This document shows, piece after piece, positions 1 to 64,000 of a stretch of 64,000 nt of DNA. How positions within the stretch are numbered: the stretch's first letter is position 1; every line of letters begins with the position of its first letter. The stretch is from a phage. The notes beneath the pieces were generated by a model that was not told where the DNA came from, did no database searches, and was given only the letters and a program-made list of their open reading frames with translations. The DNA is taken from NCBI GenBank assembly GCA_017864995.1, contig GCA_017864995.1_4097.1. One strand, given 5' to 3'. The translations under genes were made by a program, and so were the position numbers.

Positions 1-102
1 ATCATCGCACTAGAAAAGAAACTACGAGGTGATGTGACAAAAAATGATTCACCCACTGTAGTAAATACAAAGAAAAAAAATAACGTAGTGGAGTTGGATT
101 AA
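1..102 (+). CDS. 3' end of an upstream ORF (partial, runs off window start)
   Basis: frame 1 open from position 1 to TAA at 100-102, overlapping next start as TAATG. Confidence 0.3.
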   Translation: MIALEKKLRGDVTKNDSPTVVNTKKKNNVVELD

Positions 103-407
103 TGGACGCAGATAAATCAAACAGTATTCTTATTGATGTACAAACGAAGTTATTAGATGTTATGGAAATCATCAAAGATTTACCACAAGGATATCAGTTT
201 AAAGTTCGTGAAATGTTATCTTGTGCAGAAACGGTTGTGTCTATGTACAATGATGTGCAGCATGGAATTATCCCTGAAATTCTTCAAGATGGTCTAAATA
301 TTAACACAAAGATTCCAGCACAAGAGCCTGAAGAGGTTGTTCAGCCTGAACCAGAACCTCCTATACGTAAAGTACTGGATCTATCTGGGATTAAAATTAA
401 CATCTAA
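102..407 (+). CDS. hypothetical protein (101 aa)
   Basis: ORF track; tightly packed with neighbours; acidic C-terminus. Confidence 0.5.
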   Translation: MDADKSNSILIDVQTKLLDVMEIIKDLPQGYQFKVREMLSCAETVVSMYNDVQHGIIPEILQDGLNINTKIPAQEPEEVVQPEPEPPIRKVLDLSGIKINI

Positions 408-431
408 AAAATACAATCAATAGGAGAAGTA

Positions 432-581
432 ATGAGTAATCAAAAAATCGACTTAGTAGTAAAACTTCAAGAGATTCAAGCACTAGCTAAAGACCTTGAT
501 GAAAAACATGCAGCAGCAGTTGATTCACTGTGTGCAACAATCCTGACTGTTTTTACAGATTACGAAAAGAAATCTGATTAA
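432..581 (+). CDS. small hypothetical protein (49 aa)
   Basis: ATG 7 nt after TAGGAGAAGTAA SD (same SD context as sigma gene at 18673); followed by terminator hairpin at 594-621; below the ORF-track size cutoff. Confidence 0.45.
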   Translation: MSNQKIDLVVKLQEIQALAKDLDEKHAAAVDSLCATILTVFTDYEKKSD

Positions 582-593
582 ACATTACTTTAT

Positions 594-621
594 GCCCAGT
601 CTAGTACTGGGTATTTTTTTT
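594..621 (+). terminator. rho-independent terminator
   Basis: hairpin CCCAGT-CTAGT-ACTGGG followed by a run of 9 T. Confidence 0.6.
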
Positions 622-632
622 AAGGAAATAAA

Positions 633-1025
633 ATGACTGAATCAGAACTACACGAAATGATAGATTTCATTTATGAAATGGTGCAAGATAAAAATAACAT
701 TAATACAATTACTACTGGACCAAGACAAATTGGTAACCAAATGACATATTCGTTGTCCTTATGGTTACACCCGAACTTCAAGGTTGATTGTTTGTATTTT
801 CGTCCTGATATTGATGCTTATTATTTTGTAAATCATGATGCATTAATGAAACCAAATAAGCGTCCAGTTGATGATGCCTTTGTGACGCACCCATTTTATC
901 TGGCTGATTCCGAAGAAGATGAGTTTCAAAAGAACACAACGTTAAGCCCAGGTGAAATTTGCATCCCTTACACACTAAAAGATAAAATGATTTACATCAC
1001 AGAAGTTATGAAAACATGCTGGTAA
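633..1025 (+). CDS. hypothetical protein, member of EE-x-FQ-x-S motif family
   Basis: ORF track; C-proximal motif SEEDEFQKNTTL shared with 10 other ORFs in the window. Confidence 0.6.
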   Translation: MTESELHEMIDFIYEMVQDKNNINTITTGPRQIGNQMTYSLSLWLHPNFKVDCLYFRPDIDAYYFVNHDALMKPNKRPVDDAFVTHPFYLADSEEDEFQKNTTLSPGEICIPYTLKDKMIYITEVMKTCW

Positions 1026-1073
1026 GTGCAATGAAACTCTGATATAATACAAATAATGATAATAGGAGGATAT

Positions 1074-1292
1074 ATGAAATTTATTAATTTTGATATTTCT
1101 AAGGTCAAAGAATTATTTGTAAGAAATGCAGTTTATGATATCATGTTACATAACGGTACTGTACAAGAAGATGTTGTATTGTTTTCGTTTGATGGTGAAA
1201 ATCTCGAAACTATATATAAATTCAGCAACTTAGATGGTGACTTTTGGGAAACCAGTGCTGTTAAAATGTATAGAATTAAAAAGGAGCATTAA
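1074..1292 (+). CDS. hypothetical protein
   Basis: ORF track frame; start moved to ATG 1074, 4 nt after AGGAGG. Confidence 0.5.
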   Translation: MKFINFDISKVKELFVRNAVYDIMLHNGTVQEDVVLFSFDGENLETIYKFSNLDGDFWETSAVKMYRIKKEH

Positions 1293-1293
1293 T

Positions 1294-1782
1294 ATGCCAA
1301 TTCGTGGTGTACCAGAACCATTAATGGAAGTTATTAAGCATGTTCGCATTGGAGATCGAGAAGTTAATCTTCGCCGTAATAACATTTTTTACTTTAAAAC
1401 TTCAGAAATGAGTTCTGTACAGATTGTCATTGGTACATCTATTAAGATTACTCGTGTACTTGATGGTAGTACTGACTTCGTTGAATATAATGTACTTACT
1501 AATAAAGTAACGCATATATATAAATGGAGTGGGTATAAAACTATTAAGTATGAATTTGACTTAGCTAGAACTGAAGAAGAACGATTTATGCTGAGTACTA
1601 TCAATCCAGCAAACTATCCTGACCTTGATGCATTTTTGCTAATTTTAAAATTGTATAATGAAGCAAATCAGAAAGCCAAAGATTATGATAGAATCATGTA
1701 TGAACGCCGAAAAGAACGTGCACAAAAAAGTTATGATCTGTATGATAGCCCATACGTGAAATATAGTAAGGGGTCGAAATGA
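1294..1782 (+). CDS. hypothetical protein, EE-x-F motif family member
   Basis: ORF track frame; start at ATG 1294 after AAAGGAG; motif TEEERFMLSTI. Confidence 0.55.
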   Translation: MPIRGVPEPLMEVIKHVRIGDREVNLRRNNIFYFKTSEMSSVQIVIGTSIKITRVLDGSTDFVEYNVLTNKVTHIYKWSGYKTIKYEFDLARTEEERFMLSTINPANYPDLDAFLLILKLYNEANQKAKDYDRIMYERRKERAQKSYDLYDSPYVKYSKGSK

Positions 1783-2183
1783 ATAAAGAAGTTCAAATTA
1801 TCATAACTCCACCTATACAAAGTCTGGATGTATCCATTAGTGATTTTTTGGAAAAATACTATGAATGGTTTAATGAAGATTCAGTAATTTATAACCATTC
1901 ATTACCTGATGGTTTCGTTGAGCTTATTGAATTAAATGCAAAATCACTATACTTCTGTGTTGAATACAATGATTATATGACAGATGAAGCATATCGTTTT
2001 CGTTGTACATTGTATCCTAACCATTTTTCCATTGGTTATAAAGACTATCAGTACTGCACCACAAACTATAGTGTAGAGGAAGAATTTCAGTACAATTTAC
2101 TTTATCCTGATTTAGATTATACGATTGCAGTACTGTTGACTAAAATCATGGATTTTTATAAAGATAAATATAATGCAGCCTAA
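1779..2183 (+). CDS. hypothetical protein, EE-x-FQ motif family member
   Basis: ATGA start/stop overlap with upstream gene; motif VEEEFQYNLL. Confidence 0.55.
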   Translation: MNKEVQIIITPPIQSLDVSISDFLEKYYEWFNEDSVIYNHSLPDGFVELIELNAKSLYFCVEYNDYMTDEAYRFRCTLYPNHFSIGYKDYQYCTTNYSVEEEFQYNLLYPDLDYTIAVLLTKIMDFYKDKYNAA

Positions 2184-2358
2184 GACATTTGATGAGTGGT
2201 TTAATCTACACTATAATATAAATGCAGCAGATATATACTATTTTAAGCTTGAATTGTATATATCATTGCGTAACCCAATTGAGTACTATAACAACATTAT
2301 CAATTGTGATGATTTTGGTACATATTTTAGTATAGCAGTCATGGACAAAATAAGATGA
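2173..2358 (+). CDS. hypothetical protein (61 aa)
   Basis: ORF track; overlaps neighbours by a few nt. Confidence 0.4.
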   Translation: MQPKTFDEWFNLHYNINAADIYYFKLELYISLRNPIEYYNNIINCDDFGTYFSIAVMDKIR

Positions 2359-2525
2359 CACACAAAGAATGGTTAGATGAACTAAAATTTAAACATAATC
2401 CTTTTGGTTTTGGTATACGCCAAGGTCATTATGATGTGTTAAAAGATAAACAACTTTTCAAATCATTTGTACTTGATGAGGATAGTAATCACTGGTACAT
2501 CTATGAGCTTGCAATTAGGAAATAG
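2355..2525 (+). CDS. small protein MTHKEW... (56 aa), paralogue of the MTHEEWM mini-ORFs
   Basis: ATGA overlap with upstream stop; N-terminus MTHKEWLDEL resembles the three tandem ORFs at 3859-4345. Confidence 0.45.
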   Translation: MTHKEWLDELKFKHNPFGFGIRQGHYDVLKDKQLFKSFVLDEDSNHWYIYELAIRK

Positions 2526-2535
2526 AAGATATAGT

Positions 2536-2884
<349 letters not shown>

Positions 2885-2897
2885 CGAGGAATCCAAA

Positions 2898-3095
2898 GTG
2901 ACTAAAGCAGAACTTGTAGCATTATTGGAATCATATCCCGATGATGCATGTATTGAAGTTGTTCATAGTGCGAGACATTTTGACATTGAAGATGTAGTAC
3001 GTTATAATGACAAAGGTGTACTCATCATGGAACTATGTATTGGTGAAATGAAAACTGTACCCGAATCAGAAAAACGTAAAAATAGTAAACCGTAA
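2898..3095 (+). CDS. hypothetical protein (GTG start)
   Basis: ORF track; GAGGA SD upstream. Confidence 0.45.
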   Translation: MTKAELVALLESYPDDACIEVVHSARHFDIEDVVRYNDKGVLIMELCIGEMKTVPESEKRKNSKP

Positions 3096-3105
3096 GGAAA
3101 ATAAA

Positions 3106-3324
3106 ATGGAATCTACTCTATTAGAAGTTATTAACTCATTAAACGCTGGCGACAATGTTCAAGTACTCCTTCAGGGATACCGTGTAAAAGGTTCAGTAGT
3201 TTTAGTTAATGACACCACTGTTGTTGTAACTGAAACTAACCCGTTTGACAGTAATGAACTTGCTAATATCCATATTGATATTAAAAGTATTATTGGTGTT
3301 GGTGTAACTAAACCACAAGAATAA
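3106..3324 (+). CDS. hypothetical protein
   Basis: ORF track; AGGAAAATAAA-ATG context. Confidence 0.5.
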   Translation: MESTLLEVINSLNAGDNVQVLLQGYRVKGSVVLVNDTTVVVTETNPFDSNELANIHIDIKSIIGVGVTKPQE

Positions 3325-3327
3325 CAA

Positions 3328-3618
3328 TTGTTATTGGGGATTACTATGCATTTTGAAAAATTCAATACAAATCGTAACACACGCATTGACGTTCTTTATG
3401 AAACACAAGACACAATAAGCATTCGTACACGTAGTGGTGATGTATATCATGACTGTACTATTGGTTGGGAACAGGGAAGAACACGTAGTGCAGAATTCGA
3501 TAACTATCGCTTCTACCAAGGGGACACCACAATCTGGCCTGAAGACGTAGAAGATATTGCGATTGAAGATGAACATAAAGATGAATTTATAAAATTTAAT
3601 CCCGAAACCGAATCATAA
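3328..3618 (+). CDS. hypothetical protein
   Basis: ORF track; true start may be ATG 3346. Confidence 0.45.
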   Translation: MLLGITMHFEKFNTNRNTRIDVLYETQDTISIRTRSGDVYHDCTIGWEQGRTRSAEFDNYRFYQGDTTIWPEDVEDIAIEDEHKDEFIKFNPETES

Positions 3619-3632
3619 ATATTGGGACAGAC

Positions 3633-3751
<119 letters not shown>

Positions 3752-3756
3752 AAATC

Positions 3757-3856
<100 letters not shown>

Positions 3857-3858
3857 CC

Positions 3859-4019
<161 letters not shown>

Positions 4020-4023
<4 letters not shown>

Positions 4024-4180
4024 CACATGAAGAATGGATGAATGACATTAATTTTAGATATTCGGGTATCGGTAAATGGCTAAAGTATCATTGGGAATTC
4101 ATTTCAGAGCCACATCTGTATGATAAACTTATCAACGATCCAGCATATGAAATGTACTTAATTGAACTACTGGTACGAAC

Positions 4181-4184
<4 letters not shown>
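4020..4184 (+). CDS. mini-protein MTHEEWM family, copy 2 (54 aa)
   Basis: as copy 1; about 75% identical to copy 1 by eye. Confidence 0.5.
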
Positions 4185-4352
<168 letters not shown>

Positions 4353-4353
4353 G

Positions 4354-4807
<454 letters not shown>

Positions 4808-4835
4808 GTATCTTAATAACAGAAGGTATATTGAA

Positions 4836-5075
4836 ATGAGTAAGTATTTTGTGAGTTATAGTTATAATGTATCACAAAAGGTTCCACGTGGTGATGGAAT
4901 GGGCTGGTCATATGATACATATACTTTAAATGAGTCATGTATCATCGAATTGCAAGAAAAAGACCTTGACATTTTAAAAATCAAACAATATATTCTTGAT
5001 GTTGAATTGGCACATCGTACCGACAACTGTCCAGATGTAAACAACGTCAACATCTTAGTACTAACCAAAGTATAA
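4836..5075 (+). CDS. hypothetical protein
   Basis: ORF track frame; start at ATG 4836 downstream of the promoter. Confidence 0.5.
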   Translation: MSKYFVSYSYNVSQKVPRGDGMGWSYDTYTLNESCIIELQEKDLDILKIKQYILDVELAHRTDNCPDVNNVNILVLTKV

Positions 5076-5081
5076 GATAAA

Positions 5082-5115
<34 letters not shown>

Positions 5116-5470
5116 GAATTCCACAATCAGACGTATATGGTGTAAGTTACGTCGATGTAATCCAGAACAAGATCTCTGGTACTCTAGGAAGTGGTGAATG
5201 TTAACCTAGACGGGTTTGATAATTGGACGATAGGCAATTATTACTTGACTAGCAGGTTTAAACTAGAGGTGACAGTCCTTTACCAAACTGGAAAACCGGA
5301 TGGACTTTTATTTAAAAGGGTAAGGCGTGGAAATATGTTTACAGTAGTTGCTTTTAGTAGCCTGTACGCCCCACGTCAAGGTAGCCGAAAGGCAAGTTAA
5401 AACGGGTGGTTATAAAGCTGAATTAACAGCGGCGTTTAAAAGCGTCACCATCCATTTTTTTAATTAAAGT
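5116..5470 (+). ncRNA. candidate structured non-coding RNA or long leader transcribed from promoter 5085-5113
   Basis: about 350 bp between promoter and next SD with no SD-preceded ORF; GNRA-like CGAAAG hairpin GGTAGCCGAAAGGCAAG; ends in T-run at 5453-5461; ORF-track ORF 5191..5400 has no SD. Confidence 0.3.
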
Positions 5471-5477
5471 TGGTGAT

Positions 5478-6297
<820 letters not shown>

Positions 6298-6310
6298 ATA
6301 GGAAATTAAA

Positions 6311-6496
6311 GTGCAACTTTTAATTCTTTCAATATTGTATATTATTATAATGGTTCCGATATCAATACGTTTAATTACACTTGAACGATTTTTATCGAAA
6401 CATGGAAATAGATCTATGATCTTTGTACCAATCGGGTTGATATTGTTTGGTATATTTTCATTTATAATGGGAATTAACGCTACATTCATTTCATAG
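6311..6496 (+). CDS. small hydrophobic protein (GTG start)
   Basis: ORF track; hydrophobic segments. Confidence 0.4.
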   Translation: MQLLILSILYIIIMVPISIRLITLERFLSKHGNRSMIFVPIGLILFGIFSFIMGINATFIS

Positions 6497-6505
6497 GAAA
6501 CAAAT

Positions 6506-7036
<531 letters not shown>

Positions 7037-7081
7037 GATTCCCGATTCAGTAGCTTATAAAGCAGTTCCGTGTGTGCCTAT

Positions 7082-7173
<92 letters not shown>

Positions 7174-7192
7174 AGAGGTACTTCGAGTATGC

Positions 7193-7318
<126 letters not shown>

Positions 7319-7320
7319 TA

Positions 7321-7523
<203 letters not shown>

Positions 7524-7574
7524 GCCTCCCCTCAATGCGAAAGAGTATGGAGACTTGTTGGTTATCTTACTTCT

Positions 7575-7657
<83 letters not shown>

Positions 7658-7660
7658 TCA

Positions 7661-7733
<73 letters not shown>

Positions 7734-7750
7734 CAAAATAAAGGTACACT

Positions 7751-8167
7751 ATGAAATACAACATTGTTAAAATGGTGAACTACGTATTAAAAAACAACGC
7801 ATGGTCACTGCATGATGTACAATTAGAAGATATTGGTGAAGTTAGAGTTTTTTGCTATGATGGCGATTTGAACGAAACCACTGATTTGAGTAAATGTTTT
7901 AATATTTTTCTTGGTTATGAAATCAATAATCATTTTTATTCATTTGATGTGTATTTTGAACGAGTTAAAATCAGAATTGCTAATGTAAATAGTGATTATT
8001 ATGACACTAGAATTGAATTGAATTTTGACGATATTGATACTGAAGAAAAATTCTTTCAGTACTGTCTCGTAAACGATCCAAATGGATTGACATTTGAGGA
8101 CATTAAAGCTATACTTATAGTTCAAAGATTAATTCCAGAAGAGGTTCTAAATCCCTTTAATGACTAG
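7751..8167 (+). CDS. hypothetical protein, EE-x-FQ motif family member
   Basis: ORF track; motif TEEKFFQYCLVNDP...RLIP; paralogue of 8160..8519. Confidence 0.6.
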   Translation: MKYNIVKMVNYVLKNNAWSLHDVQLEDIGEVRVFCYDGDLNETTDLSKCFNIFLGYEINNHFYSFDVYFERVKIRIANVNSDYYDTRIELNFDDIDTEEKFFQYCLVNDPNGLTFEDIKAILIVQRLIPEEVLNPFND

Positions 8168-8519
8168 TTTAATAACTCGTATAATGCAAGATGTTCGTAA
8201 GAATCTTCATACTGGTAATTTTGATGATCCTAACATAAAAATATTATGTTATGATGGATTCACCCTAGTACATCCATCAGAATCTAATAATTTATACATA
8301 GTATATACTTCTCCTAATCTTTTGTATCGATTTGATTTATATACTACAATGGCTAAGATAACATTAGGTGTTTCTAAGGAGCCAATTTTTATAGCAGTAC
8401 GTGATTTTGAGTACACAGAAGAGTCATTATTCCAGTACTCAATGATAAATGACATTGGTGACTTGACATTAGAAGAGATAAATGTTATAGTTGGTATCTG
8501 TCGTTTGATTAATCCATAA
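8160..8519 (+). CDS. hypothetical protein, EE-x-FQ motif family member
   Basis: ORF track; motif TEESLFQYSMINDIGD...RLINP. Confidence 0.6.
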   Translation: MTSLITRIMQDVRKNLHTGNFDDPNIKILCYDGFTLVHPSESNNLYIVYTSPNLLYRFDLYTTMAKITLGVSKEPIFIAVRDFEYTEESLFQYSMINDIGDLTLEEINVIVGICRLINP

Positions 8520-8532
8520 CTCGGAGCTTAAT

Positions 8533-8724
8533 ATGTTTTTGAATTTGTTATGCTTATTTGGTCGTACATTGGTTCTTGCTATTATTCATACACCTGGTAT
8601 TCGTAATTATGTTTCTTATGAATTTAAGAAAAATTACCACAACAATACTGAAGTTCGTGCAACTAAGATGTGCAAAGACTTCAATGGAGATGTTCCACCA
8701 TTCAAGAAGTACGAGGATGAATAA
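8533..8724 (+). CDS. hypothetical protein
   Basis: ORF track; preferred over overlapping 8558..8746 because its stop abuts the next start. Confidence 0.4.
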   Translation: MFLNLLCLFGRTLVLAIIHTPGIRNYVSYEFKKNYHNNTEVRATKMCKDFNGDVPPFKKYEDE

Positions 8725-9008
8725 TGGAATTTATTGTTGCACCTGATGAACTAAAAACATTCACGTTCCGAGACAATAACAATTATCCTTATACAAATCA
8801 TTCATTGAATTCATTGCATGTTATTTCAATCATTGCATCTGAATACAGAGACAATCCATGTATTGATTTTAAAACCACTGATGGTGAATATACATGGGTA
8901 GTTCCGAACGATAAATACAGTTATCAGGGTGCAGTAGAGATCCGCGACTCGATTCTAAAGCAAATCGAAGATGGACATACTCATCCTAAACTAAACATTC
9001 AGTACTGA
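8724..9008 (+). CDS. hypothetical protein
   Basis: ORF track; AGGATGAATA-ATG context. Confidence 0.5.
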   Translation: MEFIVAPDELKTFTFRDNNNYPYTNHSLNSLHVISIIASEYRDNPCIDFKTTDGEYTWVVPNDKYSYQGAVEIRDSILKQIEDGHTHPKLNIQY

Positions 9009-9021
9009 AATCGTTTAACCG

Positions 9022-9076
9022 GATAGCTTCTAGTCGGTACTGAATTCCTCCTTTTGTCTAGAAGCTATCACTCTTT
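9022..9076 (+). terminator. large hairpin, probable terminator
   Basis: 12-bp stem GATAGCTTCTAG / CTAGAAGCTATC, then T-rich tail. Confidence 0.4.
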
Positions 9077-9167
9077 TAAAGTATAATGATATCACCCTCA
9101 TGGTTCATTATATTCGTTACCCTCTAACAGTATCTTTTTATTCCTCTTTGATACTGTATTTTAGAAG

Positions 9168-9197
9168 TTGACATTTTTACTTCTACTGTGTTATACT
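9168..9197 (+). promoter_or_regulatory. sigma70-like promoter
   Basis: TTGACA - 18 nt - TATACT. Confidence 0.4.
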
Positions 9198-9247
9198 TAA
9201 GGCTGATTCATTATGAATCGGCCTTTTTTCTTGTGGGGATTAATGTA

Positions 9248-9664
9248 ATGAATAAAGAAGTTATTAGTTTAATGGATGAGTATATCAACCAAACATATCG
9301 TTTTATATTTTTTAATGCATTTGAGTCCAGGACAACGTATCATTCTGGTGAATATGAGATAATAACTGGATCATTTCTTAACGGATACATGGAGTTTTTA
9401 GAACAAAGCGATAATGTTTTCATTTCCATATCTGAAAAACATGGTGATGATTATGTTATTGATGTATGGCCTAATAAAGTAGAGATTGACACTACAAAGA
9501 AAATTGTAATTGATGTGGACGAATCATTGTATGATTTAACTGAAGATATGTATATGCAACTAAATTTCGTATACGATCTAACTAACATAAGTTATTCTAA
9601 TCTAAGTAAATTATTTTATATTTGTGGTGTACTACATAAAAACGTACAACAAAATAAAGGATAA
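9248..9664 (+). CDS. hypothetical protein
   Basis: ORF track frame; start at ATG 9248. Confidence 0.5.
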   Translation: MNKEVISLMDEYINQTYRFIFFNAFESRTTYHSGEYEIITGSFLNGYMEFLEQSDNVFISISEKHGDDYVIDVWPNKVEIDTTKKIVIDVDESLYDLTEDMYMQLNFVYDLTNISYSNLSKLFYICGVLHKNVQQNKG

Positions 9665-9736
9665 ACATTTAAATGTTGACAATTGACAACATAAATGGTA
9701 TCTTTGAAATTGCCAGAACCCTACGAGGAAGATGAT

Positions 9737-10144
9737 ATGGTCAAAATTTTAAGTGACAATGCGGTTGATATTGTCATTGATGTACTTGAAAACAGTAATA
9801 CATTTGAGAAGAAACACAGTACTGTATACTTCGGTAAAGATTGTTGGCTGAACTATATATCTGATAATTCGTTTGTAATTCGTGTTGAAACGGGTGATAT
9901 TGGATTTACGGTACATGCGGCACATACCAAAACTGATAAACAAATCACTGTTATTGCTGACACGCCAAGTATCTGGGATAGAATTGATGATTGTGAACAC
10001 TACACGTCAACATTATATGATACAGAAGAAGAACATTTCATGGATAGTACTGTTAAAGAATTAGCTATTCCATTTAAACTTATGAAAGCAGCAAGAGATT
10101 TTATTTTAAAATACAAAAAAATAGGAGTTGATGATGCAATTTAA
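9737..10144 (+). CDS. hypothetical protein, EE-x-F motif family member
   Basis: ORF track frame; start at ATG 9737 after GAGGAAGATGAT; motif TEEEHFMDSTV. Confidence 0.55.
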   Translation: MVKILSDNAVDIVIDVLENSNTFEKKHSTVYFGKDCWLNYISDNSFVIRVETGDIGFTVHAAHTKTDKQITVIADTPSIWDRIDDCEHYTSTLYDTEEEHFMDSTVKELAIPFKLMKAARDFILKYKKIGVDDAI

Positions 10145-10580
10145 TGGTAAGGTTTCTAAAGTAGGTTTAGTTTTTGAAAATTGTGAGTTCATTGAGATTG
10201 ATGTAAAGAATGTTTTATGGATGCATATTGCTGACGAGAAAACTCTTTGTAGTCGTTTTTCCAACGGTCTAACTATTAGTACTGGTATTGGTGAGTTTGG
10301 TATCGCATTACGTAGTGACACACCATCTGATTTCATGGATAACTCAACACTGCTAGAACGTTTAAAAATGCGTGACGTTACACACGTTTATCTATATGAT
10401 ACTAACGGTGTTGAACAGCGTTATGTAGTTGAATGGGCTAATTATAACCTTAGTGATCAATATTCAGTAAACCAGCGTGTTCAACTCACCCCTGGTGGTA
10501 ATATTGTGTTTGTTAGTTCAACTGGTAAATTAATCAGTGTAGATGATGAAAGTATTGATCTATTCACTTCATATAACTAA
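10134..10580 (+). CDS. hypothetical protein
   Basis: ORF track frame; ATG 6 nt after TAGGAG. Confidence 0.5.
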   Translation: MQFNGKVSKVGLVFENCEFIEIDVKNVLWMHIADEKTLCSRFSNGLTISTGIGEFGIALRSDTPSDFMDNSTLLERLKMRDVTHVYLYDTNGVEQRYVVEWANYNLSDQYSVNQRVQLTPGGNIVFVSSTGKLISVDDESIDLFTSYN

Positions 10581-10591
10581 TACGAGATAAT

Positions 10592-11011
10592 ATGAAAACA
10601 ATCAAAACACATTTCAAAGATACATGGACAGAAGTAAGTACTGGTAATATTCAAGATATTTTATACAGTACTGAAACTATTCATGTCTATGATGAAGAGA
10701 CAGCCGCCGAGCAGTTAAAGGCATTGCATCGTAGTGTAGGTGAACACACCGAGTACGGTGTCAAACATACTCGTGAATTGGTAAGTACTGATCATATTGA
10801 CACCCGCACTGTAAATCTATCAAAAGAAGAAATGTTTGATTTTATTCTAAACAATACTTTAACAATTCAACCAGATGGATCACTATACAGTAAAACAGAT
10901 GGTACACAAGTTAGTAAAAAGTACAATGTGACCATCAATGATACGGTGATGTCTGGATATGATTTAGTTGATGCAATCAACGAGTACGTTTCTATGCAGA
11001 GGTTGAAATGA
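10592..11011 (+). CDS. hypothetical protein
   Basis: ORF track. Confidence 0.55.
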   Translation: MKTIKTHFKDTWTEVSTGNIQDILYSTETIHVYDEETAAEQLKALHRSVGEHTEYGVKHTRELVSTDHIDTRTVNLSKEEMFDFILNNTLTIQPDGSLYSKTDGTQVSKKYNVTINDTVMSGYDLVDAINEYVSMQRLK

Positions 11012-11373
11012 TTAATCTGATATATTTTACAATTATTTGTTGCATTACTATTGTACTTTGTCGTCTAATTCATGTATACTCATATCATAAAGCGTTGAGA
11101 ATCGAACAAGAGATTTACAACGAAAACCGTGAGCCAGAGCCAGAGAAGCTACCCCGCTCACCATATGCATTGAAGCGTGAGATGCATTCGGAGAGTAAGA
11201 AGTGGGGTTATGCAATAACCAAGCATGGTTATATCTACACTGCTGCAAATGGCTATTTTCAAATTCACCATGATCTTTCAGTTGCGATTGGAATTTTATG
11301 GGAAATGGAGGATATAGGTGGTTATGAGCGTACTAAATTCCCAAACTTACAAAATGATCCAGGAACTTCATGA
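11008..11373 (+). CDS. hypothetical protein with N-terminal hydrophobic segment
   Basis: ATGA overlap with upstream gene; N-terminal hydrophobic stretch. Confidence 0.5.
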   Translation: MINLIYFTIICCITIVLCRLIHVYSYHKALRIEQEIYNENREPEPEKLPRSPYALKREMHSESKKWGYAITKHGYIYTAANGYFQIHHDLSVAIGILWEMEDIGGYERTKFPNLQNDPGTS

Positions 11374-11527
11374 AGAACATGATATAATTGTAGATGTAGA
11401 AAAGAAGGAAGTTGTTATGAAGAAGCAAGCATACCGCATCTTAGACAACTTCTATCTTAAGGCATTTATAATGAAGTTCTGTGCAGACGAGCACTTAACA
11501 GGACGTGTTATACGCAAGGAGTCGTAG
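11354..11527 (+). CDS. hypothetical protein
   Basis: internal ATG of ORF 11318..11527 chosen to reduce overlap. Confidence 0.35.
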   Translation: MIQELHEEHDIIVDVEKKEVVMKKQAYRILDNFYLKAFIMKFCADEHLTGRVIRKES

Positions 11528-11869
11528 ATGGACATGAGTTCAACAATTCAGTACTTGAGCGAGAATTTTGTCAAAATCATTTCACGTGGTGGTATGATTG
11601 TGCATCCTGAAACTGAAGATATGTATATCATTCGTTTTGATGCAAATTCTTATGATCAAGTACTTGTTGTTTCGAAATTAGTAGGTTATAATGAAGTCGT
11701 TCAGTTCTGCTGTACCGAGTTCGGTATCTATATTAAAGATGCAGAAACCAATGAGATTTCACATTATTTTTATCACACACTGATGGGTACTAAAGATTTT
11801 GGATTGAAATTCAATGATTTAGTACAATGTCACTATATGTTTAAAACATACCCAGCATCTGGGAAATAA
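11528..11869 (+). CDS. hypothetical protein
   Basis: ORF track; AGGAGTCGTAG-ATG context. Confidence 0.5.
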   Translation: MDMSSTIQYLSENFVKIISRGGMIVHPETEDMYIIRFDANSYDQVLVVSKLVGYNEVVQFCCTEFGIYIKDAETNEISHYFYHTLMGTKDFGLKFNDLVQCHYMFKTYPASGK

Positions 11870-11880
11870 GGAGTAACAAT

Positions 11881-12696
11881 ATGAGCAACATTTTCTTCAA
11901 AACCATTTCCTTCAAAAAAGAATCTTACTCTTACGCTTATGTAGATGGTAAAGTACTCAATATCGTTCTAGATGGTGTTGATGTACCTGTTCAATTTACC
12001 AGTCACCAAGAAGCGATTGAGGGTGCTCAAGAGCTTAACAGCTTACTAAATGGTATTGAGAAGAAACCTGAAGTTAAATCTGACCTTGATTTATTGGTTG
12101 ACAAAATTAAAAGTGGTGAACTATTATCAATTCTAGACCAGTGTAATGAAAAATTACGTGGTGTTGTTGGTGATGTACGTACTACAGTTCAAGATCGTCT
12201 ACTTGAGCAAGCATTCAAAGAAGTTACTAAGAAAACTGAAGAACGTGTTGAAGGTATGATTAAAAACATTGATGACGTTCTCACTCATATGTTCACCAAG
12301 CCATACGAATCAAGTACTGATTCTGAAGAGAAACAAGAAGAACCAGTAGAACGCACCAAGCCATCTATTGTTACTAAAGTTAAACATAGTTTTGGTTCAC
12401 TGGATGATGTATTTGGCTTTACAAATGTACGTGTTAGTACTGATGAAAAGCCAGAAGTTGATGAAATGCTAATTGGTGACATGACCACTGGTCAACTCAA
12501 AAAAGAGATTGATACCTTTGTTAATGAACTAATTAGTTCTGAACGTGCTGAAAATATGTTTAGCAGTATTTCAGCTAACTTCGGTAAAGAAGCAACTGAG
12601 CAAGCAGTACAGGCATTCAAAGATTTGATTTACACTGTCGCAATTGCTAATCCAGAACAAACACTGGAAGAAGTTCTACGTAAAAACTTCAAATAA
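11881..12696 (+). CDS. hypothetical acidic protein (271 aa)
   Basis: ORF track; AAGGAG SD 6 nt upstream. Confidence 0.6.
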   Translation: MSNIFFKTISFKKESYSYAYVDGKVLNIVLDGVDVPVQFTSHQEAIEGAQELNSLLNGIEKKPEVKSDLDLLVDKIKSGELLSILDQCNEKLRGVVGDVRTTVQDRLLEQAFKEVTKKTEERVEGMIKNIDDVLTHMFTKPYESSTDSEEKQEEPVERTKPSIVTKVKHSFGSLDDVFGFTNVRVSTDEKPEVDEMLIGDMTTGQLKKEIDTFVNELISSERAENMFSSISANFGKEATEQAVQAFKDLIYTVAIANPEQTLEEVLRKNFK

Positions 12697-12712
12697 GATA
12701 TAGATAAAAGAA

Positions 12713-12739
12713 AAGCCACTACATTGTAGTGGCTTTTTT
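12713..12739. terminator. bidirectional terminator between convergent genes
   Basis: hairpin AAGCCACTAC-ATT-GTAGTGGCTT with A-run upstream and T-run downstream. Confidence 0.65.
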
Positions 12740-12740
12740 G

Positions 12741-13898
12741 TTATGCGTTATAACCAACAATGACTACAGTACAGCCAAATGGTTCAACAACTTTTAATAC
12801 AACATTATCATCGGCATCTAGTTCAACTTCACTTAGTACAACGTGATTGTCTTCAGCATAGACTTGAACTTGTGGGAGGATTTTACCATGTTCACTGGCA
12901 GGAATGGACAGTGTGTACATAGAATCACCATCATCTACCCAATCACTATCAGTATACGTGTTGTGATATGGAGTGGTGTGTAAGGTTTTACCAATAATAC
13001 TCAATGAGATTGGAGCATCATCAGTTTGGTACACAGTAATATTACCGCTAGGATCTACAATGAGGTCTACTCCAATTTGGAATAAATCACCACTGTATGC
13101 TTGTAGAGCAAGATACTCACCACGCTCATGCACAGTAGCTGGTACAGTTGCCATGTACATACCATCGGACGTGTACTCAAACTGAGATAGAAGTACTGAA
13201 GTAACGAAGTCAATATCTTCGCCGCTTTCTAGTATATCAAATTCAATAGTTTTGGTATTATATATGTCAGAAGTGAGTATGATGGTTCCTTTACCGGATT
13301 GAGTAATTGGATCAACTGGAATACTAAAAACATCATCAATTATTTCAGTAGTGAAGTACTCGGTTCCGTCAGGAAGTATAACGGTAATACGCATTCCAGT
13401 TGTATCAATGGCTGAACCTGCGTTGAATAGGCGACCACCTACCAAATCATCACCTACGAACGTTGGGAACATAAGGATGTTGTCTATATCTCTATCTATA
13501 ATCCCGCATTCAGGGGTGTACATATTATATAGTGTTTGTGAACTACCTAGAATTGTTTTGTGCAAAAGAAACTTATAAACAAACCCAGTAGGATCTGATT
13601 CAAGTTTAGCATCTGAGTATCCTCTTACGAAAAAAGAGTTCTTTCTTATTTCACTTAGGATTTGGTCATTAGTTTTGTTGTAGTTTAATTGATATCCTTG
13701 TATATCCTTTGTTGTAATTTGTACTTTACGATAAATTACATTACTTACAGGATCAAGTAAATCATATAATCTATGGCTTCTCTGACGATAGATTCGAACA
13801 TTTTTGAGTTTAGTCCCATCGTTGAGAATTGCACCATCGACTACATATCCACATTCACCGAACTTATATTGTCCAGCAGCAGCAATCGATCTTGACAT
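12741..13898 (-). CDS. hypothetical protein (385 aa); only minus-strand gene in the first 44 kb
   Basis: long ORF; GGAGGG SD on minus strand upstream of ATG 13898. Confidence 0.6.
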   Translation of the reverse strand: MSRSIAAAGQYKFGECGYVVDGAILNDGTKLKNVRIYRQRSHRLYDLLDPVSNVIYRKVQITTKDIQGYQLNYNKTNDQILSEIRKNSFFVRGYSDAKLESDPTGFVYKFLLHKTILGSSQTLYNMYTPECGIIDRDIDNILMFPTFVGDDLVGGRLFNAGSAIDTTGMRITVILPDGTEYFTTEIIDDVFSIPVDPITQSGKGTIILTSDIYNTKTIEFDILESGEDIDFVTSVLLSQFEYTSDGMYMATVPATVHERGEYLALQAYSGDLFQIGVDLIVDPSGNITVYQTDDAPISLSIIGKTLHTTPYHNTYTDSDWVDDGDSMYTLSIPASEHGKILPQVQVYAEDNHVVLSEVELDADDNVVLKVVEPFGCTVVIVGYNA

Positions 13899-13958
13899 TC
13901 ATCCCTCCATTGGTATAATTATTATAACGTATTTATTCTAGATAGGTAAAAAAGCACC

Positions 13959-13987
13959 TTGACTGAGTTGTGTTTTTGACGTATACT
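13959..13987 (+). promoter_or_regulatory. sigma70-like promoter
   Basis: TTGACT - 17 nt - TATACT in divergent intergenic region. Confidence 0.45.
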
Positions 13988-14014
13988 TAAATGGAATATC
14001 AATAAGGGGATTTT

Positions 14015-14599
14015 ATGAGTGTTGTAGAAAAACGTTTAGTACTGAAAAATGGTAAAATGACTGTTAAGCTATACAAAGATGAAGCTGATTCTTTTATGGC
14101 TAAAGCAATTGAGAAATCCGAACGATATAAAATTCTTGCACCTGCAAGTAAATCGCCGTATGGGTTTAATCACGCTCACAGTCATTTTGTTGGTATGGTA
14201 TGTGAACATGCTTCATTTGTACTTTTTAATGAAATTGAAAACTATTCAGGTATTGCACTTAACATCGATCCAGCGTTCCAAAGTGATGGACGTGATGGGG
14301 AATGTGATATCAAAGTAAACAACTTAAGAATTGAAGTGAAAGGTATCAAGTACAAATCGTGGACCGACTTTGGACCATGTGTTAGTACTCGACAGTTAAA
14401 AAATATACAGAAAAAAGCTGACGTTATTCTGTGGGTATTGTATAATGAGAAAAAGCAAGAATTCACATTTGAGGGATTCAACTATGTAAAAGACATTAGT
14501 TCGATTCCAGTTGTGCTAACAGGTGTACCAGGGCGACCAATGATTGAAAATCACCCAGTACTGAGTATTATTAAACCACTTCAGGAGTTACCATTATGA
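14015..14599 (+). CDS. hypothetical protein
   Basis: ORF track; AAGGGGA SD. Confidence 0.55.
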   Translation: MSVVEKRLVLKNGKMTVKLYKDEADSFMAKAIEKSERYKILAPASKSPYGFNHAHSHFVGMVCEHASFVLFNEIENYSGIALNIDPAFQSDGRDGECDIKVNNLRIEVKGIKYKSWTDFGPCVSTRQLKNIQKKADVILWVLYNEKKQEFTFEGFNYVKDISSIPVVLTGVPGRPMIENHPVLSIIKPLQELPL

Positions 14600-14823
14600 T
14601 TCAGGCAACTGTATATCAAGATATTAATGAAGAATTTAATTCTAAAATTGCATTTTTATCCTTTCCCGTATTGCCAGCTATTGGTGCTACGTTGAATCTT
14701 ACAATCTGTGGCTTTGAAAAATACTATGAAGTACTAGATATTGAGTACTGTGCAGATGTTTATTCATGCAACAGTGAGATTGCTATTCCTGTGCAAATCG
14801 ACATTATTGTAAAAGAGGTTTGA
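14596..14823 (+). CDS. hypothetical protein
   Basis: ATGA overlap. Confidence 0.45.
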   Translation: MIQATVYQDINEEFNSKIAFLSFPVLPAIGATLNLTICGFEKYYEVLDIEYCADVYSCNSEIAIPVQIDIIVKEV

Positions 14824-15284
14824 TTATGTTTAAACACTTTCTAGTAATCACTGCTGTTGTATTCAGTACTTCCTGCTTCGTTGCACCAGTACATGCGGAA
14901 GACCAGCGTCAAACAATCAAGACGATTGGAACAGGGAAAGCCCAACCAAAACGTACTGCTGAAGAATACATGCCTGAGATGCGTGAACGTTACCGCCAGC
15001 AATACCGTGAAAAACATGCTAATGATAAGCCTATCAAAAAGCATAAATGGAATGTAGTCAAATCGCCATCGTTTTGTGCTGGGTATGCTAAGGTTAAGGA
15101 TGAACAGCACAACAAGCAGTACTATAAAGATATGTACACATTCTATGATTCGAGGATCTCGGATGATGACATGATGGCTGCTAAGGTTGATAAAGAAGAA
15201 TTTCTTCAGGGTTATGACATGACCGATGATGACAAGATCATGGAATGTGTTGAAGTATATGAAAAATACAGAGGTTTTGAATGA
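14820..15284 (+). CDS. predicted secreted protein
   Basis: N-terminal signal-peptide-like MIMFKHFLVITAVVFSTSCFVAPVHA-EDQ. Confidence 0.55.
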   Translation: MIMFKHFLVITAVVFSTSCFVAPVHAEDQRQTIKTIGTGKAQPKRTAEEYMPEMRERYRQQYREKHANDKPIKKHKWNVVKSPSFCAGYAKVKDEQHNKQYYKDMYTFYDSRISDDDMMAAKVDKEEFLQGYDMTDDDKIMECVEVYEKYRGFE

Positions 15285-15724
15285 CACTTTTGCTGATTCT
15301 AGGTTTATTAGTGTCATATTTCATTTTTCTTAACATCTTCTCTGATGCATCACATTTTGCATATGCTTCAGCTATTGCAAAACACGAAGGGATAAAGAAG
15401 TATATTCCTGCATTGTTATTCTCATATATGTACCACCCAAGGTACTTTACACTAGGTGTGTTTGACAAGTATGTATACGACGAAAAAGCACTCAATGAAA
15501 TTGAATACTTTGTAAGAACTCATGCTAATAACAATCCAAAATCATTAATTAACTTTACTGATAATCGTAAACGTGTTAGTATTAGAACTGACTTGTATCC
15601 TACCAGTCACTTTCATCTAGGCGATTGTAGTGTGTACAGGGTTAGATACGAAAACTTACTGTTACCACCATCACATATAAGATACATAGAAAAATACTTG
15701 TTGAAATGTGTTGACTCCAAATAG
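15281..15724 (+). CDS. hypothetical protein with N-terminal TM segment
   Basis: ATGA overlap; hydrophobic N-terminus. Confidence 0.5.
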   Translation: MTLLLILGLLVSYFIFLNIFSDASHFAYASAIAKHEGIKKYIPALLFSYMYHPRYFTLGVFDKYVYDEKALNEIEYFVRTHANNNPKSLINFTDNRKRVSIRTDLYPTSHFHLGDCSVYRVRYENLLLPPSHIRYIEKYLLKCVDSK

Positions 15725-15777
15725 TAAATGGCAGTATAATAGCTTCGTACCGCAATAACTGACAAGAGGATTTAACG

Positions 15778-16236
15778 ATGGACGTATTAGCTACTCAATT
15801 CAAACGCAACGCAGAAGAACGTGAAGGTTACCTAAGTATCAGTGAAGTGGTTGAAGATGGATTCAAGCAGTACATTTTCAACAGTGCAATTAAACTGAAG
15901 CCAACAAAAGATTCACCGGATCGCAGCTTCACAAAGTGGATTGCATTCTGGGAAGAGTCACCAATTGCAATCGAAATGACTGTCATTACTACAGTACTGG
16001 AAACTGGTTACATCAAAGCAATTGTAGTTGATAAGAAAGTTCGTACTCTTGATGAAATCGGGACATATCCAGCACGTAACTCTAAAGTATTTGGGTGTTT
16101 AGTTGATGGTAAGTTTATGATTGAAAAAGATGCTAAGAACTATGTAATTGATAAACTACAAACCAGTGCTACTAAACAGGAAGTCGTAGACCAGAACGCA
16201 GTGGATGCTATTAAAAAGGCATGGGGACTGAAATAA
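15778..16236 (+). CDS. hypothetical protein
   Basis: ORF track; AGAGGA SD. Confidence 0.55.
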   Translation: MDVLATQFKRNAEEREGYLSISEVVEDGFKQYIFNSAIKLKPTKDSPDRSFTKWIAFWEESPIAIEMTVITTVLETGYIKAIVVDKKVRTLDEIGTYPARNSKVFGCLVDGKFMIEKDAKNYVIDKLQTSATKQEVVDQNAVDAIKKAWGLK

Positions 16237-16658
16237 TGTTCACACTTAGCAATGCAAAGTATCTATTTCTTATTGCTATTATTGGTTGGGTTATGGCTCC
16301 AGTGCTTAATGCACTGGGGTTTCTAGACGGACATAAACTTGTAGATGTTTCAGGTGTAATCCAGGGCATTTCATGGTATTCATTGATTATATTTTCTATA
16401 TGTATTCATACATTTGCACGTGATTGCCGCCGTCTGCTTTTTGTTAAAGTATTCGGTACTAAGAGATATAGTTTTGTGTTTACATTTATTTTAATACCAT
16501 GTATTATCTATGCTTTTGTATTTGATTACTATACTTATCTGTGGGTGTGTGGTTCTATGTTTGTTATGTTGGAATATACAAGAACTGTTCAAAACTCATA
16601 TGCTGATGAGTATTATGATCTTGAAGTTAAACGAAAATTAACGGAGCTAAACAAATGA
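16221..16658 (+). CDS. predicted membrane protein
   Basis: multiple hydrophobic segments. Confidence 0.5.
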   Translation: MGTEIMFTLSNAKYLFLIAIIGWVMAPVLNALGFLDGHKLVDVSGVIQGISWYSLIIFSICIHTFARDCRRLLFVKVFGTKRYSFVFTFILIPCIIYAFVFDYYTYLWVCGSMFVMLEYTRTVQNSYADEYYDLEVKRKLTELNK

Positions 16659-17080
16659 GGGGATACAATAAGATTTGTATTTTTGTATTTTTAGTTTGTG
16701 CAATCAATACATTTGGATATTACTGTACTGAAAACAACATTTCATATGGTTTAAATCCTTTGTGGTTTACAATTGCCAATGTAGCACAAATTGGTATTGC
16801 TGTTATGTCTGCACTTATGTTCTGTCCAATTGTCACTATGGATACTGATCATGAAAGGCTTGGATTTATCCGTGATACTGGAGACGAACCTTACAGTAGA
16901 TTGATTGTGTTGTATCCATTTATTGTTATTTTAGGTACTAACATCCAACTTGGGTCTTTATCTAATAGTGTTACTTCAGCAGCCATTACAGTCTTTGCAT
17001 TCACATTTTTTATGGTACACAAATCAGTACTCAAATGGCACATCACCAAAATGGCAGAGAAAGGTACGGAAAACAGTTGA
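16655..17080 (+). CDS. predicted membrane protein
   Basis: ATGA overlap; multiple hydrophobic segments. Confidence 0.5.
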   Translation: MRGYNKICIFVFLVCAINTFGYYCTENNISYGLNPLWFTIANVAQIGIAVMSALMFCPIVTMDTDHERLGFIRDTGDEPYSRLIVLYPFIVILGTNIQLGSLSNSVTSAAITVFAFTFFMVHKSVLKWHITKMAEKGTENS

Positions 17081-17139
17081 CGTGAGTTATTGAGTCATAT
17101 ATAATTATTACATCAAAACTGGGAAATGGTAAGGAACTT

Positions 17140-17391
17140 ATGAACATCGATAAGGTCAAAGAACTTAGTGAAGCACTAATTAAGAACGAAGAAGCTTGTG
17201 AAGAACTTCGCAGTACTATCAAAGTTGAGTACGCACGTCTTCAAGCTATGCTTCAGGAATCCGAATGGGTTGTAACTAAATCCATCGAAGCTATCTATAA
17301 GGATATCGAATCCCTTTTCAATAAGAAAAGTAAGTTTGAATCTGATTCATATAACAAGCGTAAAGAATTGAATTCAGTACTCGGTATCTAA
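17140..17391 (+). CDS. hypothetical coiled-coil-like protein
   Basis: ORF track. Confidence 0.5.
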   Translation: MNIDKVKELSEALIKNEEACEELRSTIKVEYARLQAMLQESEWVVTKSIEAIYKDIESLFNKKSKFESDSYNKRKELNSVLGI

Positions 17392-17397
17392 AAGTAT

Positions 17398-17426
17398 TTG
17401 ACTTAACCAATAACATGGAGTACAAT
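17398..17426 (+). promoter_or_regulatory. sigma70-like promoter
   Basis: TTGACT - 17 nt - TACAAT. Confidence 0.5.
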
Positions 17427-17465
17427 GTGCTCCTACTTTAATCAAAATCCTAAAAGGAAAACATT

Positions 17466-17726
17466 ATGAAATCTATCCTCGTTGCTGTAAACCTGGTTGC
17501 TTCCCCATCTTTCAACTTCAAACAAGTTGTTGCTGATAATCTGAAGAACATTTGCCCTAACGCTGAATTGACTTTCTGTGTGTTTGATTCAGAAAAAGTA
17601 ACAACTGTTGATCTAAACTATCTTTTGAACGAAGTACAAAGTATTTCTGGTGAAAGTAATTTGGAAGTACTGAACTCCGTTGCTGATGACTATGATGATA
17701 CACTTGTAATTTCGGAGAAATTCTAA
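17466..17726 (+). CDS. hypothetical acidic protein
   Basis: ORF track; AAAGGAAA SD. Confidence 0.5.
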   Translation: MKSILVAVNLVASPSFNFKQVVADNLKNICPNAELTFCVFDSEKVTTVDLNYLLNEVQSISGESNLEVLNSVADDYDDTLVISEKF

Positions 17727-17731
17727 ATCCA

Positions 17732-18151
17732 ATGCTTAGATTTATACATTACTTAATCAGTAAGGTTTTTGGGTATCAAACTGTGGAGGACAAGGCTAAT
17801 CTAGCACACAAAATCTTCACAGCTTTGTGTTCTGGTGATTATCCTGTATTGAATAAGTACTGTAAATCTAAAGCATGTATTGACATAATGGCACTTCGTA
17901 TATATGAGTGCCAGTTCAATAGATACAATTTTTACCAGTACAGATATGATAAAGATGATTTTGATAGCATTGTAATGCTAAAGAATTTATGTAATAATAA
18001 AAAGAATATTCATATATCTGAATTTGTTGCATTGTATTTTTATTTAAAAAGTTCATTGTATATGAATTCAATGCAACGATTTGATACTAGAATTAATGTA
18101 TTCAACGATAAAGAATTTTATATCTATGATAAATTTTTAGATAAGGTTTAA
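17732..18151 (+). CDS. hypothetical protein
   Basis: ORF track. Confidence 0.5.
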   Translation: MLRFIHYLISKVFGYQTVEDKANLAHKIFTALCSGDYPVLNKYCKSKACIDIMALRIYECQFNRYNFYQYRYDKDDFDSIVMLKNLCNNKKNIHISEFVALYFYLKSSLYMNSMQRFDTRINVFNDKEFYIYDKFLDKV

Positions 18152-18152
18152 T

Positions 18153-18650
18153 ATGACGACTGTTTATATTGATAAACGCTTGGGAGTATTACTTACTGAT
18201 TCAAAAGTGACATCAACTGAGCAACGTTCATTTTTGAACCTATTCCCGTTGAAGCCAAAACTTAGTTATGGTGTAGTTTCACAAAAAACATTGTATGTAC
18301 ACGACCGACTGTTTAGTGCTTGCGGTGAAGTTAGTGAAATTAACAAAGTACTGAGATACTTGATTTCACAAGAGACTGTGATACCAGACCGCAAGGCGAG
18401 TTGTCACTGTGTTCTTGTGTCAAAAGATTACATCATTCACTTAATCGTTAATAAGGGTAAGTTTACCAAGAAGATTGATTATCTCCATAATGATTATACA
18501 TTCTTTATGGGTAGTGGTGGTGAATACATGCTTGATGCAGCAGTACATGAAGAGTATAATACTCTTCTTGATAAGGTATTTGATACCTTCATGGATGTTC
18601 ATAACCATGATATCTATACCGATGATAATATTAATGTATACCGTTTTTGA
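18153..18650 (+). CDS. hypothetical protein
   Basis: ORF track. Confidence 0.5.
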   Translation: MTTVYIDKRLGVLLTDSKVTSTEQRSFLNLFPLKPKLSYGVVSQKTLYVHDRLFSACGEVSEINKVLRYLISQETVIPDRKASCHCVLVSKDYIIHLIVNKGKFTKKIDYLHNDYTFFMGSGGEYMLDAAVHEEYNTLLDKVFDTFMDVHNHDIYTDDNINVYRF

Positions 18651-18672
18651 TTTCATTCATTAGGAGAAGTAA

Positions 18673-19638
18673 GTGAAAAAGCTTGATTTAAATGCAATTT
18701 CTGAAGAAGTACTGGATGAGTGTTTTGCTAGTGAAGAAGTCAACGTATTAGAGGCTCTTGATTCCGTCGAAGAAGAAGAACATGACGGTCACAAGTTTGA
18801 GAAACCAAAAACAGGTATCAGCTTAACTCGCCCTAAAGGGATAACGAATGAAATGCTCATCCAAGCAGTGCGTGATGGTATTGACGTTGAAAAGAACATT
18901 GACCTTTTGGTTCGCTACAACTATCCAATGGTAGTAAGTGTTGCACGTAAGTGTACATGTTTTATCCCATTTGAAGATAAGATTTCTTATGGTGTTGAAG
19001 GTTTAATGCGAGCAATTCATACGTTCGACACTACCAAAAATGTTAAGTTCATTACATATGCAACAACAACTGTGTACATGACAATCTATAACGAAAGTGC
19101 AGATGCTAATTATCTAGTGCATTTCCCACGTTATATGAGTGTTAATAACATTTATGTGAAACGTTGTGTAGAAGAGTATCAAAGGAAACATGGTAAATAC
19201 CCAACTCCTGAGATGGTGTCAAAAGAGACTGGTATTGAGATTCAACACGTTAAGAATTGTCTAACTTACAGTAACACTTATGTAGCATTGAATATGAAAA
19301 TGAGTAATGATTCAGAAAGTACATTATCTGACATTGTTACTTCAGTTGAACCTGATTACAACTTAGGCGTAGAAACTGTCAGTACCCCACTGGTACAAAG
19401 TATTGCAGAAATGATGAGTAACCTATCTGCCAAAGACCGTGAATTGATTGAACGTGTACATGGTATTGGTTCTTATTCTGAACCCGAAACGCTACGAGAA
19501 ATCATTGAGAGTGGTTTTGAAGATGAGAAGGGTAAGGTCATGACTGCTCGTTCTTCATTGCACCGTAAGTACTCTGAAGCAATGGAACGACTGCGTAAGA
19601 TGGTTAAGACAAAAGGTTATGAGTTCGAAGATTTTTAA
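18673..19638 (+). CDS. sigma-70 family RNA polymerase sigma factor (phage-encoded)
   Basis: segment VEGLMRAIHTFDTTKNVKFITYATTTVYMTIY resembles sigma70 region 2 (EGNxGLMKAVxKFDxxRGxKFSTYATWWIRQ); C-terminal ETLREIIE...TARSSLHRKYSEAMERLRK resembles region 4 HTH; GTG start after TAGGAGAAGTAA. Confidence 0.6.
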   Translation: MKKLDLNAISEEVLDECFASEEVNVLEALDSVEEEEHDGHKFEKPKTGISLTRPKGITNEMLIQAVRDGIDVEKNIDLLVRYNYPMVVSVARKCTCFIPFEDKISYGVEGLMRAIHTFDTTKNVKFITYATTTVYMTIYNESADANYLVHFPRYMSVNNIYVKRCVEEYQRKHGKYPTPEMVSKETGIEIQHVKNCLTYSNTYVALNMKMSNDSESTLSDIVTSVEPDYNLGVETVSTPLVQSIAEMMSNLSAKDRELIERVHGIGSYSEPETLREIIESGFEDEKGKVMTARSSLHRKYSEAMERLRKMVKTKGYEFEDF

Positions 19639-19645
19639 GATTAAA

Positions 19646-19672
19646 GGGTTGACTTCGGTCAACCCTTTTTTT
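19646..19672 (+). terminator. rho-independent terminator (GGGTTGAC-TTCG-GTCAACCC family)
   Basis: perfect 8-bp stem, TTCG loop, 7 T. Confidence 0.75.
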
Positions 19673-20299
19673 ATGGGACAAATTTATTAATGGTGATACA
19701 ATGATCTATGTACAATCACAATGACAGTACTGGTACTGACAATCTTCCCCTACTTCACTTGAAAATGTAAAGGATAGATGAGCTTTTCATTGTAGCGAAC
19801 AGCAAAAGAAACCCGTTAGATGTGGGCATAGTTTGAACCCCTCACGGCAATGCGGCTGTATAAAGAACCACGTTAGGATAGCTGGTGGTTCCTCGATAGA
19901 CATATAAGGATAACACCTTACGAATTATCTAAGGGAGAGTTATCGAATTTTGTACAGGAAAGTTGCGTCCAAAATTTGAGTACTCACATTAAGTATTTGA
20001 TTGCATAGATACTTAATGAAGATACACTATGTTTAAAAGTGTAGACCGTCATATGAAACTGAAGTAGAGAGAAACAGGATGACCCGCTTTCGCACTCGTT
20101 ATGAGTAATCTTCAATGCAATAGCTCTGATACCATCAGCGTCAAATTTCCCTCCGTGCGGGGGGAAGAAAAATCCCTTCCTCAAATCCCGTCAATATTAA
20201 AAGTCCTTGACAGTTATGATTCATTCGCGTAGAATACGTAGTATTAGAAGCGAACAGACATCTCGAAGAGATGGATGATTAACCATCGAGGAATATCTA
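19673..20299 (+). ncRNA. large intergenic region, candidate non-coding RNA or regulatory region
   Basis: about 630 bp with no SD-preceded ORF in a genome otherwise more than 90% coding; G/C-rich hairpins such as CCCTCCGTGCGGGGGGAAG; promoter at 20207-20235 near its 3' end. Confidence 0.3.
20207..20235 (+). promoter_or_regulatory. sigma70-like promoter
   Basis: TTGACA - 17 nt - TAGAAT. Confidence 0.5.
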
Positions 20300-20509
20300 A
20301 TGAATTCAGTAATCTTTTTAATTATTGCTCTTTCACCACAATCTGGCGTACAAATCACCCCAATGAATTCAATGAATCAATGCATTGCAGTACGTGACAG
20401 TACGTATGAACAAGTAAACAGCGTTTCACTTAGAACAGTTGGTGAAGAATTAATGTGGTGTTACAATAGTAATACTAAAGAAAAACTAATTGTTGGACAA
20501 ACAGAATGA
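20300..20509 (+). CDS. hypothetical protein
   Basis: ORF track; GAGGAATATCTA-ATG context. Confidence 0.4.
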   Translation: MNSVIFLIIALSPQSGVQITPMNSMNQCIAVRDSTYEQVNSVSLRTVGEELMWCYNSNTKEKLIVGQTE

Positions 20510-20736
20510 GTTATGGTGTTCGTTTTGAGATTCGTTCTATTGTTATCAATGACGAGAAACAAGCATCGTTGGATGGCGATATACGAGAACTATATCTATC
20601 ATGTATCCGTGCAAAATCTGAAGCAGATGTCTTAGTACAAATGTATAGTTTTAACTTTTCAAATGGATTCTATTTGGTACGAGTTATTGAAGTGAAAAAA
20701 GTACTTATTGGTTGTAGCATAGAAGGATTAATGTAA
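20506..20736 (+). CDS. hypothetical protein
   Basis: ATGA overlap. Confidence 0.45.
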   Translation: MSYGVRFEIRSIVINDEKQASLDGDIRELYLSCIRAKSEADVLVQMYSFNFSNGFYLVRVIEVKKVLIGCSIEGLM

Positions 20737-20737
20737 A

Positions 20738-21532
20738 ATGAGCACTATAGATGAATTGATTCGCCGGAATTCAAAATACTACGACCCATCAGAAATTGTC
20801 GGCAACATTACTAAATCTGAGTTCGGCCCAAATACTCGAAAACTCATTCATGTAATGTCACGTGATGGCTTTAAATGTGATTGTTGTGGTGAATCCAATG
20901 TGGTATTCACTTTACATAAGCACAGTACTAAAGACCGTTATAAATTCAGACCTTATGTACTTAAAGGGAAACGCCTTGTACGCATGACGTTAGACCATAA
21001 TGTACTGGACTGTCTTCAGGGCGGTAATGATAAAGAGAACATGACCGCATTGTGTGAGGATTGTAACGCATTACGCCAGCATAAGTTTGCTGAGTACAGT
21101 GAGTTTAAGCACTGGTATCATAACGCTGATCGTTCTATCGAGCCTGACGTTAACTACTGCTTCATTGAGTATATTAAGAATGCTAAAGATACGTACATTC
21201 TTAAATCAATGTCACCTATTACAGTGTTCCCTGAGAATCTATTCAGTACTATGCAGCGTGATTTTAAACGTGGTATCATTAATGCATTCAAACATTTAGA
21301 CAAAGGTATCAAGCACTTTGAGGTGCAATGCTTAAATGAAGGAATGAATCGTTTAGTACAAATTTACATGAAATCATTTATAGGTGTTGACACCGCACGT
21401 CTACCAGTATATAATTACTTTATTGAAAGCGAAGAAGGTGAATCACTTCGTGATTATGGTGAAAGATTTAATAATAAAGTTTTCACTGCAATCGCAAACG
21501 AGATTCATTACTATAAACCATATGTAATTTAA
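20738..21532 (+). CDS. HNH endonuclease-like protein
   Basis: CDCCGE ... LDHNVLDCLQGGNDKENMTALCEDCNALRQHK: CxxC, H-N, CxxC arrangement typical of HNH nucleases. Confidence 0.6.
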   Translation: MSTIDELIRRNSKYYDPSEIVGNITKSEFGPNTRKLIHVMSRDGFKCDCCGESNVVFTLHKHSTKDRYKFRPYVLKGKRLVRMTLDHNVLDCLQGGNDKENMTALCEDCNALRQHKFAEYSEFKHWYHNADRSIEPDVNYCFIEYIKNAKDTYILKSMSPITVFPENLFSTMQRDFKRGIINAFKHLDKGIKHFEVQCLNEGMNRLVQIYMKSFIGVDTARLPVYNYFIESEEGESLRDYGERFNNKVFTAIANEIHYYKPYVI

Positions 21533-21546
21533 TTAGAGGATATATC

Positions 21547-21729
21547 ATGCAAAACATCATTCTTATCGTAGGTATCATTCTTGGTGTATATGGTCACTCC
21601 TGGATGAACGAGAAGTTCCCTAATACCCGTCCTGAGTATTGCAGTACTAATGTATTCCAGAATGGTGAGAAACCAAAGGATAGTATTGGTAAGAAACTGG
21701 ACAAAGTACTTGACGTAATCAACGAATAA
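21547..21729 (+). CDS. hypothetical protein with N-terminal TM segment
   Basis: ORF track; GAGGATATATC-ATG context. Confidence 0.4.
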   Translation: MQNIILIVGIILGVYGHSWMNEKFPNTRPEYCSTNVFQNGEKPKDSIGKKLDKVLDVINE

Positions 21730-21738
21730 GGGTAAAGT

Positions 21739-21939
21739 ATGTTTAAATCAAATACAAATGTTGGTAAGAAGGTTCAATTACTTGAGGATGTATCCACCTT
21801 GAGTGGAATTTTCCCAAGAGGTCACATCATGACTATTATTGCCGAAACATCCCGTGGGTGGGATTTGGAAGATGCTGATGGTAATCGCATCCTTGAGGCT
21901 GGATTCTATGGTCATCGTGAATATAAAATCATTGATTAA
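21739..21939 (+). CDS. hypothetical protein
   Basis: ORF track. Confidence 0.45.
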   Translation: MFKSNTNVGKKVQLLEDVSTLSGIFPRGHIMTIIAETSRGWDLEDADGNRILEAGFYGHREYKIID

Positions 21940-21948
21940 GGATGCAAC

Positions 21949-22032
21949 ATGACTTTAGAGATTGTCTTTGGTATTGTTAGCTTAGTCGTCTGTGTGGGTT
22001 GGTTTGGGTATCTGATGATTTTTGGTGATTAA
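21949..22032 (+). CDS. mini hydrophobic peptide (27 aa)
   Basis: ATG after AAGGATGCAAC; single TM-like stretch; below ORF-track cutoff. Confidence 0.25.
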   Translation: MTLEIVFGIVSLVVCVGWFGYLMIFGD

Positions 22033-22035
22033 TAC

Positions 22036-22063
22036 TTGACATAAGATATCAGTACTGTATAAT
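22036..22063 (+). promoter_or_regulatory. sigma70-like promoter (repeated family)
   Basis: TTGACA - 16 nt - TATAAT with the CAGTACTG spacer motif. Confidence 0.6.
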
Positions 22064-22108
22064 GTTTATATCAAACGACACCCACTTTAACAAATAATAG
22101 GAAATATT

Positions 22109-22387
22109 ATGTCTTTTACCAAAGAAGAACGTGACCTTATTAAAAAAGCAATCTGGTTTTATGCTAATGAAGGGGAGTGCGATGAAGAAAAAGCACGTGA
22201 ACTGTGTAATATCCTTGAGCAGAAACAAGAACTGAAAGTTTATCGTATCCGTGTTTTGGATGACGGGGATCGTATTGTCCTAGCTGAAACAAAAGAAGAA
22301 GCAGAACAAATCTTCACTGATAAAAACGAAAATCCACATTGGATGGAAGAAGTCTGTGAAGTAAAAAAAGGTACTTATATCGATTGA
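22109..22387 (+). CDS. hypothetical protein
   Basis: ORF track. Confidence 0.5.
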   Translation: MSFTKEERDLIKKAIWFYANEGECDEEKARELCNILEQKQELKVYRIRVLDDGDRIVLAETKEEAEQIFTDKNENPHWMEEVCEVKKGTYID

Positions 22388-22412
22388 CTGTACTGAATAA
22401 TAGCAGTATAAT
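22384..22412 (+). promoter_or_regulatory. sigma70-like promoter
   Basis: TTGACT - 17 nt - TATAAT. Confidence 0.55.
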
Positions 22413-22505
22413 GTTTATATCAAAGGGAATGCAGTGAAAGGAAAGACAGCATAATCGTACTCGTCACTGCGTTTCCACCCTTTTAAATTAAATGAGGAAT
22501 TAACT

Positions 22506-22814
22506 ATGTTTCAAACTAACACTCAAGGTTTTGTAATCATCGATTTGAATCAAAACAGCGGTTATTGGATGAAACCTACTGACGCATGTATGCAGTTTGA
22601 TTTTTTAGGTTACAGGATTAGTGTAAGTACTGGTGCTTCTGTACTGCGTGGTGGTTGTATCGTTGAACATCTGGTAACTGATCCAGAAGGTCGTGAGTAT
22701 GAAATCGCAGGTTCAGTACAAGATGCCATTATGTTTGTATGTCAGCGTGAAATGAATAGTTCGAATTCAAATGCACTGACTCATGCTCTTTCTCAAGAAG
22801 TGGAGGTTCGTTAA
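22506..22814 (+). CDS. hypothetical protein
   Basis: ORF track; GAGGAATTAACT-ATG context. Confidence 0.5.
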   Translation: MFQTNTQGFVIIDLNQNSGYWMKPTDACMQFDFLGYRISVSTGASVLRGGCIVEHLVTDPEGREYEIAGSVQDAIMFVCQREMNSSNSNALTHALSQEVEVR

Positions 22815-23065
22815 TGAAATATATCGTAGCAGTACTCGTTGCATTTTTACTCACTGCATGTGACGCTTCAACAAAAGAACGCACAAGTGATTTTATTCTC
22901 CCTATTGAATTACAAGAAGCAGGATGTAAGATTTATCGTATGCAAAAGGACGGTGCTGGTGTAACCTTGTATACAGTTTATTGCCCTAATGCAAATACCA
23001 GTACTGGATACAGCAGCGGTAAAACACGAATCAATACTTCAGTGATTAATGGAGTACAACAATGA
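22814..23065 (+). CDS. predicted lipoprotein
   Basis: signal peptide with lipobox-like LLTAC (MKYIVAVLVAFLLTAC). Confidence 0.5.
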   Translation: MKYIVAVLVAFLLTACDASTKERTSDFILPIELQEAGCKIYRMQKDGAGVTLYTVYCPNANTSTGYSSGKTRINTSVINGVQQ

Positions 23066-23430
23066 GCCTTGATACAACCCGTGCAACAGATTTATTAACT
23101 CGTATGAATAATGAAGAATTTCTTGCTGAAATAAAGTACAAGCTTGAAAAACTGGCACGAAGTGCTGAAGTAATTGAAGTTGAAGGTCACTTACCAATGG
23201 ACCAATTCCATACGTTCAACGAAGATATGGTTTATTATCCAAATGAAATTTGGATTGAGTGGGAGTCATGGACTAACAAAACTCTACGCATTGAAGGTTA
23301 TTGTGTGAATTATGAATCTGAACCTGGTGATGTTACAAAAACTCTCTCCATTTGGTGTACAAAAACACATGAACTCGTTGAGGTGAATTTGAATTATATG
23401 AAAGGTTTCCGTTGGGGTGATGTTCAATGA
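23062..23430 (+). CDS. hypothetical protein
   Basis: ATGA overlap. Confidence 0.5.
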   Translation: MSLDTTRATDLLTRMNNEEFLAEIKYKLEKLARSAEVIEVEGHLPMDQFHTFNEDMVYYPNEIWIEWESWTNKTLRIEGYCVNYESEPGDVTKTLSIWCTKTHELVEVNLNYMKGFRWGDVQ

Positions 23431-23702
23431 TTAAAAAACTATTGACAGTTGTCTTTGTATTCTGTACAATGTTTCTTACAGCATGTAATGATGACGGCAG
23501 GTTTAGTGCAAAAGACTTAGTTCGTCAGGATTGTACATTCACAGGTAAGTCTTTTATTAACGAGTATGAGGTATGTACACAATCAGGCCGTATCTGTGGT
23601 GGTTGGGAAAAACGTCAGGAGAGATTGTATGTATATGAATGCCCTGGACATCTCAACAAAGTACTAAGCACACACAAACTTGTTTATGATAAGGTTGAAT
23701 AA
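23427..23702 (+). CDS. predicted lipoprotein
   Basis: signal peptide with lipobox-like FLTAC. Confidence 0.5.
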   Translation: MIKKLLTVVFVFCTMFLTACNDDGRFSAKDLVRQDCTFTGKSFINEYEVCTQSGRICGGWEKRQERLYVYECPGHLNKVLSTHKLVYDKVE

Positions 23703-23917
23703 TGACTACCAATGAAATGATGCAGGTTATTTGGGATAAAGGTTGTGATATTAAAATCACTAGTACTGATGTTCGTGTATTCAAAACTGAATATATGGAG
23801 TACTTGGACCTTGATACTTATAATAATATTGTATCAATTGAACACAAAGGTGCAGTACTGGAAACAATTGACGTAGTACTGAAGAAAGCTACCGACCTAT
23901 TAGGAGCGGCAGTGTGA
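23702..23917 (+). CDS. hypothetical protein
   Basis: ORF track. Confidence 0.45.
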   Translation: MTTNEMMQVIWDKGCDIKITSTDVRVFKTEYMEYLDLDTYNNIVSIEHKGAVLETIDVVLKKATDLLGAAV

Positions 23918-24060
23918 ATAACAAAGAGTGGGAAGAGTACCGTAAGAAGTGCAGGGAGTTTGATAAAGAACTAACTGGTACAGTGAATGCAGTAATGTGG
24001 GTATCTGTAATTATTGCAGTTCTTGCGTTGGGTGCTATTATTATTAATAAATTATTCTAA
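23914..24060 (+). CDS. small membrane protein (48 aa, GTG start)
   Basis: GTGTGA overlap with upstream stop; C-terminal TM segment; below ORF-track cutoff. Confidence 0.3.
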   Translation: MNNKEWEEYRKKCREFDKELTGTVNAVMWVSVIIAVLALGAIIINKLF

Positions 24061-24070
24061 GGCGAATATC

Positions 24071-24271
24071 ATGTTTACTTTATATCTCGCAGTAGTTCTC
24101 ACCAATGGTGAAATCACTCGTACTATTGGTGAAGGTGTATATAAAACACCAGACCAGTGCTACTCTGCTACTCATTGGCCTCGCGATAGTGGGGATGAAA
24201 CTCGCACTGAATTCAAATGCATGAAAGTAAAAGGTGATTTTGTTAACCTTAAGGTTATCGAGGCGAAATAA
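24071..24271 (+). CDS. hypothetical protein
   Basis: ORF track frame; start at ATG 24071. Confidence 0.45.
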   Translation: MFTLYLAVVLTNGEITRTIGEGVYKTPDQCYSATHWPRDSGDETRTEFKCMKVKGDFVNLKVIEAK

Positions 24272-24786
24272 TGGATATTAATGAGTTGTTGATCTTATTG
24301 TTTAATCGTGGAAATGATGTAAGACGTTCTGAATATCAAGACAAAATTCACATTGAAACTGATAAATGTTATGGTAAAACAACTCATGAGATTTTGAAGC
24401 CAAATGGCAAACGATATGCCGATGTATGTTTTCATGAACGAAGTGATGGTAGTGAAATAATCAGTACTGAAATTGTGTTTTATGATAGATCCTCGGCAGG
24501 ATCGTATGAAATAGAACTTATATATTGCCCTGGTTCAGAAACACACAATAAACGTCAGATATTATATGATGTTTATTCACCTCCAGGTGTAGCTGAATAT
24601 TTTGTTATTGATTACAGTACTGAAGAAAGTGTGTTTCAACAGAGCTTGATTCATAACTTCCAGTTGAATGATCCAAATGTACCAAAGTTGTTCAAACTAC
24701 TCGATACTATCGATGTTGATTTTGAATTTGTTATGTGCATTAGAACTTCCTTGATCGATGAATTTATGGAACTACTTAATATATGA
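24271..24786 (+). CDS. hypothetical protein, EE-x-FQ motif family member
   Basis: motif TEESVFQQSLIHNFQLNDP. Confidence 0.55.
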   Translation: MDINELLILLFNRGNDVRRSEYQDKIHIETDKCYGKTTHEILKPNGKRYADVCFHERSDGSEIISTEIVFYDRSSAGSYEIELIYCPGSETHNKRQILYDVYSPPGVAEYFVIDYSTEESVFQQSLIHNFQLNDPNVPKLFKLLDTIDVDFEFVMCIRTSLIDEFMELLNI

Positions 24787-25004
24787 ATCGTTACTACATT
24801 GTGTATGAGCATGTATCTGAGTTTAATAATGTACGTGGTTATAAGAAAGAAGTACAGAAGATTGATGTATTTGTTCGTGCATTAAGTCCAACACATGCAC
24901 TATTTAAATTGTTTGATGAAGTAACTAAGTACAACACACCAAAAACACAACGCTATATTGAAACAGTACATAGTGTAATACTCACTGAATATGATGGAGA
25001 ATGA
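24783..25004 (+). CDS. hypothetical protein
   Basis: ATGA overlap. Confidence 0.45.
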   Translation: MNRYYIVYEHVSEFNNVRGYKKEVQKIDVFVRALSPTHALFKLFDEVTKYNTPKTQRYIETVHSVILTEYDGE

Positions 25005-25007
25005 CAA

Positions 25008-25226
25008 ATGAATTTATATCTAGTTGAAGGGTCAGTACAAGTATCCAAGCAAGACGGAGAAGGGTATCGTTTTTCACATGTAGAATATTTTAAGTACGTA
25101 GTAAAGGCCGATGGTCAGTACGACGCAGAAATTCAGGTTGAAGAATCATTCCGTAAGAAGAATGATATTGGTAAATTTGAATACCAAGACTTACAATTCA
25201 CTGTATGGCCTAGCATTAATGACTAA
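25008..25226 (+). CDS. hypothetical protein
   Basis: ORF track. Confidence 0.45.
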   Translation: MNLYLVEGSVQVSKQDGEGYRFSHVEYFKYVVKADGQYDAEIQVEESFRKKNDIGKFEYQDLQFTVWPSIND

Positions 25227-25227
25227 G

Positions 25228-25431
25228 ATGTGGTGGTGTCATGGTGTCTACAATGTCTATGAATATGGTAGATTCAAAATGAGCAGCACCTATGCCAGAC
25301 GTGTTAATGCGAAAAACCAAGTTGATGCTGCTTGTGAGATTGTAGAGTGGTATGCAGAGTTCAATGCAATTGATTTTATGTACGAAATAGTTACAATAAA
25401 TGTTGTACAAATTGACACGTCTTTGATATAA
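25228..25431 (+). CDS. hypothetical protein
   Basis: internal ATG of ORF 25111..25431 placed just after the upstream stop. Confidence 0.35.
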   Translation: MWWCHGVYNVYEYGRFKMSSTYARRVNAKNQVDAACEIVEWYAEFNAIDFMYEIVTINVVQIDTSLI

Positions 25432-25467
25432 TAACTACATCAAAAAACAACTGCAACTGAGGATACT

Positions 25468-26130
25468 ATGTTAGTAAATCTTAATTTCATCACTTCTCCT
25501 GATTGGGCATTGCGTGGTGTTTCTTTGAACTTTAAAGAAACTAATTTCGACTACATTGGTGATTGTACTTTAGTTAATGCTACATTTGATCCTCATCATC
25601 CTTTTTGGGCTGAAATTCATGATCCTAATGTAAACAATAGTACATCTGTTATGACTATTGTACAGACGAAACATACAGGTATCCTCGCAGGTTATAGACC
25701 AGGACATGCGATTGAACACTTCACTGATTATGATGTAGTAGATGAGTATCCAATGATCCATGAAGATGGAAGTTTATACACGTCAGAAGACTTCCGTGCT
25801 ATCTTTAATAGTACTGATGACATTCTACCAAGTGGTCGTCCACGCCCTGAGTCTTATCTTATGCACCCGTCTTATGGTGTAGCAGATACGCTTGAACAGA
25901 TTTTGACGAAGTACAAGAACCTTATTGAAGGTCCAGAAGAAATTGTCATGTGCTATCATCCAGTCCTGAAGTCTGACCAACCAGAGAGTGGTGGGTGGCG
26001 TTGGCATAAGAATGGTGAGTACATCGGTACTAAGCGTAGTAAAGAACGCTTTGAGTACTTGTATGATGAGCCAGATGTTGAGGTTGTTTTATGTTATAAT
26101 TTTCTTAAGGTGAAAAAGAAATGTATCTAG
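25468..26130 (+). CDS. hypothetical protein (220 aa)
   Basis: ORF track; GAGGATACT-ATG context. Confidence 0.55.
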   Translation: MLVNLNFITSPDWALRGVSLNFKETNFDYIGDCTLVNATFDPHHPFWAEIHDPNVNNSTSVMTIVQTKHTGILAGYRPGHAIEHFTDYDVVDEYPMIHEDGSLYTSEDFRAIFNSTDDILPSGRPRPESYLMHPSYGVADTLEQILTKYKNLIEGPEEIVMCYHPVLKSDQPESGGWRWHKNGEYIGTKRSKERFEYLYDEPDVEVVLCYNFLKVKKKCI

Positions 26131-26363
26131 TATTGAGTTTTGTAGTTGCATTATTGTTTATGTTCTACCCTACACTAGTAGCAGTAGCCACTAAACGAAA
26201 GCTGGTGGATATCACTACTGTATTCTTGCTAAACGTGGCACTCGTTCTAGTGTCTATTATCATTCCCGTGAGCTTTACGGTTATTGATATGGCATCTGTA
26301 TTACTATTCGTCTTCAGTTATCTTATGCTTATTGAAGAAAAACCTGTTGACAAACGTTTGTAG
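26121..26363 (+). CDS. small membrane protein
   Basis: two hydrophobic segments. Confidence 0.45.
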   Translation: MYLVLSFVVALLFMFYPTLVAVATKRKLVDITTVFLLNVALVLVSIIIPVSFTVIDMASVLLFVFSYLMLIEEKPVDKRL

Positions 26364-26374
26364 TACTGTATAAT
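26347..26374 (+). promoter_or_regulatory. sigma70-like promoter
   Basis: TTGACA - 16 nt - TATAAT, overlapping the end of the upstream ORF. Confidence 0.5.
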
Positions 26375-26421
26375 GGTTCTTGTAGTCTGAAACTTAACAC
26401 TTAAACTTGAGGATATAAAAC

Positions 26422-26748
26422 ATGTTATCAGTTCTAATTTCAATTCCTGCTCTAATTCTGTTATGGGTTATGGTTTTCGAATTCTTCATTAAAGACGAAA
26501 CCGAGCGTGATGAGTTTCGTGAGTTGTTTATGCTAGACTCACCTATTGCACGAATCTTCTTTGTTGTAGTACTTATTTCAGTACTGTCATGGTTAGTAAG
26601 TTTTGTATTACCAATTGGACCATTTGTTTCAATTATGAATTTAGTTGAGAATATTGTTGGTATTGTGTGGTTTACTAATGCATTGTTTGCTGGTAAAGTT
26701 TCCATTTGGTTTGATATCTTGAAAGATAAACTAACTAGTAAGAAGTAA
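26422..26748 (+). CDS. predicted membrane protein
   Basis: GAGGATATAAAAC-ATG context; three hydrophobic segments. Confidence 0.5.
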   Translation: MLSVLISIPALILLWVMVFEFFIKDETERDEFRELFMLDSPIARIFFVVVLISVLSWLVSFVLPIGPFVSIMNLVENIVGIVWFTNALFAGKVSIWFDILKDKLTSKK

Positions 26749-26826
26749 CGTTCAAAAAGTCTCTAATAGTATTAAATACTTCTGTACAAATAATATGTGC
26801 AGAAGTATTGCTCGTTAGAGGTTATA

Positions 26827-27192
26827 ATGAAAAAATATATAAGAATGATAATGGTGTTTGTAGTATTCATGCTTTATTCAAGGTTCAGTACAGCCGTACC
26901 TGCTTACCTTGATTGTATGGGAAACGATGGAACATGGCATGTACTTTCTAATGACCCACAAAATGGAAACAATATTGTCGTAGATAATGAGGTTTACCGT
27001 TTCAGGGCCGAGAGTTTGATTGGGAATAAAAAGGTATCGACATATAAATCAGATGCTGGTATAATAGCAAATGTAATATTGATAGTGGACCCCAAGACAA
27101 AGGATGGGGATATTTACATAGTCATTTATCAAGATTCGTCGAACAAACGCGATCAGGATATTGATAAATTGAATATTCATTGTGAACTTTAA
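26827..27192 (+). CDS. predicted secreted protein
   Basis: start at ATG 26827; signal-peptide-like MKKYIRMIMVFVVFMLYSRFSTAVPA. Confidence 0.5.
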   Translation: MKKYIRMIMVFVVFMLYSRFSTAVPAYLDCMGNDGTWHVLSNDPQNGNNIVVDNEVYRFRAESLIGNKKVSTYKSDAGIIANVILIVDPKTKDGDIYIVIYQDSSNKRDQDIDKLNIHCEL

Positions 27193-27202
27193 GGTATAAC
27201 AA

Positions 27203-27586
27203 ATGATAAACGATGTAATGCTTTATGTATTAATTACTCCGATTCTTATTAACTCAGTAATAACTATTTCAATGGCATTATTTGGTATAGTAGCAATTGT
27301 TTATGCTGTTAGTACTGGGAAGTATACTTTAATTAGTAAGGTTGATTCATGGTTCGCATCTGATAGTGTACCATATTCAGCTAGTATGATTACGATTGGT
27401 ATTCTAATCGTTGCATTTACACTGCACTGTATTGGTTTTATTAATACAAGTATTTTTTCAGTTTTTATTGGTCTATCATTATATCCATCACTTTGGTACT
27501 TGATTTATGTAATCGATGTTTGGTATAATAACTACAAGCAGTACAAAGTGAAGAAATCCATTTTATCCAAAGGAAACAAATCATGA
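27203..27586 (+). CDS. predicted membrane protein
   Basis: multiple hydrophobic segments. Confidence 0.5.
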   Translation: MINDVMLYVLITPILINSVITISMALFGIVAIVYAVSTGKYTLISKVDSWFASDSVPYSASMITIGILIVAFTLHCIGFINTSIFSVFIGLSLYPSLWYLIYVIDVWYNNYKQYKVKKSILSKGNKS

Positions 27587-27933
27587 AAGTAATTTTGTTT
27601 TTTGTTTGTATGATTATATGTGGTATGTCTTATGCAGAACCATTACCTGGACTAGTCTGTACTGAAGGTGATATTAAACACATTTACCAAGGTGATAGCG
27701 ATGACCATACTATCGTTTATATCGATGGTGAAGTGTATAATTTTGTTAAAGAACATACTGTAGGTGACATTAGTTTTACGCAGTACTCGAACGATACTGA
27801 TCCCAATATGCTTGCATTTCTTCAAGTTGATGTATATGAAGAAAGTAATGGCGAACAGTATGTTAAACTTGTGATGATGCGTAAGGCAGCAAAACAGGCA
27901 ACATTCGGTGGCTTGTGTAAATATGAGGACTAA
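27583..27933 (+). CDS. predicted secreted protein
   Basis: ATGA overlap; signal-peptide-like MKVILFFVCMIICGMSYA. Confidence 0.5.
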   Translation: MKVILFFVCMIICGMSYAEPLPGLVCTEGDIKHIYQGDSDDHTIVYIDGEVYNFVKEHTVGDISFTQYSNDTDPNMLAFLQVDVYEESNGEQYVKLVMMRKAAKQATFGGLCKYED

Positions 27934-27937
27934 ACAT

Positions 27938-28129
27938 ATGTTGATTTATCAATGTGATAACATTCGTGTTATGCAGCATCCCTACTTACAAATCTTTGAT
28001 GTGCAGCAGTATATGGAAGGTGATGATCCAAGAACCTATGGTCGTAAGTATGATTACTTCACTGTAAAGCAGTGTCATAACATCAAAGAAGTACGACAAT
28101 TAGTTCAAGAACTTCAAAATAAAGGTTGA
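27938..28129 (+). CDS. hypothetical protein
   Basis: start at ATG 27938 after GAGGACTAAACAT. Confidence 0.45.
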   Translation: MLIYQCDNIRVMQHPYLQIFDVQQYMEGDDPRTYGRKYDYFTVKQCHNIKEVRQLVQELQNKG

Positions 28130-28155
28130 CTTCGGTCAACCTTTTTTGTTATAAT
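28123..28155 (+). terminator. terminator hairpin with embedded -35 box plus downstream -10 (terminator/promoter cassette)
   Basis: AGGTTGAC-TTCG-GTCAACCT + T-run; TTGACT 28126-28131, 18-nt spacer, TATAAT 28150-28155. Confidence 0.7.
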
Positions 28156-28184
28156 TATTTCATCAACTACTGGGGATTTTAATT

Positions 28185-28625
28185 ATGTACGTATATCGTT
28201 TTGAACTTAAATTCAGTTATATTGAACCTAACTTAGATCCAGCAAAAACAGTAGGGCCGTTCGCACGGTACTCTTCACGATACAGTACGAAAAATGGATT
28301 TGACCGTTTGTGCATGACCACGCCTTCGCAATTCCAACCAGAACCAACTGAAGATGGAATCTATTCAATCAAACGTGGCTGGGCATTTGGCTGTCAGAGT
28401 TTGAATGATTTGTTTAAGTTCTTTACTATGGACTTGGGTAAATTACATCGTGCAGGGTTTGCTGTATCAGTATATGAAGTTCCTGATAATCATGTTGACA
28501 TTGGTCGTAGTCAGGTTCAGTACTATTGTGGTAGTGCCAATCTGGTTCGTATCATGTCAGTGAGAGAAGCAAAGGATGAGTACCGCCAAAGTAAAAGAGT
28601 AATACATGAGGCTGTATATGGATAA
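28185..28625 (+). CDS. hypothetical protein
   Basis: ORF track. Confidence 0.5.
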   Translation: MYVYRFELKFSYIEPNLDPAKTVGPFARYSSRYSTKNGFDRLCMTTPSQFQPEPTEDGIYSIKRGWAFGCQSLNDLFKFFTMDLGKLHRAGFAVSVYEVPDNHVDIGRSQVQYYCGSANLVRIMSVREAKDEYRQSKRVIHEAVYG

Positions 28626-28962
28626 GACTCAAATAGAATTAAAAAAATTTGTATCGTTTTATCTACCCAATGACCCACGTTGTACACAATATGATGTTGC
28701 ATATTACAATGCATTGACTACACAGTTAATGAAGAAATTCAAACAATGTTTGACTGTATTCAATGATGATGGTAGACGTAGATATAGAATCATTCCAATG
28801 AATGATGAAAACGATAACTACTTTGACTTTGATGTTGTTTTTAGAGCATACAGTGATGATAGAATAAAATTAAATTATGAGCAAATAATGCTTGACCTGA
28901 GTGTTATCTGTGTTATAATTACTCACATAGCCGAACTTGATGGTTTAAAAGAATGGTATTAA
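28618..28962 (+). CDS. hypothetical protein
   Basis: ORF track frame; start at ATG 28618. Confidence 0.45.
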   Translation: MDKTQIELKKFVSFYLPNDPRCTQYDVAYYNALTTQLMKKFKQCLTVFNDDGRRRYRIIPMNDENDNYFDFDVVFRAYSDDRIKLNYEQIMLDLSVICVIITHIAELDGLKEWY

Positions 28963-28976
28963 CTTAGAGGATAATC

Positions 28977-29243
28977 ATGAAGCTTAAATTACAATACAAT
29001 GGTTTTACTTTGCGTAACGACACTGAGTTTGTCAATCGTTCACCAGGTGCTGAGTTGTTTTTGCGAGAGATGAACATTCCTTTCGTCATCACTACTGTTG
29101 GTGACCGTGAAGTGCTACAATACGCAGAGCATCCAGTTATTGATGTTCCGTGGTATTCTGAGCATATGTATATGGATATGGCCCGTCGCTACGACTGTAA
29201 GTTCGTAGTTGAAGGTGATAAAATTACAGTCCAATTCAAATAA
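28977..29243 (+). CDS. hypothetical protein
   Basis: AGAGGATAATC-ATG context. Confidence 0.5.
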   Translation: MKLKLQYNGFTLRNDTEFVNRSPGAELFLREMNIPFVITTVGDREVLQYAEHPVIDVPWYSEHMYMDMARRYDCKFVVEGDKITVQFK

Positions 29244-29254
29244 GGTAACTTAAA

Positions 29255-29548
29255 ATGATCAGTACTTCAGTAAATGCAAGCATCGTGGCAGACGTAGAAA
29301 TGGTTAAAGAATGTACAGACGAAACCCTTCGCAACATGTACATCAATGATTTGATTTCAGAGTACGGAAGTCGTGGTGTTCATGAGTTTGTTCGCCTAAG
29401 CGGTGAATTGATGAAGAATCGCATTCGTATGAAGCTTAATGTGCATCCAAAAGCATGGGCGTTTACAATGAAGTACGCTGAAGATATTGTTGAGTTGCGT
29501 CGCAATGATGTGTATAATCGTTTACACAATGGTACATTAAAGGACTAA
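29255..29548 (+). CDS. hypothetical protein
   Basis: ORF track. Confidence 0.5.
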   Translation: MISTSVNASIVADVEMVKECTDETLRNMYINDLISEYGSRGVHEFVRLSGELMKNRIRMKLNVHPKAWAFTMKYAEDIVELRRNDVYNRLHNGTLKD

Positions 29549-29598
29549 ATTATAGGAATCCGTAAAAGGATTCCTGTTCTTGTTTATAAGGTAATAAA

Positions 29599-29823
29599 AT
29601 GAAATATCTAGTACTAGTACTGCTATTCTTGAGTACTGTTGTATGTGCTAAACCAAAGTATCATGTAGTGTGTATCAACGAGATGGAAGGGTATACTGAA
29701 ACATATAAGAACCATATTGTTGAAGTTGCAGCCCAAGGTTCCTATGGGACCATCATCTTCCTTAAGAACAATGTGATTGTTCAGTACAAAAAAGATTCAA
29801 ATTGTAAAGTGACTAAAAATTGA
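29599..29823 (+). CDS. predicted secreted protein
   Basis: signal-peptide-like MKYLVLVLLFLSTVVCA. Confidence 0.5.
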   Translation: MKYLVLVLLFLSTVVCAKPKYHVVCINEMEGYTETYKNHIVEVAAQGSYGTIIFLKNNVIVQYKKDSNCKVTKN

Positions 29824-29893
29824 TCTAGATCAATTTTTCAGATATTCTCTGTAAATAATAGCAGTACAGAACATTATTTTACGGAGGTGTAAT

Positions 29894-30130
29894 ATGGAAA
29901 CTATAATCATCATATGTGCGTTGTTTGCATTTTTGGTAATGTGGTCACCAACATTCATTGCATATAAAATGAAAAATAAAAATGCAGAAGCAATTATGTA
30001 CGTAAACTTATGTTGCATACTAACTTATGGAATACTTTTATTCTTTACTGAATTTACATTAATCCCAGTAGTAGTTTGTTCATCAATGTTTATTTGGTTG
30101 TTTCTGCTTTATGAATCTATTAAAAAATAA
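29894..30130 (+). CDS. small membrane protein
   Basis: ACGGAGGTGTAAT-ATG context; two or three hydrophobic segments. Confidence 0.45.
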   Translation: METIIIICALFAFLVMWSPTFIAYKMKNKNAEAIMYVNLCCILTYGILLFFTEFTLIPVVVCSSMFIWLFLLYESIKK

Positions 30131-30184
30131 AAGATATAGGGTTGGTAATATGCCATCCCTTTTACTTTATGTGGGGTTTAATTA

Positions 30185-30757
30185 ATGAATAGAAAAGGTA
30201 AGTTCAAAGTATCAAAGAAGAACAAAAGTTCTAGATTTAGACCTATAACTTTAACTTTTAAGGCTAAAGAAGAATTAACTGCACTTAGTAAAAAGATAAT
30301 TTCATCTAAGATTAAAGTATCATACGTAAATTCGGTAAAATTTCAGAAGGTTAAACCACAAGACAAACTCATTTCACTTATATTTAAACGTAATGATTTT
30401 GAGATATTAGTAGATGATTATAGAGCCTATAATGCTGGATTCATTCATGTCACTTGTAATACCGAACTAACTGAGTTGGAACATTTGACATGTATCATAA
30501 GTGTAGATAACGGTGTGGTGAAGTACAATTTTTTACATTTTACCAATATCAATAATGGAATGGGTGTACAATCCAGACCTATAGTACCTACATGTGATGT
30601 GACTAATTTAGCAAAGCTCAATGAAGAAGAATATTTTCAAGAAAGCATTGTAACTGAGCATTTAGATGCTATAATAGCAACTTACAAAGAATGCATATGG
30701 GTTTTGAATGCGATAAAGCCCAAATTGTGTTTAATGAATGTCGTTCGTGATTTATAA
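30185..30757 (+). CDS. hypothetical protein, EE-x-FQ motif family member
   Basis: motif NEEEYFQESIVTEH. Confidence 0.55.
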   Translation: MNRKGKFKVSKKNKSSRFRPITLTFKAKEELTALSKKIISSKIKVSYVNSVKFQKVKPQDKLISLIFKRNDFEILVDDYRAYNAGFIHVTCNTELTELEHLTCIISVDNGVVKYNFLHFTNINNGMGVQSRPIVPTCDVTNLAKLNEEEYFQESIVTEHLDAIIATYKECIWVLNAIKPKLCLMNVVRDL

Positions 30758-30770
30758 CTGGAGATGAAGT

Positions 30771-31214
30771 ATGGGTTGGATTAACGTTAATAGCATTGAG
30801 CTAAATGAGCAAGACATATTTGCCTTTGTTAATTTGGTAGAGAACATTGCTATTAAAGGTCGTCTGTTTAGTTCATCGGACGGTAAAAAATGGATCTCTC
30901 TTATGAACGACAATGGCGAGATTTATGACGTTATGCAACTACCTCATTGGGCTTATAAGAATACATCTGATGATGTGATGGCTGCTGTTATGCGTGAGTT
31001 TGAGAAGCTGCCAGGTGGTGATATTAAGAACATCGTATTCAATGCAGAACGCATGAACTACACACCAGAGCAGCTTCAACAGTTGGCAATTGCTGCCTAT
31101 CAAGCTGCCATTAAGAAACCTGAATGTGTGATATTAAAGTACACACCGAACTTGAAGTTAACACTAGAAGATATGGATTCCTTTATCTTCAGTTCAGAAC
31201 TTAAACAGTACTGA
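30771..31214 (+). CDS. hypothetical protein
   Basis: ORF track. Confidence 0.55.
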   Translation: MGWINVNSIELNEQDIFAFVNLVENIAIKGRLFSSSDGKKWISLMNDNGEIYDVMQLPHWAYKNTSDDVMAAVMREFEKLPGGDIKNIVFNAERMNYTPEQLQQLAIAAYQAAIKKPECVILKYTPNLKLTLEDMDSFIFSSELKQY

Positions 31215-31325
31215 TTTGACTTTGGAACAACCATTTCATATGTGATATAATCTTAAGTGTCTGTTGAAATAAACAGCACATGAAGTATAAATATTAAAGT
31301 AATTTATCTCTTTAAGGAGTATGAA

Positions 31326-31709
31326 ATGGTTGATAAATGGAATAAGAAAGATCCATCGCATGATGTGGATATTTCTGGAATTGATAATGCACATAAGCAT
31401 AAGTATCTTGATTCACTAGGTCTACTAAAGCCTGACCAAAGTCTTGCACATGATCGTCCTTCACGTGAAAAAGCTTTCAGTCTAGAATCACTAGGCCATG
31501 AATTGAATCGTGTATTTGAAGATCATCCAATTTATGTACGTGATATCATTGAGAAACTTAAAGTGACTCCTAAAGAGCACTTCAAGGCAACAGTACACGC
31601 AGCATTCCGTGCACTACATGAAGCACTAAAGAAAACTCATAACCTTCGCAAGATTCATGATGACATCGTGAACTCTATTGAAGGCGAAAAACATAAGTTT
31701 AAAAAATAA
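31326..31709 (+). CDS. hypothetical protein
   Basis: AAGGAGT SD; shares YLDSLGLLKPDQ-like motif with ORF 32557. Confidence 0.55.
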   Translation: MVDKWNKKDPSHDVDISGIDNAHKHKYLDSLGLLKPDQSLAHDRPSREKAFSLESLGHELNRVFEDHPIYVRDIIEKLKVTPKEHFKATVHAAFRALHEALKKTHNLRKIHDDIVNSIEGEKHKFKK

Positions 31710-31715
31710 TTAAAA

Positions 31716-31750
31716 GGGGTTGACTTCAGTCAGCCCTTTGTCGTATAATA
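31716..31750 (+). terminator. terminator/promoter cassette (variant)
   Basis: GGGGTTGAC-TTCA-GTCAGCCC hairpin; TTGACT in stem, TATAAT 31745-31750 (19-nt spacer). Confidence 0.55.
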
Positions 31751-31796
31751 TTTTCATCAAGTGATACAAAATACAAACAACGTGAGGTATTAAATT

Positions 31797-31910
31797 ATGC
31801 AAGGTACTAAATTCATCATCGCTGCCCTAATCGCTGCTGTTGTAGTGGGTACAGTATGTTATTCAATTGACACCTATATCAATACACCTAGTGTTGAACA
31901 AACCAAATAA
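31797..31910 (+). CDS. mini membrane peptide (37 aa)
   Basis: GTGAGGTATTAAATT-ATG context; single TM helix; below ORF-track cutoff. Confidence 0.3.
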   Translation: MQGTKFIIAALIAAVVVGTVCYSIDTYINTPSVEQTK

Positions 31911-31918
31911 GGGATATC

Positions 31919-32182
31919 ATGGCTGAAACATTATCACTATATGCGTTAGTACTGTTATTTGTCGGATTTCTTCCTGCACTCATTACAGCCATTCGTGTTG
32001 TTAAACATGAAGCTGCATTGATTGTATGTAGTATTGGGTCGAACATTCTATTGTATTTCTTTTTGACAAATACTATTGTACTGTTTGCTTTCTTTATCAT
32101 GATTCTGTGGGTACTTGTAATTCTCGGATTCTTCATTTGGTCATTGGTTGATCCTAAGAAAAAAACAGGAGAAGTGAAATGA
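31919..32182 (+). CDS. small membrane protein
   Basis: hydrophobic throughout. Confidence 0.5.
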   Translation: MAETLSLYALVLLFVGFLPALITAIRVVKHEAALIVCSIGSNILLYFFLTNTIVLFAFFIMILWVLVILGFFIWSLVDPKKKTGEVK

Positions 32183-32475
32183 AATTAATTATAGCAATGA
32201 TGATGTGTTTGGCTTTCCCTGTACTGGCTACTCCTAATCTGGACTGCACACTGTTGCGTTCAGATGGTGACACACTTGAAATCAACACATATGAACTCTT
32301 TGGTCCAAGTGTAGTGGAGAATGAAACCACCTACAATTTCAAAGCTATTGACTTTGAAGGTAATGTTCCAGTACTAACTACAATGACTATTGACAAAACT
32401 ACTTTACTCGGACGAATCACCACACAACGTGGAGAAAGTAAAACATTCACAGCGAAAGCTGACTGTAACTACTAA
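32179..32475 (+). CDS. predicted secreted protein
   Basis: ATGA overlap; signal-peptide-like MKLIIAMMMCLAFPVLA. Confidence 0.5.
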   Translation: MKLIIAMMMCLAFPVLATPNLDCTLLRSDGDTLEINTYELFGPSVVENETTYNFKAIDFEGNVPVLTTMTIDKTTLLGRITTQRGESKTFTAKADCNY

Positions 32476-32496
32476 TGGTATAGTACAGTGAAAATA

Positions 32497-32528
32497 GGGT
32501 TGACTTCGGTCAACCTTTTCTTTATACT
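32497..32528 (+). terminator. terminator/promoter cassette
   Basis: GGGTTGAC-TTCG-GTCAACC hairpin then T-run; candidate -10 TATACT 32523-32528. Confidence 0.65.
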
Positions 32529-32556
32529 ATAAATATAGTCATAGAGAATAAACAAT

Positions 32557-34068
32557 ATGAAATCTATGGAGAGAAATCAAATGCCAGGTCAATTTACTGA
32601 TAAAAATGGCGGGAACATGGCAGGTCACTCTGATAAATGGAGTGAACGCAATCGTCGTCAAAATAGCTACCAAGCAGGACAGGGGTCACGTGGTTCACGT
32701 AATCAAGGGACAGGTTTAGCTGGTAAGGCAAACGCAGAAGCAGGTGAAGTTAAGAGTACTGAGAACATGACTGAGCTAGAAAAGCTACGTTATGTTAACT
32801 CATTAGGTCTTCTTAACGCAACACAGAAACAACGCCTTGCTGATATGGAACGTGCTGAGAAAGAACAAGCAGTTCCTAAAGAAGAACCAAAACCAGAAGC
32901 TCCTAAAGCAGCTAACCCTGTTAAAGAGTTATCTGATAACTTAGGTAAGATCTTTGCTAACAAACCACAGTTGATTCAGGGTATTGTCAAAGCACTACAG
33001 GCAGTTCCTAAAGAAGAACTCAAAGGTAAAGCACAAGCTGTACTTGATGCAATGAAAGGTAATAAGAGCACTGAACCCACTGAAGTATTCAGTACTATCA
33101 TGCGTGCACTTGAAGGTACACACAAAGAAGATTCCAAAGAACCTGAACAGGGTGAAGCAAGTCTTGATGGTATTCTTAAAACTTTTGATAGTATTGGTAA
33201 AGCAGACCGTGCTAATGCCCAGCAAGTCAAGAATGTACTGGCTAAACTTGAAAACCGTTTAGAAGGTAAAGACGATAAGGTTAAGCTCGTATCAGATGCA
33301 GTTAACAGTGCACTTAAATCTTATGTACAAGGTGAGAAAAGTCGCTTCGTAACAGCTATGGATGCTGCATTCAACACTATGAAAAAGTATGAAGCAGAAC
33401 ATGGTGAGAAGGTAACACCAGATGGTTATCTACTACGTAAAGATGAAGAAGGTGCAGTTGAACAGAAAGATGTTGAGCCTGAGCAAGAAGATCTACCTGA
33501 TACCGTTGATATGGATGGATACATTCATCGTCCTGAGATGGAAGAGTTTGGGTCAGATAAAGAAGGTTTTGAACATGCAATGGCAGTATATAAAGCATTA
33601 GTTAAAAATCCAGATTATGCTAACCGTTTTGTTGACGAGTTTGATAGTGCATGGAATAACTACAAAGAGAAAGGTTATGACTTCCCTGCTGAAGCTGCAT
33701 TCTTTGAACTTGGTAAACTATTAGCTAAACATGGAATTGACGTTGGTTCATCTGATTCTGACGGTATGGAAGAAGAACATCTTGAAATGACTGATAAATC
33801 AATTCATGAACTTCAAAAGTTAATGATGTGGATATCCGAGATTGGTAAAAAAGCAGGTGCTGATAGTAAAAGTATCAACAAAAATATTAGTTGGATTAAA
33901 GATAATGTTGGTAACAATGCTCGTAAACTTCAAAAGGCTTGGGCTGATTTAGTAAATGGTGCAGATGATGTTGACATTGAATCACCAGAAGCATATGAGT
34001 ATGCACTAACTACACTTGATAACTCATTCAAAGAGTACGACCGTGGTGTTGGAAAGGATAAAAAATAA
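32557..34068 (+). CDS. hypothetical charged protein (503 aa)
   Basis: largest + strand ORF; K/E-rich, low hydrophobicity; N-terminal GQGSRGSRNQGTG low-complexity stretch. Confidence 0.6.
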   Translation: MKSMERNQMPGQFTDKNGGNMAGHSDKWSERNRRQNSYQAGQGSRGSRNQGTGLAGKANAEAGEVKSTENMTELEKLRYVNSLGLLNATQKQRLADMERAEKEQAVPKEEPKPEAPKAANPVKELSDNLGKIFANKPQLIQGIVKALQAVPKEELKGKAQAVLDAMKGNKSTEPTEVFSTIMRALEGTHKEDSKEPEQGEASLDGILKTFDSIGKADRANAQQVKNVLAKLENRLEGKDDKVKLVSDAVNSALKSYVQGEKSRFVTAMDAAFNTMKKYEAEHGEKVTPDGYLLRKDEEGAVEQKDVEPEQEDLPDTVDMDGYIHRPEMEEFGSDKEGFEHAMAVYKALVKNPDYANRFVDEFDSAWNNYKEKGYDFPAEAAFFELGKLLAKHGIDVGSSDSDGMEEEHLEMTDKSIHELQKLMMWISEIGKKAGADSKSINKNISWIKDNVGNNARKLQKAWADLVNGADDVDIESPEAYEYALTTLDNSFKEYDRGVGKDKK

Positions 34069-34076
34069 ACATTTAA

Positions 34077-34104
34077 AAGGTTGACTTCGGTCAACCTTTT
34101 TTTG
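34077..34104 (+). terminator. rho-independent terminator (same hairpin family)
   Basis: AAGGTTGAC-TTCG-GTCAACCTT followed by 7 T. Confidence 0.75.
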
Positions 34105-34139
34105 TAAATATTGTAGAGGGTTTTATAAGAGGTAATGCA

Positions 34140-34391
34140 ATGTTTAAATATGTTTTATTTTCACTTGTATTGTTTACTGATATAGTTTATAGTACTGAAT
34201 ACCAGTGCTCCATTGCTAGACAGGAGTTTAGAAACGGTGAGTTCTATACCAAGTCTTACACTAGAGGATTGGTACATGACAATAATAAAACTATAGGGTT
34301 CAATGCATTTGATAACAAAGATCGATATACGTCTGGAATACTATCTGAACGTAAGTCGGATATACTAGGTATCGAGCGTGAATTCCGGTGA
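34140..34391 (+). CDS. predicted secreted protein
   Basis: signal-peptide-like N-terminus. Confidence 0.45.
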   Translation: MFKYVLFSLVLFTDIVYSTEYQCSIARQEFRNGEFYTKSYTRGLVHDNNKTIGFNAFDNKDRYTSGILSERKSDILGIEREFR

Positions 34392-34752
34392 CACGGTTGC
34401 AATGTGTAATGATATTGAGAGTACTAAGAAAGTATATACTAATGGTGAAAATACTTTTAGATTCCACAATCTTACTACCAATGAAAGTTTATACTTCTAC
34501 AACTGTAAAGAGTTCATTAAACCTGTGGATAACTCATGTGATATGCCGGAGCCAAAAACTGCTGTATGTGAGGAACCACAATCTAAAGCTGACAAAGATT
34601 CAAAAGATAAGAAAGACAAAGCTGACAAATCGGATAAAAAAGAAAACAAAAAGAAAGCTAAAGATGATAAAGATAAAAAGTCCCCTAAGCCAAATCCATT
34701 TGAAAAGCCAAAGAATGAAAAGCCAAAACCAGACATGACATGTAAAATATAA
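34378..34752 (+). CDS. hypothetical protein with K/D-rich low-complexity tail (GTG start; may be fused to 34140 ORF by a frameshift)
   Basis: overlaps upstream ORF by 14 nt in another frame; tail DKDSKDKKDKADKSDKKENKKKAKDDKDKK. Confidence 0.35.
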   Translation: MNSGDTVAMCNDIESTKKVYTNGENTFRFHNLTTNESLYFYNCKEFIKPVDNSCDMPEPKTAVCEEPQSKADKDSKDKKDKADKSDKKENKKKAKDDKDKKSPKPNPFEKPKNEKPKPDMTCKI

Positions 34753-34758
34753 AAGAAA

Positions 34759-34792
34759 AGGGTTGACTTCGGTCGGCCCTTTTTGCTATAAT
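34759..34792 (+). terminator. terminator/promoter cassette
   Basis: GGGTTGAC-TTCG-GTCGGCCC hairpin + T-run; TTGACT 34763-34768, 18 nt, TATAAT 34787-34792. Confidence 0.7.
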
Positions 34793-34818
34793 CATTTCAT
34801 CAACTACTGGAGGCAAAC

Positions 34819-35232
34819 ATGTTAAAAGTTATTTTCCGTTCTATCAGTTCATTACTTCTTATGATTAGTTCAGTTTGTTATGCAAATGAAGTATCTGATT
34901 TATTTGAGAAGAATTACCCAACTGCACAAGAGATGGGTGTTTTAAAATGCAAGCTAACTTCGTACAACATCATCGGCAGTAAACTTGTACTGGAACATGA
35001 ACGTAGTACACCAATCCCTCTAGTAGAAGAAGGTAGTACCTTTAGCTTCAAGTACGGGGTGAATGTAACATCTGGTGTAATGAACAATGTTGATGCAGAG
35101 ACTGGTTCAACATGGAGTACTAGCGGTAAAGATGTGTTTCATCGTATGCGTGAAAATGGTAAACTGAAGTACGTATATGAAAGTTCATTCATGAAACGTG
35201 TATTCATTATAAAAAATTGTGTACCAGCATAA
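34819..35232 (+). CDS. predicted secreted protein
   Basis: signal-peptide-like MLKVIFRSISSLLLMISSVCYA. Confidence 0.5.
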   Translation: MLKVIFRSISSLLLMISSVCYANEVSDLFEKNYPTAQEMGVLKCKLTSYNIIGSKLVLEHERSTPIPLVEEGSTFSFKYGVNVTSGVMNNVDAETGSTWSTSGKDVFHRMRENGKLKYVYESSFMKRVFIIKNCVPA

Positions 35233-35243
35233 GGAACAACATC

Positions 35244-35519
35244 ATGCGTTCATTTGAAAACTTAATCGGTAAACTTCGCTTACAAGAAATTGAAGCTGAT
35301 GTGAAGGAATTATCTGAAACTAAGAGTTACATTCATTTAGATGAACTGTTTATTAAGTACGGTGAGATTGGTTTTAAGTCATTATTTGTTTTTGTCATGA
35401 AGGTGCATAGTTTAAAGTACTTTGATTTGAGTTCAAAAGACGGACAACCAAATCTGTATTACATGTATTATCTTAAGAACATAGACGAAGCTAATACATT
35501 ATTCTTAGAATATATGTAG
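35244..35519 (+). CDS. hypothetical protein
   Basis: start at ATG 35244 after AAGGAACAACATC. Confidence 0.45.
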   Translation: MRSFENLIGKLRLQEIEADVKELSETKSYIHLDELFIKYGEIGFKSLFVFVMKVHSLKYFDLSSKDGQPNLYYMYYLKNIDEANTLFLEYM

Positions 35520-35530
35520 GGGTAAAAAAA

Positions 35531-35869
35531 ATGGAACAACATTTTGAATTAATTAATAAGGTATCATTTTATGTAGTATCGTTAATTTGGGTGTATTACA
35601 TGTTTTGTTACATTATTGCATTCTTCCGATACACAACCTTGTATCAACGCATATACTACGATGCACCCATTTCATTTATGATGTTCTGTGCATGTACGTG
35701 GGGGATAATTGAAGCACTGGTATGTGGATATAGTACTGACGAATTAAATCTCGTATCGGGGTTGACATTACTAACAATTGCCATTATGATAGCTACTGTT
35801 CCGATATTTTTGCTCTTTAAACTGCTTCATCGTATTGATGAGTGGCGTGATAAAATCCCTGAAAAGTAA
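35531..35869 (+). CDS. small polytopic membrane protein, LR[DN]K[IM]P family, copy 1
   Basis: 3 TM-like segments; C-terminus RIDEWRDKIPEK. Confidence 0.55.
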   Translation: MEQHFELINKVSFYVVSLIWVYYMFCYIIAFFRYTTLYQRIYYDAPISFMMFCACTWGIIEALVCGYSTDELNLVSGLTLLTIAIMIATVPIFLLFKLLHRIDEWRDKIPEK

Positions 35870-35872
35870 GGA

Positions 35873-36220
35873 TTGATAATGATTTTCTACACTAATGCTT
35901 TTGCTTATGCTATTGCATCAATCTACATTGTGTACTTCTTATTTGGTGGAGTACTGTACTTCTTTAAGTACAAAACATTGTTTAACCGAATGTATCCAAA
36001 TCATCCAATTGTTGTAGTACTTTTGATTATTTCTGTTGCTCACATCATTGTAGAAACAATAATGGGTATTAGTGCAGTACATTACAGTCTAGGTACTATT
36101 GTGATTATTACTATGATCATCGCATACATTTTAGTAATGGGTTTTGGTTTATTTGGAAATGTAGCAATGAAATTGTATAATCGAATCAAAACATTACGTG
36201 ATAATCTACCGGAGCGTTGA
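35873..36220 (+). CDS. small polytopic membrane protein, same family, copy 2
   Basis: C-terminus RIKTLRDNLPER. Confidence 0.55.
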   Translation: MIMIFYTNAFAYAIASIYIVYFLFGGVLYFFKYKTLFNRMYPNHPIVVVLLIISVAHIIVETIMGISAVHYSLGTIVIITMIIAYILVMGFGLFGNVAMKLYNRIKTLRDNLPER

Positions 36221-36221
36221 G

Positions 36222-36566
36222 ATGTATAATTTAAATTTAATATCATATATCATAACAACACTGTTTACTTTCTATGCCTTTGTTGGTATACTCCTACTGT
36301 ACTTTAAATTTTATAAACTTTTTGATCGTTTTTATCCGTCATTAGAACATGAATTCTTATTAGTGATGTACATATGTCTAACGTTTATGTCTACATTTTT
36401 CACTGCATCTGATGGTATCATTGGTATTAAAGCTGAAGAACCAAATGGGAGTACGCTTGTTGCCTTTATTCTGGTAGGATTTTTCAGTACTTATATTACC
36501 TTTATTTCAGGATGTACCGTGATTGATTATCTTGTGAAATTACGAGATAAAATGCCAAATCGATAG
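36222..36566 (+). CDS. small polytopic membrane protein, same family, copy 3
   Basis: C-terminus LVKLRDKMPNR; start at ATG 36222. Confidence 0.55.
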   Translation: MYNLNLISYIITTLFTFYAFVGILLLYFKFYKLFDRFYPSLEHEFLLVMYICLTFMSTFFTASDGIIGIKAEEPNGSTLVAFILVGFFSTYITFISGCTVIDYLVKLRDKMPNR

Positions 36567-36575
36567 GGGATTGCT

Positions 36576-36833
36576 ATGTTTGCATTGCGTAATAAAAATA
36601 CAAAAGAGATTCTATGTATCTCAATAGTATGGGATTGTGCAGGAAGTGAAATGATTCTCGAAGAAGGTTCAGGTGATTGTGTTTATGTTGTTCAGGATCG
36701 TCGCGAACTGGAATCATTACTTGACGAATTTAATGCTGGTGGAAATCCTAAAAGTACTCAATTCCCTGAGATCAGGAATCCAGCACCACCAGGCTCTTAT
36801 GAAATTCTACAACTGTGGGAGATGGATAAGTAA
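36576..36833 (+). CDS. hypothetical protein
   Basis: ORF track. Confidence 0.5.
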   Translation: MFALRNKNTKEILCISIVWDCAGSEMILEEGSGDCVYVVQDRRELESLLDEFNAGGNPKSTQFPEIRNPAPPGSYEILQLWEMDK

Positions 36834-37213
36834 TGCGTCAAATGCACAAAGTAACCGAGCTAAACAAGCGTCTGATTAAACAATCAATGTTTGAGGATAA
36901 AGAGTCTTACTATAACTTCAAACGTGCTGTAGAGGCTGCTATCCACATTCAGAAGCTTAAAGATAGTGGATGTATTATTCTCGAAAATGGTTCTGACGTT
37001 GTTACTGATGACTTCAGTGTAGCGTTTGATGTTTCACCTGATGGTTCGCTATCAATGCCACGCTTAGGGACTGGTGACATGACTGTGTGGGTAGGTTTCA
37101 CTATGGGGAATGTACCAGGCACGGTGTATGTAGATGATGCTGAGTTGAAAGAAAGCTTCAAAAACTTATCGCATCTTGAACCACAATACGCACATGAAAT
37201 GAATTTATTTTGA
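36833..37213 (+). CDS. hypothetical protein
   Basis: TAATG overlap. Confidence 0.5.
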   Translation: MRQMHKVTELNKRLIKQSMFEDKESYYNFKRAVEAAIHIQKLKDSGCIILENGSDVVTDDFSVAFDVSPDGSLSMPRLGTGDMTVWVGFTMGNVPGTVYVDDAELKESFKNLSHLEPQYAHEMNLF

Positions 37214-37214
37214 G

Positions 37215-37242
37215 TTGACAAACTCATTCAGTACTGTATAAT
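37215..37242 (+). promoter_or_regulatory. sigma70-like promoter (repeated family)
   Basis: TTGACA - 16 nt - TATAAT with the CAGTACTG spacer motif. Confidence 0.6.
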
Positions 37243-37289
37243 GTTTATCAAGGGGATGAACTTCTCATCCCCACAATCGAGGAATTGTC

Positions 37290-37844
37290 ATGATTACTTT
37301 TAAGAAAACTGCTAACCACATCCATGAGATCTACATTAACGGTCACAAAGCTGGCCTTCTTCGTTTACTCGCCCATCATCCGAATATTACCGTATCTGAT
37401 AATGAACCTAAAGATTGGCGTGTATTTTTCTTTGGAAAGTACAGTGATTTTCAAGTATCAAACCTGAAGAACATTCGTTCAGTATGCACGTTAACTGAAA
37501 TTAAAGAAAAGTTAACCAAAGCATTGAAAACTAATCCAGATAGTGTTCTTCCACCTGATAACTTTGTAGAGAAAGGATATGCCTTAGCTCATTTCAAAGA
37601 TGGTACTATTCAATCTATCAGTACTGAATATGAATATCAATGGACTGAGTACTTCACTTATGGATCGCGTAATACATTGATGGCTTCACGTAGTAAATTG
37701 GAAGAAGTACTGACTCGTATGAATGAACGCGAGCGTCAATTTTATGACAAACCAGAAATGTGGAGTTCAACTTACATTGACCGTATTGACTATGTTATTA
37801 TGACTCCAATCTTTGACACTGCTTACTATGATTCTTTGAAATAA
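37290..37844 (+). CDS. hypothetical protein
   Basis: ORF track; GAGGAATTGTC-ATG context. Confidence 0.55.
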   Translation: MITFKKTANHIHEIYINGHKAGLLRLLAHHPNITVSDNEPKDWRVFFFGKYSDFQVSNLKNIRSVCTLTEIKEKLTKALKTNPDSVLPPDNFVEKGYALAHFKDGTIQSISTEYEYQWTEYFTYGSRNTLMASRSKLEEVLTRMNERERQFYDKPEMWSSTYIDRIDYVIMTPIFDTAYYDSLK

Positions 37845-37855
37845 GGATAACTTAT

Positions 37856-38032
37856 ATGAAACTACGTACTCGTAATCGACTGATGGATGCACTGTACCAT
37901 GAACAGCTTTCACTGAATGAAGTGAAGCGTCAGTTAATGTACACATATCTGTTACCCGCTCGCATTGCAAAACAACGTGCTAAAGAATTGCTGAAAGAAG
38001 CAATCGAGTACTGGGAATCTGATTCGTACTAA
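37856..38032 (+). CDS. small basic protein (58 aa)
   Basis: AAGGATAACTTAT-ATG context; below ORF-track cutoff. Confidence 0.4.
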   Translation: MKLRTRNRLMDALYHEQLSLNEVKRQLMYTYLLPARIAKQRAKELLKEAIEYWESDSY

Positions 38033-38060
38033 TTGTCACGTTAATTAAGTGAGGCGATAA

Positions 38061-38312
38061 ATGAAAATTTTATTAGTTCTAATACTACTAATTGTTTTAC
38101 CATTTACGTTAGTATCCCCTGAACTTGCATGGAATGTGTTTGTGTACTTACTATGTACTATTGTAGTAAATGGTATCTTGATCTTAGTTCTATTCATAAA
38201 TGGAATAGGACACGGTGGAGGATGGACCAGTACTGCTGATATTGTACATAAAACCACTATGTTTTTATTTGTAGTGTGGAATTTATTCTGGACTTGGTTT
38301 GTGTTCTTCTAA
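38061..38312 (+). CDS. small membrane protein
   Basis: hydrophobic; GAGGCGATAA-ATG context. Confidence 0.5.
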   Translation: MKILLVLILLIVLPFTLVSPELAWNVFVYLLCTIVVNGILILVLFINGIGHGGGWTSTADIVHKTTMFLFVVWNLFWTWFVFF

Positions 38313-38321
38313 TTAAAAAAT

Positions 38322-38693
38322 ATGAATATAGATTTGAAAGGTGCAACACGAACTGTCATACTCATTGGGGAATATGCTATCAAGATTCCAACCTTTAAAA
38401 GTTGGAAGCTATTCTTAACAGGGATGATAGCTAACCTCAATGAACGTTCGTGGATGCAGTACTCCAAGCGTAGTGATACTGGTATCTGTCCTACTTTGTG
38501 GTCATCATGTACTGGACTAGTAACTGTACAGAAACGTTGTAAGCCAGTACAACATAGGGGTTTATTTTGGGTGGAGTTGTGTGCTTTAGCATTGAATTCA
38601 GAGTTAAGTACTGACTTCTTTTATTCAGATGCGAAGCCAGAAAACTTTGGGTATCTGTGTGGTAAGTTGGTTAAACTTGATTATGGAGATTAA
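38322..38693 (+). CDS. hypothetical protein
   Basis: ORF track. Confidence 0.5.
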   Translation: MNIDLKGATRTVILIGEYAIKIPTFKSWKLFLTGMIANLNERSWMQYSKRSDTGICPTLWSSCTGLVTVQKRCKPVQHRGLFWVELCALALNSELSTDFFYSDAKPENFGYLCGKLVKLDYGD

Positions 38694-38694
38694 T

Positions 38695-38964
38695 ATGTAC
38701 GCACTGTATAATAAAGAAAAGAAACGATTTGCTAAGGTTGAAATTTCGATTGATACATTTGACATGTTGGAGTACTGTATTGTAACGGACCTATATGCTA
38801 ACTTGTATTACGTTCTTGATGACGTATCAGTACTGCAACGATTGCTTGAGAATTCCAAAAGTCAATGCCAGGGCATCCATGATGGTTCATCTTATGAAAC
38901 ACCTGAGTGTTCCTACGGCTATCTGGACGGGTATGAGATTGTGAAGTTGGGGATTGTTGAATAA
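38695..38964 (+). CDS. hypothetical protein
   Basis: start at ATG 38695 after GGAGAT. Confidence 0.45.
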   Translation: MYALYNKEKKRFAKVEISIDTFDMLEYCIVTDLYANLYYVLDDVSVLQRLLENSKSQCQGIHDGSSYETPECSYGYLDGYEIVKLGIVE

Positions 38965-38976
38965 ATGGATTAAACA

Positions 38977-39390
38977 ATGAAGAAGTGTATCACGTGTAAT
39001 ATTGAAAAAGACATTAGTGAATTTGGTATAAGAAGTGATACTGGGAAACATAGAAATACATGCAAAGGTTGTAGTAATATTACCAGTAAGAGAACCAGAA
39101 ATAAAAAAACTGATGTAAAAACACTTGAAGAAATCAAAAGAAAAAATAAAGATTTCATGACCAGAGTTAAATCATTTTATGGTTGTAGTGTTTGTATGAT
39201 GAAGTATCCAGAATGTTTAGACTTTCACCATCTTGACCCTAATACCAAAGAACATACACCAAGTTCTATGTTCAGTAAAAGTCGAGATGCTATCAAAGAT
39301 GAAATTCGAAAGTGTATGATTCTTTGTTCTAATCACCATCGCATGGTACATTCTGGTAGACTATGTTTGATTGAAAGAAAAAAGGGTTGA
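38977..39390 (+). CDS. HNH endonuclease-like protein
   Basis: CITCNIEKD ... CKGC ... LDFHHLDPNTK ... CSNHHRMVH: CxxC, HH, N, CxxxHH pattern of HNH nucleases. Confidence 0.6.
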   Translation: MKKCITCNIEKDISEFGIRSDTGKHRNTCKGCSNITSKRTRNKKTDVKTLEEIKRKNKDFMTRVKSFYGCSVCMMKYPECLDFHHLDPNTKEHTPSSMFSKSRDAIKDEIRKCMILCSNHHRMVHSGRLCLIERKKG

Positions 39391-39416
39391 CTTCGGTCAG
39401 CCCTTTTTGCTATAAT
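39384..39416 (+). terminator. terminator/promoter cassette
   Basis: GGGTTGAC-TTCG-GTCAGCCC hairpin + T-run; TTGACT 39387-39392, 18 nt, TATAAT 39411-39416. Confidence 0.7.
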
Positions 39417-39444
39417 CATTTCATCGAAACGAGAGGATGAATAC

Positions 39445-39888
39445 ATGACACGCATTAACTTAGTACACGTTAAAGAACTTGCTGACCAACATCTGATGGC
39501 TGAATATCGTGAACTCCCACGTGTGTTTGGTGCTGTACAAAAACATGTTCAAGCACGTAAGCGAGTCCGTGATTTCAAAATTAACAGTACTTACCTGTTA
39601 GGTTCAGGTCATGTAACATTCTTCTACAACAAGTTATTGTACTTACAGAAGCGTCATATTGATATTGTTAACGAATGTTTGCGTCGTGGGATGAAGATTC
39701 AAAACACTGAAGTAAACGACATTAGCGGATTCCCTACTGAGTTTTGTAATGACTACGTACCATCGGAGTCAGAGATTAAAATGTCTCGTGAGCGTTTGAT
39801 TGAGAAGCTACAGATGAAGCCTACGTGGTATAAGTTTACTGATGTTGAGTTACCTGAGTATTATCGTTCTATGATAGTGTATTACTAA
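39445..39888 (+). CDS. denV: pyrimidine dimer DNA glycosylase / endonuclease V (T4 DenV homologue)
   Basis: N-terminal [31 protein letters not shown]...KRVRDFKI...[10 protein letters not shown] matches recalled T4 endonuclease V almost residue for residue, including catalytic N-terminal Thr2 and Glu23 context; C-terminal PTWYKF also conserved. Confidence 0.9.
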
Positions 39889-39988
39889 AAATACACCATA
39901 AATGAAGAAATTATTTAATACAAATGTGTTGACCAGTGGTTGACATTTATGTTAACATATCAGTACTGAAAACTAAAGAGATTGAGTA

Positions 39989-41443
39989 ATGTTTGAAGAA
40001 TTTTACATGAACTTAAAAAATGAAAAAGTATTCATACATAGTGAATGTGGGATGTCATTTCAATTCATTGATAATAGTATTCTTCCAGATTACTATAAGA
40101 ATGTGATCAATAAATTGAGAACCATAAATTCAAACATTACGATTTTTGGATTCTGTGTAAGCTCATTAGATGAGCTATCATCTAAATCAAAAATTCTTTT
40201 CATGTATAAGAATGTTTTATATTTAAATATGGATCAACATACCTTAAAAAATAAAATTTCCAAAACAACAGATTTGAAATTTGTAGTTCCATATAATAAT
40301 GATAACTATTTTTATTACATTACCCAAAAAGTGAAAAAATTTGGGGCATGTATTTTTGAAAATGAAAAAATAAGTGATGGTGCAAATACTATAATTAAAT
40401 ACAAATGTCACGACGGTCATATAACCAACAAAACTATAAAGGCGATTCACAATAATCCAGATAAATGTATGATGTGTGCTGGCATAGCCCCACTAACCCA
40501 AGAAAATGCATCATCTATCGTTGCGGAGAAATGTAAAGAAAAAAATCTTGAATTTACTCCATTTACATATATCAATATTTCTACCAAAATAAATCTATAT
40601 TGTAAGATTCATGATTATTCTTGGGTATCAGTGTATAATAACATCAGGAATGATGGGTTTGGGTGTAAGTATTGTGCAAGTGCAAAAAATTCAATGCTAC
40701 GCAAACCAAAAAACCCACAACAAGAAATTGAAAAAATATGTGTTGAGAATGGGTATAAATTAGTGGAGCCTTTTGTATATACCAATCAAACCACAGTCAT
40801 TCATTTAATGTGTGATAAACATCCAATACCCCACACATGGAAGACTGCTTATTCATCTTTGGTATATTCAAAGACTAAGTGTAACTTATGTCAAACACAT
40901 AAATCATCTAGGGCGAATATCATTAATAAAGAAGAACGTAAAGCTCAAGTTCAAGCAAAAAGTTTAAAAAATGACTGGGTATTGAAAGATTTTGAATTTG
41001 GGGGAAGTGTTTGTAGAAATATACATCTTGAATGTCATAAGCATAGTCGAGTACATAAGTGGACAACAACCTATCATCATTACATTGTTCGTGATCAAGG
41101 TTGTGCAGCCTGTAATAATGGTCATACACAGCAATATGCTTATATTAATACTATTTTAGACAATGATTTACCTGTGGCTTTAAAATATGGTATTGAAAAA
41201 CAAAAAGGAACAAGAGTTAAGACACAAAATAGAAAATCATTATTTAAAGTACAGTCATTGTATGTTTATGTATTCCAAAGCGTAGAACAGTGCAAGAACG
41301 CTGAAAAAGAATGTAAGAAGATTTTTGGAAAAGGTATTTTATCTAAACGCGAAATGTGTGATGGATATACTGAAACAACCACAATATTAAATTTGGGTAA
41401 AATCATTGAAATCTATGAAAAATGGGGTGGCGTAAAACAATAA
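39989..41443 (+). CDS. hypothetical protein with four tandem Cys/His zinc-ribbon-like repeats
   Basis: four repeats of the pattern C-x-[DK]-H-x(2-6)-W-x(10-20)-G-C-x(2)-C (KCHDGH...KCMMC; CKIHDYSW...GCKYC; CDKHPIPHTW...KCNLC; CHKHSRVHKW...GCAAC). Confidence 0.55.
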   Translation: MFEEFYMNLKNEKVFIHSECGMSFQFIDNSILPDYYKNVINKLRTINSNITIFGFCVSSLDELSSKSKILFMYKNVLYLNMDQHTLKNKISKTTDLKFVVPYNNDNYFYYITQKVKKFGACIFENEKISDGANTIIKYKCHDGHITNKTIKAIHNNPDKCMMCAGIAPLTQENASSIVAEKCKEKNLEFTPFTYINISTKINLYCKIHDYSWVSVYNNIRNDGFGCKYCASAKNSMLRKPKNPQQEIEKICVENGYKLVEPFVYTNQTTVIHLMCDKHPIPHTWKTAYSSLVYSKTKCNLCQTHKSSRANIINKEERKAQVQAKSLKNDWVLKDFEFGGSVCRNIHLECHKHSRVHKWTTTYHHYIVRDQGCAACNNGHTQQYAYINTILDNDLPVALKYGIEKQKGTRVKTQNRKSLFKVQSLYVYVFQSVEQCKNAEKECKKIFGKGILSKREMCDGYTETTTILNLGKIIEIYEKWGGVKQ

Positions 41444-41451
41444 TAAGAAAA

Positions 41452-41484
41452 GGGTTGACTTCGGTCGGCCCTTTTTGCTATAAT
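41452..41484 (+). terminator. terminator/promoter cassette
   Basis: GGGTTGAC-TTCG-GTCGGCCC hairpin + T-run; TTGACT 41455-41460, 18 nt, TATAAT 41479-41484. Confidence 0.7.
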
Positions 41485-41512
41485 TATTTCATCAACTGAT
41501 GAGGATAACGAA

Positions 41513-64000: not shown

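Follow-up and report, generated by a model that had tools for sequence, protein, structure and literature searches.

Two predicted RNA genes behind one early-type promoter in the tRNA region of an Asteriusvirus-type phage

Introduction

What is transcribed when a strong phage promoter is followed by about 350 nt devoid of a convincing gene? This question is raised by positions 5116-5470 of a 64,000-nt stretch of phage DNA (hereafter the window; contig GCA_017864995.1_4097.1 of assembly GCA_017864995.1), for which a sequence-only reading had proposed a promoter-driven structured RNA instead of a protein-coding gene. To our knowledge, stable RNAs encoded in phage tRNA clusters have been known for ~50 years, since T4 RNA C/D, and none has an assigned function. 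The region is 97-99% identical in the Asteriusvirus phages BF17, fEgEco12, 121Q, and PBECO4, and the window is, judging by its sequence, that of an Asteriusvirus-type jumbo coliphage.

Results

Promoter and setting

A sigma-70-type early promoter is located at positions 5087-5115 on the + strand. Its -35 element (TTGACT, 5087-5092) is separated by 17 nt from an extended -10 element (TG-n-TATAAT, 5107-5115), and it scores 11/12 with the TG; from this spacing, transcription is expected to start near A5123. The strong repeated promoter of the sequence-only reading is thus recovered within a few bases of where it had been placed: the 25-mer TACTTGACTAAATAGTTCAGTACTG occurs in four near-identical copies (4352, 4773, 5084, and 5843), none being expected from 100 shuffles, and a looser pattern yields seven promoters of this type within the window. 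As had also been claimed, another copy (5846-5874) drives tRNA-Ser(GCU), which is located at 5881-5970 and begins 7 nt downstream. The next start codon equipped with a ribosome-binding site is ATG 5478 (GGTGA at 5472-5476), and the resulting gap of ~360 nt agrees with the ~350 nt initially estimated.

Module A: A Pseudoknotted Fold Maintained by Compensatory Changes

The first part of the gap (5119-5308, + strand) corresponds to a structured RNA of ~190 nt, module A, in which hairpins H1-H4 and Hc1 are followed by H5 and pseudoknot pairings. A covariance model (R1) detects module A in 19 loci, with 240.6 bits in the window and 68-241 bits in the 18 others. In alignment A4 of these sequences, 97% of pair cells are paired (24-40% in slid controls) and 27 of the 45 pairs show two-sided changes, a level of covariation reached by none of 500 shuffles, although many of these counts represent few evolutionary events because about five lineages account for most of the 19 sequences. 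The fit of alignment A4 used the nested helices, the pseudoknot pairs being outside the model that made the alignment; a plain, unfitted MAFFT alignment exhibits the same covariation.

H1 (5126-5156) pairs AUC-(bulged A)-GACGUA (5126-5128 and 5130-5135) with UACGUC-GAU (5148-5156); six of its nine pairs changed on both sides, its loop keeps A-YGR-YGUA, and in phage Mm5 it is a perfect 9-bp stem. H2 (5162-5179; CCAGA/UCUGG) is a hairpin of variable length, with two-sided changes in three of five pairs and a CCG/CGG stem in SdyM006 and the T5-like phage. H3 (5183-5210; UCUAGG/CCUAGA) is 100% paired, with four of six pairs changed on both sides, in agreement with the MAFFT alignment, and its loop keeps A-GUG. 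H4 (5219-5241; AUAAUUG/CAAUUAU) is 99% paired and all seven of its pairs changed on both sides around an invariant loop, GACGAUA. Hc1 (5243-5257; ACUUG/CAGGU, pentaloop ACUAG) lies inside the most conserved stretch, CUUGACUAGCAGGnnnAAACUAGAGGU; in its pair 165/177, CG (16 sequences) alternates with AU (two) and GC (one), and in its pair 164/178, AU (12) alternates with CG (six).

The 3′ core of module A, CUUGACUAGCAGG-n3-AAACUAGAGGU..GUCC..GGAC, holds a pseudoknot, PKb. Hairpin H5 pairs GGUGA (5268-5272) with UUACC (5280-5284), and its loop GUCC (5275-5278) pairs with GGAC (5302-5305), the whole spanning 5268-5305. Both H5 and PKb are 100% paired, and two PKb pairs vary (GC 12, AU 6, and GU 1; UA 15 and CG 4), so that this 3′ pseudoknot is well supported by sequence comparison. 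A second pseudoknot, PKa (5249-5266), in which CUAG of the Hc1 loop (5249-5252) pairs with CUAG 5263-5266 in a compact H-type arrangement with an A-rich connecting loop, is probable: it is 100% paired and shows one covarying pair (UA to AU in Ceceduovirus phages), which is shared by a competing pairing of CUAG 5263-5266 with CUGG 5288-5291.

As three positions changed together in the Ceceduovirus lineage, two partners are available to 5263-5266, the Hc1 loop and 5288-5291. Two mutually exclusive conformations, together with a highly conserved pseudoknotted core, are what would be expected if module A were a catalytic or ligand-sensing RNA, e.g. a conformational switch, or a ribozyme that acts on the tRNA transcript by self-cleavage or processing. 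We regard this as very improbable: the two-conformation signal is a single lineage event, a cleavage-site signature was not identified, and no Rfam ribozyme or riboswitch matched at E-values up to 10.

Folding of single sequences gives only a marginal signal, with z-scores of -1.96 (whole region), -1.05 (module A), and -2.68 (module B), and the fold predicted in this way for module A differs from the covariation-supported one; it is the comparative evidence that is decisive. Strong helix covariation in both modules provides the structural conservation among related phages for which a check had been suggested. Both modules are read from the + strand, as conserved G-U pairs would become A-C mismatches on the opposite strand. 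An extension of H4 (GGG 5212-5214 with CUU 5244-5246) was rejected, as it conflicts with Hc1 and its third pair is uncompensated. A long-range pairing of 5′ UUCCA with 3′ UGGAA is unsupported: it shows zero covariation, and part of its 5′ strand would likely be cut off by the start site in the window.

The Overlapping Open Reading Frame

A hypothetical protein is annotated in this region in several GenBank records. The candidate frame, ORF 5191..5400, encodes 69 aa from a GTG start; 121Q and L014 share with the window an open frame of 69-70 codons. If it, or another small ORF of the region, were a protein gene, as these annotations imply, the frame should be kept elsewhere, but it closes after 17 codons in RaK2-like phages and after 12 in all Aeromonas phages, is also broken in L005 and L015, meets a stop at codon 3 in PM2 (as read from the sequence), and continues into a tRNA gene in the T5-like phage. 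The absence of a Shine-Dalgarno sequence had been pointed out previously; indeed, the sole purine-rich stretch, AGGAA, directly abuts the GTG and, given this zero spacing, is no usable ribosome-binding site. In addition, Pfam and PHROGs returned zero matches for the three ORFs of the region (E-values up to 0.1), and substitutions in module A track base-pairing rather than codon positions. A coding function thus has next to no chance of being correct. The comparisons support the view that neither module A nor module B is translated, and argue that the GenBank hypothetical proteins under the region are spurious.

Module A Resides among tRNA Genes of Unrelated Phages

The search covered a phage collection (blastn) and, with exact core patterns, collections of metagenomes, genomes, and viral contigs. 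Module A occurs in jumbo phages of E. coli and Klebsiella, in T4-like phages of Proteus, Morganella, and Aeromonas, and in T5-like phages of Proteus. In every case, it is located in a tRNA region, on the same strand as the tRNAs, and it takes up precisely the gap between two tRNA genes in T4-like and T5-like phages. For example, it is flanked by tRNA-Gly and tRNA-Asp in PM2 and SdyM006, by tRNA-Leu and tRNA-Ser in Proteus phage 1, and by tRNA-Pro and tRNA-Thr in Aeromonas phages, and tRNA-Glu follows it after 3 nt in Mm5.

Module A copies are 82-90% identical across unrelated phage families, and module A is the only segment by which blastn matches those families. Such a high identity could result from recent transfer rather than from constraint on every base. 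Copies from Aeromonas phages and L005 are only 55-57% identical and still retain the fold; as compensatory changes keep the helices at this level of divergence, the fold must be under selection. A host origin of the modules was considered and rejected: neither module matched any of 5,426 E. coli genomes, and the module A core motif had zero exact-pattern matches in 185,579 bacterial and archaeal species genomes.

Module B and Its Three-Way Junction

Module B (~5318-5462, + strand), which is likewise supported by covariation, opens with a hairpin domain, continues with a GNRA hairpin, and closes with a three-way junction, behind which lies a T-run. Its 5′ domain (5324-5377) contains P1 (GGCGUGG/CCACGUC), P2 (UACAG/CUGUA, 5340-5344 with 5362-5366), and P3 (GUUGC/GUAGC), and is 97% paired (24-35% in slid controls), with four pairs changed on both sides, a level reached by one of 500 shuffles. 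The minimum-energy fold of module B recovers the same 5′ domain structure, and Kuravirus phages also carry this 5′-domain hairpin. The GNRA hairpin (GGTAGCCGAAAGGCAAG, 5381-5397), whose GCC/GGC stem encloses a GAAA loop (5384-5393), had been noticed in the sequence-only reading and is kept in all module B copies; it is also present in a short inter-tRNA module of phage EJP2.

The three-way junction (5404-5453, + strand) scores 84.5 bits with covariance model R2. A 7-bp closing stem (GGGUGGU/ACCAUCC) is followed by UAUAAA and by two hairpins, GCUG-AAUUAA-CAGC and GGCGUU-UAAA-AGCGUC, the second of which stacks on the 3′ strand with no spacer. Overall, 95% of the junction pairs are paired and six changed on both sides, the 7-bp stem being 100% paired in nine copies. 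Model R2 detects 10 further copies in related loci, as well as one copy of 61 bits in L101, an unrelated 44-kb phage contig, where it is located between protein genes, ~25 nt upstream of a ribosome-binding site and ATG. The junction follows tRNA-Ser in RaK2, with the next promoter behind it, and lies between two tRNAs in EJP2; RaK2 also has a B′ copy that precedes module A. From its occurrence after tRNAs and other RNAs in relatives, the junction is, at the sequence level, a reusable unit. There were 71 exact matches to the junction pattern in bacterial genomes; as none scores convincingly with R2 (at most 31 bits), they are attributed to chance.

In the window, the junction and one A are followed by seven T residues (5455-5461, + strand), the T-run previously reported to end the region. 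Such a run is present in all Asteriusvirus copies examined, is replaced by AAAUUUU in RaK2-like and L015 copies, and is lacking in the EJP2 and L101 copies. Hairpin and T-run had been presented as features of the entire region; both exist, but they belong to module B alone, and the T-run follows the 7-bp stem of a three-way junction rather than a simple terminator hairpin. A simple terminator scan of 5404-5461 makes no call and the EJP2 and L101 copies have no U-run, which makes a plain terminator doubtful; the T-run may be a partial terminator or a 3′-end signal. A purine riboswitch was rejected, as only J1/2 (UAUAAA) is similar, J2/3 and J3/1 have zero length, and the purine family of Rfam gave no match.

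Independence of the Two Modules

In the window, modules A and B lie under one promoter, with an ORF beginning 16 nt past the T-run. Related phages separate the two. A promoter is located between modules A and B in RaK2 and L016. In L015, module A is immediately followed by another promoter and a different RNA. The promoter drives module B alone in JNE01 and module A in EJP2, where tRNA-Ser follows A directly. In Sharanji, only the first 39 nt are present between the promoter and the downstream gene; phAPEC6 and G17 likewise match over 39 nt only. The isolation host of Sharanji is E. coli K-12. These sequence arrangements show modules A and B to be independent units, each present alone in some relatives, and since relatives hold A alone, B alone, or neither, both appear to be dispensable accessories. 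The initial proposal of a promoter-driven structured RNA is supported by covarying helices, a broken ORF, and the occurrence of the same sequence between tRNA genes in unrelated phages, with the refinement that the 350 nt hold two RNA modules and not a single RNA.

The arrangement in the window might alternatively be explained if the A-B transcript were the 5′ UTR of gene 5478-5849, controlling mRNA stability, translation, or read-through, with the junction as a regulatory or processing site. There is indeed no promoter between the junction and ATG 5478, according to both the window sequence and the promoter scan; module B or its junction lies just upstream of a promoterless ORF in four lineages (the window, JNE01, L015, and RaK2 ORF217), and the L101 junction is similarly placed before a start codon. 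A leader role may apply to module B in particular, as A and B are co-transcribed and the ORF is so close to the T-run. However, five other phage groups have module A flanked by tRNAs and lack an ORF behind it, L015 and RaK2 have it directly before another promoter, and the junction also occurs behind tRNA-Ser with the next promoter after it and ahead of module A in RaK2, and between tRNAs in EJP2. Moreover, the ORFs behind module B, compared by their beginnings, start differently in the window, L015, and RaK2, and Sharanji would, from its sequence, express the same downstream gene with neither module. A leader function is thus unlikely for the region, though it deserves more weight than any other alternative discussed here.

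The patchy presence of A only, B only, or neither among close relatives could also suggest that the modules are selfish or decaying DNA, i.e. functionless tRNA remnants or passengers of homing endonucleases or recombination. The very high identity between unrelated phages, which suggests recent transfer, fits this possibility, as does the proximity of endonuclease genes (a segD-like endonuclease adjoins the SdyM006 locus, and segB lies in the T4 tRNA cluster). Yet seven helices and the pseudoknot pairings are kept by compensatory changes at 55-57% identity, loop and junction bases are invariant (including GACGAUA and CUUGAC..GCAG..AAC..GAGGU), jumbo phages provide module A with a dedicated consensus promoter, and neither ARAGORN nor the Rfam tRNA model finds a tRNA remnant. 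We thus consider functionless DNA improbable.

Searches for Known RNA Families

The Infernal/Rfam search that had been recommended for this region was conducted. At the gathering threshold, Rfam 15 recognizes only tRNAs in the whole window, and modules A and B match zero of its families (6S, RNase P, SRP, Y RNA/YrlA, ribozymes, riboswitches, GOLLD/ROOL, and others). With E-values up to 10, positions 4950-5650 yield three chance-level matches (14-18 bits against cut-offs of 38-40) and no match to the tRNA or tmRNA models, and nothing was detected on the homologous loci of RaK2, Aeromonas phages, L005, and Kuravirus. ARAGORN predicts six tRNAs and zero tmRNA in the window, with nothing in 5116-5470.

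Three resemblances were pursued and rejected. P4 is nearly invariant in RNase P RNAs, whereas the bases of the P4-like element of module A (GAGG..AGUCC) covary freely (ACCC/GGGU, AUCC/GGAU), and Rfam is negative. Peptides of a tmRNA-like tag frame starting from GACGAU are unconserved. Finally, inspection by eye revealed no convincing enrichment or positional conservation of the GGA motifs expected of a CsrA-type sponge.

Discussion

With a probability of roughly 0.6, we interpret positions 5116-5470 as two accessory RNA genes which share one host-type early promoter and are made in a tRNA-like manner, module A acting in trans. The modules would be produced as tRNAs are: in jumbo phages, each would be transcribed early from its own promoter, and outside jumbo phages module A would form part of a multi-tRNA transcript. 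Host tRNA-processing enzymes would then excise the modules, RNase P by cutting where the next tRNA begins, RNase E and 3′ exonucleases by acting after the preceding CCA, and the freed modules would accumulate as stable RNAs. Module A would act in trans, wherever it is placed in the genome. As a compactly folded decoy or scaffold, it probably binds a conserved protein of the host or the phage, plausibly one involved in host defence or in the biology of tRNA or translation. The junction may serve as acceptor-stem-like punctuation, or as a 3′-end unit marking or protecting transcript ends. Our best guess is thus a stable trans-acting RNA that tRNA-processing enzymes release.

A more specific version is doubtful. 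Module A could represent an undescribed class of pseudoknotted phage ncRNAs, exchanged horizontally among the tRNA arrays of large virulent phages from three unrelated groups (T4-like, T5-like, and RaK2/121Q-like jumbo phages) and acting in trans on a conserved host component, e.g. by binding the transcription or translation machinery or by decoying a defence nuclease that targets tRNA or senses RNA, with the junction as tRNA-mimicking punctuation for arrays of promoter-RNA cassettes cut by tRNA maturation enzymes.

The closest analogue of module A is T4 RNA C/D (rnaC and rnaD; species 1 and 2), small stable RNAs of 119-139 nt whose genes lie immediately next to tRNA-Arg in the T4 tRNA cluster, in the same orientation as the tRNAs, and which are dispensable. 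Like them, module A occurs in tRNA clusters, on the tRNA strand, and abuts tRNAs in T4-like and T5-like phages; the junction module also sits in a tRNA cluster and abuts tRNA genes. Unlike them, module A is longer and has pseudoknot pairings, and it has no counterpart of the T-arm-like hairpin (CCGGGUUCGAAUCCCGG) in which T4 RNA C ends. The T4 tRNA region (L009) gave no match to R1 or R2, and reading of the sequences shows no similarity to rnaC or rnaD. T4 RNA C/D are classed as late (PMC9697503), unlike module A of jumbo phages, which is preceded by an early-type promoter of its own. The roles of RNA C and D, which derive from the T4 tRNA region, are still unknown (PMC3014915, PMC9697503).

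Module A also shares a 3′ pseudoknot pairing and an association with tRNA with the pseudoknot strings of tmRNA and with viral tRNA-like structures, but it differs from these in having no 5′-3′ acceptor stem, T-arm, CCA end, or conserved tag frame. Compact H-type pseudoknots form the acceptor arm of some plant-virus tRNA-like ends. The junction, for its part, can be likened to plant mitochondrial t-elements and the MALAT1 mascRNA-type signal: its 7-bp stem and coaxial 5-6-bp hairpin amount to ~12-13 bp and, like tRNA-like punctuation signals, it is located at tRNA, RNA, or ORF boundaries. Such a length roughly corresponds to that of the acceptor plus T arm, the minimal helix for RNase P, RNase Z, and CCA-adding enzymes. 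However, the junction has a UAAA-type tetraloop in place of a T-loop and lacks the geometry of D and anticodon arms as well as a conserved discriminator or CCA, and its own conserved core (UAUAAA and nCUG-AAUURA-CAGn) has no counterpart in tRNA.

Module A thus provides a better-defined case of the unexplained RNAs of phage tRNA clusters, with a covariation-supported fold of ~190 nt that includes pseudoknot pairing, that is common to phages of E. coli, Klebsiella, Proteus, Morganella, and Aeromonas, and for which natural A-only, B-only, and neither variants exist. The reusable three-way junction is a handle for finding more RNA cassettes in phage genomes.

A literature search for an Asteriusvirus transcriptome found none. 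RNA-seq is available for PA5oct, a jumbo phage related to 121Q and RaK2, in which ORF-free transcripts account for 2-5% of phage reads, showing that such jumbo phages make abundant non-coding RNAs (PMC7318152). R1 and R2 found no homologue in the 17.5-kb PA5oct terminal-repeat stretch that holds ncRNA001 and ncRNA002. RaK2 itself encodes a CCA-adding enzyme, a polynucleotide kinase, and an RNA ligase (PMC3622015).

Promoter and genomic setting

Positions 4400-6300 of the window are 97-99% identical to the Asteriusvirus jumbo coliphages BF17, fEgEco12, 121Q and PBECO4 (genomes of ~350 kb), and the region studied here, module A (~5119-5308) followed by module B (~5318-5462), lies inside the tRNA region of these phages. 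Six tRNAs are found between 3662 and 7734 (ARAGORN and Rfam), the same set as in fEgEco12 (PMC13070987). The sequence-only reading had pointed to a strong repeated promoter, a long interval before the next SD/ATG, a GNRA-like hairpin and a terminal T-run, all of which were recovered on the + strand, to which all window coordinates refer. Sequence scoring places near-consensus -35 and extended -10 boxes at 5087-5115, and four copies of its 25-mer core lie between 4352 and 5867, versus none in 100 shuffles; the window contains seven promoters of this type. The first start codon preceded by an RBS is ATG 5478, the GNRA hairpin is located at 5381-5397, and seven consecutive T are directly read at 5455-5461. 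As also proposed, another promoter copy drives tRNA-Ser(GCU), which begins 7 nt downstream.

Two further features were observed nearby. Just 3' of tRNA-Ser(UGA), three tandem 54-aa ORFs (3859-4023, 4020-4184 and 4181-4345), all opening with MTHEEWM, look like a small-gene triplication. tRNA-Ser(GCU) and tRNA-Met are separated by 154 nt (5971-6124) that hold no notable ORF and carry a -10-like box, GAGTATAATG.

Two separable RNA cassettes

Single-sequence folding gave a marginal signal relative to shuffles (z = -1.96 for the whole region; first and second halves, -1.05 and -2.68), and the case therefore relies on comparison across phages. When a phage collection was searched by blastn with the 364-nt region, the full length was found at 97-99% identity in E. 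coli and Salmonella jumbo phages, and at ~81%, with a 40-nt insertion, in Klebsiella phages RaK2 and K64-1. Query positions 4-190 are the only part matching other families (85-92% identity), namely T4-like Bragavirus (Proteus PM2 and Pm5461, Morganella Mm5, "Shigella" SdyM006), and T5-like Novosibvirus (Proteus phage 1). T4-like Aeromonas phages are matched through a 64-nt core.

The two halves also separate in close relatives. A promoter (TTGAAC, 17 nt, TATAAT) stands between modules A and B in RaK2, in KP13-7 and in L016, a contig from a metagenome. In L015, another such contig, module A follows its own promoter and is directly followed by another promoter with a different RNA; JNE01 carries module B alone behind a promoter, and in EJP2 a promoter precedes a module A that continues directly into tRNA-Ser(GCU). 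In Sharanji (L114 701-760), the RBS of the homologue of gene 5478-5849 comes directly after the promoter and the initial 39 nt of module A, a natural deletion of ~330 nt that removes the remainder of A and all of B; matches in phAPEC6 and G17 are limited to the same 39 nt (blastn). As relatives may carry A only, B only or just 39 nt of A, both modules are dispensable accessories.

Aeromonas and RaK2-like copies keep the frame of ORF 5191..5400 open for just 12-17 codons; it meets a stop at codon 3 in PM2 and continues into a tRNA in the T5-like phage, and none of the three ORFs of the region has a match in Pfam or PHROGs. The region consists of two accessory RNA cassettes, without a protein gene. 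The earlier preference for RNA over a gene is borne out by these broken frames and by helices covarying across phages, with the refinement that relatives split the ~350-nt promoter-driven region in two.

The minus strand of L015 (JACCDR011713278.1) presents an array of promoter-RNA cassettes, most with their own phage promoter copy, in the order tRNA-Leu, small hairpin RNA, module A, ~190-nt RNA, tRNA-Arg, module B plus ORF, tRNA-Met. Its ~190-nt RNA is unrelated to module A and has a 20-bp closing stem (AUCAACGGUGAGUAACAUUG / CAAUGUUACUCACCAUUGAU).

Fold and distribution of module A

A covariance model of module A (R1; 190 positions, 37 nested pairs), built from 12 close sequences, recovers 19 loci at 68-241 bits. 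Covariation in related phages, a check suggested by the sequence-only reading, proved strong: in the R1-derived alignment, 97.0% of 829 cells are standard pairs versus 83% in shuffled alignments and 24-40% with slid partners, and 27 of 45 pairs have changed on both sides, values reached by 0 of 500 shuffles. The predicted hairpins are H1 (5126-5156), H2 (5162-5179), H3 (5183-5210), H4 (5219-5241, invariant loop GACGAUA), Hc1 (5243-5257, pentaloop ACUAG) and H5 (5268-5284). One pseudoknot, PKb, is well supported by covariation, and a second, PKa, is probable: PKb pairs GUCC of the H5 loop (5275-5278) with GGAC 5302-5305 (GC 12, AU 6, GU 1 at one pair; UA 15, CG 4 at another), and PKa pairs CUAG of the Hc1 loop (5249-5252) with CUAG 5263-5266 (U-A replaced by A-U in Ceceduovirus phages). 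Both were left out of R1, so that the alignment was not fitted to either; in a plain MAFFT alignment, covariation is likewise seen in H3, Hc1, H5, PKa and PKb. An alternative partner of 5263-5266, CUGG 5288-5291, exhibits identical Ceceduovirus covariation, and module A may form either a double pseudoknot or two mutually exclusive structures. That the RNA is read from the + strand follows from an invariant U-G pair in Hc1 together with G-U pairs in H5.

Module A exactly fills the ~200-nt gap from tRNA-Gly to tRNA-Asp in PM2 and SdyM006, and that from tRNA-Leu to tRNA-Ser in Proteus phage 1. It lies 3' of tRNA-Pro in six Aeromonas phages (tRNA-Thr being next in the five loci extending that far), and in Mm5 tRNA-Glu starts 3 nt after its end. 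It is on the tRNA strand in every locus. The core motif has no match in 185,579 bacterial and archaeal species (one genome each), nor the whole region in 5,426 complete E. coli genomes, and every metagenome match is a jumbo-phage-like contig. Module A has probably spread by horizontal transfer among the tRNA arrays of unrelated large phages.

Module B and its terminal junction

Covariation and the minimum-energy fold give the same structure for the 5' domain of module B, with helices P1 (5324-5330/5371-5377), P2 (5340-5344/5362-5366) and P3 within the domain; the domain is 97% paired and four pairs have changed on both sides, which 1 of 500 shuffles reached. The GNRA hairpin follows, ahead of a covarying three-way junction (5404-5453) composed of a 7-bp closing stem, UAUAAA, a hairpin nCUG-AAUURA-CAGn and another hairpin that stacks on the 3' strand without a spacer. 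Nine junction variants are 95% paired, and six pairs have changed on both sides.

The covariance model of this junction (R2) finds one copy in the window and three in RaK2 (after tRNA-Ser, at the end of module B and at the end of B', another RNA following tRNA-Gly). Three copies occur in L016, one of them after a tRNA; one ends module B in L014, L015 and JNE01, and one lies between tRNA-Ser and tRNA-Arg in EJP2. Finally, a 44-kb IMG/VR contig (L101 3451-3512, minus strand, 61 bits) from an unrelated, higher-GC phage carries a copy between two protein genes, with a compensated hairpin, no U-run and no nearby tRNA. As copies occur at tRNA, RNA and gene borders, and not always with a U-run, the junction is a portable, reusable unit that delimits RNA or gene cassettes, and is probably more than a plain terminator. 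The 7-bp stem and stacked hairpin resemble the tRNA acceptor/T-arm helix recognised by tRNA-end enzymes, to which it may conceivably be linked; RaK2 encodes RNA repair enzymes as well as a CCA-adding enzyme (PMC3622015).

RaK2 B' (L008 2834-3006) is directly 3' of tRNA-Gly. Its 5' domain, unlike that of module B, has a closing stem AACAGGU...ACCUGUU and a hairpin CCCCGAAAG; its terminal junction shows compensated stem changes (GGAUGAU/AUUAUCC).

Kuravirus podophages carry the same module B hairpin within a ~790-nt ORF-free region. In Escherichia phage vB-EcoP-XT18 (L013), this stretch without annotated gene spans 1514-2302, with the hairpin copy at 2001-2054, and may be a large unannotated RNA. 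At its end (~2129-2275), a tRNA-like acceptor stem and T-arm precede ACCA (UACAGGU...GUAGGUCCGAACCCUAC-ACCUGUA-ACCA), with no call by ARAGORN or Rfam.

Relation to known RNAs

The Rfam search also suggested earlier returned no Rfam 15 family for the region or its homologous loci, either with the gathering threshold or with E-values allowed up to 10. Judged by covariation, module A is a new predicted family of pseudoknotted RNAs. By analogy, the closest known kind is stable RNAs C and D of T4, whose roles are still unknown (PMC3014915, PMC9697503): they share with module A a placement in the tRNA cluster but no homology, as judged from reading their sequences and from R1, which finds nothing in the T4 tRNA region, nor in the Kuravirus locus. 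PA5oct, a related jumbo phage, produces ORF-free RNAs in abundance (PMC7318152); neither R1 nor R2 finds anything in the 17.5-kb part of its terminal repeat that holds ncRNA001 and ncRNA002. RNAs of this kind go unmentioned in genome papers on the group. Candidate viral structured RNAs, 10,006 in number, have been catalogued (PMC10690425). On good grounds, both modules would be transcribed either from an early promoter or as part of a tRNA polycistron, and then processed by tRNA-processing nucleases. Our best guess as to function is a stable trans-acting RNA that would bind a conserved protein.

Unusual tRNAs in related loci

In Aeromonas phage avDM6 (L003), ARAGORN calls a tRNA at 2238-2309 to which it assigns a 4-base anticodon (ggtg) and no identity, and there is a 116-nt Rfam tRNA match at 1205-1320 that is absent from the ARAGORN list and the GenBank annotation. 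An A in the anticodon wobble position is unusual, and anticodon-loop variation in phage tRNAs is linked to escape from tRNA-targeting defences. A tRNA-Ser with anticodon ACU is present in JNE01 (L025 1771-1862), EJP2 (L026 3603-3692) and Sharanji (L114 1173-1264) according to ARAGORN and the GenBank record, and in JNE01 and Sharanji it occupies the place of the window's tRNA-Ser(GCU).

Follow-up and report, generated by a model that had tools for sequence, protein, structure and literature searches.

A clade-wide sigma-70 family factor and an adjacent structured RNA gene of a new family in Rak2-like jumbo phages

The 64,000-nucleotide stretch of phage DNA analysed here (hereafter the window; GenBank assembly GCA_017864995.1) was 99% identical to Escherichia phage WPEC5. 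On its + strand, a contiguous run of open reading frames (17140-19638) ended with a 321-aa ORF (18673..19638, +), which possessed a GTG start codon, an AGGAG Shine-Dalgarno sequence 6 nt upstream (18662-18666) and the N-terminal MKKLDLN found in its aligned homologues. The 165-aa gene directly 5' of it (18153..18650, +) matched PHROG 24804, which has no assigned function (1.8e-86), and showed weak similarity to HslV-family peptidases (PHROG 1040 'peptidase HslV family', 2.8e-6); its counterpart is labelled HslV in the fEgEco12 record. The head of the operon carried a sigma70-type promoter with 11/12 consensus positions (TTGACG-17-TATAAT; 17077..17105, +), followed by a second one (TTGACT-17-TACAAT; 17398-17426, +). 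No terminator-like site was found between these promoters and position 19643, where an intrinsic terminator closed the operon (19643..19675, +; 11-bp stem AAAGGGTTGAC/GTCAACCCTTT, loop TTCG, T-run), one of eight near-identical copies within the window. Based on the promoter-consensus matches and the operon layout, the 321-aa gene would be expressed early by the host sigma70-RNAP, from 17077 and 17398 and up to the 19643 terminator.

The original prediction of a phage-encoded sigma-70 family factor was borne out by Pfam (Sigma70_r2, PF04542, residues 79-141, 37.2 bits against a cut-off of 24; Sigma70_r3, PF04539, residues 162-224, 45.4 bits against 25.3), PHROG 351 'RNA polymerase sigma factor' (E=4.6e-48), phmmer against the PDB (Mtb SigB/SigA, RpoS and RpoD at 1e-17 to 1e-14), alignment, the AF2 model and Foldseek. 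Region 3 is typical of sigma groups 1-3 and missing in ECF factors. Of the two domains expected from an HMM search, Sigma70_r2 was detected, together with Sigma70_r3, but Sigma70_r4 was not: the Pfam region 4 families (PF04545/PF08281) gave no match even at E<=10, and PF04545 was found in 0/17 phage homologues, whereas the bacterial matches did carry it. The predicted region-4-like C-terminus, a sigma4 helix-turn-helix (HTH) domain, was nevertheless supported by the RpoS alignment, which extended through residue 319, by the alignment of regions 4.1 and 4.2 with primary sigmas save for an 8-residue insertion, and by the AF2 model, in which sigma2, sigma3 and sigma4 were confident (C-terminal helices 240-313, pLDDT 76-91). 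The best Foldseek matches were full-length alignments to sigma-S chains (266-278 columns), and the best PDB matches from phmmer and Foldseek were sigma-S and group-1 sigmas over 250-280 columns. At the level of sequence and predicted fold, the ORF encodes a sigma-70 family protein with a three-domain architecture, comprising an acidic, disordered N-terminus (residues 1-50), sigma2 (~58-146), sigma3 (~153-198) and sigma4 (~240-313), with the insertion (residues ~280-292) within the HTH turn of region 4.2.

Promoter-contacting residues were conserved unevenly. The aromatic melting residues of region 2.3 (Y425, Y430, W433 and W434 in E. coli sigma70 numbering) lie in a segment reading FITYATTTVYM in the phage protein and FSTYATWWIRQ in the aligned sigmas. 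The melting residues anticipated in region 2 were thus kept at the F427 and Y430 equivalents, while Y425 was replaced by V and W433/W434 by T/T; across the clade this dyad reads TT, SS, VS or AA and is conserved nowhere. Its loss does not exclude function, since group 3 and group 4 sigmas are without the dyad as well. The region 2.2 segment was conserved and the A(-11) pocket residues F419/Y430 were retained; region 2.4 was altered (YM for RQ), and H455/E458 (extended -10) and most of the -35-contacting residues were missing. The recognition helix of region 4.2 was rewritten (ARSSLHRKY vs TRERIRQIE; clade consensus S/A-R-S-S-[LIV]-H-R-K/R-Y), and the HTH insertion was present clade-wide as G-x-x-D-x-K/N-G-K. 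In the literature passages searched, neither the dyad loss nor the region 4.2 insertion was mentioned.

Orthologues of the same length shared 99% identity with the window protein in WPEC3/WPEC5, 59% in 121Q/PBECO4 and 33-40% in RaK2, GAP32, CBB, BF and Yen9-04. By tblastn, one copy was present in each of 83 matching phage records, including Asteriusvirus, Alcyoneusvirus (RaK2), Mimasvirus (GAP32, CBB), Eneladusvirus (BF, Yen9-04) and Munch/7t3. The ORF is therefore the clade-wide, single-copy sigma of Rak2-like jumbo phages. It is already known, being named (as annotation only) in GenBank records of relatives and in two papers, and it differs in nothing by kind from its orthologues CBB_513, 121Q gp167, RaK2 ORF244 and that of GAP32, which belong with the 'complete' sigma of group 2 jumbo phages. 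The work on CBB placed CBB_513 in the early region and suggested that it overrides host transcription (PMC5259590), and Iyer et al. reported RpoD-like sigmas in the RNAP-less jumbo phages of this group (PMC7824862). The GenBank names 'RpoD', 'RpoS' and 'FliA' are over-specific, since the NCBIfam scores fell far below the curated equivalog cut-offs (RpoD_Cterm 95.5 vs 354; RpoS 79.8 vs 378.7; SigBFG 68.1 vs 234; FliA_WhiG 61.4 vs 189.6); the protein is an equivalog of none of the three. The phage protein shares the sigma2-sigma3-sigma4 layout without region 1.1 with RpoS (group 2) and FliA/SigF (group 3), and the absence of W433/W434 with group 3, but it is only 23-28% identical to RpoS, FliA and SigF and differs from them by the 8-residue region 4.2 insertion and by its N-terminus, an acidic stretch of 50 aa with no relation to region 1.1.

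The large non-coding region predicted beside the sigma gene was confirmed as a gene-free stretch of ~660 bp (19639-20299) with only short, unconserved ORFs. Judged from its sequence, this region holds a gene for a structured RNA with its own promoter and is no promoter-rich spacer. The putative RNA gene, about 490-500 nt long, lies at ~19709..20199 (+) and is delineated by conservation, covariation and its promoter; the 5' end was placed from the -10 element, and for the 3' end there are two candidates, a U-tract at ~20146-20148 and the limit of the conserved block (20199). Each reading frame of the window copy was interrupted by 7-12 stop codons, and no conserved ORF was found in the RNA, the longest one of each copy differing from the others in orientation, location and size (29-84 aa). 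A consensus sigma70 promoter (TTGACA-17-TAGAAT; 20207..20235, +) serves the genes at 20300-21532, and an equivalent TTGAC promoter lies 3' of the RNA in CBB, GAP32, BF, Yen9-04 and XbC2; because the downstream genes have this separate promoter, the RNA would form its own transcription unit. The structured RNA gene had been overlooked when the window was first read.

The structural model comprised at least 17 helices and two pseudoknots. Helices were placed on the + strand at 19799-803/19855-59, 19813-16/19844-47, 19865-70/19886-91, 19905-08/19917-20, 19987-98/20007-18, 20060-64/20110-14, 20067-71/20087-91, 20094-96/20104-06 and 20152-56/20160-64, and the pseudoknots at 19718-22/19789-93 and 20001-06/20115-20, both backed by compensatory changes. 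Among 35 distinct copies (median identity 66%), 96.4% of cells were paired, compared with 77.3% in shuffles, double (compensatory) changes occurred in 55 of 81 pairs, and covariation was 0.496, against 0.176 in shuffled alignments (0/500 shuffles) and 0.07-0.11 with slid partners. The predicted structure has thus been conserved through compensatory changes; several helices were invariant among the 35 copies and carry no covariation signal. The pairs contained 203 G.U cells and 26 A.C cells, an excess that assigns the RNA to the + strand. Single-sequence folding energy was unremarkable (z = -1.7 on the + strand, -2.5 on the - strand) and was discarded as uninformative on structure and strand. 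The RNA also possessed long invariant unpaired stretches, a hairpin module that shifts between helices, and an invariant G6 tract with a C-rich partner at its 3' end.

Every Rak2-like genome examined had 3-5 copies of the RNA, which were diverged in sequence and syntenic in position. One copy was always located 0-5 kb 3' of the sigma gene, directly after it in the window and in RaK2 and 2-5 kb downstream in other genera. Other loci were near DNA methyltransferase/NrdB genes and between endonuclease VII and the baseplate hub. Outside the phages, the RNA occurred at the edges of integrative elements (E. coli LR-29-1, Serratia) beside recombinase or repressor genes. The core was 90-91% identical in 121Q-group phages, where the sigma is at 59%, and ~70% identical in other genera. 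A first scan recovered 37 distinct full-length copies, and metagenome and second viral scans added 41 matching stretches, some of them ended by contig ends; viral, metagenomic and bacterial copies together came to ~70 distinct ones. No second copy was found in the 64-kb window, self-BLAST returning only the repeated terminator.

Searches against known families indicated that the RNA is new. At gathering score, Rfam identified only six tRNAs in the whole window; at E<=10, region 19600-20350 gave only weak terminator-like matches far under gathering score, and five divergent copies searched against Rfam 15 at E<=0.5 gave nothing on the RNA, the families tested including 6S, RNase P, tmRNA, group I/II introns, ROOL, GOLLD, OLE, HEARO and riboswitches. 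ARAGORN predicted neither a tRNA nor a tmRNA within the region. The GenBank records and papers examined do not annotate it as RNA, leaving it blank or filled with small ORFs (30-70 aa in the WPEC5, GAP32, RaK2 and 7t3 records), and the literature search returned no description of the RNA and no transcriptome of any phage of the clade. A large phage csRNA survey reports only motifs of 29-151 nt (PMC10690425). PA5oct, a related jumbo phage distant from the clade, has a highly expressed, RNA-seq-supported non-coding transcript of similar size (ncRNA002, 451 nt; PMC7318152). Homology to it would have provided expression evidence for the RNA, but PA5oct ncRNA001/002 showed no similarity (nhmmer with the family profile, best E about 1) and were rejected as homologues. 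A HEARO-like pairing with the downstream 264-aa HNH endonuclease was also discarded, as the ~265-aa proteins in GAP32 and CBB are unrelated, with no Pfam domains in common, and the RNA paralogues have different neighbours.

ROOL and GOLLD are often found near tRNA genes, whereas the nearest tRNA genes in the window were 12-16 kb from the RNA. Like ROOL/GOLLD (PMC12286853), OLE, HEARO and raiA, which measure 400-800 nt, the RNA combines numerous helices and pseudoknots with extended single-stranded stretches that are conserved, and, like the ROOL/GOLLD type, it occurs in phages or prophages with no known protein partner nearby. It differs from them in host range (Enterobacterales jumbo phages) and showed no covariance-model similarity, with no Rfam 15 family matched at E=0.5-10 by six divergent copies. 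The ~490-nt RNA is thus a new family, whereas the sigma is known.

The promoter of the RNA gene (19674..19702, +) combined TGGGAC (19674-19679), a 17-nt spacer containing an extended -10 TG (19694-19695), and TACAAT (19697-19702). Two further promoters of this class were present in the window, one (TGGGAC-N17-TATAAT with TG; 3623..3651, +) ending 11 nt 5' of tRNA-Ser(TGA) (3662-3751) and another with TGGAAC (31223-31251, +). The same architecture was found in 33/33 alignable RNA copies (T 28/33, G 33/33, R, R, A, C; TG 33/33; TATAAT), with TGAAAC in Mimasvirus and Eneladusvirus and TGGGAC/TGAGAC in Asteriusvirus. In line with this conservation and with the G.U asymmetry, the RNA may be transcribed as a discrete species. 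Excerpts of the CBB and GAP32 analysis describe a second, 'divergent RpoD-like' promoter class with TGAAACG (-35) and TATA (-10), concentrated before DNA-synthesis genes (11/18 sites 5' of ORFs CBB_258-329, many of which serve DNA synthesis; PMC5259590). The architecture reported there is that of 19674-19702 and of the RNA-copy promoters; the class in those excerpts precedes protein-coding genes, whereas that of the window also serves the RNA family and a tRNA gene, always with the extended -10 TG. The TGRRAC-N14-TGnTATAAT class is the best candidate target of the sigma, albeit an unproven one. The host sigma70 may also read these promoters unaided, because their extended -10 is perfect and, in this phage, GGGACA at 16 nt matches 4/6 positions of TTGACA. 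One E. coli chromosome carries the RNA behind a promoter of this type, with no phage sigma annotated within the 10 kb examined. Co-variation between sigma region 4.2 and the -35 (GGGAC and TTGAAC phages alike have R, CBB has K) was set aside as evidence, because the pattern was unclean across genera and the independent lineages were too few.

The phages of the clade encode no RNA polymerase, and the sigma most likely binds host core RNAP through region 2.1/2.2 and sigma4, redirecting it to phage promoters whose -10 resembles TATAAT and whose -35 is not of the host type. The proposal is based on the retained F419/Y430, the rewritten recognition helix and the 8-residue HTH-turn insertion. Several phage sigmas, namely T4 gp55, SPO1 gp28 with gp33/34, and phiEco32 gp36, retarget host core RNAP to a phage promoter class in a temporal programme; the likeness is one of function. 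T4 gp55 is a minimal, sigma2-only factor that recognises TATAAATA at -10-only late promoters; lacking sigma3 and sigma4, it differs from the sigma2-sigma3-sigma4 protein of the window. The original prediction had implied a middle or late promoter class and named as candidate target the box upstream of the RCC1-like paralogues (PHROG 4219), which consists of the terminator GCCAGTACT..AGTACTGGC, then GATTAAATATAGTATAAT, then AAAGGAGG; one such box lies at 62767-62837. The box is real and highly conserved before at least six paralogues (..GATTAAATATAGTATAA(T/C)..AAAGGAGG), and the missing W dyad and the YM for RQ in region 2.4 make an altered -10 preference conceivable, but no -35-like element was found at 16-18 nt, where the T-run of the terminator stands. 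Such an arrangement, in which a -10-only, T4-late-like element stands behind a terminator, is a poor target for a factor whose sigma4 is complete, conserved and marked by a clade-specific insertion, and a late or array-specific role of the sigma at this box is unlikely. The motif also resembles the ATAAATA/T4-late motif which the CBB and GAP32 work assigns to late/structural genes, both phages having a separate gp55-like late sigma (PMC5259590). We regard as similarly improbable that the protein acts mainly as a competitor or decoy on host core RNAP (or on an anti-sigma or partner protein), shutting off host sigma70 transcription with little specificity of its own. Such a role would agree with the loss of the W433/W434 wedge, H455/E458 and most -35-contacting residues, with an acidic N-terminus like region 1.1, and with fast evolution (sub-clades share 59% aa identity in the sigma but 91% identity in the RNA gene beside it). 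However, the recognition helix and HTH insertion are conserved within the clade in the pattern expected for a DNA-contacting surface, sigma3 is intact according to Pfam, and established group 3 and 4 alternative sigmas lack the W dyad too.

Concerning the RNA, it is most likely a trans-acting species, neither leader nor spacer; stable and intricately folded, it would work as a ribozyme, an RNP scaffold or an RNA-only assembly. Structured primers or R-loop RNAs have precedents in ColE1 RNA II and T4 oriF/oriG, and a ~500-bp cis-acting replication origin with a promoter-made RNA of this kind would explain the 3-5 copies at fixed syntenic positions; the invariant G6 tract with its C-rich partner, the location of copies at integrative-element edges beside recombinase or repressor genes, and a promoter class reported before DNA-synthesis genes (PMC5259590) are in line with it. 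We nevertheless consider an origin doubtful, as the long unpaired stretches that never vary, the covariation at both pseudoknots and the hairpin module that changes helices point to a tertiary fold more complex than a primer would need, and the window showed neither an AT-rich unwinding element or iterons beside the RNA nor a skew change at 19.7 kb. Less probable still is a cis-regulatory role of the region, as leader or attenuator of the downstream genes, or a coding role for the small proteins annotated there in GenBank. Several paralogues do carry terminator-like hairpins with U-runs, either behind the promoter or ahead of the 3' block, but a separate consensus sigma70 promoter stands between the RNA and the next gene, and the downstream genes are non-homologous among paralogues and genera; likewise, the 30-70-aa ORFs annotated in WPEC5, GAP32, RaK2 and 7t3 contrast with longest ORFs of 29-84 aa that differ in strand, place and length among copies. 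Overall, it is reasonably probable that the locus comprises two adjacent, separate genes, an early RNAP-redirecting sigma and a trans-acting ~490-nt RNA, as proposed here.

The sigma gene alone adds little, as it is already annotated in relatives; it is worth recording that it is not an RpoD, RpoS or FliA orthologue, that its -35-reading HTH carries a clade-specific insertion, and that the RCC1 box is an unlikely target. The RNA matters more, with its size of about 500 nt, two pseudoknots and long invariant single-stranded stretches, and its retention in several diverged copies, at fixed positions, throughout the genomes examined from a well-sampled group of jumbo phages that are candidates for therapy. 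Few RNAs this large have so complex a fold, and each earlier example (RNase P, group II introns, OLE, ROOL/GOLLD) opened new biology. As the RNA is found in E. coli phages that can be cultured, and its promoter is defined, experiments are directly feasible, and its gene also offers a concrete test of the role of jumbo-phage sigmas. More tentatively, the RNA may represent a new ornate class (a ribozyme, a ROOL/GOLLD-like assembly or an origin primer), so essential that the genomes examined across the clade retain 3-5 copies, with the sigma dedicated to the TGRRAC promoters of the RNA and the phage tRNAs. If true, this would amount to a phage-private 'stable RNA' transcription programme run by an insertion-bearing sigma.

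The 3 kb around the sigma/RNA locus were 99.3% identical to Escherichia phage WPEC5, 97-98% to WPEC3, Ecwhy_1, fEgEco12 and CMSTMSU, and 83-84% to 121Q, PBECO4 and slurp01 (genus Asteriusvirus). The close relatives of the window (G+C ~35%; genes on the + strand to ~45 kb, then on the - strand) were all Rak2-like jumbo myoviruses with genomes of 350-385 kb. The ORF proposed to encode a phage sigma-70 factor was found exactly as described (18673..19638, +; GTG start, AGGAG 6 nt upstream, 321 aa). Its product possessed the Pfam domains Sigma70_r2 (residues 79-141, 37.2 bits, cut-off 24) and Sigma70_r3 (residues 162-224, 45.4 bits, cut-off 25.3) but no match to the Pfam region-4 model, and PHROG 351 ('RNA polymerase sigma factor') matched it end to end (E=4.6e-48). 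Top PDB-sequence matches were Mtb SigB/SigA, RpoS and RpoD (1e-17 to 1e-14), the RpoS alignment extending to residue 319. The AlphaFold model (input alignment of 18 sequences) comprised an acidic, disordered N-terminus (residues 1-50) followed by helical domains at 58-146, 153-198 and 240-313, all three modelled with confidence (pLDDT 76-91), and was best matched in Foldseek by sigma-S chains of holoenzyme structures (266-278 columns). Based on these searches, the protein belongs to the sigma-70 family and has a sigma2-sigma3-sigma4 architecture, its predicted region-4-like C-terminus being supported by the RpoS alignment, the C-terminal helices and the sigma-S fold matches.

The names RpoD, RpoS and FliA given in GenBank records of relatives were over-specific, with scores far under all NCBIfam curated cut-offs (RpoD_Cterm, 95.5 vs 354; RpoS, 79.8 vs 378.7; FliA/WhiG, 61.4 vs 189.6). 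In an alignment with three bacterial primary sigmas having all Pfam regions, the core-binding segment of region 2.2 was conserved, and region 2.3 read FITYATTTVYM in the phage protein versus FSTYATWWIRQ in the primary sigmas. In E. coli sigma70 numbering, R436/Q437 were replaced by Y/M and H455/E458 (extended -10 contacts) by Y/V. The DNA-melting residues anticipated in region 2 were present in part: F427 and Y430 were retained, but W433/W434 had become T/T, and group 3 and 4 sigmas likewise have these residues only in part. The refutation test set in the original prediction gave a mixed outcome, with HMM hits to sigma domains found but the melting residues incomplete. The W dyad was missing throughout the phage clade (TT, SS, VS or AA instead), with RQ still present in more distant members. 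Region 4.1 aligned well to the primary sigmas, while region 4.2 carried an 8-residue insertion (SGFEDEKGKVMTA) in the helix-turn-helix turn and a recognition helix reading ARSSLHRKY versus TRERIRQIE. Both the insertion pattern (G-x-x-D-x-K/N-G-K) and the helix pattern (S/A-R-S-S-x-H-R-K/R-Y) recurred in the 121Q, CBB, 7t3 and RaK2 orthologues, and are clade characters rather than decay.

The sigma gene was single-copy in each of 83 phage records matched by tblastn, including Asteriusvirus, Alcyoneusvirus (RaK2, K64-1), Mimasvirus (GAP32, CBB, XbC2), Eneladusvirus (BF, Yen9-04) and the Munch/7t3 group; in most of them it is named 'RNA polymerase sigma factor'. The gene itself was known before and is nothing unusual in Rak2-like phages. 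Buttimer et al. (PMC5259590) assign CBB_513, the orthologue in CBB, to a region presumed to be early, propose that it aids in overriding host transcription, and also describe a gp55-like late sigma; Iyer et al. (PMC7824862) report jumbo phages of this group as having no RNAP of their own and encoding sigma factors; the fEgEco12 paper simply lists the gene (PMC13070987). No experimental work on this sigma was found in the literature.

The sigma gene is the final ORF of a contiguous + strand series starting at 17140, preceded by sigma70-type promoters at 17077-17105 (+; 11/12 match) and 17398-17426 (+; 10/12 match) and closed by a terminator at 19643-19668 (+); 17-22.5 kb contained no other terminator-like site. 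This predicted layout would fit an early gene read by the host sigma70 holoenzyme, the early timing being suggested by the promoter consensus matches; promoter-like sites were not in excess over the scanned stretch (22 vs a shuffled mean of 22.5), but the 11-12/12 matches sit in intergenic gaps. The gene directly 5' of sigma (18153-18650, +) showed weak similarity to HslV-family peptidases (PHROG 1040, 2.8e-6) and is named HslV in the fEgEco12 and Turkey3 records; a protease co-transcribed with sigma may be relevant to host take-over. The sigma terminator, AAAGGGTTGACTTCGGTCAACCCTTT, was one of eight near-identical + strand hairpins in the window, where chance would give 0 (19643-19668, 28120-28145, 31714-31739, 32494-32519, 34075-34100, 34757-34782, 39381-39406 and 41449-41474). 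Four of them (28120, 34757, 39381 and 41449) contained an in-stem TTGACT 17 nt before TG(C/T)TATAAT, so that these ~45 bp would both terminate transcription and provide the next gene with a consensus sigma70 promoter.

The sigma target named in the original prediction was the conserved cassette upstream of the RCC1-like paralogues (PHROG 4219), an array of ~15 genes at ~44800-64000 (-). The common cassette consisted of a terminator hairpin (GCCAGTACT..AGTACTGGC) and its T-run, followed in order by GATTAAATATAGTATAA(T/C) and AAAGGAGG; before many paralogues, this terminator was followed by GATTAAATATAGTATAAT and AAAGGAGG (e.g. 62767-62837, 61572-61644 and 54302-54377, -). No -35-like element was present at the proper distance in the cassette, its place being occupied by the terminator T-run, which is a poor fit for a factor that retains and elaborates its sigma4 domain and makes this cassette an unlikely target. 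The observation of a sigma-70 family gene was right, but this specific promoter proposal was not supported. The cassette looks like the T4-late-type, -10-only motif in the CBB paper (PMC5259590), where three motifs are described (RpoD-like, a -35 TGAAACG variant, and ATAAATA before structural genes), and a different, gp55-like factor is its natural candidate.

A better candidate target, which we infer, is the TGRRAC-N14-TGn-TAYAAT class, with three occurrences in the window: at 3623-3651 (+; TGGGAC-N17-TATAAT, 11 nt before tRNA-Ser(TGA)), at 19674-19702 (+; before the structured RNA gene described below) and at 31223-31251 (+). Its counterpart in CBB and GAP32 is the TGAAACG class termed 'divergent RpoD-like'. 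Region 4.2 and the -35 variant showed no clean co-variation across genera, and the perfect extended -10 may allow host sigma70 to use these sites. As tRNA-Ser(TGA) and the structured RNA share the same promoter type, the class may serve stable-RNA genes. The window contains six tRNA genes (Ser x2, Met, Asn, Thr x2; 3662-7734, +).

The large non-coding region reported beside the sigma gene was confirmed at 19639-20299, and contained, in order, the sigma terminator, the 19674-19702 promoter, ~490 nt without a conserved ORF, and a distinct consensus sigma70 promoter serving the genes that follow (20207-20235, +). The core of the ~490-nt element (~19748-20204) was 90-91% identical in 121Q-group phages by blastn, where the sigma protein was 59% identical, and ~70% identical in CBB, GAP32, Serratia BF, Erwinia, Yersinia, Salmonella 7t3/Munch, Klebsiella and Xanthomonas phages. 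The two neighbours evolve at sharply contrasting rates: when the WPEC5 sub-clade is compared with the 121Q sub-clade, the same 59% for the sigma protein stands beside 90-91% at the DNA level for the adjacent RNA gene (19703-20199). The core always lay within a 600-840-bp gap, unannotated or holding short ORFs on varying strands, and in an alignment of 13 such gaps long blocks did not vary at all, while the segments between them had clear compensatory changes. The longest ORF varied among copies in strand, position and length. A small-protein gene is unlikely here, and so is a role as leader or attenuator. The short 'hypothetical protein' ORFs annotated over the element (WPEC5 CDS0181-0183, GAP32_503A, RaK2 ORF245, 7t3_0445-0447, Kaldavass CDS0100-0102) vary in strand and position among records and are probably spurious; the UE-S1 record marks part of it as 'repeat_region'. 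No Rfam 15 family matched either the copy in the window or any of five divergent ones, also when permissive E-values were allowed, and no description of the family was found in the literature, including a large phage csRNA survey (motifs <=151 nt only). Judged from sequence comparison, the region would be an unannotated gene for a large structured RNA, whose family is new and has strong support.

To collect copies, IMG/VR, metagenomes and GTDB genomes were scanned with sequence patterns, and nhmmer was then applied. The first round yielded 37 distinct full-length copies, and the metagenome scan and a second viral pattern gave 41 further matching stretches, some cut by contig ends. In 35 copies (median pairwise identity of 66%), the consensus structure, combining the RNAalifold consensus and a covariation scan, comprised 17 helices, two pseudoknots among them. 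Standard pairs occupied 96.4% of cells (77.3% when shuffled), 55 of 81 pairs had changes on both sides, and single helices showed 3-5 pair types. The covariation score was 0.496 against 0.176 shuffled (0/500 reaching 0.496) and fell to 0.07-0.11 with partners slid by 1-3 columns; building the structure from the tested alignment itself favours the real over the slid pairing, but the margin is large. G.U cells exceeded A.C cells (203 vs 26), indicating that the + strand is folded.

The promoter was identical in layout in all 33 alignable copies: T(28) G(33) R R A C, 14 nt, TG(33) n TATAAT. Many copies carried a terminator-like hairpin and U-run, either in the 5' leader right after the promoter and before the core (L025, L032, L021, L014, L017, L015, L030, L010, L041 and L037) or immediately 5' of the final conserved block, CCCC..GGGGGGAUGAAA..CAACAAAUCUCGUCA (L007, L019, L022, L043, L035, L040, L038 and L033), so the transcript ends, the 3' end included, are approximate and this block is a putative part of the RNA. 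One conserved hairpin (stem AAAUUUUG/CAAAAUUU, loop ACAAUAUAGAUCCGUC; window 19944-19983) behaved as a module: most copies had it after the UAAGGGAG block, whereas one subfamily had it within another helix (family alignment columns ~345-395 vs ~520-562), and the E. coli copy had it at both insertion points. This suggests that the hairpin is a contact element, tertiary or intermolecular, that can move. Peripheral tertiary-contact elements of large RNAs shift position similarly.

Jumbo-phage genomes held 3-5 copies, of which the window contains one. These paralogues were syntenic, lying (i) 0-5 kb 3' of the sigma gene, directly adjoining it in Asteriusvirus and RaK2, (ii) before DNA methyltransferase/NrdB genes, or (iii) with endonuclease VII on one side and the baseplate hub on the other. 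Non-phage full-length copies were found at integrative-element edges in bacterial chromosomes, within stretches of 1-1.4 kb without annotated gene: in E. coli LR-29-1 (L043 4847-5430), on an island beside ffs with integrase remnants and with a promoter of the same type (TGGGAT-N14-TGATATAAT); in Serratia sp. 2723 (L059 5340-5899), following a large serine recombinase; and in an Enterobacteriaceae MAG (L054 6418-7028), beside a CI-like repressor. The Serratia sp. L9 copy (L058) was partial. The elements carrying these copies may be prophages, satellites or defence islands.

Two small genes downstream of the window copy lies a free-standing HNH endonuclease (20738-21532, +; PHROG 35175, 2.8e-149). 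An RNA-nuclease pairing was rejected, as this enzyme is not homologous to the ~265-aa proteins following the RNA in GAP32 and CBB. The fEgEco12 paper gives sigma (Gp519) and an HNH endonuclease (Gp520), taken here to be the one adjacent to this locus, as absent from Ecwhy_1 (PMC13070987), yet the Ecwhy_1 record does contain the locus DNA (98.3% identity) at its very start (303-3303), and the reported absence is likely an annotation or record-end effect.

Concerning function, the size of the RNA, its pseudoknots, its long unpaired stretches that never vary and the absence of any protein neighbour common to all copies point to a probably trans-acting, complex-folded RNA of the kind that ROOL and GOLLD represent (PMC12286853), with which it shares no homology. 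A cis-acting role as an origin or primer element is kept alive as a rival by the arrangement of several copies at fixed positions, by the promoter class and by an invariant G6/C-rich 3' hairpin. The part of this locus worth pursuing is the RNA gene in the non-coding region, not the sigma gene.

Follow-up and report, generated by a model that had tools for sequence, protein, structure and literature searches.

Eight short cassettes in the window, the whole 64,000-nt stretch of DNA analysed here, are very probably terminator-promoter elements of the PeSL type, in which a hairpin stops the incoming transcript and a -35 box embedded in that hairpin starts a new one. The window is Asteriusvirus DNA (99.6% to BF17) and belongs to a 121Q/PBECO4-like jumbo coliphage, a myovirus of about 350-385 kb outside the Straboviridae. 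The PeSL-type design has already been described in T4-like phages, and its composite nature has not previously been noted for the Asteriusvirus group. In the literature we found no transcript 3' or 5' ends and no transcriptome for Asteriusvirus or RaK2-like phages; termination and initiation at the cassettes are expected by analogy with reporter assays of the PeSLs of RB49 and phi1.

The window was searched, at up to two mismatches, with the core pattern (A/G)GGTTGAC-TTCG-GTC(A/G)(A/G)CC(C/T) followed by a T-run. Exactly eight matches were obtained, all on the + strand and spanning 19646-41471, with starts at 19646, 28123, 31717, 32497, 34078, 34760, 39384 and 41452, whereas 100 dinucleotide-preserving shuffles of the window gave 0 matches. 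The eight hairpins reported in the first-pass annotation are thus borne out; five of its coordinates are right, and 31716, 34077 and 34759 were one base off. All eight copies sit in intergenic gaps of + strand genes, packed into 22 kb of small hypothetical ORFs (the early, small-ORF region). In the 121Q genome (348.5 kb), all seven exact copies lie within one 14-kb segment; a single segment, roughly 14-22 kb long, contains the copies. The features are as follows.

19643..19672, + strand: cassette 1, terminator only; AAA, hairpin 19646-19665 (GGGTTGAC-TTCG-GTCAACCC), T7; -17.6 kcal/mol.
28121..28184, + strand: cassette 2; hairpin 28123-28142, -35 at 28126-28131, T5; -14.1 kcal/mol.
28150-28155, + strand: candidate promoter of cassette 2, TGn plus TATAAT; predicted +1 at about 28162, leader and SD, ATG 28185.
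31713..31796, + strand: cassette 3; hairpin 31717-31736 (loop TTCA, one G.U), -35 at 31720-31725; -16.0 kcal/mol.
31744-31749, + strand: TATAAT of cassette 3, downstream of a weak U-run (TTTGTCG); predicted +1 at about 31756, ATG 31797.
32496..32556, + strand: cassette 4; hairpin 32497-32516, -35 at 32500-32505, TTTCTTT; -14.4 kcal/mol.
32523-32528, + strand: candidate -10 of cassette 4, TATACT, at a 17-nt spacer.
34075..34139, + strand: cassette 5, terminator without a sigma-70 -10; AAA, hairpin 34078-34097, T6; -15.6 kcal/mol.
34756..34818, + strand: cassette 6; AAAA, hairpin 34760-34779 (two G.U), -35 at 34763-34768, T5.
34787-34792, + strand: candidate promoter of cassette 6, TGn plus TATAAT; predicted +1 at about 34799, leader CATTTCATCAACT, SD GGAGG, ATG 34819.
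39378..39444, + strand: cassette 7; A6, hairpin 39384-39403 (one G.U), -35 at 39387-39392, T5; -19.8 kcal/mol.
39411-39416, + strand: candidate promoter of cassette 7, TGn plus TATAAT; predicted +1 at about 39423, leader CATTTCATCGAAACGAGAGG, ATG 39445 (denV-like glycosylase).
41448..41512, + strand: cassette 8; AAAA, hairpin 41452-41471 (two G.U), -35 at 41455-41460, T5; -18.3 kcal/mol.
41479-41484, + strand: candidate promoter of cassette 8, TGn plus TATAAT; predicted +1 at about 41491, leader TATTTCATCAACT, ATG 41513 (AAA-ATPase-like ORF).

The cassettes fill gaps of 55-85 nt and run in the order stop codon, A-run, hairpin with a cUUCGg tetraloop, U-run. The upstream stop codon lies at most 21 nt before the hairpin or, in two copies, is a TGA inside the 5' arm: the ORFs 27908-28129 and 38977-39390, upstream of cassettes 2 and 7, respectively, end at the TGA within TTGAC, and there a trailing ribosome could mask the hairpin. 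The layout is that of an intrinsic terminator, with a GC-clamped hairpin and an immediate U-run, co-oriented on the + strand downstream of a gene, and ARNOLD calls the orthologous hairpins terminators in G17 and CBB. The loop is TTCG in seven copies and TTCA in the one at 31717. RNA folding puts every one of the eight copies between -14 and -20 kcal/mol, at z-scores between -4.3 and -5.8. Where A has become G in the 3' arm, the + strand alone retains pairing, as G.U, and the - strand drops to about -10 kcal/mol; cassette 6 folds at -18.0 kcal/mol on the + strand versus -10.1 on the - strand. Across relatives, 27 distinct cassettes show pairing in 97.3% of cells and GC/AU compensation at two pairs, and U.G is the majority state for the first T of TTGAC. 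Because the G.U wobble is strand-asymmetric and the arms change in compensation, the hairpin is selected as RNA. The U-run measures 3-7 nt across the copies and 4-5 nt in the promoter-bearing ones, reading U5 then GCU, with just UUU at 31717. Since it is short in the promoter-bearing copies, the strength of the terminator is uncertain and termination is probably partial.

On the promoter side, six of the eight copies carry a -10 (TATAAT or TATACT, usually as TGnTATAAT) 17-18 nt from TTGACT, and no -10 at the proper distance was found in the copies at 19646 and 34078. TATAAT at an 18-nt spacer, one above optimal, had been listed for at least four copies and is present in five (28123, 31717, 34760, 39384 and 41452). 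TGn accompanies it in four of these. The five copies match the consensus at 11 of 12 positions and the copy at 32497 at 10 of 12. The earlier placement of TTGACT in the stem holds for TTGAC, which lies in the 5' arm, but the final T is the first base of the loop. The conserved leader, (C/T)ATTTCATCAACT, stands at 28123, 34760 and 41452, whereas the copy at 39384 carries a variant, CATTTCATCGAAAC; another variant, ATTTTCATCAAGT, is found at 31717. The distance from hairpin to ATG is 39-42 nt in six copies, 60 nt at 31717 and 634 nt at 19646. The predicted start falls downstream of the hairpin, so that the new transcript would be without its own terminator. The record of fHe-Yen9-03 annotates a -35 and a -10 on the same cassette. 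The fused terminator/promoter reading put forward in the first-pass annotation is supported at the level of sequence, as everything expected at that level of an intrinsic terminator and of a sigma-70 promoter appears in the cassettes.

Cassette 1 lies 7 nt past the stop of a phage sigma-factor gene (18673-19638) and has no -10 at 16-19 nt from TTGACT; its orthologue in G17, 121Q and SHEFM2K reads GGTTGGC-TTAT-GCCAACC, a compensatory change that keeps the stem and destroys the -35. In cassette 5, GTAAATAT occupies the expected position of the -10, and the ATG is at 34140. In cassette 4, a T4-type late-promoter motif (TATAAATA, 32528-32535) overlaps the -10, and the ATG at 32557 opens a gene whose counterparts in relatives bear the annotation virion structural protein.

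The hairpins might be terminators only, with TTGAC incidental to the stem and TATAAT belonging to -10-only or independent promoters. The two copies without a -10 would fit such a reading, as would the listing of the hairpins just as terminators by the annotators of CBB and G17, and TGn extended -10 promoters are able to work without a good -35. In addition, the identical 20-mer is a plain terminator in the chromosomes of Acinetobacter, Exiguobacterium, Vibrio and others: a good -10 accompanies the identical hairpin in 2 of 26 occurrences in bacterial genomes (8%). In viral contigs, however, a -10 with 5-6 of 6 matches lies at 16-19 nt in 41 of 50 occurrences (82%; Fisher p = 2e-10 versus bacterial), compared with 4.6% in a random-position control; 48 of the 50 are at 17-18 nt and 42 have TGn. 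The hairpin and the -10 are thus coupled in phages, at a fixed 17-18 nt from TTGACT, despite unrelated downstream sequence. Moreover, TTGAC is invariant in every copy that bears a -10; the one copy in which it is altered, and then with compensation, is the promoter-less one behind the sigma gene. T-runs after the identical hairpin measure 5-8 nt in bacteria and 4-5 nt in phages, which is what selection on spacer length would produce. A terminator-only role is therefore unlikely. The cassette is also present in RaK2, CBB, GAP32, Serratia BF and Brochothrix A9.

Module boundaries fall at the cassettes, and one recombinant junction lies within a cassette. At cassette 8, the cassette of fEgEco12 follows BF17 cassette A in its left half and BF17 cassette B in its right half, a clean hybrid whose junction lies inside the shared 36-40 nt; 2.76 kb and three ORFs are absent at this point. 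In ph0011, a block of four ORFs is flanked by two cassettes, and across the window and eight relatives, nine genomes in all, seven different module contents occur between conserved flanks. Homology of the window with 121Q, G17 and SHEFM2K breaks at 31760 (cassette 3) and resumes at 32491 (cassette 4); it resumes at 39370-39379 (cassette 7) with BF17, G17, 121Q and CMSTMSU, and at 41440-41448 (cassette 8) with all six relatives. Four of the 12 homology breakpoints are within cassette footprints, which make up 2.2% of the region (binomial 1e-4 versus a uniform null); the enrichment is modest against an intergenic-only null, because cassettes form roughly a quarter of the intergenic DNA. Putative homing-endonuclease genes adjoin several cassettes and could account for part of the mosaicism. 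A REP- or MITE-like transposable repeat was rejected: the copies have one orientation, always follow a stop codon and precede the next SD, and show no duplicated target in their flanks.

The hybrid junction and the cassette-bounded modules would also suit a primary role in recombination, the cassettes being mobile or portable blocks of homology, possibly together with the neighbouring homing endonucleases, and the transcription signals being secondary. In both the window and CBB, some cassettes have as neighbours genes of an endonuclease family that is present in several copies, and mini-circle excision and integration are proposed in the PeSL papers (PMC4122927 and PMC2839356). However, repeats of 36-40 nt would recombine regardless of function, and several breakpoints are away from cassettes (29711/30180, 34511/35230). 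Recombination also leaves unexplained the strand asymmetry, the tetraloop, the U-run and the exact -35/-10 geometry, all of which transcription explains, and we regard it as quite improbable as the primary role.

Repressor sites classically take the form of an inverted repeat with a -35 at its centre, and the core is common to all copies. The palindrome could accordingly be a DNA operator at which a dimeric regulator of phage or host switches early promoters off, but the majority 3' arm (CAGCC or CGGCC) breaks the DNA symmetry while keeping the RNA pairing, the identity of the UUCG loop and the U-run would have no role in an operator, and the same hairpin is a terminator in unrelated bacteria and a Gram-positive phage, which makes this explanation very doubtful. 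Hardly credible is a mainly post-transcriptional hairpin, one that would stabilise the 3' ends of upstream mRNAs or mark them for processing, even if cUUCGg hairpins are said, after Tuerk et al. in 1988, to be of exceptional stability and frequent between the cistrons of T4, given that the U-run directly after the hairpin is a terminator signature, that stabilisation would result from termination rather than replace it, and that the coupling to the -10 would stay unexplained.

The terminator-promoter reading has close counterparts. Arbiol et al. 2010 (PMC2839356) describe the PeSLs of RB49 and phi1 as a sigma-70 early promoter plus a stem-loop terminator, located in variable regions upstream of ORFans and falling into five positional subclasses, among them stem-loops that overlap the -35; they demonstrated both activities with lacZ reporters and also showed that cassettes recombine with one another. 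Comeau, Arbiol and Krisch 2014 (PMC4122927) give, for T4-like Vibrio phages around KVP40 and nt-1, the consensus A3-4 G3-loop-C3 T3-4, TTGYVH-N17-TAWWAT, and also describe 'half' elements, the state in which the two window copies without a -10 are found. The window cassettes likewise have sigma-70 boxes, a stem-loop overlapping the -35, an intergenic span, clustering in an ORFan-rich region, indels or replacements at the cassettes and direct similarity to published PeSLs. Their carrier is not T4-like (Straboviridae), which concerns where the family was described and not its working. The RB49/phi1 stems are polyG/polyC and heterogeneous in position, whereas the window has one fixed design with the -35 in the 5' arm beside a UUCG tetraloop. 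The build of the window cassettes recurs in the PeSL segment that Comeau et al. name in Vibrio phage nt-1 (51-56 kb), with AAAAGGGTTGC-TTCG-GCAGCCCTTTTTTG...ATCAAC and ...TATTATATCTACATCGAAACGAG and the same leader as the window, and in the KVP40-type phi-pp2, with GAAAAGGGTTGACTGCGGTCAGCCCTTTCGCGTATTAT...TTCATCAAC; both share with the window the layout A-run/GGG/TTGnnn/tetraloop/CAGCCC/T-run/-10/CATC(A/G)AAC. The KVP40/nt-1 PeSLs agree with the window in part order, position of the G.U pair, leader motif and association with indels; by comparison, the window has a near-consensus -35 (TTGACT), an almost invariant hairpin, confinement to one segment and an Asteriusvirus instead of a Straboviridae host phage. 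Canonical cUUCGg intrinsic terminators have the same GC-clamped stem of 8-11 bp, 4-nt loop and U-run, but the phage copies shorten the U-run to 4-5 nt and place TGnTATAAT after it at the spacing of a promoter, an arrangement that the bacterial copies lack. The morons of lambdoid phages, each an ORF equipped with a promoter and a terminator, resemble the cassettes as autonomous transcription modules around accessory genes in variable regions; in a moron, however, the promoter and the terminator stand on either side of the inserted gene, whereas here they are fused. The moron concept has been discussed for T4-like phages in the literature.

In the proposed mechanism, a polymerase arriving from upstream would transcribe the A-run, GGGUUGAC-UUCG-GUCARCCC and U4-7, and the hairpin with its U-run would attenuate or terminate this transcript intrinsically. 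As DNA, the cassette would be a host sigma-70 promoter, with the A-run as upstream AT-rich DNA, TTGACT of the 5' arm as the -35, the 3' arm and T-run as the 17-18 nt spacer, and TGnTATAAT as an extended -10. Initiation would take place about 7 nt past the -10, giving an mRNA that starts with an SD-bearing leader of roughly 20-40 nt and lacks the hairpin. The design would be a compromise, as a spacer fixed at 17-18 nt limits the U-run to 4-5 nt, at which length termination is probably partial. Each gene module would thereby be shielded from read-through and have a strong early promoter of its own. The repeats of roughly 36-40 nt would in addition be portable homology for inserting, deleting and swapping modules between related phages. 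A single element would close module n as its terminator and open module n+1 as its promoter.

By megablast, the window comes from the 121Q/PBECO4-like jumbo coliphages of the genus Asteriusvirus, with genomes of ~350-385 kb, and its top matches are BF17, WPEC3 and Ecwhy_1 (99.5-99.6% over 8 kb). Its GC content is ~35%, and the GC skew reverses near 45 kb. From 1 to ~45 kb its ORFs are small, lie on the + strand and are, with few exceptions, listed as hypothetical in relatives, and TTGACN-N16-19-TANNNT occurs there 38 times on the + strand versus 6 on the - strand. This richness in near-consensus sigma-70 promoters makes the stretch look like an early, host-takeover region. A six-tRNA cluster (Ser-TGA, Ser-GCT, Met, Asn and two Thr-TGT; 3662-7734) lies in it, and these tRNAs, at 3.6-7.7 kb, were the only Rfam matches at gathering thresholds; no family reached the threshold at the cassettes described here.

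Searching for GGGTTGACTTCGGTCARCCC with at most two mismatches recovered eight copies, all on the + strand, the same eight that the first-pass annotation had reported, with coordinates correct within one base. The motif gave 0 copies in 100 shuffles, which excludes a chance origin.

Hairpin cassettes in the window (hairpin start, strand, feature)
19646, + strand: hairpin and T6-7 run, without -10
28123, + strand: hairpin and -10; ORF 27908-28129 stops within TTGAC (28127-28129)
31717, + strand: hairpin and -10; predicted leader 40 nt, hairpin-to-ATG distance 60 nt
32497, + strand: hairpin and -10, the latter overlapped by TATAAATA at 32528-32535
34078, + strand: hairpin and T6-7 run, without -10; GTAAATAT where the -10 would be
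34760, + strand: hairpin and -10
39384, + strand: hairpin and -10; ORF 38977-39390 stops within TTGAC (39388-39390)
41452, + strand: hairpin and -10

Every cassette occupies the brief interval that separates a stop codon from the following start. The upstream stop codon lies 7-21 nt 5' of the hairpin, except for the two that are formed by the TGA of TTGAC in the hairpin 5' arm. After an A-run comes a stem of 8 bp, or of 9-13 bp with the A:U pairs that extend it; the loop is TTCG with a closing C-G pair, the highly stable cUUCGg tetraloop (TTCA in one copy), and a T-run comes next. In 6/8 copies a -10 hexamer is found 17-18 nt past TTGACT, namely TATACT in one and TATAAT in five (four with TGn), in line with the earlier claim of TATAAT in at least four. 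The predicted start is an A ~7 nt past the -10, the predicted leader is generally 20-22 nt with a Shine-Dalgarno sequence (SD), and the ATG usually lies 39-42 nt from the hairpin. The single orientation and the fixed place between stop codon and SD rule out a transposon-like repeat.

Composite promoter-terminator cassettes are known from T4-like phages. The RB49/phi1 study names them PeSLs (promoter-early stem-loops), divides them into five subclasses by stem-loop position, including overlap with the -35, and reports lacZ assays in which termination was about as strong as at rrnB T1 and the promoters were very strong (PMC2839356). PeSLs were later described in PST/T4 and nt-1/KVP40, the nt-1 consensus being A3-4 G3-loop-C3 T3-4 with TTGYVH-N17-TAWWAT (PMC4122927). 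In nt-1 at 51-56 kb, the segment singled out by the PeSL paper, we found TTTAAAAGGGTTGC-TTCG-GCAGCCCTTTTTTGTTATTCT...ATCAAC and GAAAAGGGTTGCACTATGCAGCCCTTTTTAGTATTATATCTACATCGAAACGAG in intergenic gaps, and the KVP40-type phage phi-pp2 carries GAAAAGGGTTGACTGCGGTCAGCCCTTTCGCGTATTAT...TTCATCAAC. The part order is identical in nt-1 and the window, the G.U pair falls at the same stem position, and the leader motifs match (CATCAAC and CATCGAAACGAG in nt-1; CATTTCATCAACT and CATTTCATCGAAACGAGAGG in the window). Because of these three agreements, the window cassettes are, by sequence comparison, PeSLs of the nt-1/KVP40 type, in a phage group previously without such a description. A start region and leader of the form CATC(A/G)AAC or CATCGAAACGAG is common to the window coliphage, many RaK2-like contigs and Vibrio phage nt-1, and conservation therefore does not end at the -35 and -10 but takes in the first transcribed bases as well.

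Start region and leader motif shared with nt-1
28156-28168: start region and leader motif
34793-34805: start region and leader motif
39417-39436: start region and leader motif
41485-41497: start region and leader motif

In the G17 record every one of these hairpins is annotated as an ARNOLD terminator, at coordinates matching the G17 cassettes. The supplement of the CBB paper lists the hairpins as terminators Torf39, 515, 518 and 520, and they are missing from its 18 RpoD-like promoters. Conversely, the record of Yersinia phage fHe-Yen9-03 has -35 and -10 annotated on the cassette and no terminator. Literature searches found no occurrence of the string GGGTTGACTTCGGTCA and no transcriptome or transcript-end data on any cassette-carrying phage.

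Predicted folding energies of the eight copies range from -14 to -20 kcal/mol (z-scores -4.3 to -5.8). Variation in the 3' arm consists of A-to-G changes (GTCAACC, GTCAGCC, GTCGGCC), which retain U.G pairs in the + strand RNA and make C.A mismatches in the complement, so that the - strand folds of these copies weaken to ~-10 kcal/mol. A count over 27 distinct cassettes, drawn from the window, from six Asteriusvirus relatives and from a KVP40-type phage, shows pairing in 97.3% of stem cells, and the outermost G-C pair swaps to A-U in seven sequences, with G.U intermediates in four. This pattern indicates that the hairpin is under selection as + strand RNA. A DNA operator was dropped as the main reading, since the majority 3' arm breaks DNA symmetry. 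Where the -10 is present, the 5' arm is fixed as TTGAC and changes fall on the 3' arm. The A-U pair of TTGAC becomes G-C in G17, 121Q and SHEFM2K (GGTTGGC-TTAT-GCCAACC), only at the copy without -10 that follows the sigma-factor gene; there the stem is preserved by compensation and the -35 is gone. Because TTGAC is frozen in the one case and the stem compensated in the other, the alignments carry the signature of two overlapping constraints.

We then compared viral with bacterial copies. An exact-pattern scan of IMG/VR gave 53 matches, 50 of them distinct, on contigs including RaK2, CBB, GAP32, Serratia BF, 121Q, Aeromonas phage 65 and Vibrio VH7D. Brochothrix phage A9 (HM242243, ~92-94 kb), which has a Gram-positive host, holds two copies of the identical 20-nt hairpin with TTTTGTTATTAT behind it; the identical cassette is thus present in very distant phages. 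When spacers of 16-19 nt were tested, a -10 with at least 5/6 positions was found in 41/50 distinct viral copies (82%; random-position control, 4.6%), the best-scoring spacer was 17 or 18 nt in 48/50, and TGn was present in 42/50. Downstream of the cassette the viral sequences are unrelated from contig to contig. In contrast, the same pattern in bacteria and archaea (one genome per species, 185,579 species) gave just 26 matches, one per contig, in Acinetobacter, Exiguobacterium, Vibrio and others; a -10 accompanied two (8%), and both -10 and TGn none of the 26. The difference in -10 coupling is significant (Fisher's exact p = 2e-10). Meanwhile, bacterial T-runs are 5-8 nt (two with 3), versus 4-5 nt in nearly all viral copies. 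Since the -10 couples to viral and not to bacterial hairpins, this comparison points to the hairpin by itself as a generic terminator and to its fusion to a -10, at a cost in U-run length, as a phage trait. The identical hairpin in its viral (82% with -10, U4-5) and bacterial (8%, U5-8) settings displays a clear compromise between terminator strength and promoter spacing. A further IMG/VR scan, anchored on the leader TTTNNNTATAATNATTTYATCRA with the hairpin left free, returned mostly chance matches in AT-rich giant-virus contigs and was dropped. In several jumbo contigs, CBB-like ones and others related to them, a recurring leader, ...GCAGATA(A/C)(G/C)CC...CTAACCCA(Y)(W)GGGTG..., takes the place of SD and ATG after the cassette; this leader, absent from the window, is possibly a small RNA or a structured leader expressed from the cassette.

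The cassettes are real, non-random and functionally coherent. Their first-pass interpretation as fused terminators and promoters is supported by the anatomy, the dual constraint and the hairpin/-10 coupling, with both activities predicted. Given what is established about intrinsic terminators and sigma-70 promoters, and given the assays on RB49/phi1, transcripts from upstream would end in the U-run, E-sigma70 would start ~7 nt past the -10, and the new mRNA would be free of the hairpin. Termination is probably partial, because the spacer restricts the U-run to 4-5 nt, and copy 31717 (UUUGUCG) should be the weakest terminator. At the two copies whose internal TGA ends the upstream ORF, a ribosome finishing translation would cover the hairpin, which could make transcript termination depend on translation; a close-following ribosome could mask the 5' arm.

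The cassettes also mark boundaries of gene exchange. BLAST of the window against six relatives over 17-45 kb gave 12 distinct homology breakpoints, four of them inside cassette footprints (31760, 32491, 39370-39379 and 41440-41448). Footprints make up 2.2% of the region (binomial probability 1e-4), an excess that is modest against an intergenic-only null; because cassettes already form roughly a quarter of the intergenic DNA there, the enrichment is only suggestive. Stronger evidence than these counts is structural. The fEgEco12 cassette at record position 25224 is a hybrid, identical to BF17 cassette A on its left side through the hairpin and to BF17 cassette B from the -10 onward, and the 2.76 kb with three ORFs between A and B in BF17 is missing. 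The slot that runs from the conserved '216' ORF to the AAA-ATPase ORF (window 41513) has seven different contents among nine genomes, the window plus eight relatives, with cassettes at the module boundaries.

Module order between the '216' and AAA-ATPase ORFs (C, cassette)
EC.P1, fEgEco12: HNH, C, denV, C
Window: HNH, C, truncated denV + ORF484, C
BF17: C, denV, C, 3 ORFs, C
G17, 121Q, UB, SHEFM2K: C, denV + 1-2 ORFs, C, 2-3 ORFs, C; contents vary by genome
ph0011: HNH, C, 4 ORFs including Dam methylase, C, denV, C

No phage record covers at least 80% of window 37000-43500. A 1.6-kb stretch (39849-41444) has no megablast match among 50,697 phage records and takes the place of the denV-like gene's 3' end (product of 147 aa in the window versus 171 aa in relatives). 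Its ORF484 (39989-41443) is a member of a multi-copy family to which the RaK2 (seven places) and K64-1 annotations give the name endonuclease; ORF484 shows a weak CapR-domain match and has a homologue in CBB flanked by two of these hairpins. A 137-aa ORF, an HNH endonuclease by fEgEco12 annotation, adjoins cassette 39384. Since ORF484 and the HNH ORF adjoin cassettes, homing-type gene conversion may contribute, with cassettes supplying flanking homology and expression signals; a complementary cause of this sort is likely. What looked like a 4-kb insertion in WPEC5 proved to be an artefact, since BLAST pieces had been linked via a second cassette, and the locus is collinear.

Other regulatory families were seen in the window.

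Further promoter and terminator families
4355, 4776, 5087, 5846, 22036, 22384, 26347, 37215, + strand: second promoter family, TTGAC(A/T)-N-CAGTACTGTATAAT, also written TTGAC(A/T)-N-CAGTACTG(T)ATAAT(GTTT)
44797, 46685, 47964, 50574, 51860, 53082, 54345, 55573, 56828, ~62813 (44797-62830), - strand: RCC1-paralogue cassettes
31286-31293, 32528-32535: T4 late-promoter motif TATAAATA, just upstream of ORFs annotated as virion-structural in relatives

Some promoters of the second family are preceded by AGTAC, which again places the -35 in an imperfect hairpin. Both fEgEco12 and CMSTMSU lack ORF 22109-22387, which the 22036 and 22384 copies flank, and the junction is clean, with a 19-nt overlap; indel boundaries are therefore also found at promoter repeats of another class. 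On the - strand, from ~46 kb to the window end, a different cassette family lies 5' of each RCC1-like paralogue: CCAGTAC-loop-GTACTGG (general form (A/T)GCCAGTAC-loop-GTACTGGC), then TTTTCTTTTT, then GATTAAATATAGTATAATG...AGGAGG-ATG. Its TAAATATAG occurs 10 times versus 1.9 expected, and the arrangement resembles a second kind of terminator-then-promoter cassette, with a promoter of late or middle type. The T4 late-promoter motif is strongly depleted in the window (2 versus 12.3 expected); its overlap with the -10 of cassette 32497, together with GTAAATAT in cassette 34078, means that the hairpin is also joined to late-type signals. In addition, ~600 nt past the sigma-factor gene (19690-20290) hold no convincing ORF and are unannotated in BF17, 121Q and fEgEco12 too. 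This stretch has its own promoter-like site (GGGACA-16-TACAAT with TG) and a fold z-score of only -1.75, and a permissive Rfam search of 19600-20350 gave nothing but sub-threshold noise.

The composite idea is already published for T4-like phages, and the window extends a known kind. What is new is the presence and tight clustering of cassettes in Asteriusvirus and RaK2-like jumbo phages, the dual-constraint evidence, and the contrast between phage and bacterial copies. In the ~36-40 nt unit AAAAGGGTTGAC-TTCG-GTCAGCCC-TTTTTGnTATAAT nearly every base may do two jobs. It is found in phages as distant as the T4-like ones of Vibrio and Aeromonas, the jumbo phages of RaK2 type and an SPO1-like Brochothrix phage, and could have been reached independently or passed horizontally. 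According to single-molecule studies, RNAP that has undergone intrinsic termination remains bound to the DNA and can start again from promoters close by (PMC6978380, PMC10372574); by analogy, a release site inside the promoter spacer might let the just-terminated polymerase re-initiate there. Taken jointly, a near-universal phage 'standard part' combined with such on-spot re-initiation seems to us rather unlikely; were the re-initiation true, the outputs of successive modules would be coupled while transcript boundaries are reset. A 60-nt part that insulates and re-drives transcription would be useful in itself for synthetic biology, and the cassettes are natural junctions for gene-swap engineering in jumbo phages. 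Annotations in this group have recorded terminators (G17, CBB) or promoters (fHe-Yen9-03), never both; the fused view would turn them into an operon map of the early region, and the cassettes would explain why the denV-to-ATPase slot differs in almost all sequenced relatives.

Follow-up and report, generated by a model that had tools for sequence, protein, structure and literature searches.

To our knowledge, only a few bacterial and phage RNAs combine large size with a complex fold, namely rRNA, RNase P, tmRNA, group I and group II introns, OLE, GOLLD, ROOL, raiA and HEARO, and every newly found one that we know of has pointed to unexpected biochemistry. Prophages also carry 'morons', independent cassettes of promoter, gene and terminator. 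GOLLD and ROOL are phage-borne ornate RNAs that form RNA-only cages (PMC12286853). RNA-seq of the related jumbo phage PA5oct shows abundant ORF-free transcripts, and its strongly transcribed, ORF-free ncRNA001-004 are 236-619 nt long, with ncRNA002 at 451 nt (PMC7318152).

We analysed a 64-kb stretch of phage DNA (the window) in which the island at positions 19673-20299 is, we think, likely to be a self-contained cassette for a large, highly pseudoknotted and possibly trans-acting non-coding RNA, read from the + strand from an extended -10 promoter. Like GOLLD and ROOL, this RNA is large, pseudoknotted, stand-alone and phage- or prophage-borne, with no associated protein gene. It differs from them in having no match to either in sequence or structure, in belonging to phages of Enterobacteriaceae, and in its smaller core of ~430 nt, present as 3-5 diverged copies per genome. 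The cassette resembles a moron in that it is self-contained, brings a promoter of its own and mostly also a terminator, and is set between unrelated genes (integrase and repressor in the bacterial islands described below), although its cargo is RNA instead of protein and it is multi-copy in virulent jumbo phages. The 7.5-23.5 kb region of PA5oct, which holds ncRNA001 and ncRNA002, showed no similarity to the RNA either by nhmmer with filters off or by covariance model.

The island lies downstream of a sigma-70-family gene (18673-19638, with a Pfam Sigma70_r2/r3 match) and ends at the next gene preceded by a Shine-Dalgarno (SD) sequence (20300-20509). A terminator scan placed the intrinsic terminator of the sigma-factor gene at 19643..19668 on the + strand; it forms the left boundary and stands outside the RNA, and its hairpin recurs, at 8 places within the window. 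The first-pass annotation had described a non-coding island with no SD-preceded ORF, and the layout is as it claimed: three short ORFs (19787-19903, minus, 38 aa; 19984-20184, minus, 66 aa with a TTG start; 20101-20232, plus, 43 aa) were found and none matched Pfam. The G+C content is 39.1% in the island and 35.0% in the window. No reading frame of the island is conserved. A single conserved cassette, with parts from the promoter to a downstream module, takes up essentially all of its 627 bp. Island and flanks are 99-100% identical to phages EC.P1, Ecwhy_1 and WPEC3/5; the source is an Asteriusvirus-type (121Q/PBECO4-like, 'Rak2-like') E. coli jumbo phage.

We found copies of the element in many related phages. 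A blastn search with 19700-20200 returned 62 GenBank phage records, all of them ~350-kb jumbo phages carrying it in 3-5 places each, with hosts in Escherichia, Salmonella, Klebsiella, Cronobacter, Erwinia, Pectobacterium, Serratia, Yersinia and 'Xanthomonas'; temperate-phage records among the GenBank phages had no copy. The set grew to 146 hits and 132 unique sequences when IMG/VR, metagenomes and GTDB genomes were scanned for sequence patterns and nhmmer was then applied (in the IMG/VR scan the permissive pattern GAAACNGNNNNACCCGCTT matched mostly by chance). The closest genome, that of EC.P1 (356,444 bp), has exactly four copies, both by blastn and by a covariance model of the 3' domain. They lie at 56.8, 169.4, 254.5 and 306.7 kb on a single strand, each in a separate CDS-free gap of 660-840 bp, and one of them (copy D) is flanked by opposite-strand genes. 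In the segments that blastn aligns, three of them share only 70-79% identity with the window copy. Neither sequence scans nor the covariance model detected a further copy within the window, which thus holds one in total. The multi-copy state and the occurrence outside phages are invisible from the window sequence alone. Across several phage genera the family keeps a core of ~450 nt at ~70% identity, and judged from these alignments the conservation of the core is far above chance. Within Asteriusvirus the core is ~96% identical vs ~89-90% for the region including flanks (blastn), which we count as selection on the core. Every Rak2-like enterobacterial jumbo phage examined retains 3-5 old, diverged paralogs.

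A promoter scan combined with conservation predicted that the RNA has its own promoter, of the extended -10 type, at 19675..19702 (+). It consists of the -35-like hexamer GGGACA (19675-80), the extended -10 TG (19694-95) and TACAAT (19697-19702), and would place the transcription start near 19709. The arrangement G(G/A)GACA-N17-TGnTATAAT was found at the equivalent position in all four EC.P1 paralogs. Among the 112 unique copies with enough upstream sequence, TGnTAnnnT is present upstream in 91 and the TATAAT-like hexamer TAYAMT in 109, while the -35 region reads TGAAAC, TGGAAC or GGGACA. The TGAAAC/TGGAAC variant corresponds to the 'divergent RpoD-like' promoter of phages CBB and GAP32 (PMC5259590).

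Alignments, pair counts and terminator statistics delimit a structured core of ~430 nt at ~19709..20145 (+), whose 3' limit is the motif CATCAGCGTCAA (DR1, 20133-20144). After the motif CAUCAGCGUCAA, a hairpin and U-run resembling an intrinsic terminator follow in 67 of 116 scored copies (58%); the remaining 49 (42%), the window copy among them, have no terminator-like hairpin. Since so many copies are without it and conserved sequence continues beyond, the transcript may be longer or enter downstream genes. Both ends being predicted, the RNA would measure either ~430 nt or ~500-650 nt.

Evidence for a fold came from comparison of the copies. In the four-paralog alignment of EC.P1, blocks of identity are separated by compensatory changes. 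For a structure model, every pair of columns in an alignment of 56 sequences was screened for stacked, covarying pairs that were at least 90% canonical. The 116-pair model obtained in this way was scored on 41 sequences (<90% mutual identity, median ~55%) in an independent MAFFT alignment. Standard pairs filled 84.8% of cells, vs 38-41% in controls with the 3' partners shifted by 1-3 columns; both sides had changed in 708 cells vs 90-171 in these controls, and the covariation score was 0.399 vs 0.065-0.097. None of 500 shuffles attained these values. At least 13 helices are well supported (P3, P5, P6, PKb, P7, P8, P10, PKc and P11-P15), being ~91-100% paired and each having several compensatory pairs. 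Initial drawings made from the window row scored low (P1 43%, the 20126-38 hairpin 31%, the G/C hairpin 63%), and P16 was weak even when redrawn from the majority sequence. With the full L-INS-i alignment RNAalifold returned only a partial nested structure, and the column-pair covariation search was used instead.

The same alignment indicates which strand is the RNA. In well-aligned helices G.U pairs are abundant and A.C pairs almost absent (e.g. 32:0, 29:0, 7:0), which identifies the + strand as the RNA. The restriction to well-aligned helices is needed, because the count over all drawn pairs (228 G.U vs 195 A.C) does not discriminate between the strands. Promoter and terminator orientation agree with a + strand RNA. 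Single-sequence folding energies (z = -1.3 for the + strand, -2.5 for the minus strand) are uninformative for a pseudoknotted RNA and were left out of the strand choice. Taken with the number of copies found, these data make it very probable that the locus belongs to a family of structured non-coding RNA genes with at least 132 distinct sequences.

The 5' part of the RNA contains two of the crossing interactions. PKa (19718..19793) pairs 19718-19723 (ACAAUG) with 19788-19793 (CAUUGU), the latter being the loop of hairpin P3 (19782-84 : 19794-96), which is 100% paired with 2 covarying pairs. At least four complementary versions of PKa occur across copies: ACAAUG/CAUUGU, CUGUUG/CAACAG, GUGUGG/CCACAC and CGAUUA/UAAUCG. 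The P2 hairpin (19750..19777) presents a conserved 9-nt loop, GAAAAUGUA, at 19761-19769; it is 89.8% paired and 7 of its 8 pairs have changes on both sides. In the domain at 19799..19859, P5 (19799-803 : 19855-59) encloses P6 (19813-16 : 19844-47) and the variable hairpin P4 (19824-26 : 19838-40, loop CAUAGUUUGAA). P5 and P6 are 100% paired, P5 with 3 covarying pairs. A second subtype has a longer insert in place of P4, and since both subtypes are common to several genera, the paralogs must be old. The 3-bp PKb (19850..19903) joins 19850-52 (AUG) to 19901-03 (CAU) and crosses P5; it is 100% paired and two of its three pairs covary (AUG/CAU, ACA/UGU, AUA/UAU, ACG/CGU). Hairpin P7 (19865..19891; 19865-71 : 19885-91) is 92.3% paired with covariation in 7/7 pairs. 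Hairpin P8 (19905-09 : 19916-20), which is 94.7% paired, and the single-stranded UAAGGGAG (19930-19937) make up 19905..19937, and UAAGGGAG is invariant (alignment columns A229-A234). We considered UAAGGGAG as an SD mimic and rejected this, as it matches the anti-SD imperfectly and no start codon is conserved downstream of it.

An optional hairpin module, GAAUUUUG-UACAGGAAAGUUGCGUC-CAAAAUU, occupies 19937..19985. Modules of this UACAAUAUAGAUCCGUCCAAAAUUU type are absent in some copies and lie within the P15 loop in others, giving two alternative sites. The P10 hairpin (19987..20018; 19987-98 : 20007-18) is 94.4% paired and 11 of its 12 pairs covary, with many G.U and zero A.C. Its loop (20000-06, AUUGCAU) forms the long-range, 7-bp PKc (20000..20121) with a strand 110 nt downstream (20115-21, AUGCAAU), paired in 99.6% of cells with covariation in 7/7 pairs. 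The 3' pseudoknotted domain (20022..20114) comprises P11 (20022-26 : 20040-44), P12 (20048-52 : 20079-83), P13 (20060-64 : 20110-14), P14 (20067-71 : 20087-91) and P15 (20094-97 : 20103-06), of which P12 crosses P13 and P14; the invariant strands of this domain are GACCGU and ACCCGC. These five are 90.6-100% paired with 3-4 covarying pairs each, and P13, P14 and P15 were also recovered independently by RNAalifold. The crossing interactions are four in all (PKa, PKb, PKc and P12). The sequences GAAAAUGUA, AUAAAG, GAUAGA, UAAGGGAG, GACCGU and ACCCGC are invariant and unpaired, the pattern that would be expected of tertiary contacts or of a binding or active site. A hammerhead reading of AGAUGAG...CGAA was discarded, the core positions C3, U4, A6 and G12-A14 not being conserved. 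PKa and PKc differ in sequence among all four paralogs of EC.P1, which would fit ordinary compensated drift and also specific self-assembly. Loop-strand pairing of the PKc type could in principle be intermolecular instead of in cis, and the covariation is compatible with both.

Conserved elements continue beyond the core. The G/C-rich hairpin noticed in the first-pass annotation is present at 20146-20167, where its DNA form in the window is TTTCCCTCC-GTGC-GGGGGGAAG; as RNA (20146..20170, +) it reads UUUCCCUCC-GUGC-GGGGGGAAG, and UUCAUUCCCC-UGC-GGGGGGAUGAA in the remaining family. When drawn from the majority sequence its five-pair core is 98-100% paired and alternates between U.G and C.G, as suits a + strand RNA hairpin and not a palindrome in DNA. 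Each of the 116 scored copies has, 13-17 nt further downstream, a second motif, DR2 (CAAATCCCGTCA, 20182..20193, +), which echoes the CGTCA(A/G) of DR1, is near-invariant in phage and island copies and has the family form AAAUCYCGUCA. In the EC.P1 genome the hairpin and DR2 were found only at the four RNA copies. The G/C hairpin and the CGUCA motifs may mark the 3' end of the RNA or a processing region. Further downstream, a sigma-70-like promoter (TTGACA-17-TAGAAT, 20207..20235, +) with 11 of 12 consensus matches probably serves the downstream genes; compared with other copies it is not conserved as such. Most copies, those in islands included, have TGAATTGAG...GAACGAAGTG...GAAAATTCTT and a hairpin after DR2. 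This second module is ~90 nt long, and the window retains only a remnant at 20248..20273 (+), consisting of GAAGCGAAC and the hairpin CATCTC-GAA-GAGATG (20259-20273).

Family members were also found in bacterial chromosomes, with nhmmer E-values of 1e-88 to 1e-112. Carriers are Citrobacter amalonaticus, Enterobacter chinensis, Silvania hatchlandensis, an Enterobacteriaceae isolate, and MAGs of Buttiauxella and Enterobacteriaceae; in E. coli the RNA is present in 2 of 5,426 complete genomes, with nothing annotated over it by PGAP. The plasmids searched had no carrier. In Enterobacter, Citrobacter, Silvania, Buttiauxella and E. coli the RNA sits as a single copy in integrase-bearing islands, usually in the order integrase, RNA, convergent cI-like S24/HTH repressor, Ner-like protein and membrane protein. 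The integrases are large serine recombinases or of the tyrosine type, and the host insertion loci differ. In E. coli the neighbours are different again, and the island with the RNA is situated beside ffs and also carries the PADLOC candidate defence system PDC-M45. No part of the cassette is missing from the island copies; the parts kept include DR2, the G/C hairpin and the promoter-type sequence.

We searched for a relationship to known RNA families. Rfam 15 at gathering thresholds found only 6 tRNAs in the window, all elsewhere; at E<=10 the segment 19500-20500 gave only terminator-like noise matches at the flank, and at E<=1 six diverse family members had no match on the RNA. The scan proposed earlier for introns, 6S-like RNAs and riboswitches thus returned no family on the RNA. 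ARAGORN detected no tRNA or tmRNA gene in 19500-20400. The RNA has a short resemblance to what we take to be the RNase P sequence ACAGAG..AACCCGC, and RNase P RNA models had no match in the window at E<=10 or in other members at E<=1. Rfam covariance models of GOLLD, ROOL, OLE and HEARO did not match either. The window copy is flanked by the sigma factor and small ORFs with no Pfam match, and the island copies by integrases, cI-like repressor and membrane proteins; no TnpB/IscB or reverse transcriptase was found beside the RNA, which argues against an IS200/605 omega-RNA or a retron/DRT ncRNA. The RNA is not mentioned in jumbo-phage reviews (PMC13282480, PMC7824862) or in the CBB genome paper (PMC5259590), and full-text literature searches found no description of it within the libraries searched. 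By these comparisons we rate it a new class of large RNA; it matches no Rfam family.

Several other explanations of the island were weighed against an RNA gene. The locus could be an RNA-primed replication origin, in which a promoter-driven transcript forms an R-loop that primes DNA synthesis at each copy; the single-copy islands would then be replicated by an infecting jumbo phage. The dispersed arrangement of 3-5 commonly oriented copies (52-112 kb apart in EC.P1), the promoter at each, the G6 run and C-rich run near the 3' end, the conserved DNA past the terminator-like hairpin and the copies in integrative islands of the same host family would all suit this. ColE1 RNA II and T4 oriF-oriG likewise have promoter-driven structured transcripts with a G-rich segment near the end, and T4 has several origins per genome. 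However, cumulative GC skew in EC.P1 only tracks the direction of the genes: three of the four copies coincide with no inflection, and the fourth is close to a switch in gene orientation. Neither iterons nor an AT-rich unwinding element are among the conserved parts either, so that the skew and repeat checks gave no support to the origin proposed in the first-pass annotation. Heavy RNA tertiary structure is also unexpected for an origin. At least 13 covarying helices, four pseudoknots and G.U-specific pairing exceed the needs of a primer, and the U.G/C.G alternation of the G/C hairpin would be A.C mismatches if the DNA were what mattered. Compared with ColE1 RNA II and the T4 origins there is more conserved tertiary structure here, no sign of skew or unwinding element, and an additional location in chromosomal islands, and we regard an origin as unlikely. 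A packaging site, also raised earlier, does not fit 3-5 dispersed copies per genome together with copies in bacterial islands. A cis-acting leader, riboswitch-like or acting by processive antitermination on the genes downstream of each copy, seems quite unlikely too. Transcripts of the 42% of copies with no terminator could reach co-oriented downstream genes, the terminator of the other 58% is positioned like an expression platform, and the 3' extension is conserved. Against this, the downstream genes vary among copies, the gene that follows is on the opposite strand in every island copy, in Salmonella phage Munch and in copy D, and in the window that gene has a strong promoter apart from the RNA's; with neighbours so varied in identity and orientation, the RNA is not the leader of a particular gene. 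The leaders known to us are, moreover, all smaller than 430 nt with four pseudoknots.

We consider it very unlikely that the RNA derives from a known ribozyme class, whether as a degenerate or as a free-standing form; examples would be a group I-like core and an RNase P-like RNA. In textbook architecture the group I core runs P3-P4/6-P7-P3'-P8-P7'-P9, and the order P5(5')-P6/P4-PKb(5')-P5(3')-P7-PKb(3')-P8 mirrors it; the crossing-helix order of the 5' domain is thus similar, joining strands are A-rich in both, and the strand GAUAGA resembles the J8/7 'AGAUAU'. Yet PKb, which would correspond to P7, is just 3 bp long and its G-C pair is not conserved (GC:32, AU:9 in 41 sequences). The element lies outside any gene, has its own promoter and no splice-site context, and matched neither RF00028 nor any other Rfam group I, group II, RNase P or ribozyme model (E<=10 for the window, E<=1 for six members). 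The intron remnant suggested earlier fails for the same reasons, being intergenic, with its own promoter and with no group I/II match in Rfam at E<=10. Finally, several GenBank records place 2-5 'hypothetical proteins' over the region, as if it encoded small proteins, and 73% of members have a minus-strand ORF of at least 40 aa over one column. Across 41 members, however, these minus-strand ORFs read the same conserved nucleotides in all three frames and specify unrelated peptides, indels are not multiples of three, the variation is compensatory in RNA helices and Pfam matches are absent; as ORF starts, stops and frames all differ, no frame is conserved, and coding is an explanation to which we give almost no weight. 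The large structured non-coding RNA that the first-pass annotation had listed as one candidate is the one borne out, by covariation, by its own promoter, by the strand-fixing G.U pairs and by a structure conserved in relatives with at least 13 covariation-supported helices.

For the RNA gene we tentatively propose, at somewhat under even odds, a mechanism in which a folded RNA acts in trans. The cassette appears independent of its neighbours, copy D lying between opposite-strand genes and the island copies being convergent to a cI-like repressor beside varied integrases. Its own promoter, the usual terminator, the unrelated neighbours, the occurrence both in virulent phages and in prophage-like or defence-type islands and the invariant unpaired nucleotides point to a trans-acting, fold-dependent RNA. 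The RNA would be made early, by host RNA polymerase, and would act neither by antisense pairing nor as a DNA site; it may be a ribozyme, form an assembly of RNA alone, or serve some conserved enterobacterial or phage factor as a scaffold or decoy. Several copies per genome may serve dosage, paralog-specific roles or both. That virulent jumbo phages and integrative islands both have it, with one such island next to a candidate defence system, suggests that it takes part in infection or in phage-host conflict. Because the RNA has to be tolerated in a lysogen-like state and also to be useful early in lytic growth, a part in phage-host or phage-phage conflict, or in the handling of a conserved host RNA or protein, is favoured, and general host shut-off is less likely.

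The family corrects the annotation of many GenBank records, which carry 2-5 spurious 'hypothetical proteins' over the RNA gene. Confidence is high that this is a family of structured RNA genes, and low to moderate where a specific function is concerned. The family is unusually tractable: its hosts are E. coli and relatives, the phages 121Q, PBECO4, phAPEC6, CBB and GAP32 are culturable, and more than 130 diverse sequences with clear covariation, four pseudoknots and a natural set of 3-5 paralogs per genome are at hand. On a bolder and rather doubtful reading, the family would be an undescribed class of ornate RNA at work in conflicts between phage, host and island, either a new ribozyme or an RNA-only multimer. 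If this were true, the 6-7-bp pairings of PKa and PKc would be address codes by which each paralog assembles only with itself or in a fixed order, and the island copy would exploit or block infecting jumbo phages.

Most phage and island copies of the large pseudoknotted non-coding RNA (L019, L185 and others) carry a second conserved module of approximately 90 nt on its 3' side, downstream of the conserved motif DR2 (20182-20193 in the window). This module consists of TGAATTGAG...GAACGAAGTG...GAAAATTCTT together with a hairpin that has a GAA-type loop. In the window a remnant was found at 20248-20273, which retains only GAAGCGAAC and the hairpin (20259-20273). The RNA may extend further and include the module as its 3' portion, or the module may be a small element in its own right. 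On the other side of the RNA, a terminator-like hairpin and U-run separate the promoter from the RNA body in one paralog type (e.g. GGACAGTA..TACTGTCCTTTTTT). This arrangement was found in L076, L044, L152, L159, L144, L261, L154, L061, L158 and L026, and in copy B of the closest phage genome, EC.P1. The 5' hairpin with its U-run might work as an attenuator or stabilise the 5' end, or it might form a tiny transcript of its own.

Some GenBank phage records (WPEC3/5, SHEFM2K, BAU.Micro_ELP-22, SD-*_S*, E9.1 and JP4) have two to five 'hypothetical proteins' annotated across the RNA, and these are likely to be over-predictions. In the UE-S1 record, part of the RNA is labelled as a repeat_region.

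The RNA-bearing integrative elements of Enterobacteriaceae (L185, L179, L177, L181, L170, L199, L268 and others) share a common gene order. An integrase of serine or tyrosine type is followed by the RNA, a convergent cI-like S24 repressor, a Ner-like protein, a 286-aa membrane protein, a DUF1311-like protein and an invertase. They were found inserted at ppdD-hofB or next to a CorC/HlyC-type transporter gene, and may be either prophage remnants or satellites. In E. coli LR-29-1 (copy L273; NZ_AP027515.1, 3470142-3488515), the RNA lies within an unannotated 1.4-kb gap of an island inserted next to ffs. Dual-OB and DUF488 (and DUF4326) genes located approximately 2.6-4.3 kb downstream of this copy match PDC-M45, a PADLOC candidate defence system.

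Elsewhere in the window, a cluster of six tRNA genes, all on the plus strand, spans 3662-7733 (3662-3748, 5881-5967, 6125-6200, 6208-6279, 7581-7653 and 7661-7733), and a 161-bp sequence is present twice in tandem at 3840-4161, the copies being 77% identical. At least 11 paralogous genes of approximately 1.2 kb lie in tandem on the minus strand (45900-64000); they have N-termini (ATGTTACCTTTTGTTAGA...) as well as upstream promoter and terminator sequences in common.

The terminator hairpin AAAGGGTTGACTTCGGTCAACCCTTTTT recurs at 19627, 28104, 31698, 32496, 34059, 34741, 39365 and 41433, often with GCTATAAT immediately 3'. Its stem contains TTGAC, so a single sequence may double as terminator and -35 element of the next promoter. 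A strong sigma-70-type promoter, CTTGAC(T/A)AA..TCAGTACTGTATAATG, was likewise repeated with a conserved spacer (4354, 4775, 5076, 5835, 22035, 26346, 37214 and 39936), and these copies probably represent a family of early promoters.

Follow-up and report, generated by a model that had tools for sequence, protein, structure and literature searches.

A resident denV gene between two homing-endonuclease-type genes that come and go independently among the relatives of an Asteriusvirus-type jumbo coliphage

The stretch of DNA analysed in this work (64,000 nucleotides, hereafter the window) belongs to an Asteriusvirus-type (121Q/PBECO4-like) jumbo coliphage. The locus described here is a hyperplastic early-region spot, in which three open reading frames, all on the + strand, lie between two conserved genes (the anchors): 38977-39390 (137 aa), 39445-39888 (147 aa) and 39989-41443 (484 aa). 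These coordinates are exactly those given in the first-pass annotation, whose identification of the first frame as an HNH nuclease and of the second as a denV homologue is borne out by the profile matches and conserved residues given below. The third frame encodes a 484-aa repeat protein, labelled REP throughout. The features of the locus are the following:

38695..38964, + strand: left anchor, a conserved gp216-like gene (phrog_8563), with 90-100% amino acid identity in 15 relatives
38965..39375, + strand: HNH insertion of about 411 bp, defined against the empty site (GAATAA followed directly by AGAAAAGGGTTGAC) of 121Q, PBECO4 and SD-15_S21
38977..39390, + strand: free-standing HNH endonuclease gene, 137 aa
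39376..39444, + strand: first composite terminator/promoter unit of the PeSL type (PeSL-1), with the denV 5'UTR and ribosome-binding site, recognised from repeats, promoter match and folding
39445..39888, + strand: denV, pyrimidine-dimer DNA glycosylase/AP lyase, 147 aa, from Pfam, PHROG and PDB matches
39876..41447, + strand: REP cassette of about 1.57 kb, with its left junction at the third base of denV codon 144 and its right junction in the A-run of PeSL-2
39929..39958, + strand: weak promoter-like site (TTGACC-18-TAACAT with TG; 9/12 match) in the 100-nt spacer 5' of REP
39989..40378, + strand: REP N-terminal region (aa 1-130), fold not assigned, with 25-33% identity to the N-termini of nucleases found in the same slot (JP4, vB_Ec-M-J, PBECO4)
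40379..41119, + strand: four tandem CapR-like zinc-finger modules of REP (treble-clef, CHCC), a predicted DNA-recognition array, from profiles and AF2
41120..41443, + strand: REP C-terminal nuclease domain of the T5orf172/GIY-YIG type (aa 378-484)
41444..41512, + strand: second PeSL-type unit (PeSL-2) with the ATPase 5'UTR (-18.0 kcal/mol, z=-4.5)
41513..42283, + strand: right anchor, a conserved AAA-type ATPase gene (phrog_1250), from Pfam and PHROG profiles and synteny in relatives

The left anchor starts at 38695, which is also its annotated start in the relatives, and the HNH insertion begins directly after its stop codon. GC content is low in both genes flanking denV (0.31 in the HNH gene and 0.25-0.32 along REP), against 0.385-0.415 in the resident genes (0.385 in those flanking the HNH gene). 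Neither the HNH gene nor REP has a paralogue elsewhere within the 64-kb window, and the Rfam search returned tRNAs only, none of them inside the region.

The product of denV matches Pfam Pyr_excise (PF03013; E=6e-15, 55.8 bits, cutoff 23) and phrog_1183 (E=7e-59). Against T4 endonuclease V (PDB 2END) it gives E=3.9e-54, with residues 1-131 of 138 aligned. In the T4 enzyme, Thr2 provides the catalytic N-terminal alpha-amino nucleophile, Glu23 is catalytic and Arg3, Arg22 and Arg26 bind DNA; all five (T2, R3, R22, E23 and R26) are kept here, within segments identical to T4 at those positions (MTRINL...AEYRELPRV). The gene is intact, and its product is homologous to T4 endonuclease V (PDB 2END, 1VAS), from which the Asteriusvirus proteins differ in their variable C-terminal tail (they are either 144-147 aa long, or 171 aa long and acidic at the C-terminus). 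The C-terminus found in the window is the short 'RSMI'-type allele plus three extra residues (VYY) encoded by the downstream insertion, and the gene as a whole is a mosaic, with a 5' part that is 100% identical to those of fEgEco12, vB_Ec-M-J and Ecwhy_1 and a 3' end of the SHEFM2K/slurp01/PBECO4 type. In all 15 Asteriusvirus loci examined, as well as in the twin contig that also carries REP (16/16 relatives), denV lies between the same two anchor genes, and it is therefore a resident of the locus rather than a mobile element.

The small protein encoded upstream of denV combines an N-terminal zinc ribbon (CxxC...CxxC) with a C-terminal HNH motif, and it matches phrog_2255 'HNH endonuclease' at E=4.6e-32 (four more HNH PHROGs also match). 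The motif residues can be read directly (C4xxC7, C29xxC32, C70xxC73, H84H85 and C113x3C117-S-N119-H120-H121), and every Cys and His is kept in 8/8 intact alleles, with a dN/dS of about 0.28. The Pfam HNH_2 match was sub-threshold (13.5 bits, cutoff 21), NCBIfam gave no match and the PDB sequence search gave nothing meaningful; identity is highest, at 38-49%, to small HNH genes found in GAP32 and in FelixO1-like phages. In the same genomes, the HNH gene has a dS of 0.067 and denV next to it one of 0.18, from which it follows that denV is the older of the two at this locus; the lower value is consistent with a more recent spread of the HNH gene.

The HNH gene is placed precisely: to its left is the stop codon of the preceding gene, to its right the terminator/promoter unit predicted to drive denV. 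It starts 12 nt past that stop codon without a promoter of its own, and its TGA stop codon falls within the terminator stem of PeSL-1. Among about 34 relatives, the site holds an intact gene in about 10, only a microhomology-deletion remnant in 7, another small ORF in 3 (as in Ecwhy_1 and CMSTMSU) and nothing in about 12 (cleanly empty, as in the three phages that define the insertion). In SHEFM2K, Turkey3 and slurp01 the gene has lost the stretch between two internal AAGTGTAT repeats (microhomology). A packaging-type HNH protein (a partner of the terminase) is an unlikely alternative here, because the gene lies in the early region, is distributed sporadically and has left deletion remnants in relatives.

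The stem-loop of PeSL-1 reads AAAAAAGGGTTGAC-TTCG-GTCAGCCCTTTTT, with a -35 box (TTGACT) within the stem and an extended -10 box (TGCTATAAT). It is present in three exact copies (none expected), matches the promoter at 11/12 positions and folds at -19.5 kcal/mol (z=-5.2). This unit precedes denV in all relatives, PeSL-2 closes the variable slot on its right side in every one of them, and the window contains at least six such units. They are conserved across genera, 55 nt matching KVP40-like vibriophages at 86%. The cross-genus homology begins at PeSL-1, and denV and its upstream PeSL make up one homology unit across genera. The units resemble the PeSLs of T4-like myoviruses (Arbiol 2010, PMC2839356; Comeau 2014, PMC4122927), in which a stem-loop of the form A3-4G3-loop-C3T3-4 overlaps a sigma-70-type promoter, and they fit the nt-1/KVP40-type consensus (PMC4122927); in both systems they mark the edges of indels within a hyperplastic early region. 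They differ in that the host here is a Rak2-like jumbo phage and not a T4-like one, in the -35 box lying inside the terminator stem and in the UUCG-type loop. A non-exhaustive literature search found no paper on PeSLs in Asteriusvirus. The first-pass annotation had given each of the three genes its own terminator/promoter unit, which does not hold: only two strong units lie near them (39384-39416 and 41452-41484), the HNH gene has none and the case for REP is weak. The site at 39929-39958 may be a promoter of REP's own, with the qualification that promoter-like sites of this 9/12 type are no more numerous in the region than in shuffled sequences; additionally, the hairpin following denV (39926-39946) is not significant as a terminator (z=-1.87).

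REP matches phrog_681 at E=1e-52 (1166 cluster representatives). Of 96 members of its family, 78 match Pfam CapR, 45 DUF4379, 43 DUF723, 11 T5orf172 and 4 MUG113 (the last two counted at E<=0.01). Its four fingers (R1, aa 131-170; R2, 171-231; R3, 232-304; R4, 305-377) have the putative ligands C140/H144 with C160xxC163, C205/H208 with C226xxC229, C275/H278 with C298xxC301 and C349/H352 with C372xxC375. In all four, the C...H pair and the CxxC pair are 20-23 residues apart, with Cys/His in the first pair, as compared with the CxxC...CxC arrangement of CapR; in modules of the CapR type a spacing of about 20-26 residues is expected for the four zinc ligands, on which DNA binding depends. Scanned alone, repeat 2 matches Pfam CapR above the gathering score (28.5 bits against 24.2) and repeat 3 matches it weakly (E=0.041), repeats 1 and 4 have no Pfam match, and the whole protein falls just under the same score (22.1 bits). 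In the AF2 model, pLDDT is mostly above 90 for R2-R4, 65-68 for R1 and below 50 over most of the N-terminal region. The regular C-x-D/K-H...W...G-C-x2-C pattern originally reported does recur in four units, except that repeat 1 has C-x3-H and lacks both the Trp and the Gly before CxxC, and repeat 3 has Lys in place of that Gly. Similarly, the original term 'zinc-ribbon-like' was roughly right for what are treble-clef fingers of the CapR/DUF4379/DUF723 type, and the C-terminal nuclease domain had been missed.

This C-terminal domain has the three-stranded sheet flanked by helices of a GIY-YIG-like fold. It keeps all the family-invariant residues (Y385, K399, G401, R409, Q413, E439, D458, G459 and E462), and Y385, K399-Y-G401-I, R409, E439 and D458-G-x-T-E462, invariant in 40 homologues, probably map onto the GIY-YIG catalytic residues. 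Neither Pfam T5orf172 (PF10544) nor MUG113 matches REP above threshold, NCBIfam has no match, and PDB sequence searches with REP and with a profile of the nuclease domain returned nothing meaningful. Foldseek with the full-length model against the PDB returned only weak tandem-dsRBD matches (E ~1e-3, TM <0.2), which we hold to be unreliable because of the multi-domain geometry. In a tblastn search, REP matches the ICP1 gene annotated 'tcgB putative homing endonuclease' (27% identity, E=2e-16). Judging by its sequence, REP is best annotated as a putative homing endonuclease of the T5orf172 family (GIY-YIG-like) with CapR-like zinc fingers, in place of 'hypothetical protein'. A nucleotide search of 50,697 phage records returned nothing for positions 39889-41118; REP was found elsewhere only in two near-identical contigs, both without the HNH gene, and its spread cannot be traced because there are just three near-identical sequences.

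The comparison of relatives shows how each insertion behaves. The closest backbone relatives of the window, fEgEco12 and EC.P1, are 99-100% identical to it on both sides of the REP slot, and in both, as in ph0011, the slot is empty and denV is followed by PeSL and ATPase gene. Other relatives carry at least eight different modular nucleases in the slot (phrog_681 or phrog_559/9084), and in nearly every genome the inserted genes are members of homing-endonuclease families. Both the HNH gene and REP have a sporadic presence and a precise empty site. The HNH gene is present without REP in fEgEco12 and EC.P1, REP is present without the HNH gene in GCA_050001325 and both are present in the window, and from these combinations it follows that the two nuclease genes assort independently; each comes and goes on its own among related phages. 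The suggestion that both neighbours of denV are mobile or homing-like is therefore supported, since they belong to homing-endonuclease families, are variably present and are not universally syntenic in the relatives.

Based on the family assignments, the exact junctions, the presence and absence patterns and the independent assortment, as well as on the decay products, the low GC and the conserved catalytic residues, the locus is most likely a resident, functional denV flanked by two independent free-standing genes of the homing-endonuclease type, whose nuclease activity, target sites and homing we infer. In the mechanism that we propose, a PeSL-type unit would drive the resident denV, and the small HNH gene, inserted precisely between the upstream stop codon and that unit, would borrow upstream transcription and the resident terminator. 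A T5orf172-family nuclease (GIY-YIG superfamily), with four CapR-like fingers presumed to recognise DNA, would have entered at the 3' end of denV, ahead of the next PeSL, rewriting the last denV codons. During co-infection, each nuclease would cut the allele that lacks its gene, and recombinational repair from the nuclease-carrying genome would copy the gene together with flanking DNA. The expected outcome would be a sporadic distribution, denV alleles of mosaic structure and exchange boundaries in three places: the 3' end of denV, the PeSLs and the shared coding region of the nuclease domain. After fixation, the genes would degenerate, of which the HNH deletion remnants are examples, or give way to other modular nucleases. 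Against homing stands the absence of a visible target-immunity signature, in that no polymorphism in the PeSL or in the first 440 nt of denV tracks the presence of the HNH gene, the variable sites there forming a mosaic unrelated to HNH status.

The same indel pattern could also be produced by PeSL-mediated homologous recombination alone, without nuclease activity. In the mini-circle model of Arbiol and Comeau, genes lying between repeated units of about 45 bp are inserted, deleted or swapped by homologous recombination, and the nucleases would be passive cargo or serve another purpose; both the motifs and this mechanism of cassette shuffling have been described (PMC4122927). The PeSL units, predicted as promoters and terminators, mark exchange boundaries here: they bound the variable slot in every relative, their number in the window and their cross-genus conservation fit such a role, the breakpoint between the window and the REP twin falls at PeSL-1, and 121Q retains half a PeSL directly 3' of denV as a recombination scar. 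We regard shuffling by PeSLs alone as possible and rather doubtful, since the HNH insertion does not lie between two PeSLs (its left junction being the upstream stop codon), the left junction of REP is inside a denV codon and not in a PeSL, and the occupants are so specifically of homing-endonuclease families. The two mechanisms are not mutually exclusive. Far less credible is a single mobile cassette of HNH gene, denV and REP, with the repair gene as cargo, as the first-pass annotation had proposed. Such 'HEG-islands', in which homing-endonuclease genes bracket cargo genes, are known (PMC10448857), denV with its upstream PeSL is the homology unit across genera, and in Mimasvirus CBB a REP-family gene lies about 650 bp from denV. 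We nevertheless reject this reading on presence and absence and on independent assortment, with denV syntenic in 16/16 loci whatever their nuclease content; the higher dS of denV and its wholly different neighbours in Alcyoneusvirus K64-1 argue in the same direction.

A further alternative concerns REP only, which might serve as a weapon against a competing phage or satellite (like ICP1 Odn) or as a domesticated DNA-binding regulator (like the CapR of PLE). The same family has given rise to both the repressor CapR and the anti-satellite nuclease Odn (PMC8096241, PMC10448857), REP is very rare and its finger array unique, and the gene may have its own promoter. We consider such a role unlikely: the full set of invariant nuclease residues argues against a pure repressor, and a slot with nuclease turnover, empty in near-isogenic relatives, is typical of selfish turnover.

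The free-standing homing endonucleases of T4, reportedly treated by Edgell, Gibb and Belfort in 2010, comprise the Seg (GIY-YIG) and Mob (HNH) families. The genes described here are like them in being intergenic, AT-rich, sporadic among close relatives and inserted between conserved genes, and in being associated with co-conversion of flanking markers and mosaic alleles. They are unrelated to them at the sequence level, and the HNH protein is only 137 aa long, with an N-terminal zinc ribbon. A closer parallel for REP is the T5orf172 family of ICP1 (gp174, gp165, gp121 and others), putative homing-endonuclease genes with repeated CapR/DUF723/DUF4379 fingers, which are interchangeable at one position and lie at exchange boundaries (Barth, Dunham & Seed 2023, PMC10448857). 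Both have a C-terminal GIY-YIG-superfamily domain after tandem CapR-like fingers, and both are free-standing, sporadic and located at a genetic-exchange boundary, with domains shuffled with those of neighbouring nucleases. DNA binding has been demonstrated for the CapR fingers (Netter et al. 2021), whose ligands are CxxC...CxC (PMC8096241), unlike the C-x2/3-H...C-x2-C (CHCC) ligands of REP. REP also differs in having four fingers preceded by an extra 130-aa N-terminal region, in a nuclease domain too diverged for the Pfam T5orf172 model, in its Rak2-like jumbo coliphage host (a lineage not highlighted in PMC10448857) and in adjoining a repair gene that is dispensable, not an essential gene.

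Overall, this is a clean but ordinary case of homing-endonuclease turnover, which extends known phenomena to Asteriusvirus and leaves the current understanding unchanged. A bolder reading, which we think improbable, is that REP represents a T5orf172-family architecture not sampled before (unassigned N-terminal fold, four CHCC fingers and diverged GIY-YIG domain) and that the slot between denV and the ATPase gene is a dedicated 'landing pad' in which nucleases of two catalytic classes exchange finger arrays in place, with PeSL and the shared 3' end of the nuclease-domain coding region as fixed recombination anchors. If so, the locus would be a natural system in which novel DNA specificities evolve; alternatively, REP would serve not for homing but as a weapon aimed at a satellite or a co-infecting phage. 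The locus is a convenient test bed for asking whether T5orf172/CapR-finger nucleases home, what finger arrays recognise and how PeSLs and nuclease genes together determine where the limits of recombination lie in jumbo phages. Near-isogenic natural pairs are available for this purpose (the window with fEgEco12 or EC.P1 for REP, and with GCA_050001325 for the HNH gene), with flanks 99-100% identical and a difference of one nuclease gene each. At the HNH site, all stages of the life cycle are preserved, from empty site and intact gene to microhomology-deletion remnant and replacement.

The three open reading frames (ORFs) under study, all on the plus strand, have recomputed coordinates identical to those in the first-pass annotation:

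38977-39390, plus strand: HNH gene, 137 aa (ORF call)
39445-39888, plus strand: denV, 147 aa (ORF call)
39989-41443, plus strand: gene for REP, the four-repeat protein, 484 aa (ORF call)

By sequence, the gene in the middle encodes a genuine homologue of T4 endonuclease V, matching Pfam Pyr_excise (55.8 bits, cutoff 23), phrog_1183 (E=7e-59) and, over residues 1-131, PDB 2END (E=3.9e-54), with T2, R3, R22, E23 and R26 kept. The nearest kin of the window (GC 35%) by megablast are Asteriusvirus-type jumbo coliphages (e.g. 121Q, PBECO4 and fEgEco12), and no record covered >=80% of the 6.2 kb surrounding the finding, so this region is variable. denV is resident and not mobile, since it lies between the same anchors, a gp216-like gene and an AAA-type ATPase gene (phrog_1250), in 15/15 fetched related loci and in the contig carrying a REP twin. 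Alcyoneusvirus K64-1 and Mimasvirus CBB have denV as well, with different neighbours. Its C-terminus occurs as three allele types (an acidic-tailed form of 171 aa, one of 144 aa ending in RSMI and one of 145 aa ending in TEMIK), the window copy being of the RSMI type with three additional residues (VYY). In Salmonella phage SD-15_S21 (locus L011, 2842-3621) a gp219-like downstream ORF is joined in frame to denV, giving a 259-aa protein, possibly through a deletion or as an artefact of assembly.

The best-supported reading is one of two independent selfish nuclease genes beside this resident repair gene. The earlier suggestion that the neighbours of denV are mobile-type genes holds, as both belong to nuclease families and, by gene order, both are variably present in relatives instead of universal and syntenic. 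The further claim, that denV is the cargo of one mobile cassette, fails on the constancy of denV and on the REP twin genome, where denV and REP are the same as in the window, the HNH gene is absent and the gp216-like ORF has a different Cys-rich tail; the HNH and REP genes thus assort independently of each other, and there is no single HNH-denV-REP cassette. Both nuclease families and the PeSL motif (a composite terminator/promoter unit) have already been described, and the locus constitutes a tidy natural experiment.

The HNH protein matches phrog_2255 'HNH endonuclease' (E=4.6e-32), with Pfam HNH_2 below threshold, and has an N-terminal CxxC...CxxC ribbon followed by C70xxC73...H84H85...C113x3C117-S-N-H-H. 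Its gene starts 12 nt past the upstream stop codon and ends with a stop codon within the terminator stem; in the window and seven fetched relatives ~411 bp are inserted between that upstream stop and the terminator/promoter unit, and junction alignment gives the empty site as GAATAA/AGAAAAGGGTTGAC in 121Q, PBECO4 and SD-15_S21. Decay products are found in SHEFM2K, Turkey3 and slurp01, where deletion of the region between two AAGTGTAT repeats leaves an in-frame mini-ORF (MKKCMILCSNHHRMVH...). An unrelated 270-bp ORF takes this position in Ecwhy_1 and CMSTMSU, and in ph0011 the HNH gene is accompanied by 3.4 kb of further genes, including a Dam-type methyltransferase. Among ~34 distinct genomes the HNH gene is intact in ~10 and a remnant in 7, and the slot is empty in ~12, occupied by another ORF in 3 and next to a different left flank in 2. 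Every Cys/His is kept in 8/8 intact alleles (dN/dS ~0.28), dS is far lower for the HNH alleles (0.067) than for adjacent denV in the same genomes (0.18), and the GC content, 0.31, is below the 0.385 of the flanking genes. Taken together, junctions, tally, remnants, kept residues, dS and GC give the classical picture of a putative free-standing homing endonuclease gene, with every life-cycle stage seen among relatives. Flank polymorphism tracking HNH presence was looked for and none was found. In the REP twin (locus L018, 2467-2889; GCA_050001325.1 contig DBIGRJ010000003.1) the slot is filled by 150 bp that lengthen the gp216-like ORF by a Cys-rich tail of ~50 aa (CTCDDC...CQDC), a fifth state of the slot.

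On the other side, variation is seen in every relative between the 3' end of denV and the terminator/promoter unit that precedes the ATPase gene. This slot is vacant in fEgEco12, EC.P1 and ph0011 (denV-unit-ATPase, 67 nt), and in the first two both of its flanks match the window at 99-100% identity; elsewhere it holds 2.2-4.4 kb of cargo, nearly always including a large modular nuclease (six of phrog_681, as REP, and three of phrog_559/9084, HNH type). The REP cassette begins at the third base of denV codon 144 and ends in the A-run of the terminator/promoter unit. Its N-terminus resembles those of the JP4, vB_Ec-M-J and PBECO4 slot nucleases (25-33%) and its nuclease domain those of Turkey3 (74%) and slurp01 (65%); by such resemblances, the slot nucleases have modules in common. 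A nucleotide search of 50,697 phage records gave no match to the finger array, REP being found otherwise only as a 99% twin in a 357-kb E. coli-associated contig and an SRA contig. In Pectobacterium phage CBB (locus L017, 2445-3419 and 4072-4506), and in GAP32 as well, ~650 bp 5' of denV there is a nuclease gene of the REP family (CBB_516 in CBB, annotated hypothetical); the association of denV with this nuclease family thus recurs in another genus, Mimasvirus.

REP has four tandem units (65-74 aa each), in which 20-23 residues separate a Cys/His pair from a CxxC pair. The motif proposed for all of them, C-x-[DK]-H...W...G-C-x2-C, is right as to the number of units and fails in repeat 1 (C-x3-H, Trp and Gly absent). 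Scanned alone, repeat 2 exceeds the gathering score of Pfam CapR, and repeat 3 is weak. An exhaustive phmmer search gave 1166 cluster representatives, and in the 96 of these tallied for Pfam domains we found CapR (78), DUF4379 (45; described as a 'probable treble-clef zinc finger'), DUF723 (43), T5orf172 (11) and MUG113 (4). The C-terminal 107 residues form a domain overlooked by the first-pass annotation (AlphaFold2 pLDDT 91.9), whose Foldseek matches among viral models are named GIY-YIG, T5 Orf172, homing endonuclease and CapR-homology; the residues invariant in a 40-sequence alignment (Y385, K399, G401, R409, Q413, E439, D458, G459 and E462) are all intact in REP. The CapR/DUF723 matches, invariant residues and fold matches place REP among the putative homing endonucleases of the T5orf172 family that carry repeated fingers of CapR/DUF723 type, described by Barth et al. 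2023 (PMC10448857), and REP has the same combination of T5orf172-type domain and repeated fingers; Netter et al. 2021 (PMC8096241) showed that the CapR finger acts in DNA binding. Confidence in the full-length model is high for the nuclease domain and repeats 2-4, moderate for repeat 1 and low for residues 1-130. The CapR-like module of repeats 2-4 (40499-41119) is predicted as helix, three strands, helix, and in the PDB the full model best matches, weakly, proteins with tandem dsRBDs (e.g. TARBP2, Loqs and NF90; E ~1e-3, Foldseek probability 0.85), a distant fold resemblance that is possible and not established. Some CapR-finger family members end in another nuclease domain, either DUF559/MTES_1575 (PD-(D/E)XK type) or HNH-like ('TIDHKKS...NLC'), which points to swapping of nuclease domains on a shared finger scaffold.

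The terminator/promoter units are recurrent in this DNA, GGGTTGACTTCGGTCRGCCCTTTTTGCTATAAT having 3 exact copies (0 expected) and a looser form at least 6 on the plus strand:

28126, 31717, 32497, 34760, 39384 and 41452, plus strand: PeSL-like units in the early region

Only two lie in the finding for three genes, contrary to the notion of one unit per gene. The GGGTTGACTTCGGTCRGCCCTTTTTGCTATAAT unit has a folding energy of -18 to -19.5 kcal/mol (z -4.5 to -5.2); as a sigma-70 promoter it matches at 11/12 positions, with an extended -10, and it agrees with the PeSL definition and the nt-1/KVP40-type consensus (PMC4122927). About 55 nt of unit and 5'UTR are shared (86-92%) with other Rak2-like genera (RaK2, K64-1, Erwinia pEa_SNUABM phages and Serratia BF) and with the KVP40-like Vibrio phages phi-pp2 and TCU-VP03; a non-exhaustive literature search found no paper describing PeSLs in Asteriusvirus.

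PeSL-mediated recombination is the main rival of, or complement to, nuclease-driven homing. A half PeSL (AAAGGGTTGACTTCGGT/TACACAAAGG) stands directly 3' of the long denV allele in 121Q (locus L003, ~6756-6790) and is a scar of recombination where the gp218-222 cargo has its left end, and the breakpoint between the window and the REP twin coincides with the first PeSL unit; such recombination is therefore a real contributor. The analysis shows family membership, junctions, distribution, decay products, base composition and intact catalytic residues. With two selfish nuclease genes as the preferred reading, we further infer that each product would be an active nuclease with its target in the nuclease-less allele, which it would cleave in mixed infection; recombinational repair of the cut allele, with co-conversion, would then spread the nuclease gene by homing, and the homology needed for swaps would come from PeSLs and from the nuclease-domain sequence that is shared.

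Additionally, the ATPase gene 3' of the REP slot (41513-42283; homologues in related loci L007, L008 and L010) exists as two alleles with just 55-59% protein identity (WPEC3, ph0011 and CMSTMSU versus all others), so that the right flank is an exchange zone too. Consecutive paralogous ORFs (~110-123 aa, many hydrophobic segments) with stop/start codons overlapping as ATGA lie at 35873-36566 and 42351-44790; these arrays are kept in relatives with differing copy number, SHEFM2K and JP4, for example, having one copy more. A tRNA cluster (3662-7734) comprises Ser(tga), Ser(gct), Met(cat), Asn(gtt) and two Thr(tgt). The sign of the GC skew reverses at ~45000-46000, where cumulative skew is also maximal, pointing to a change in coding strand or in the direction of transcription.
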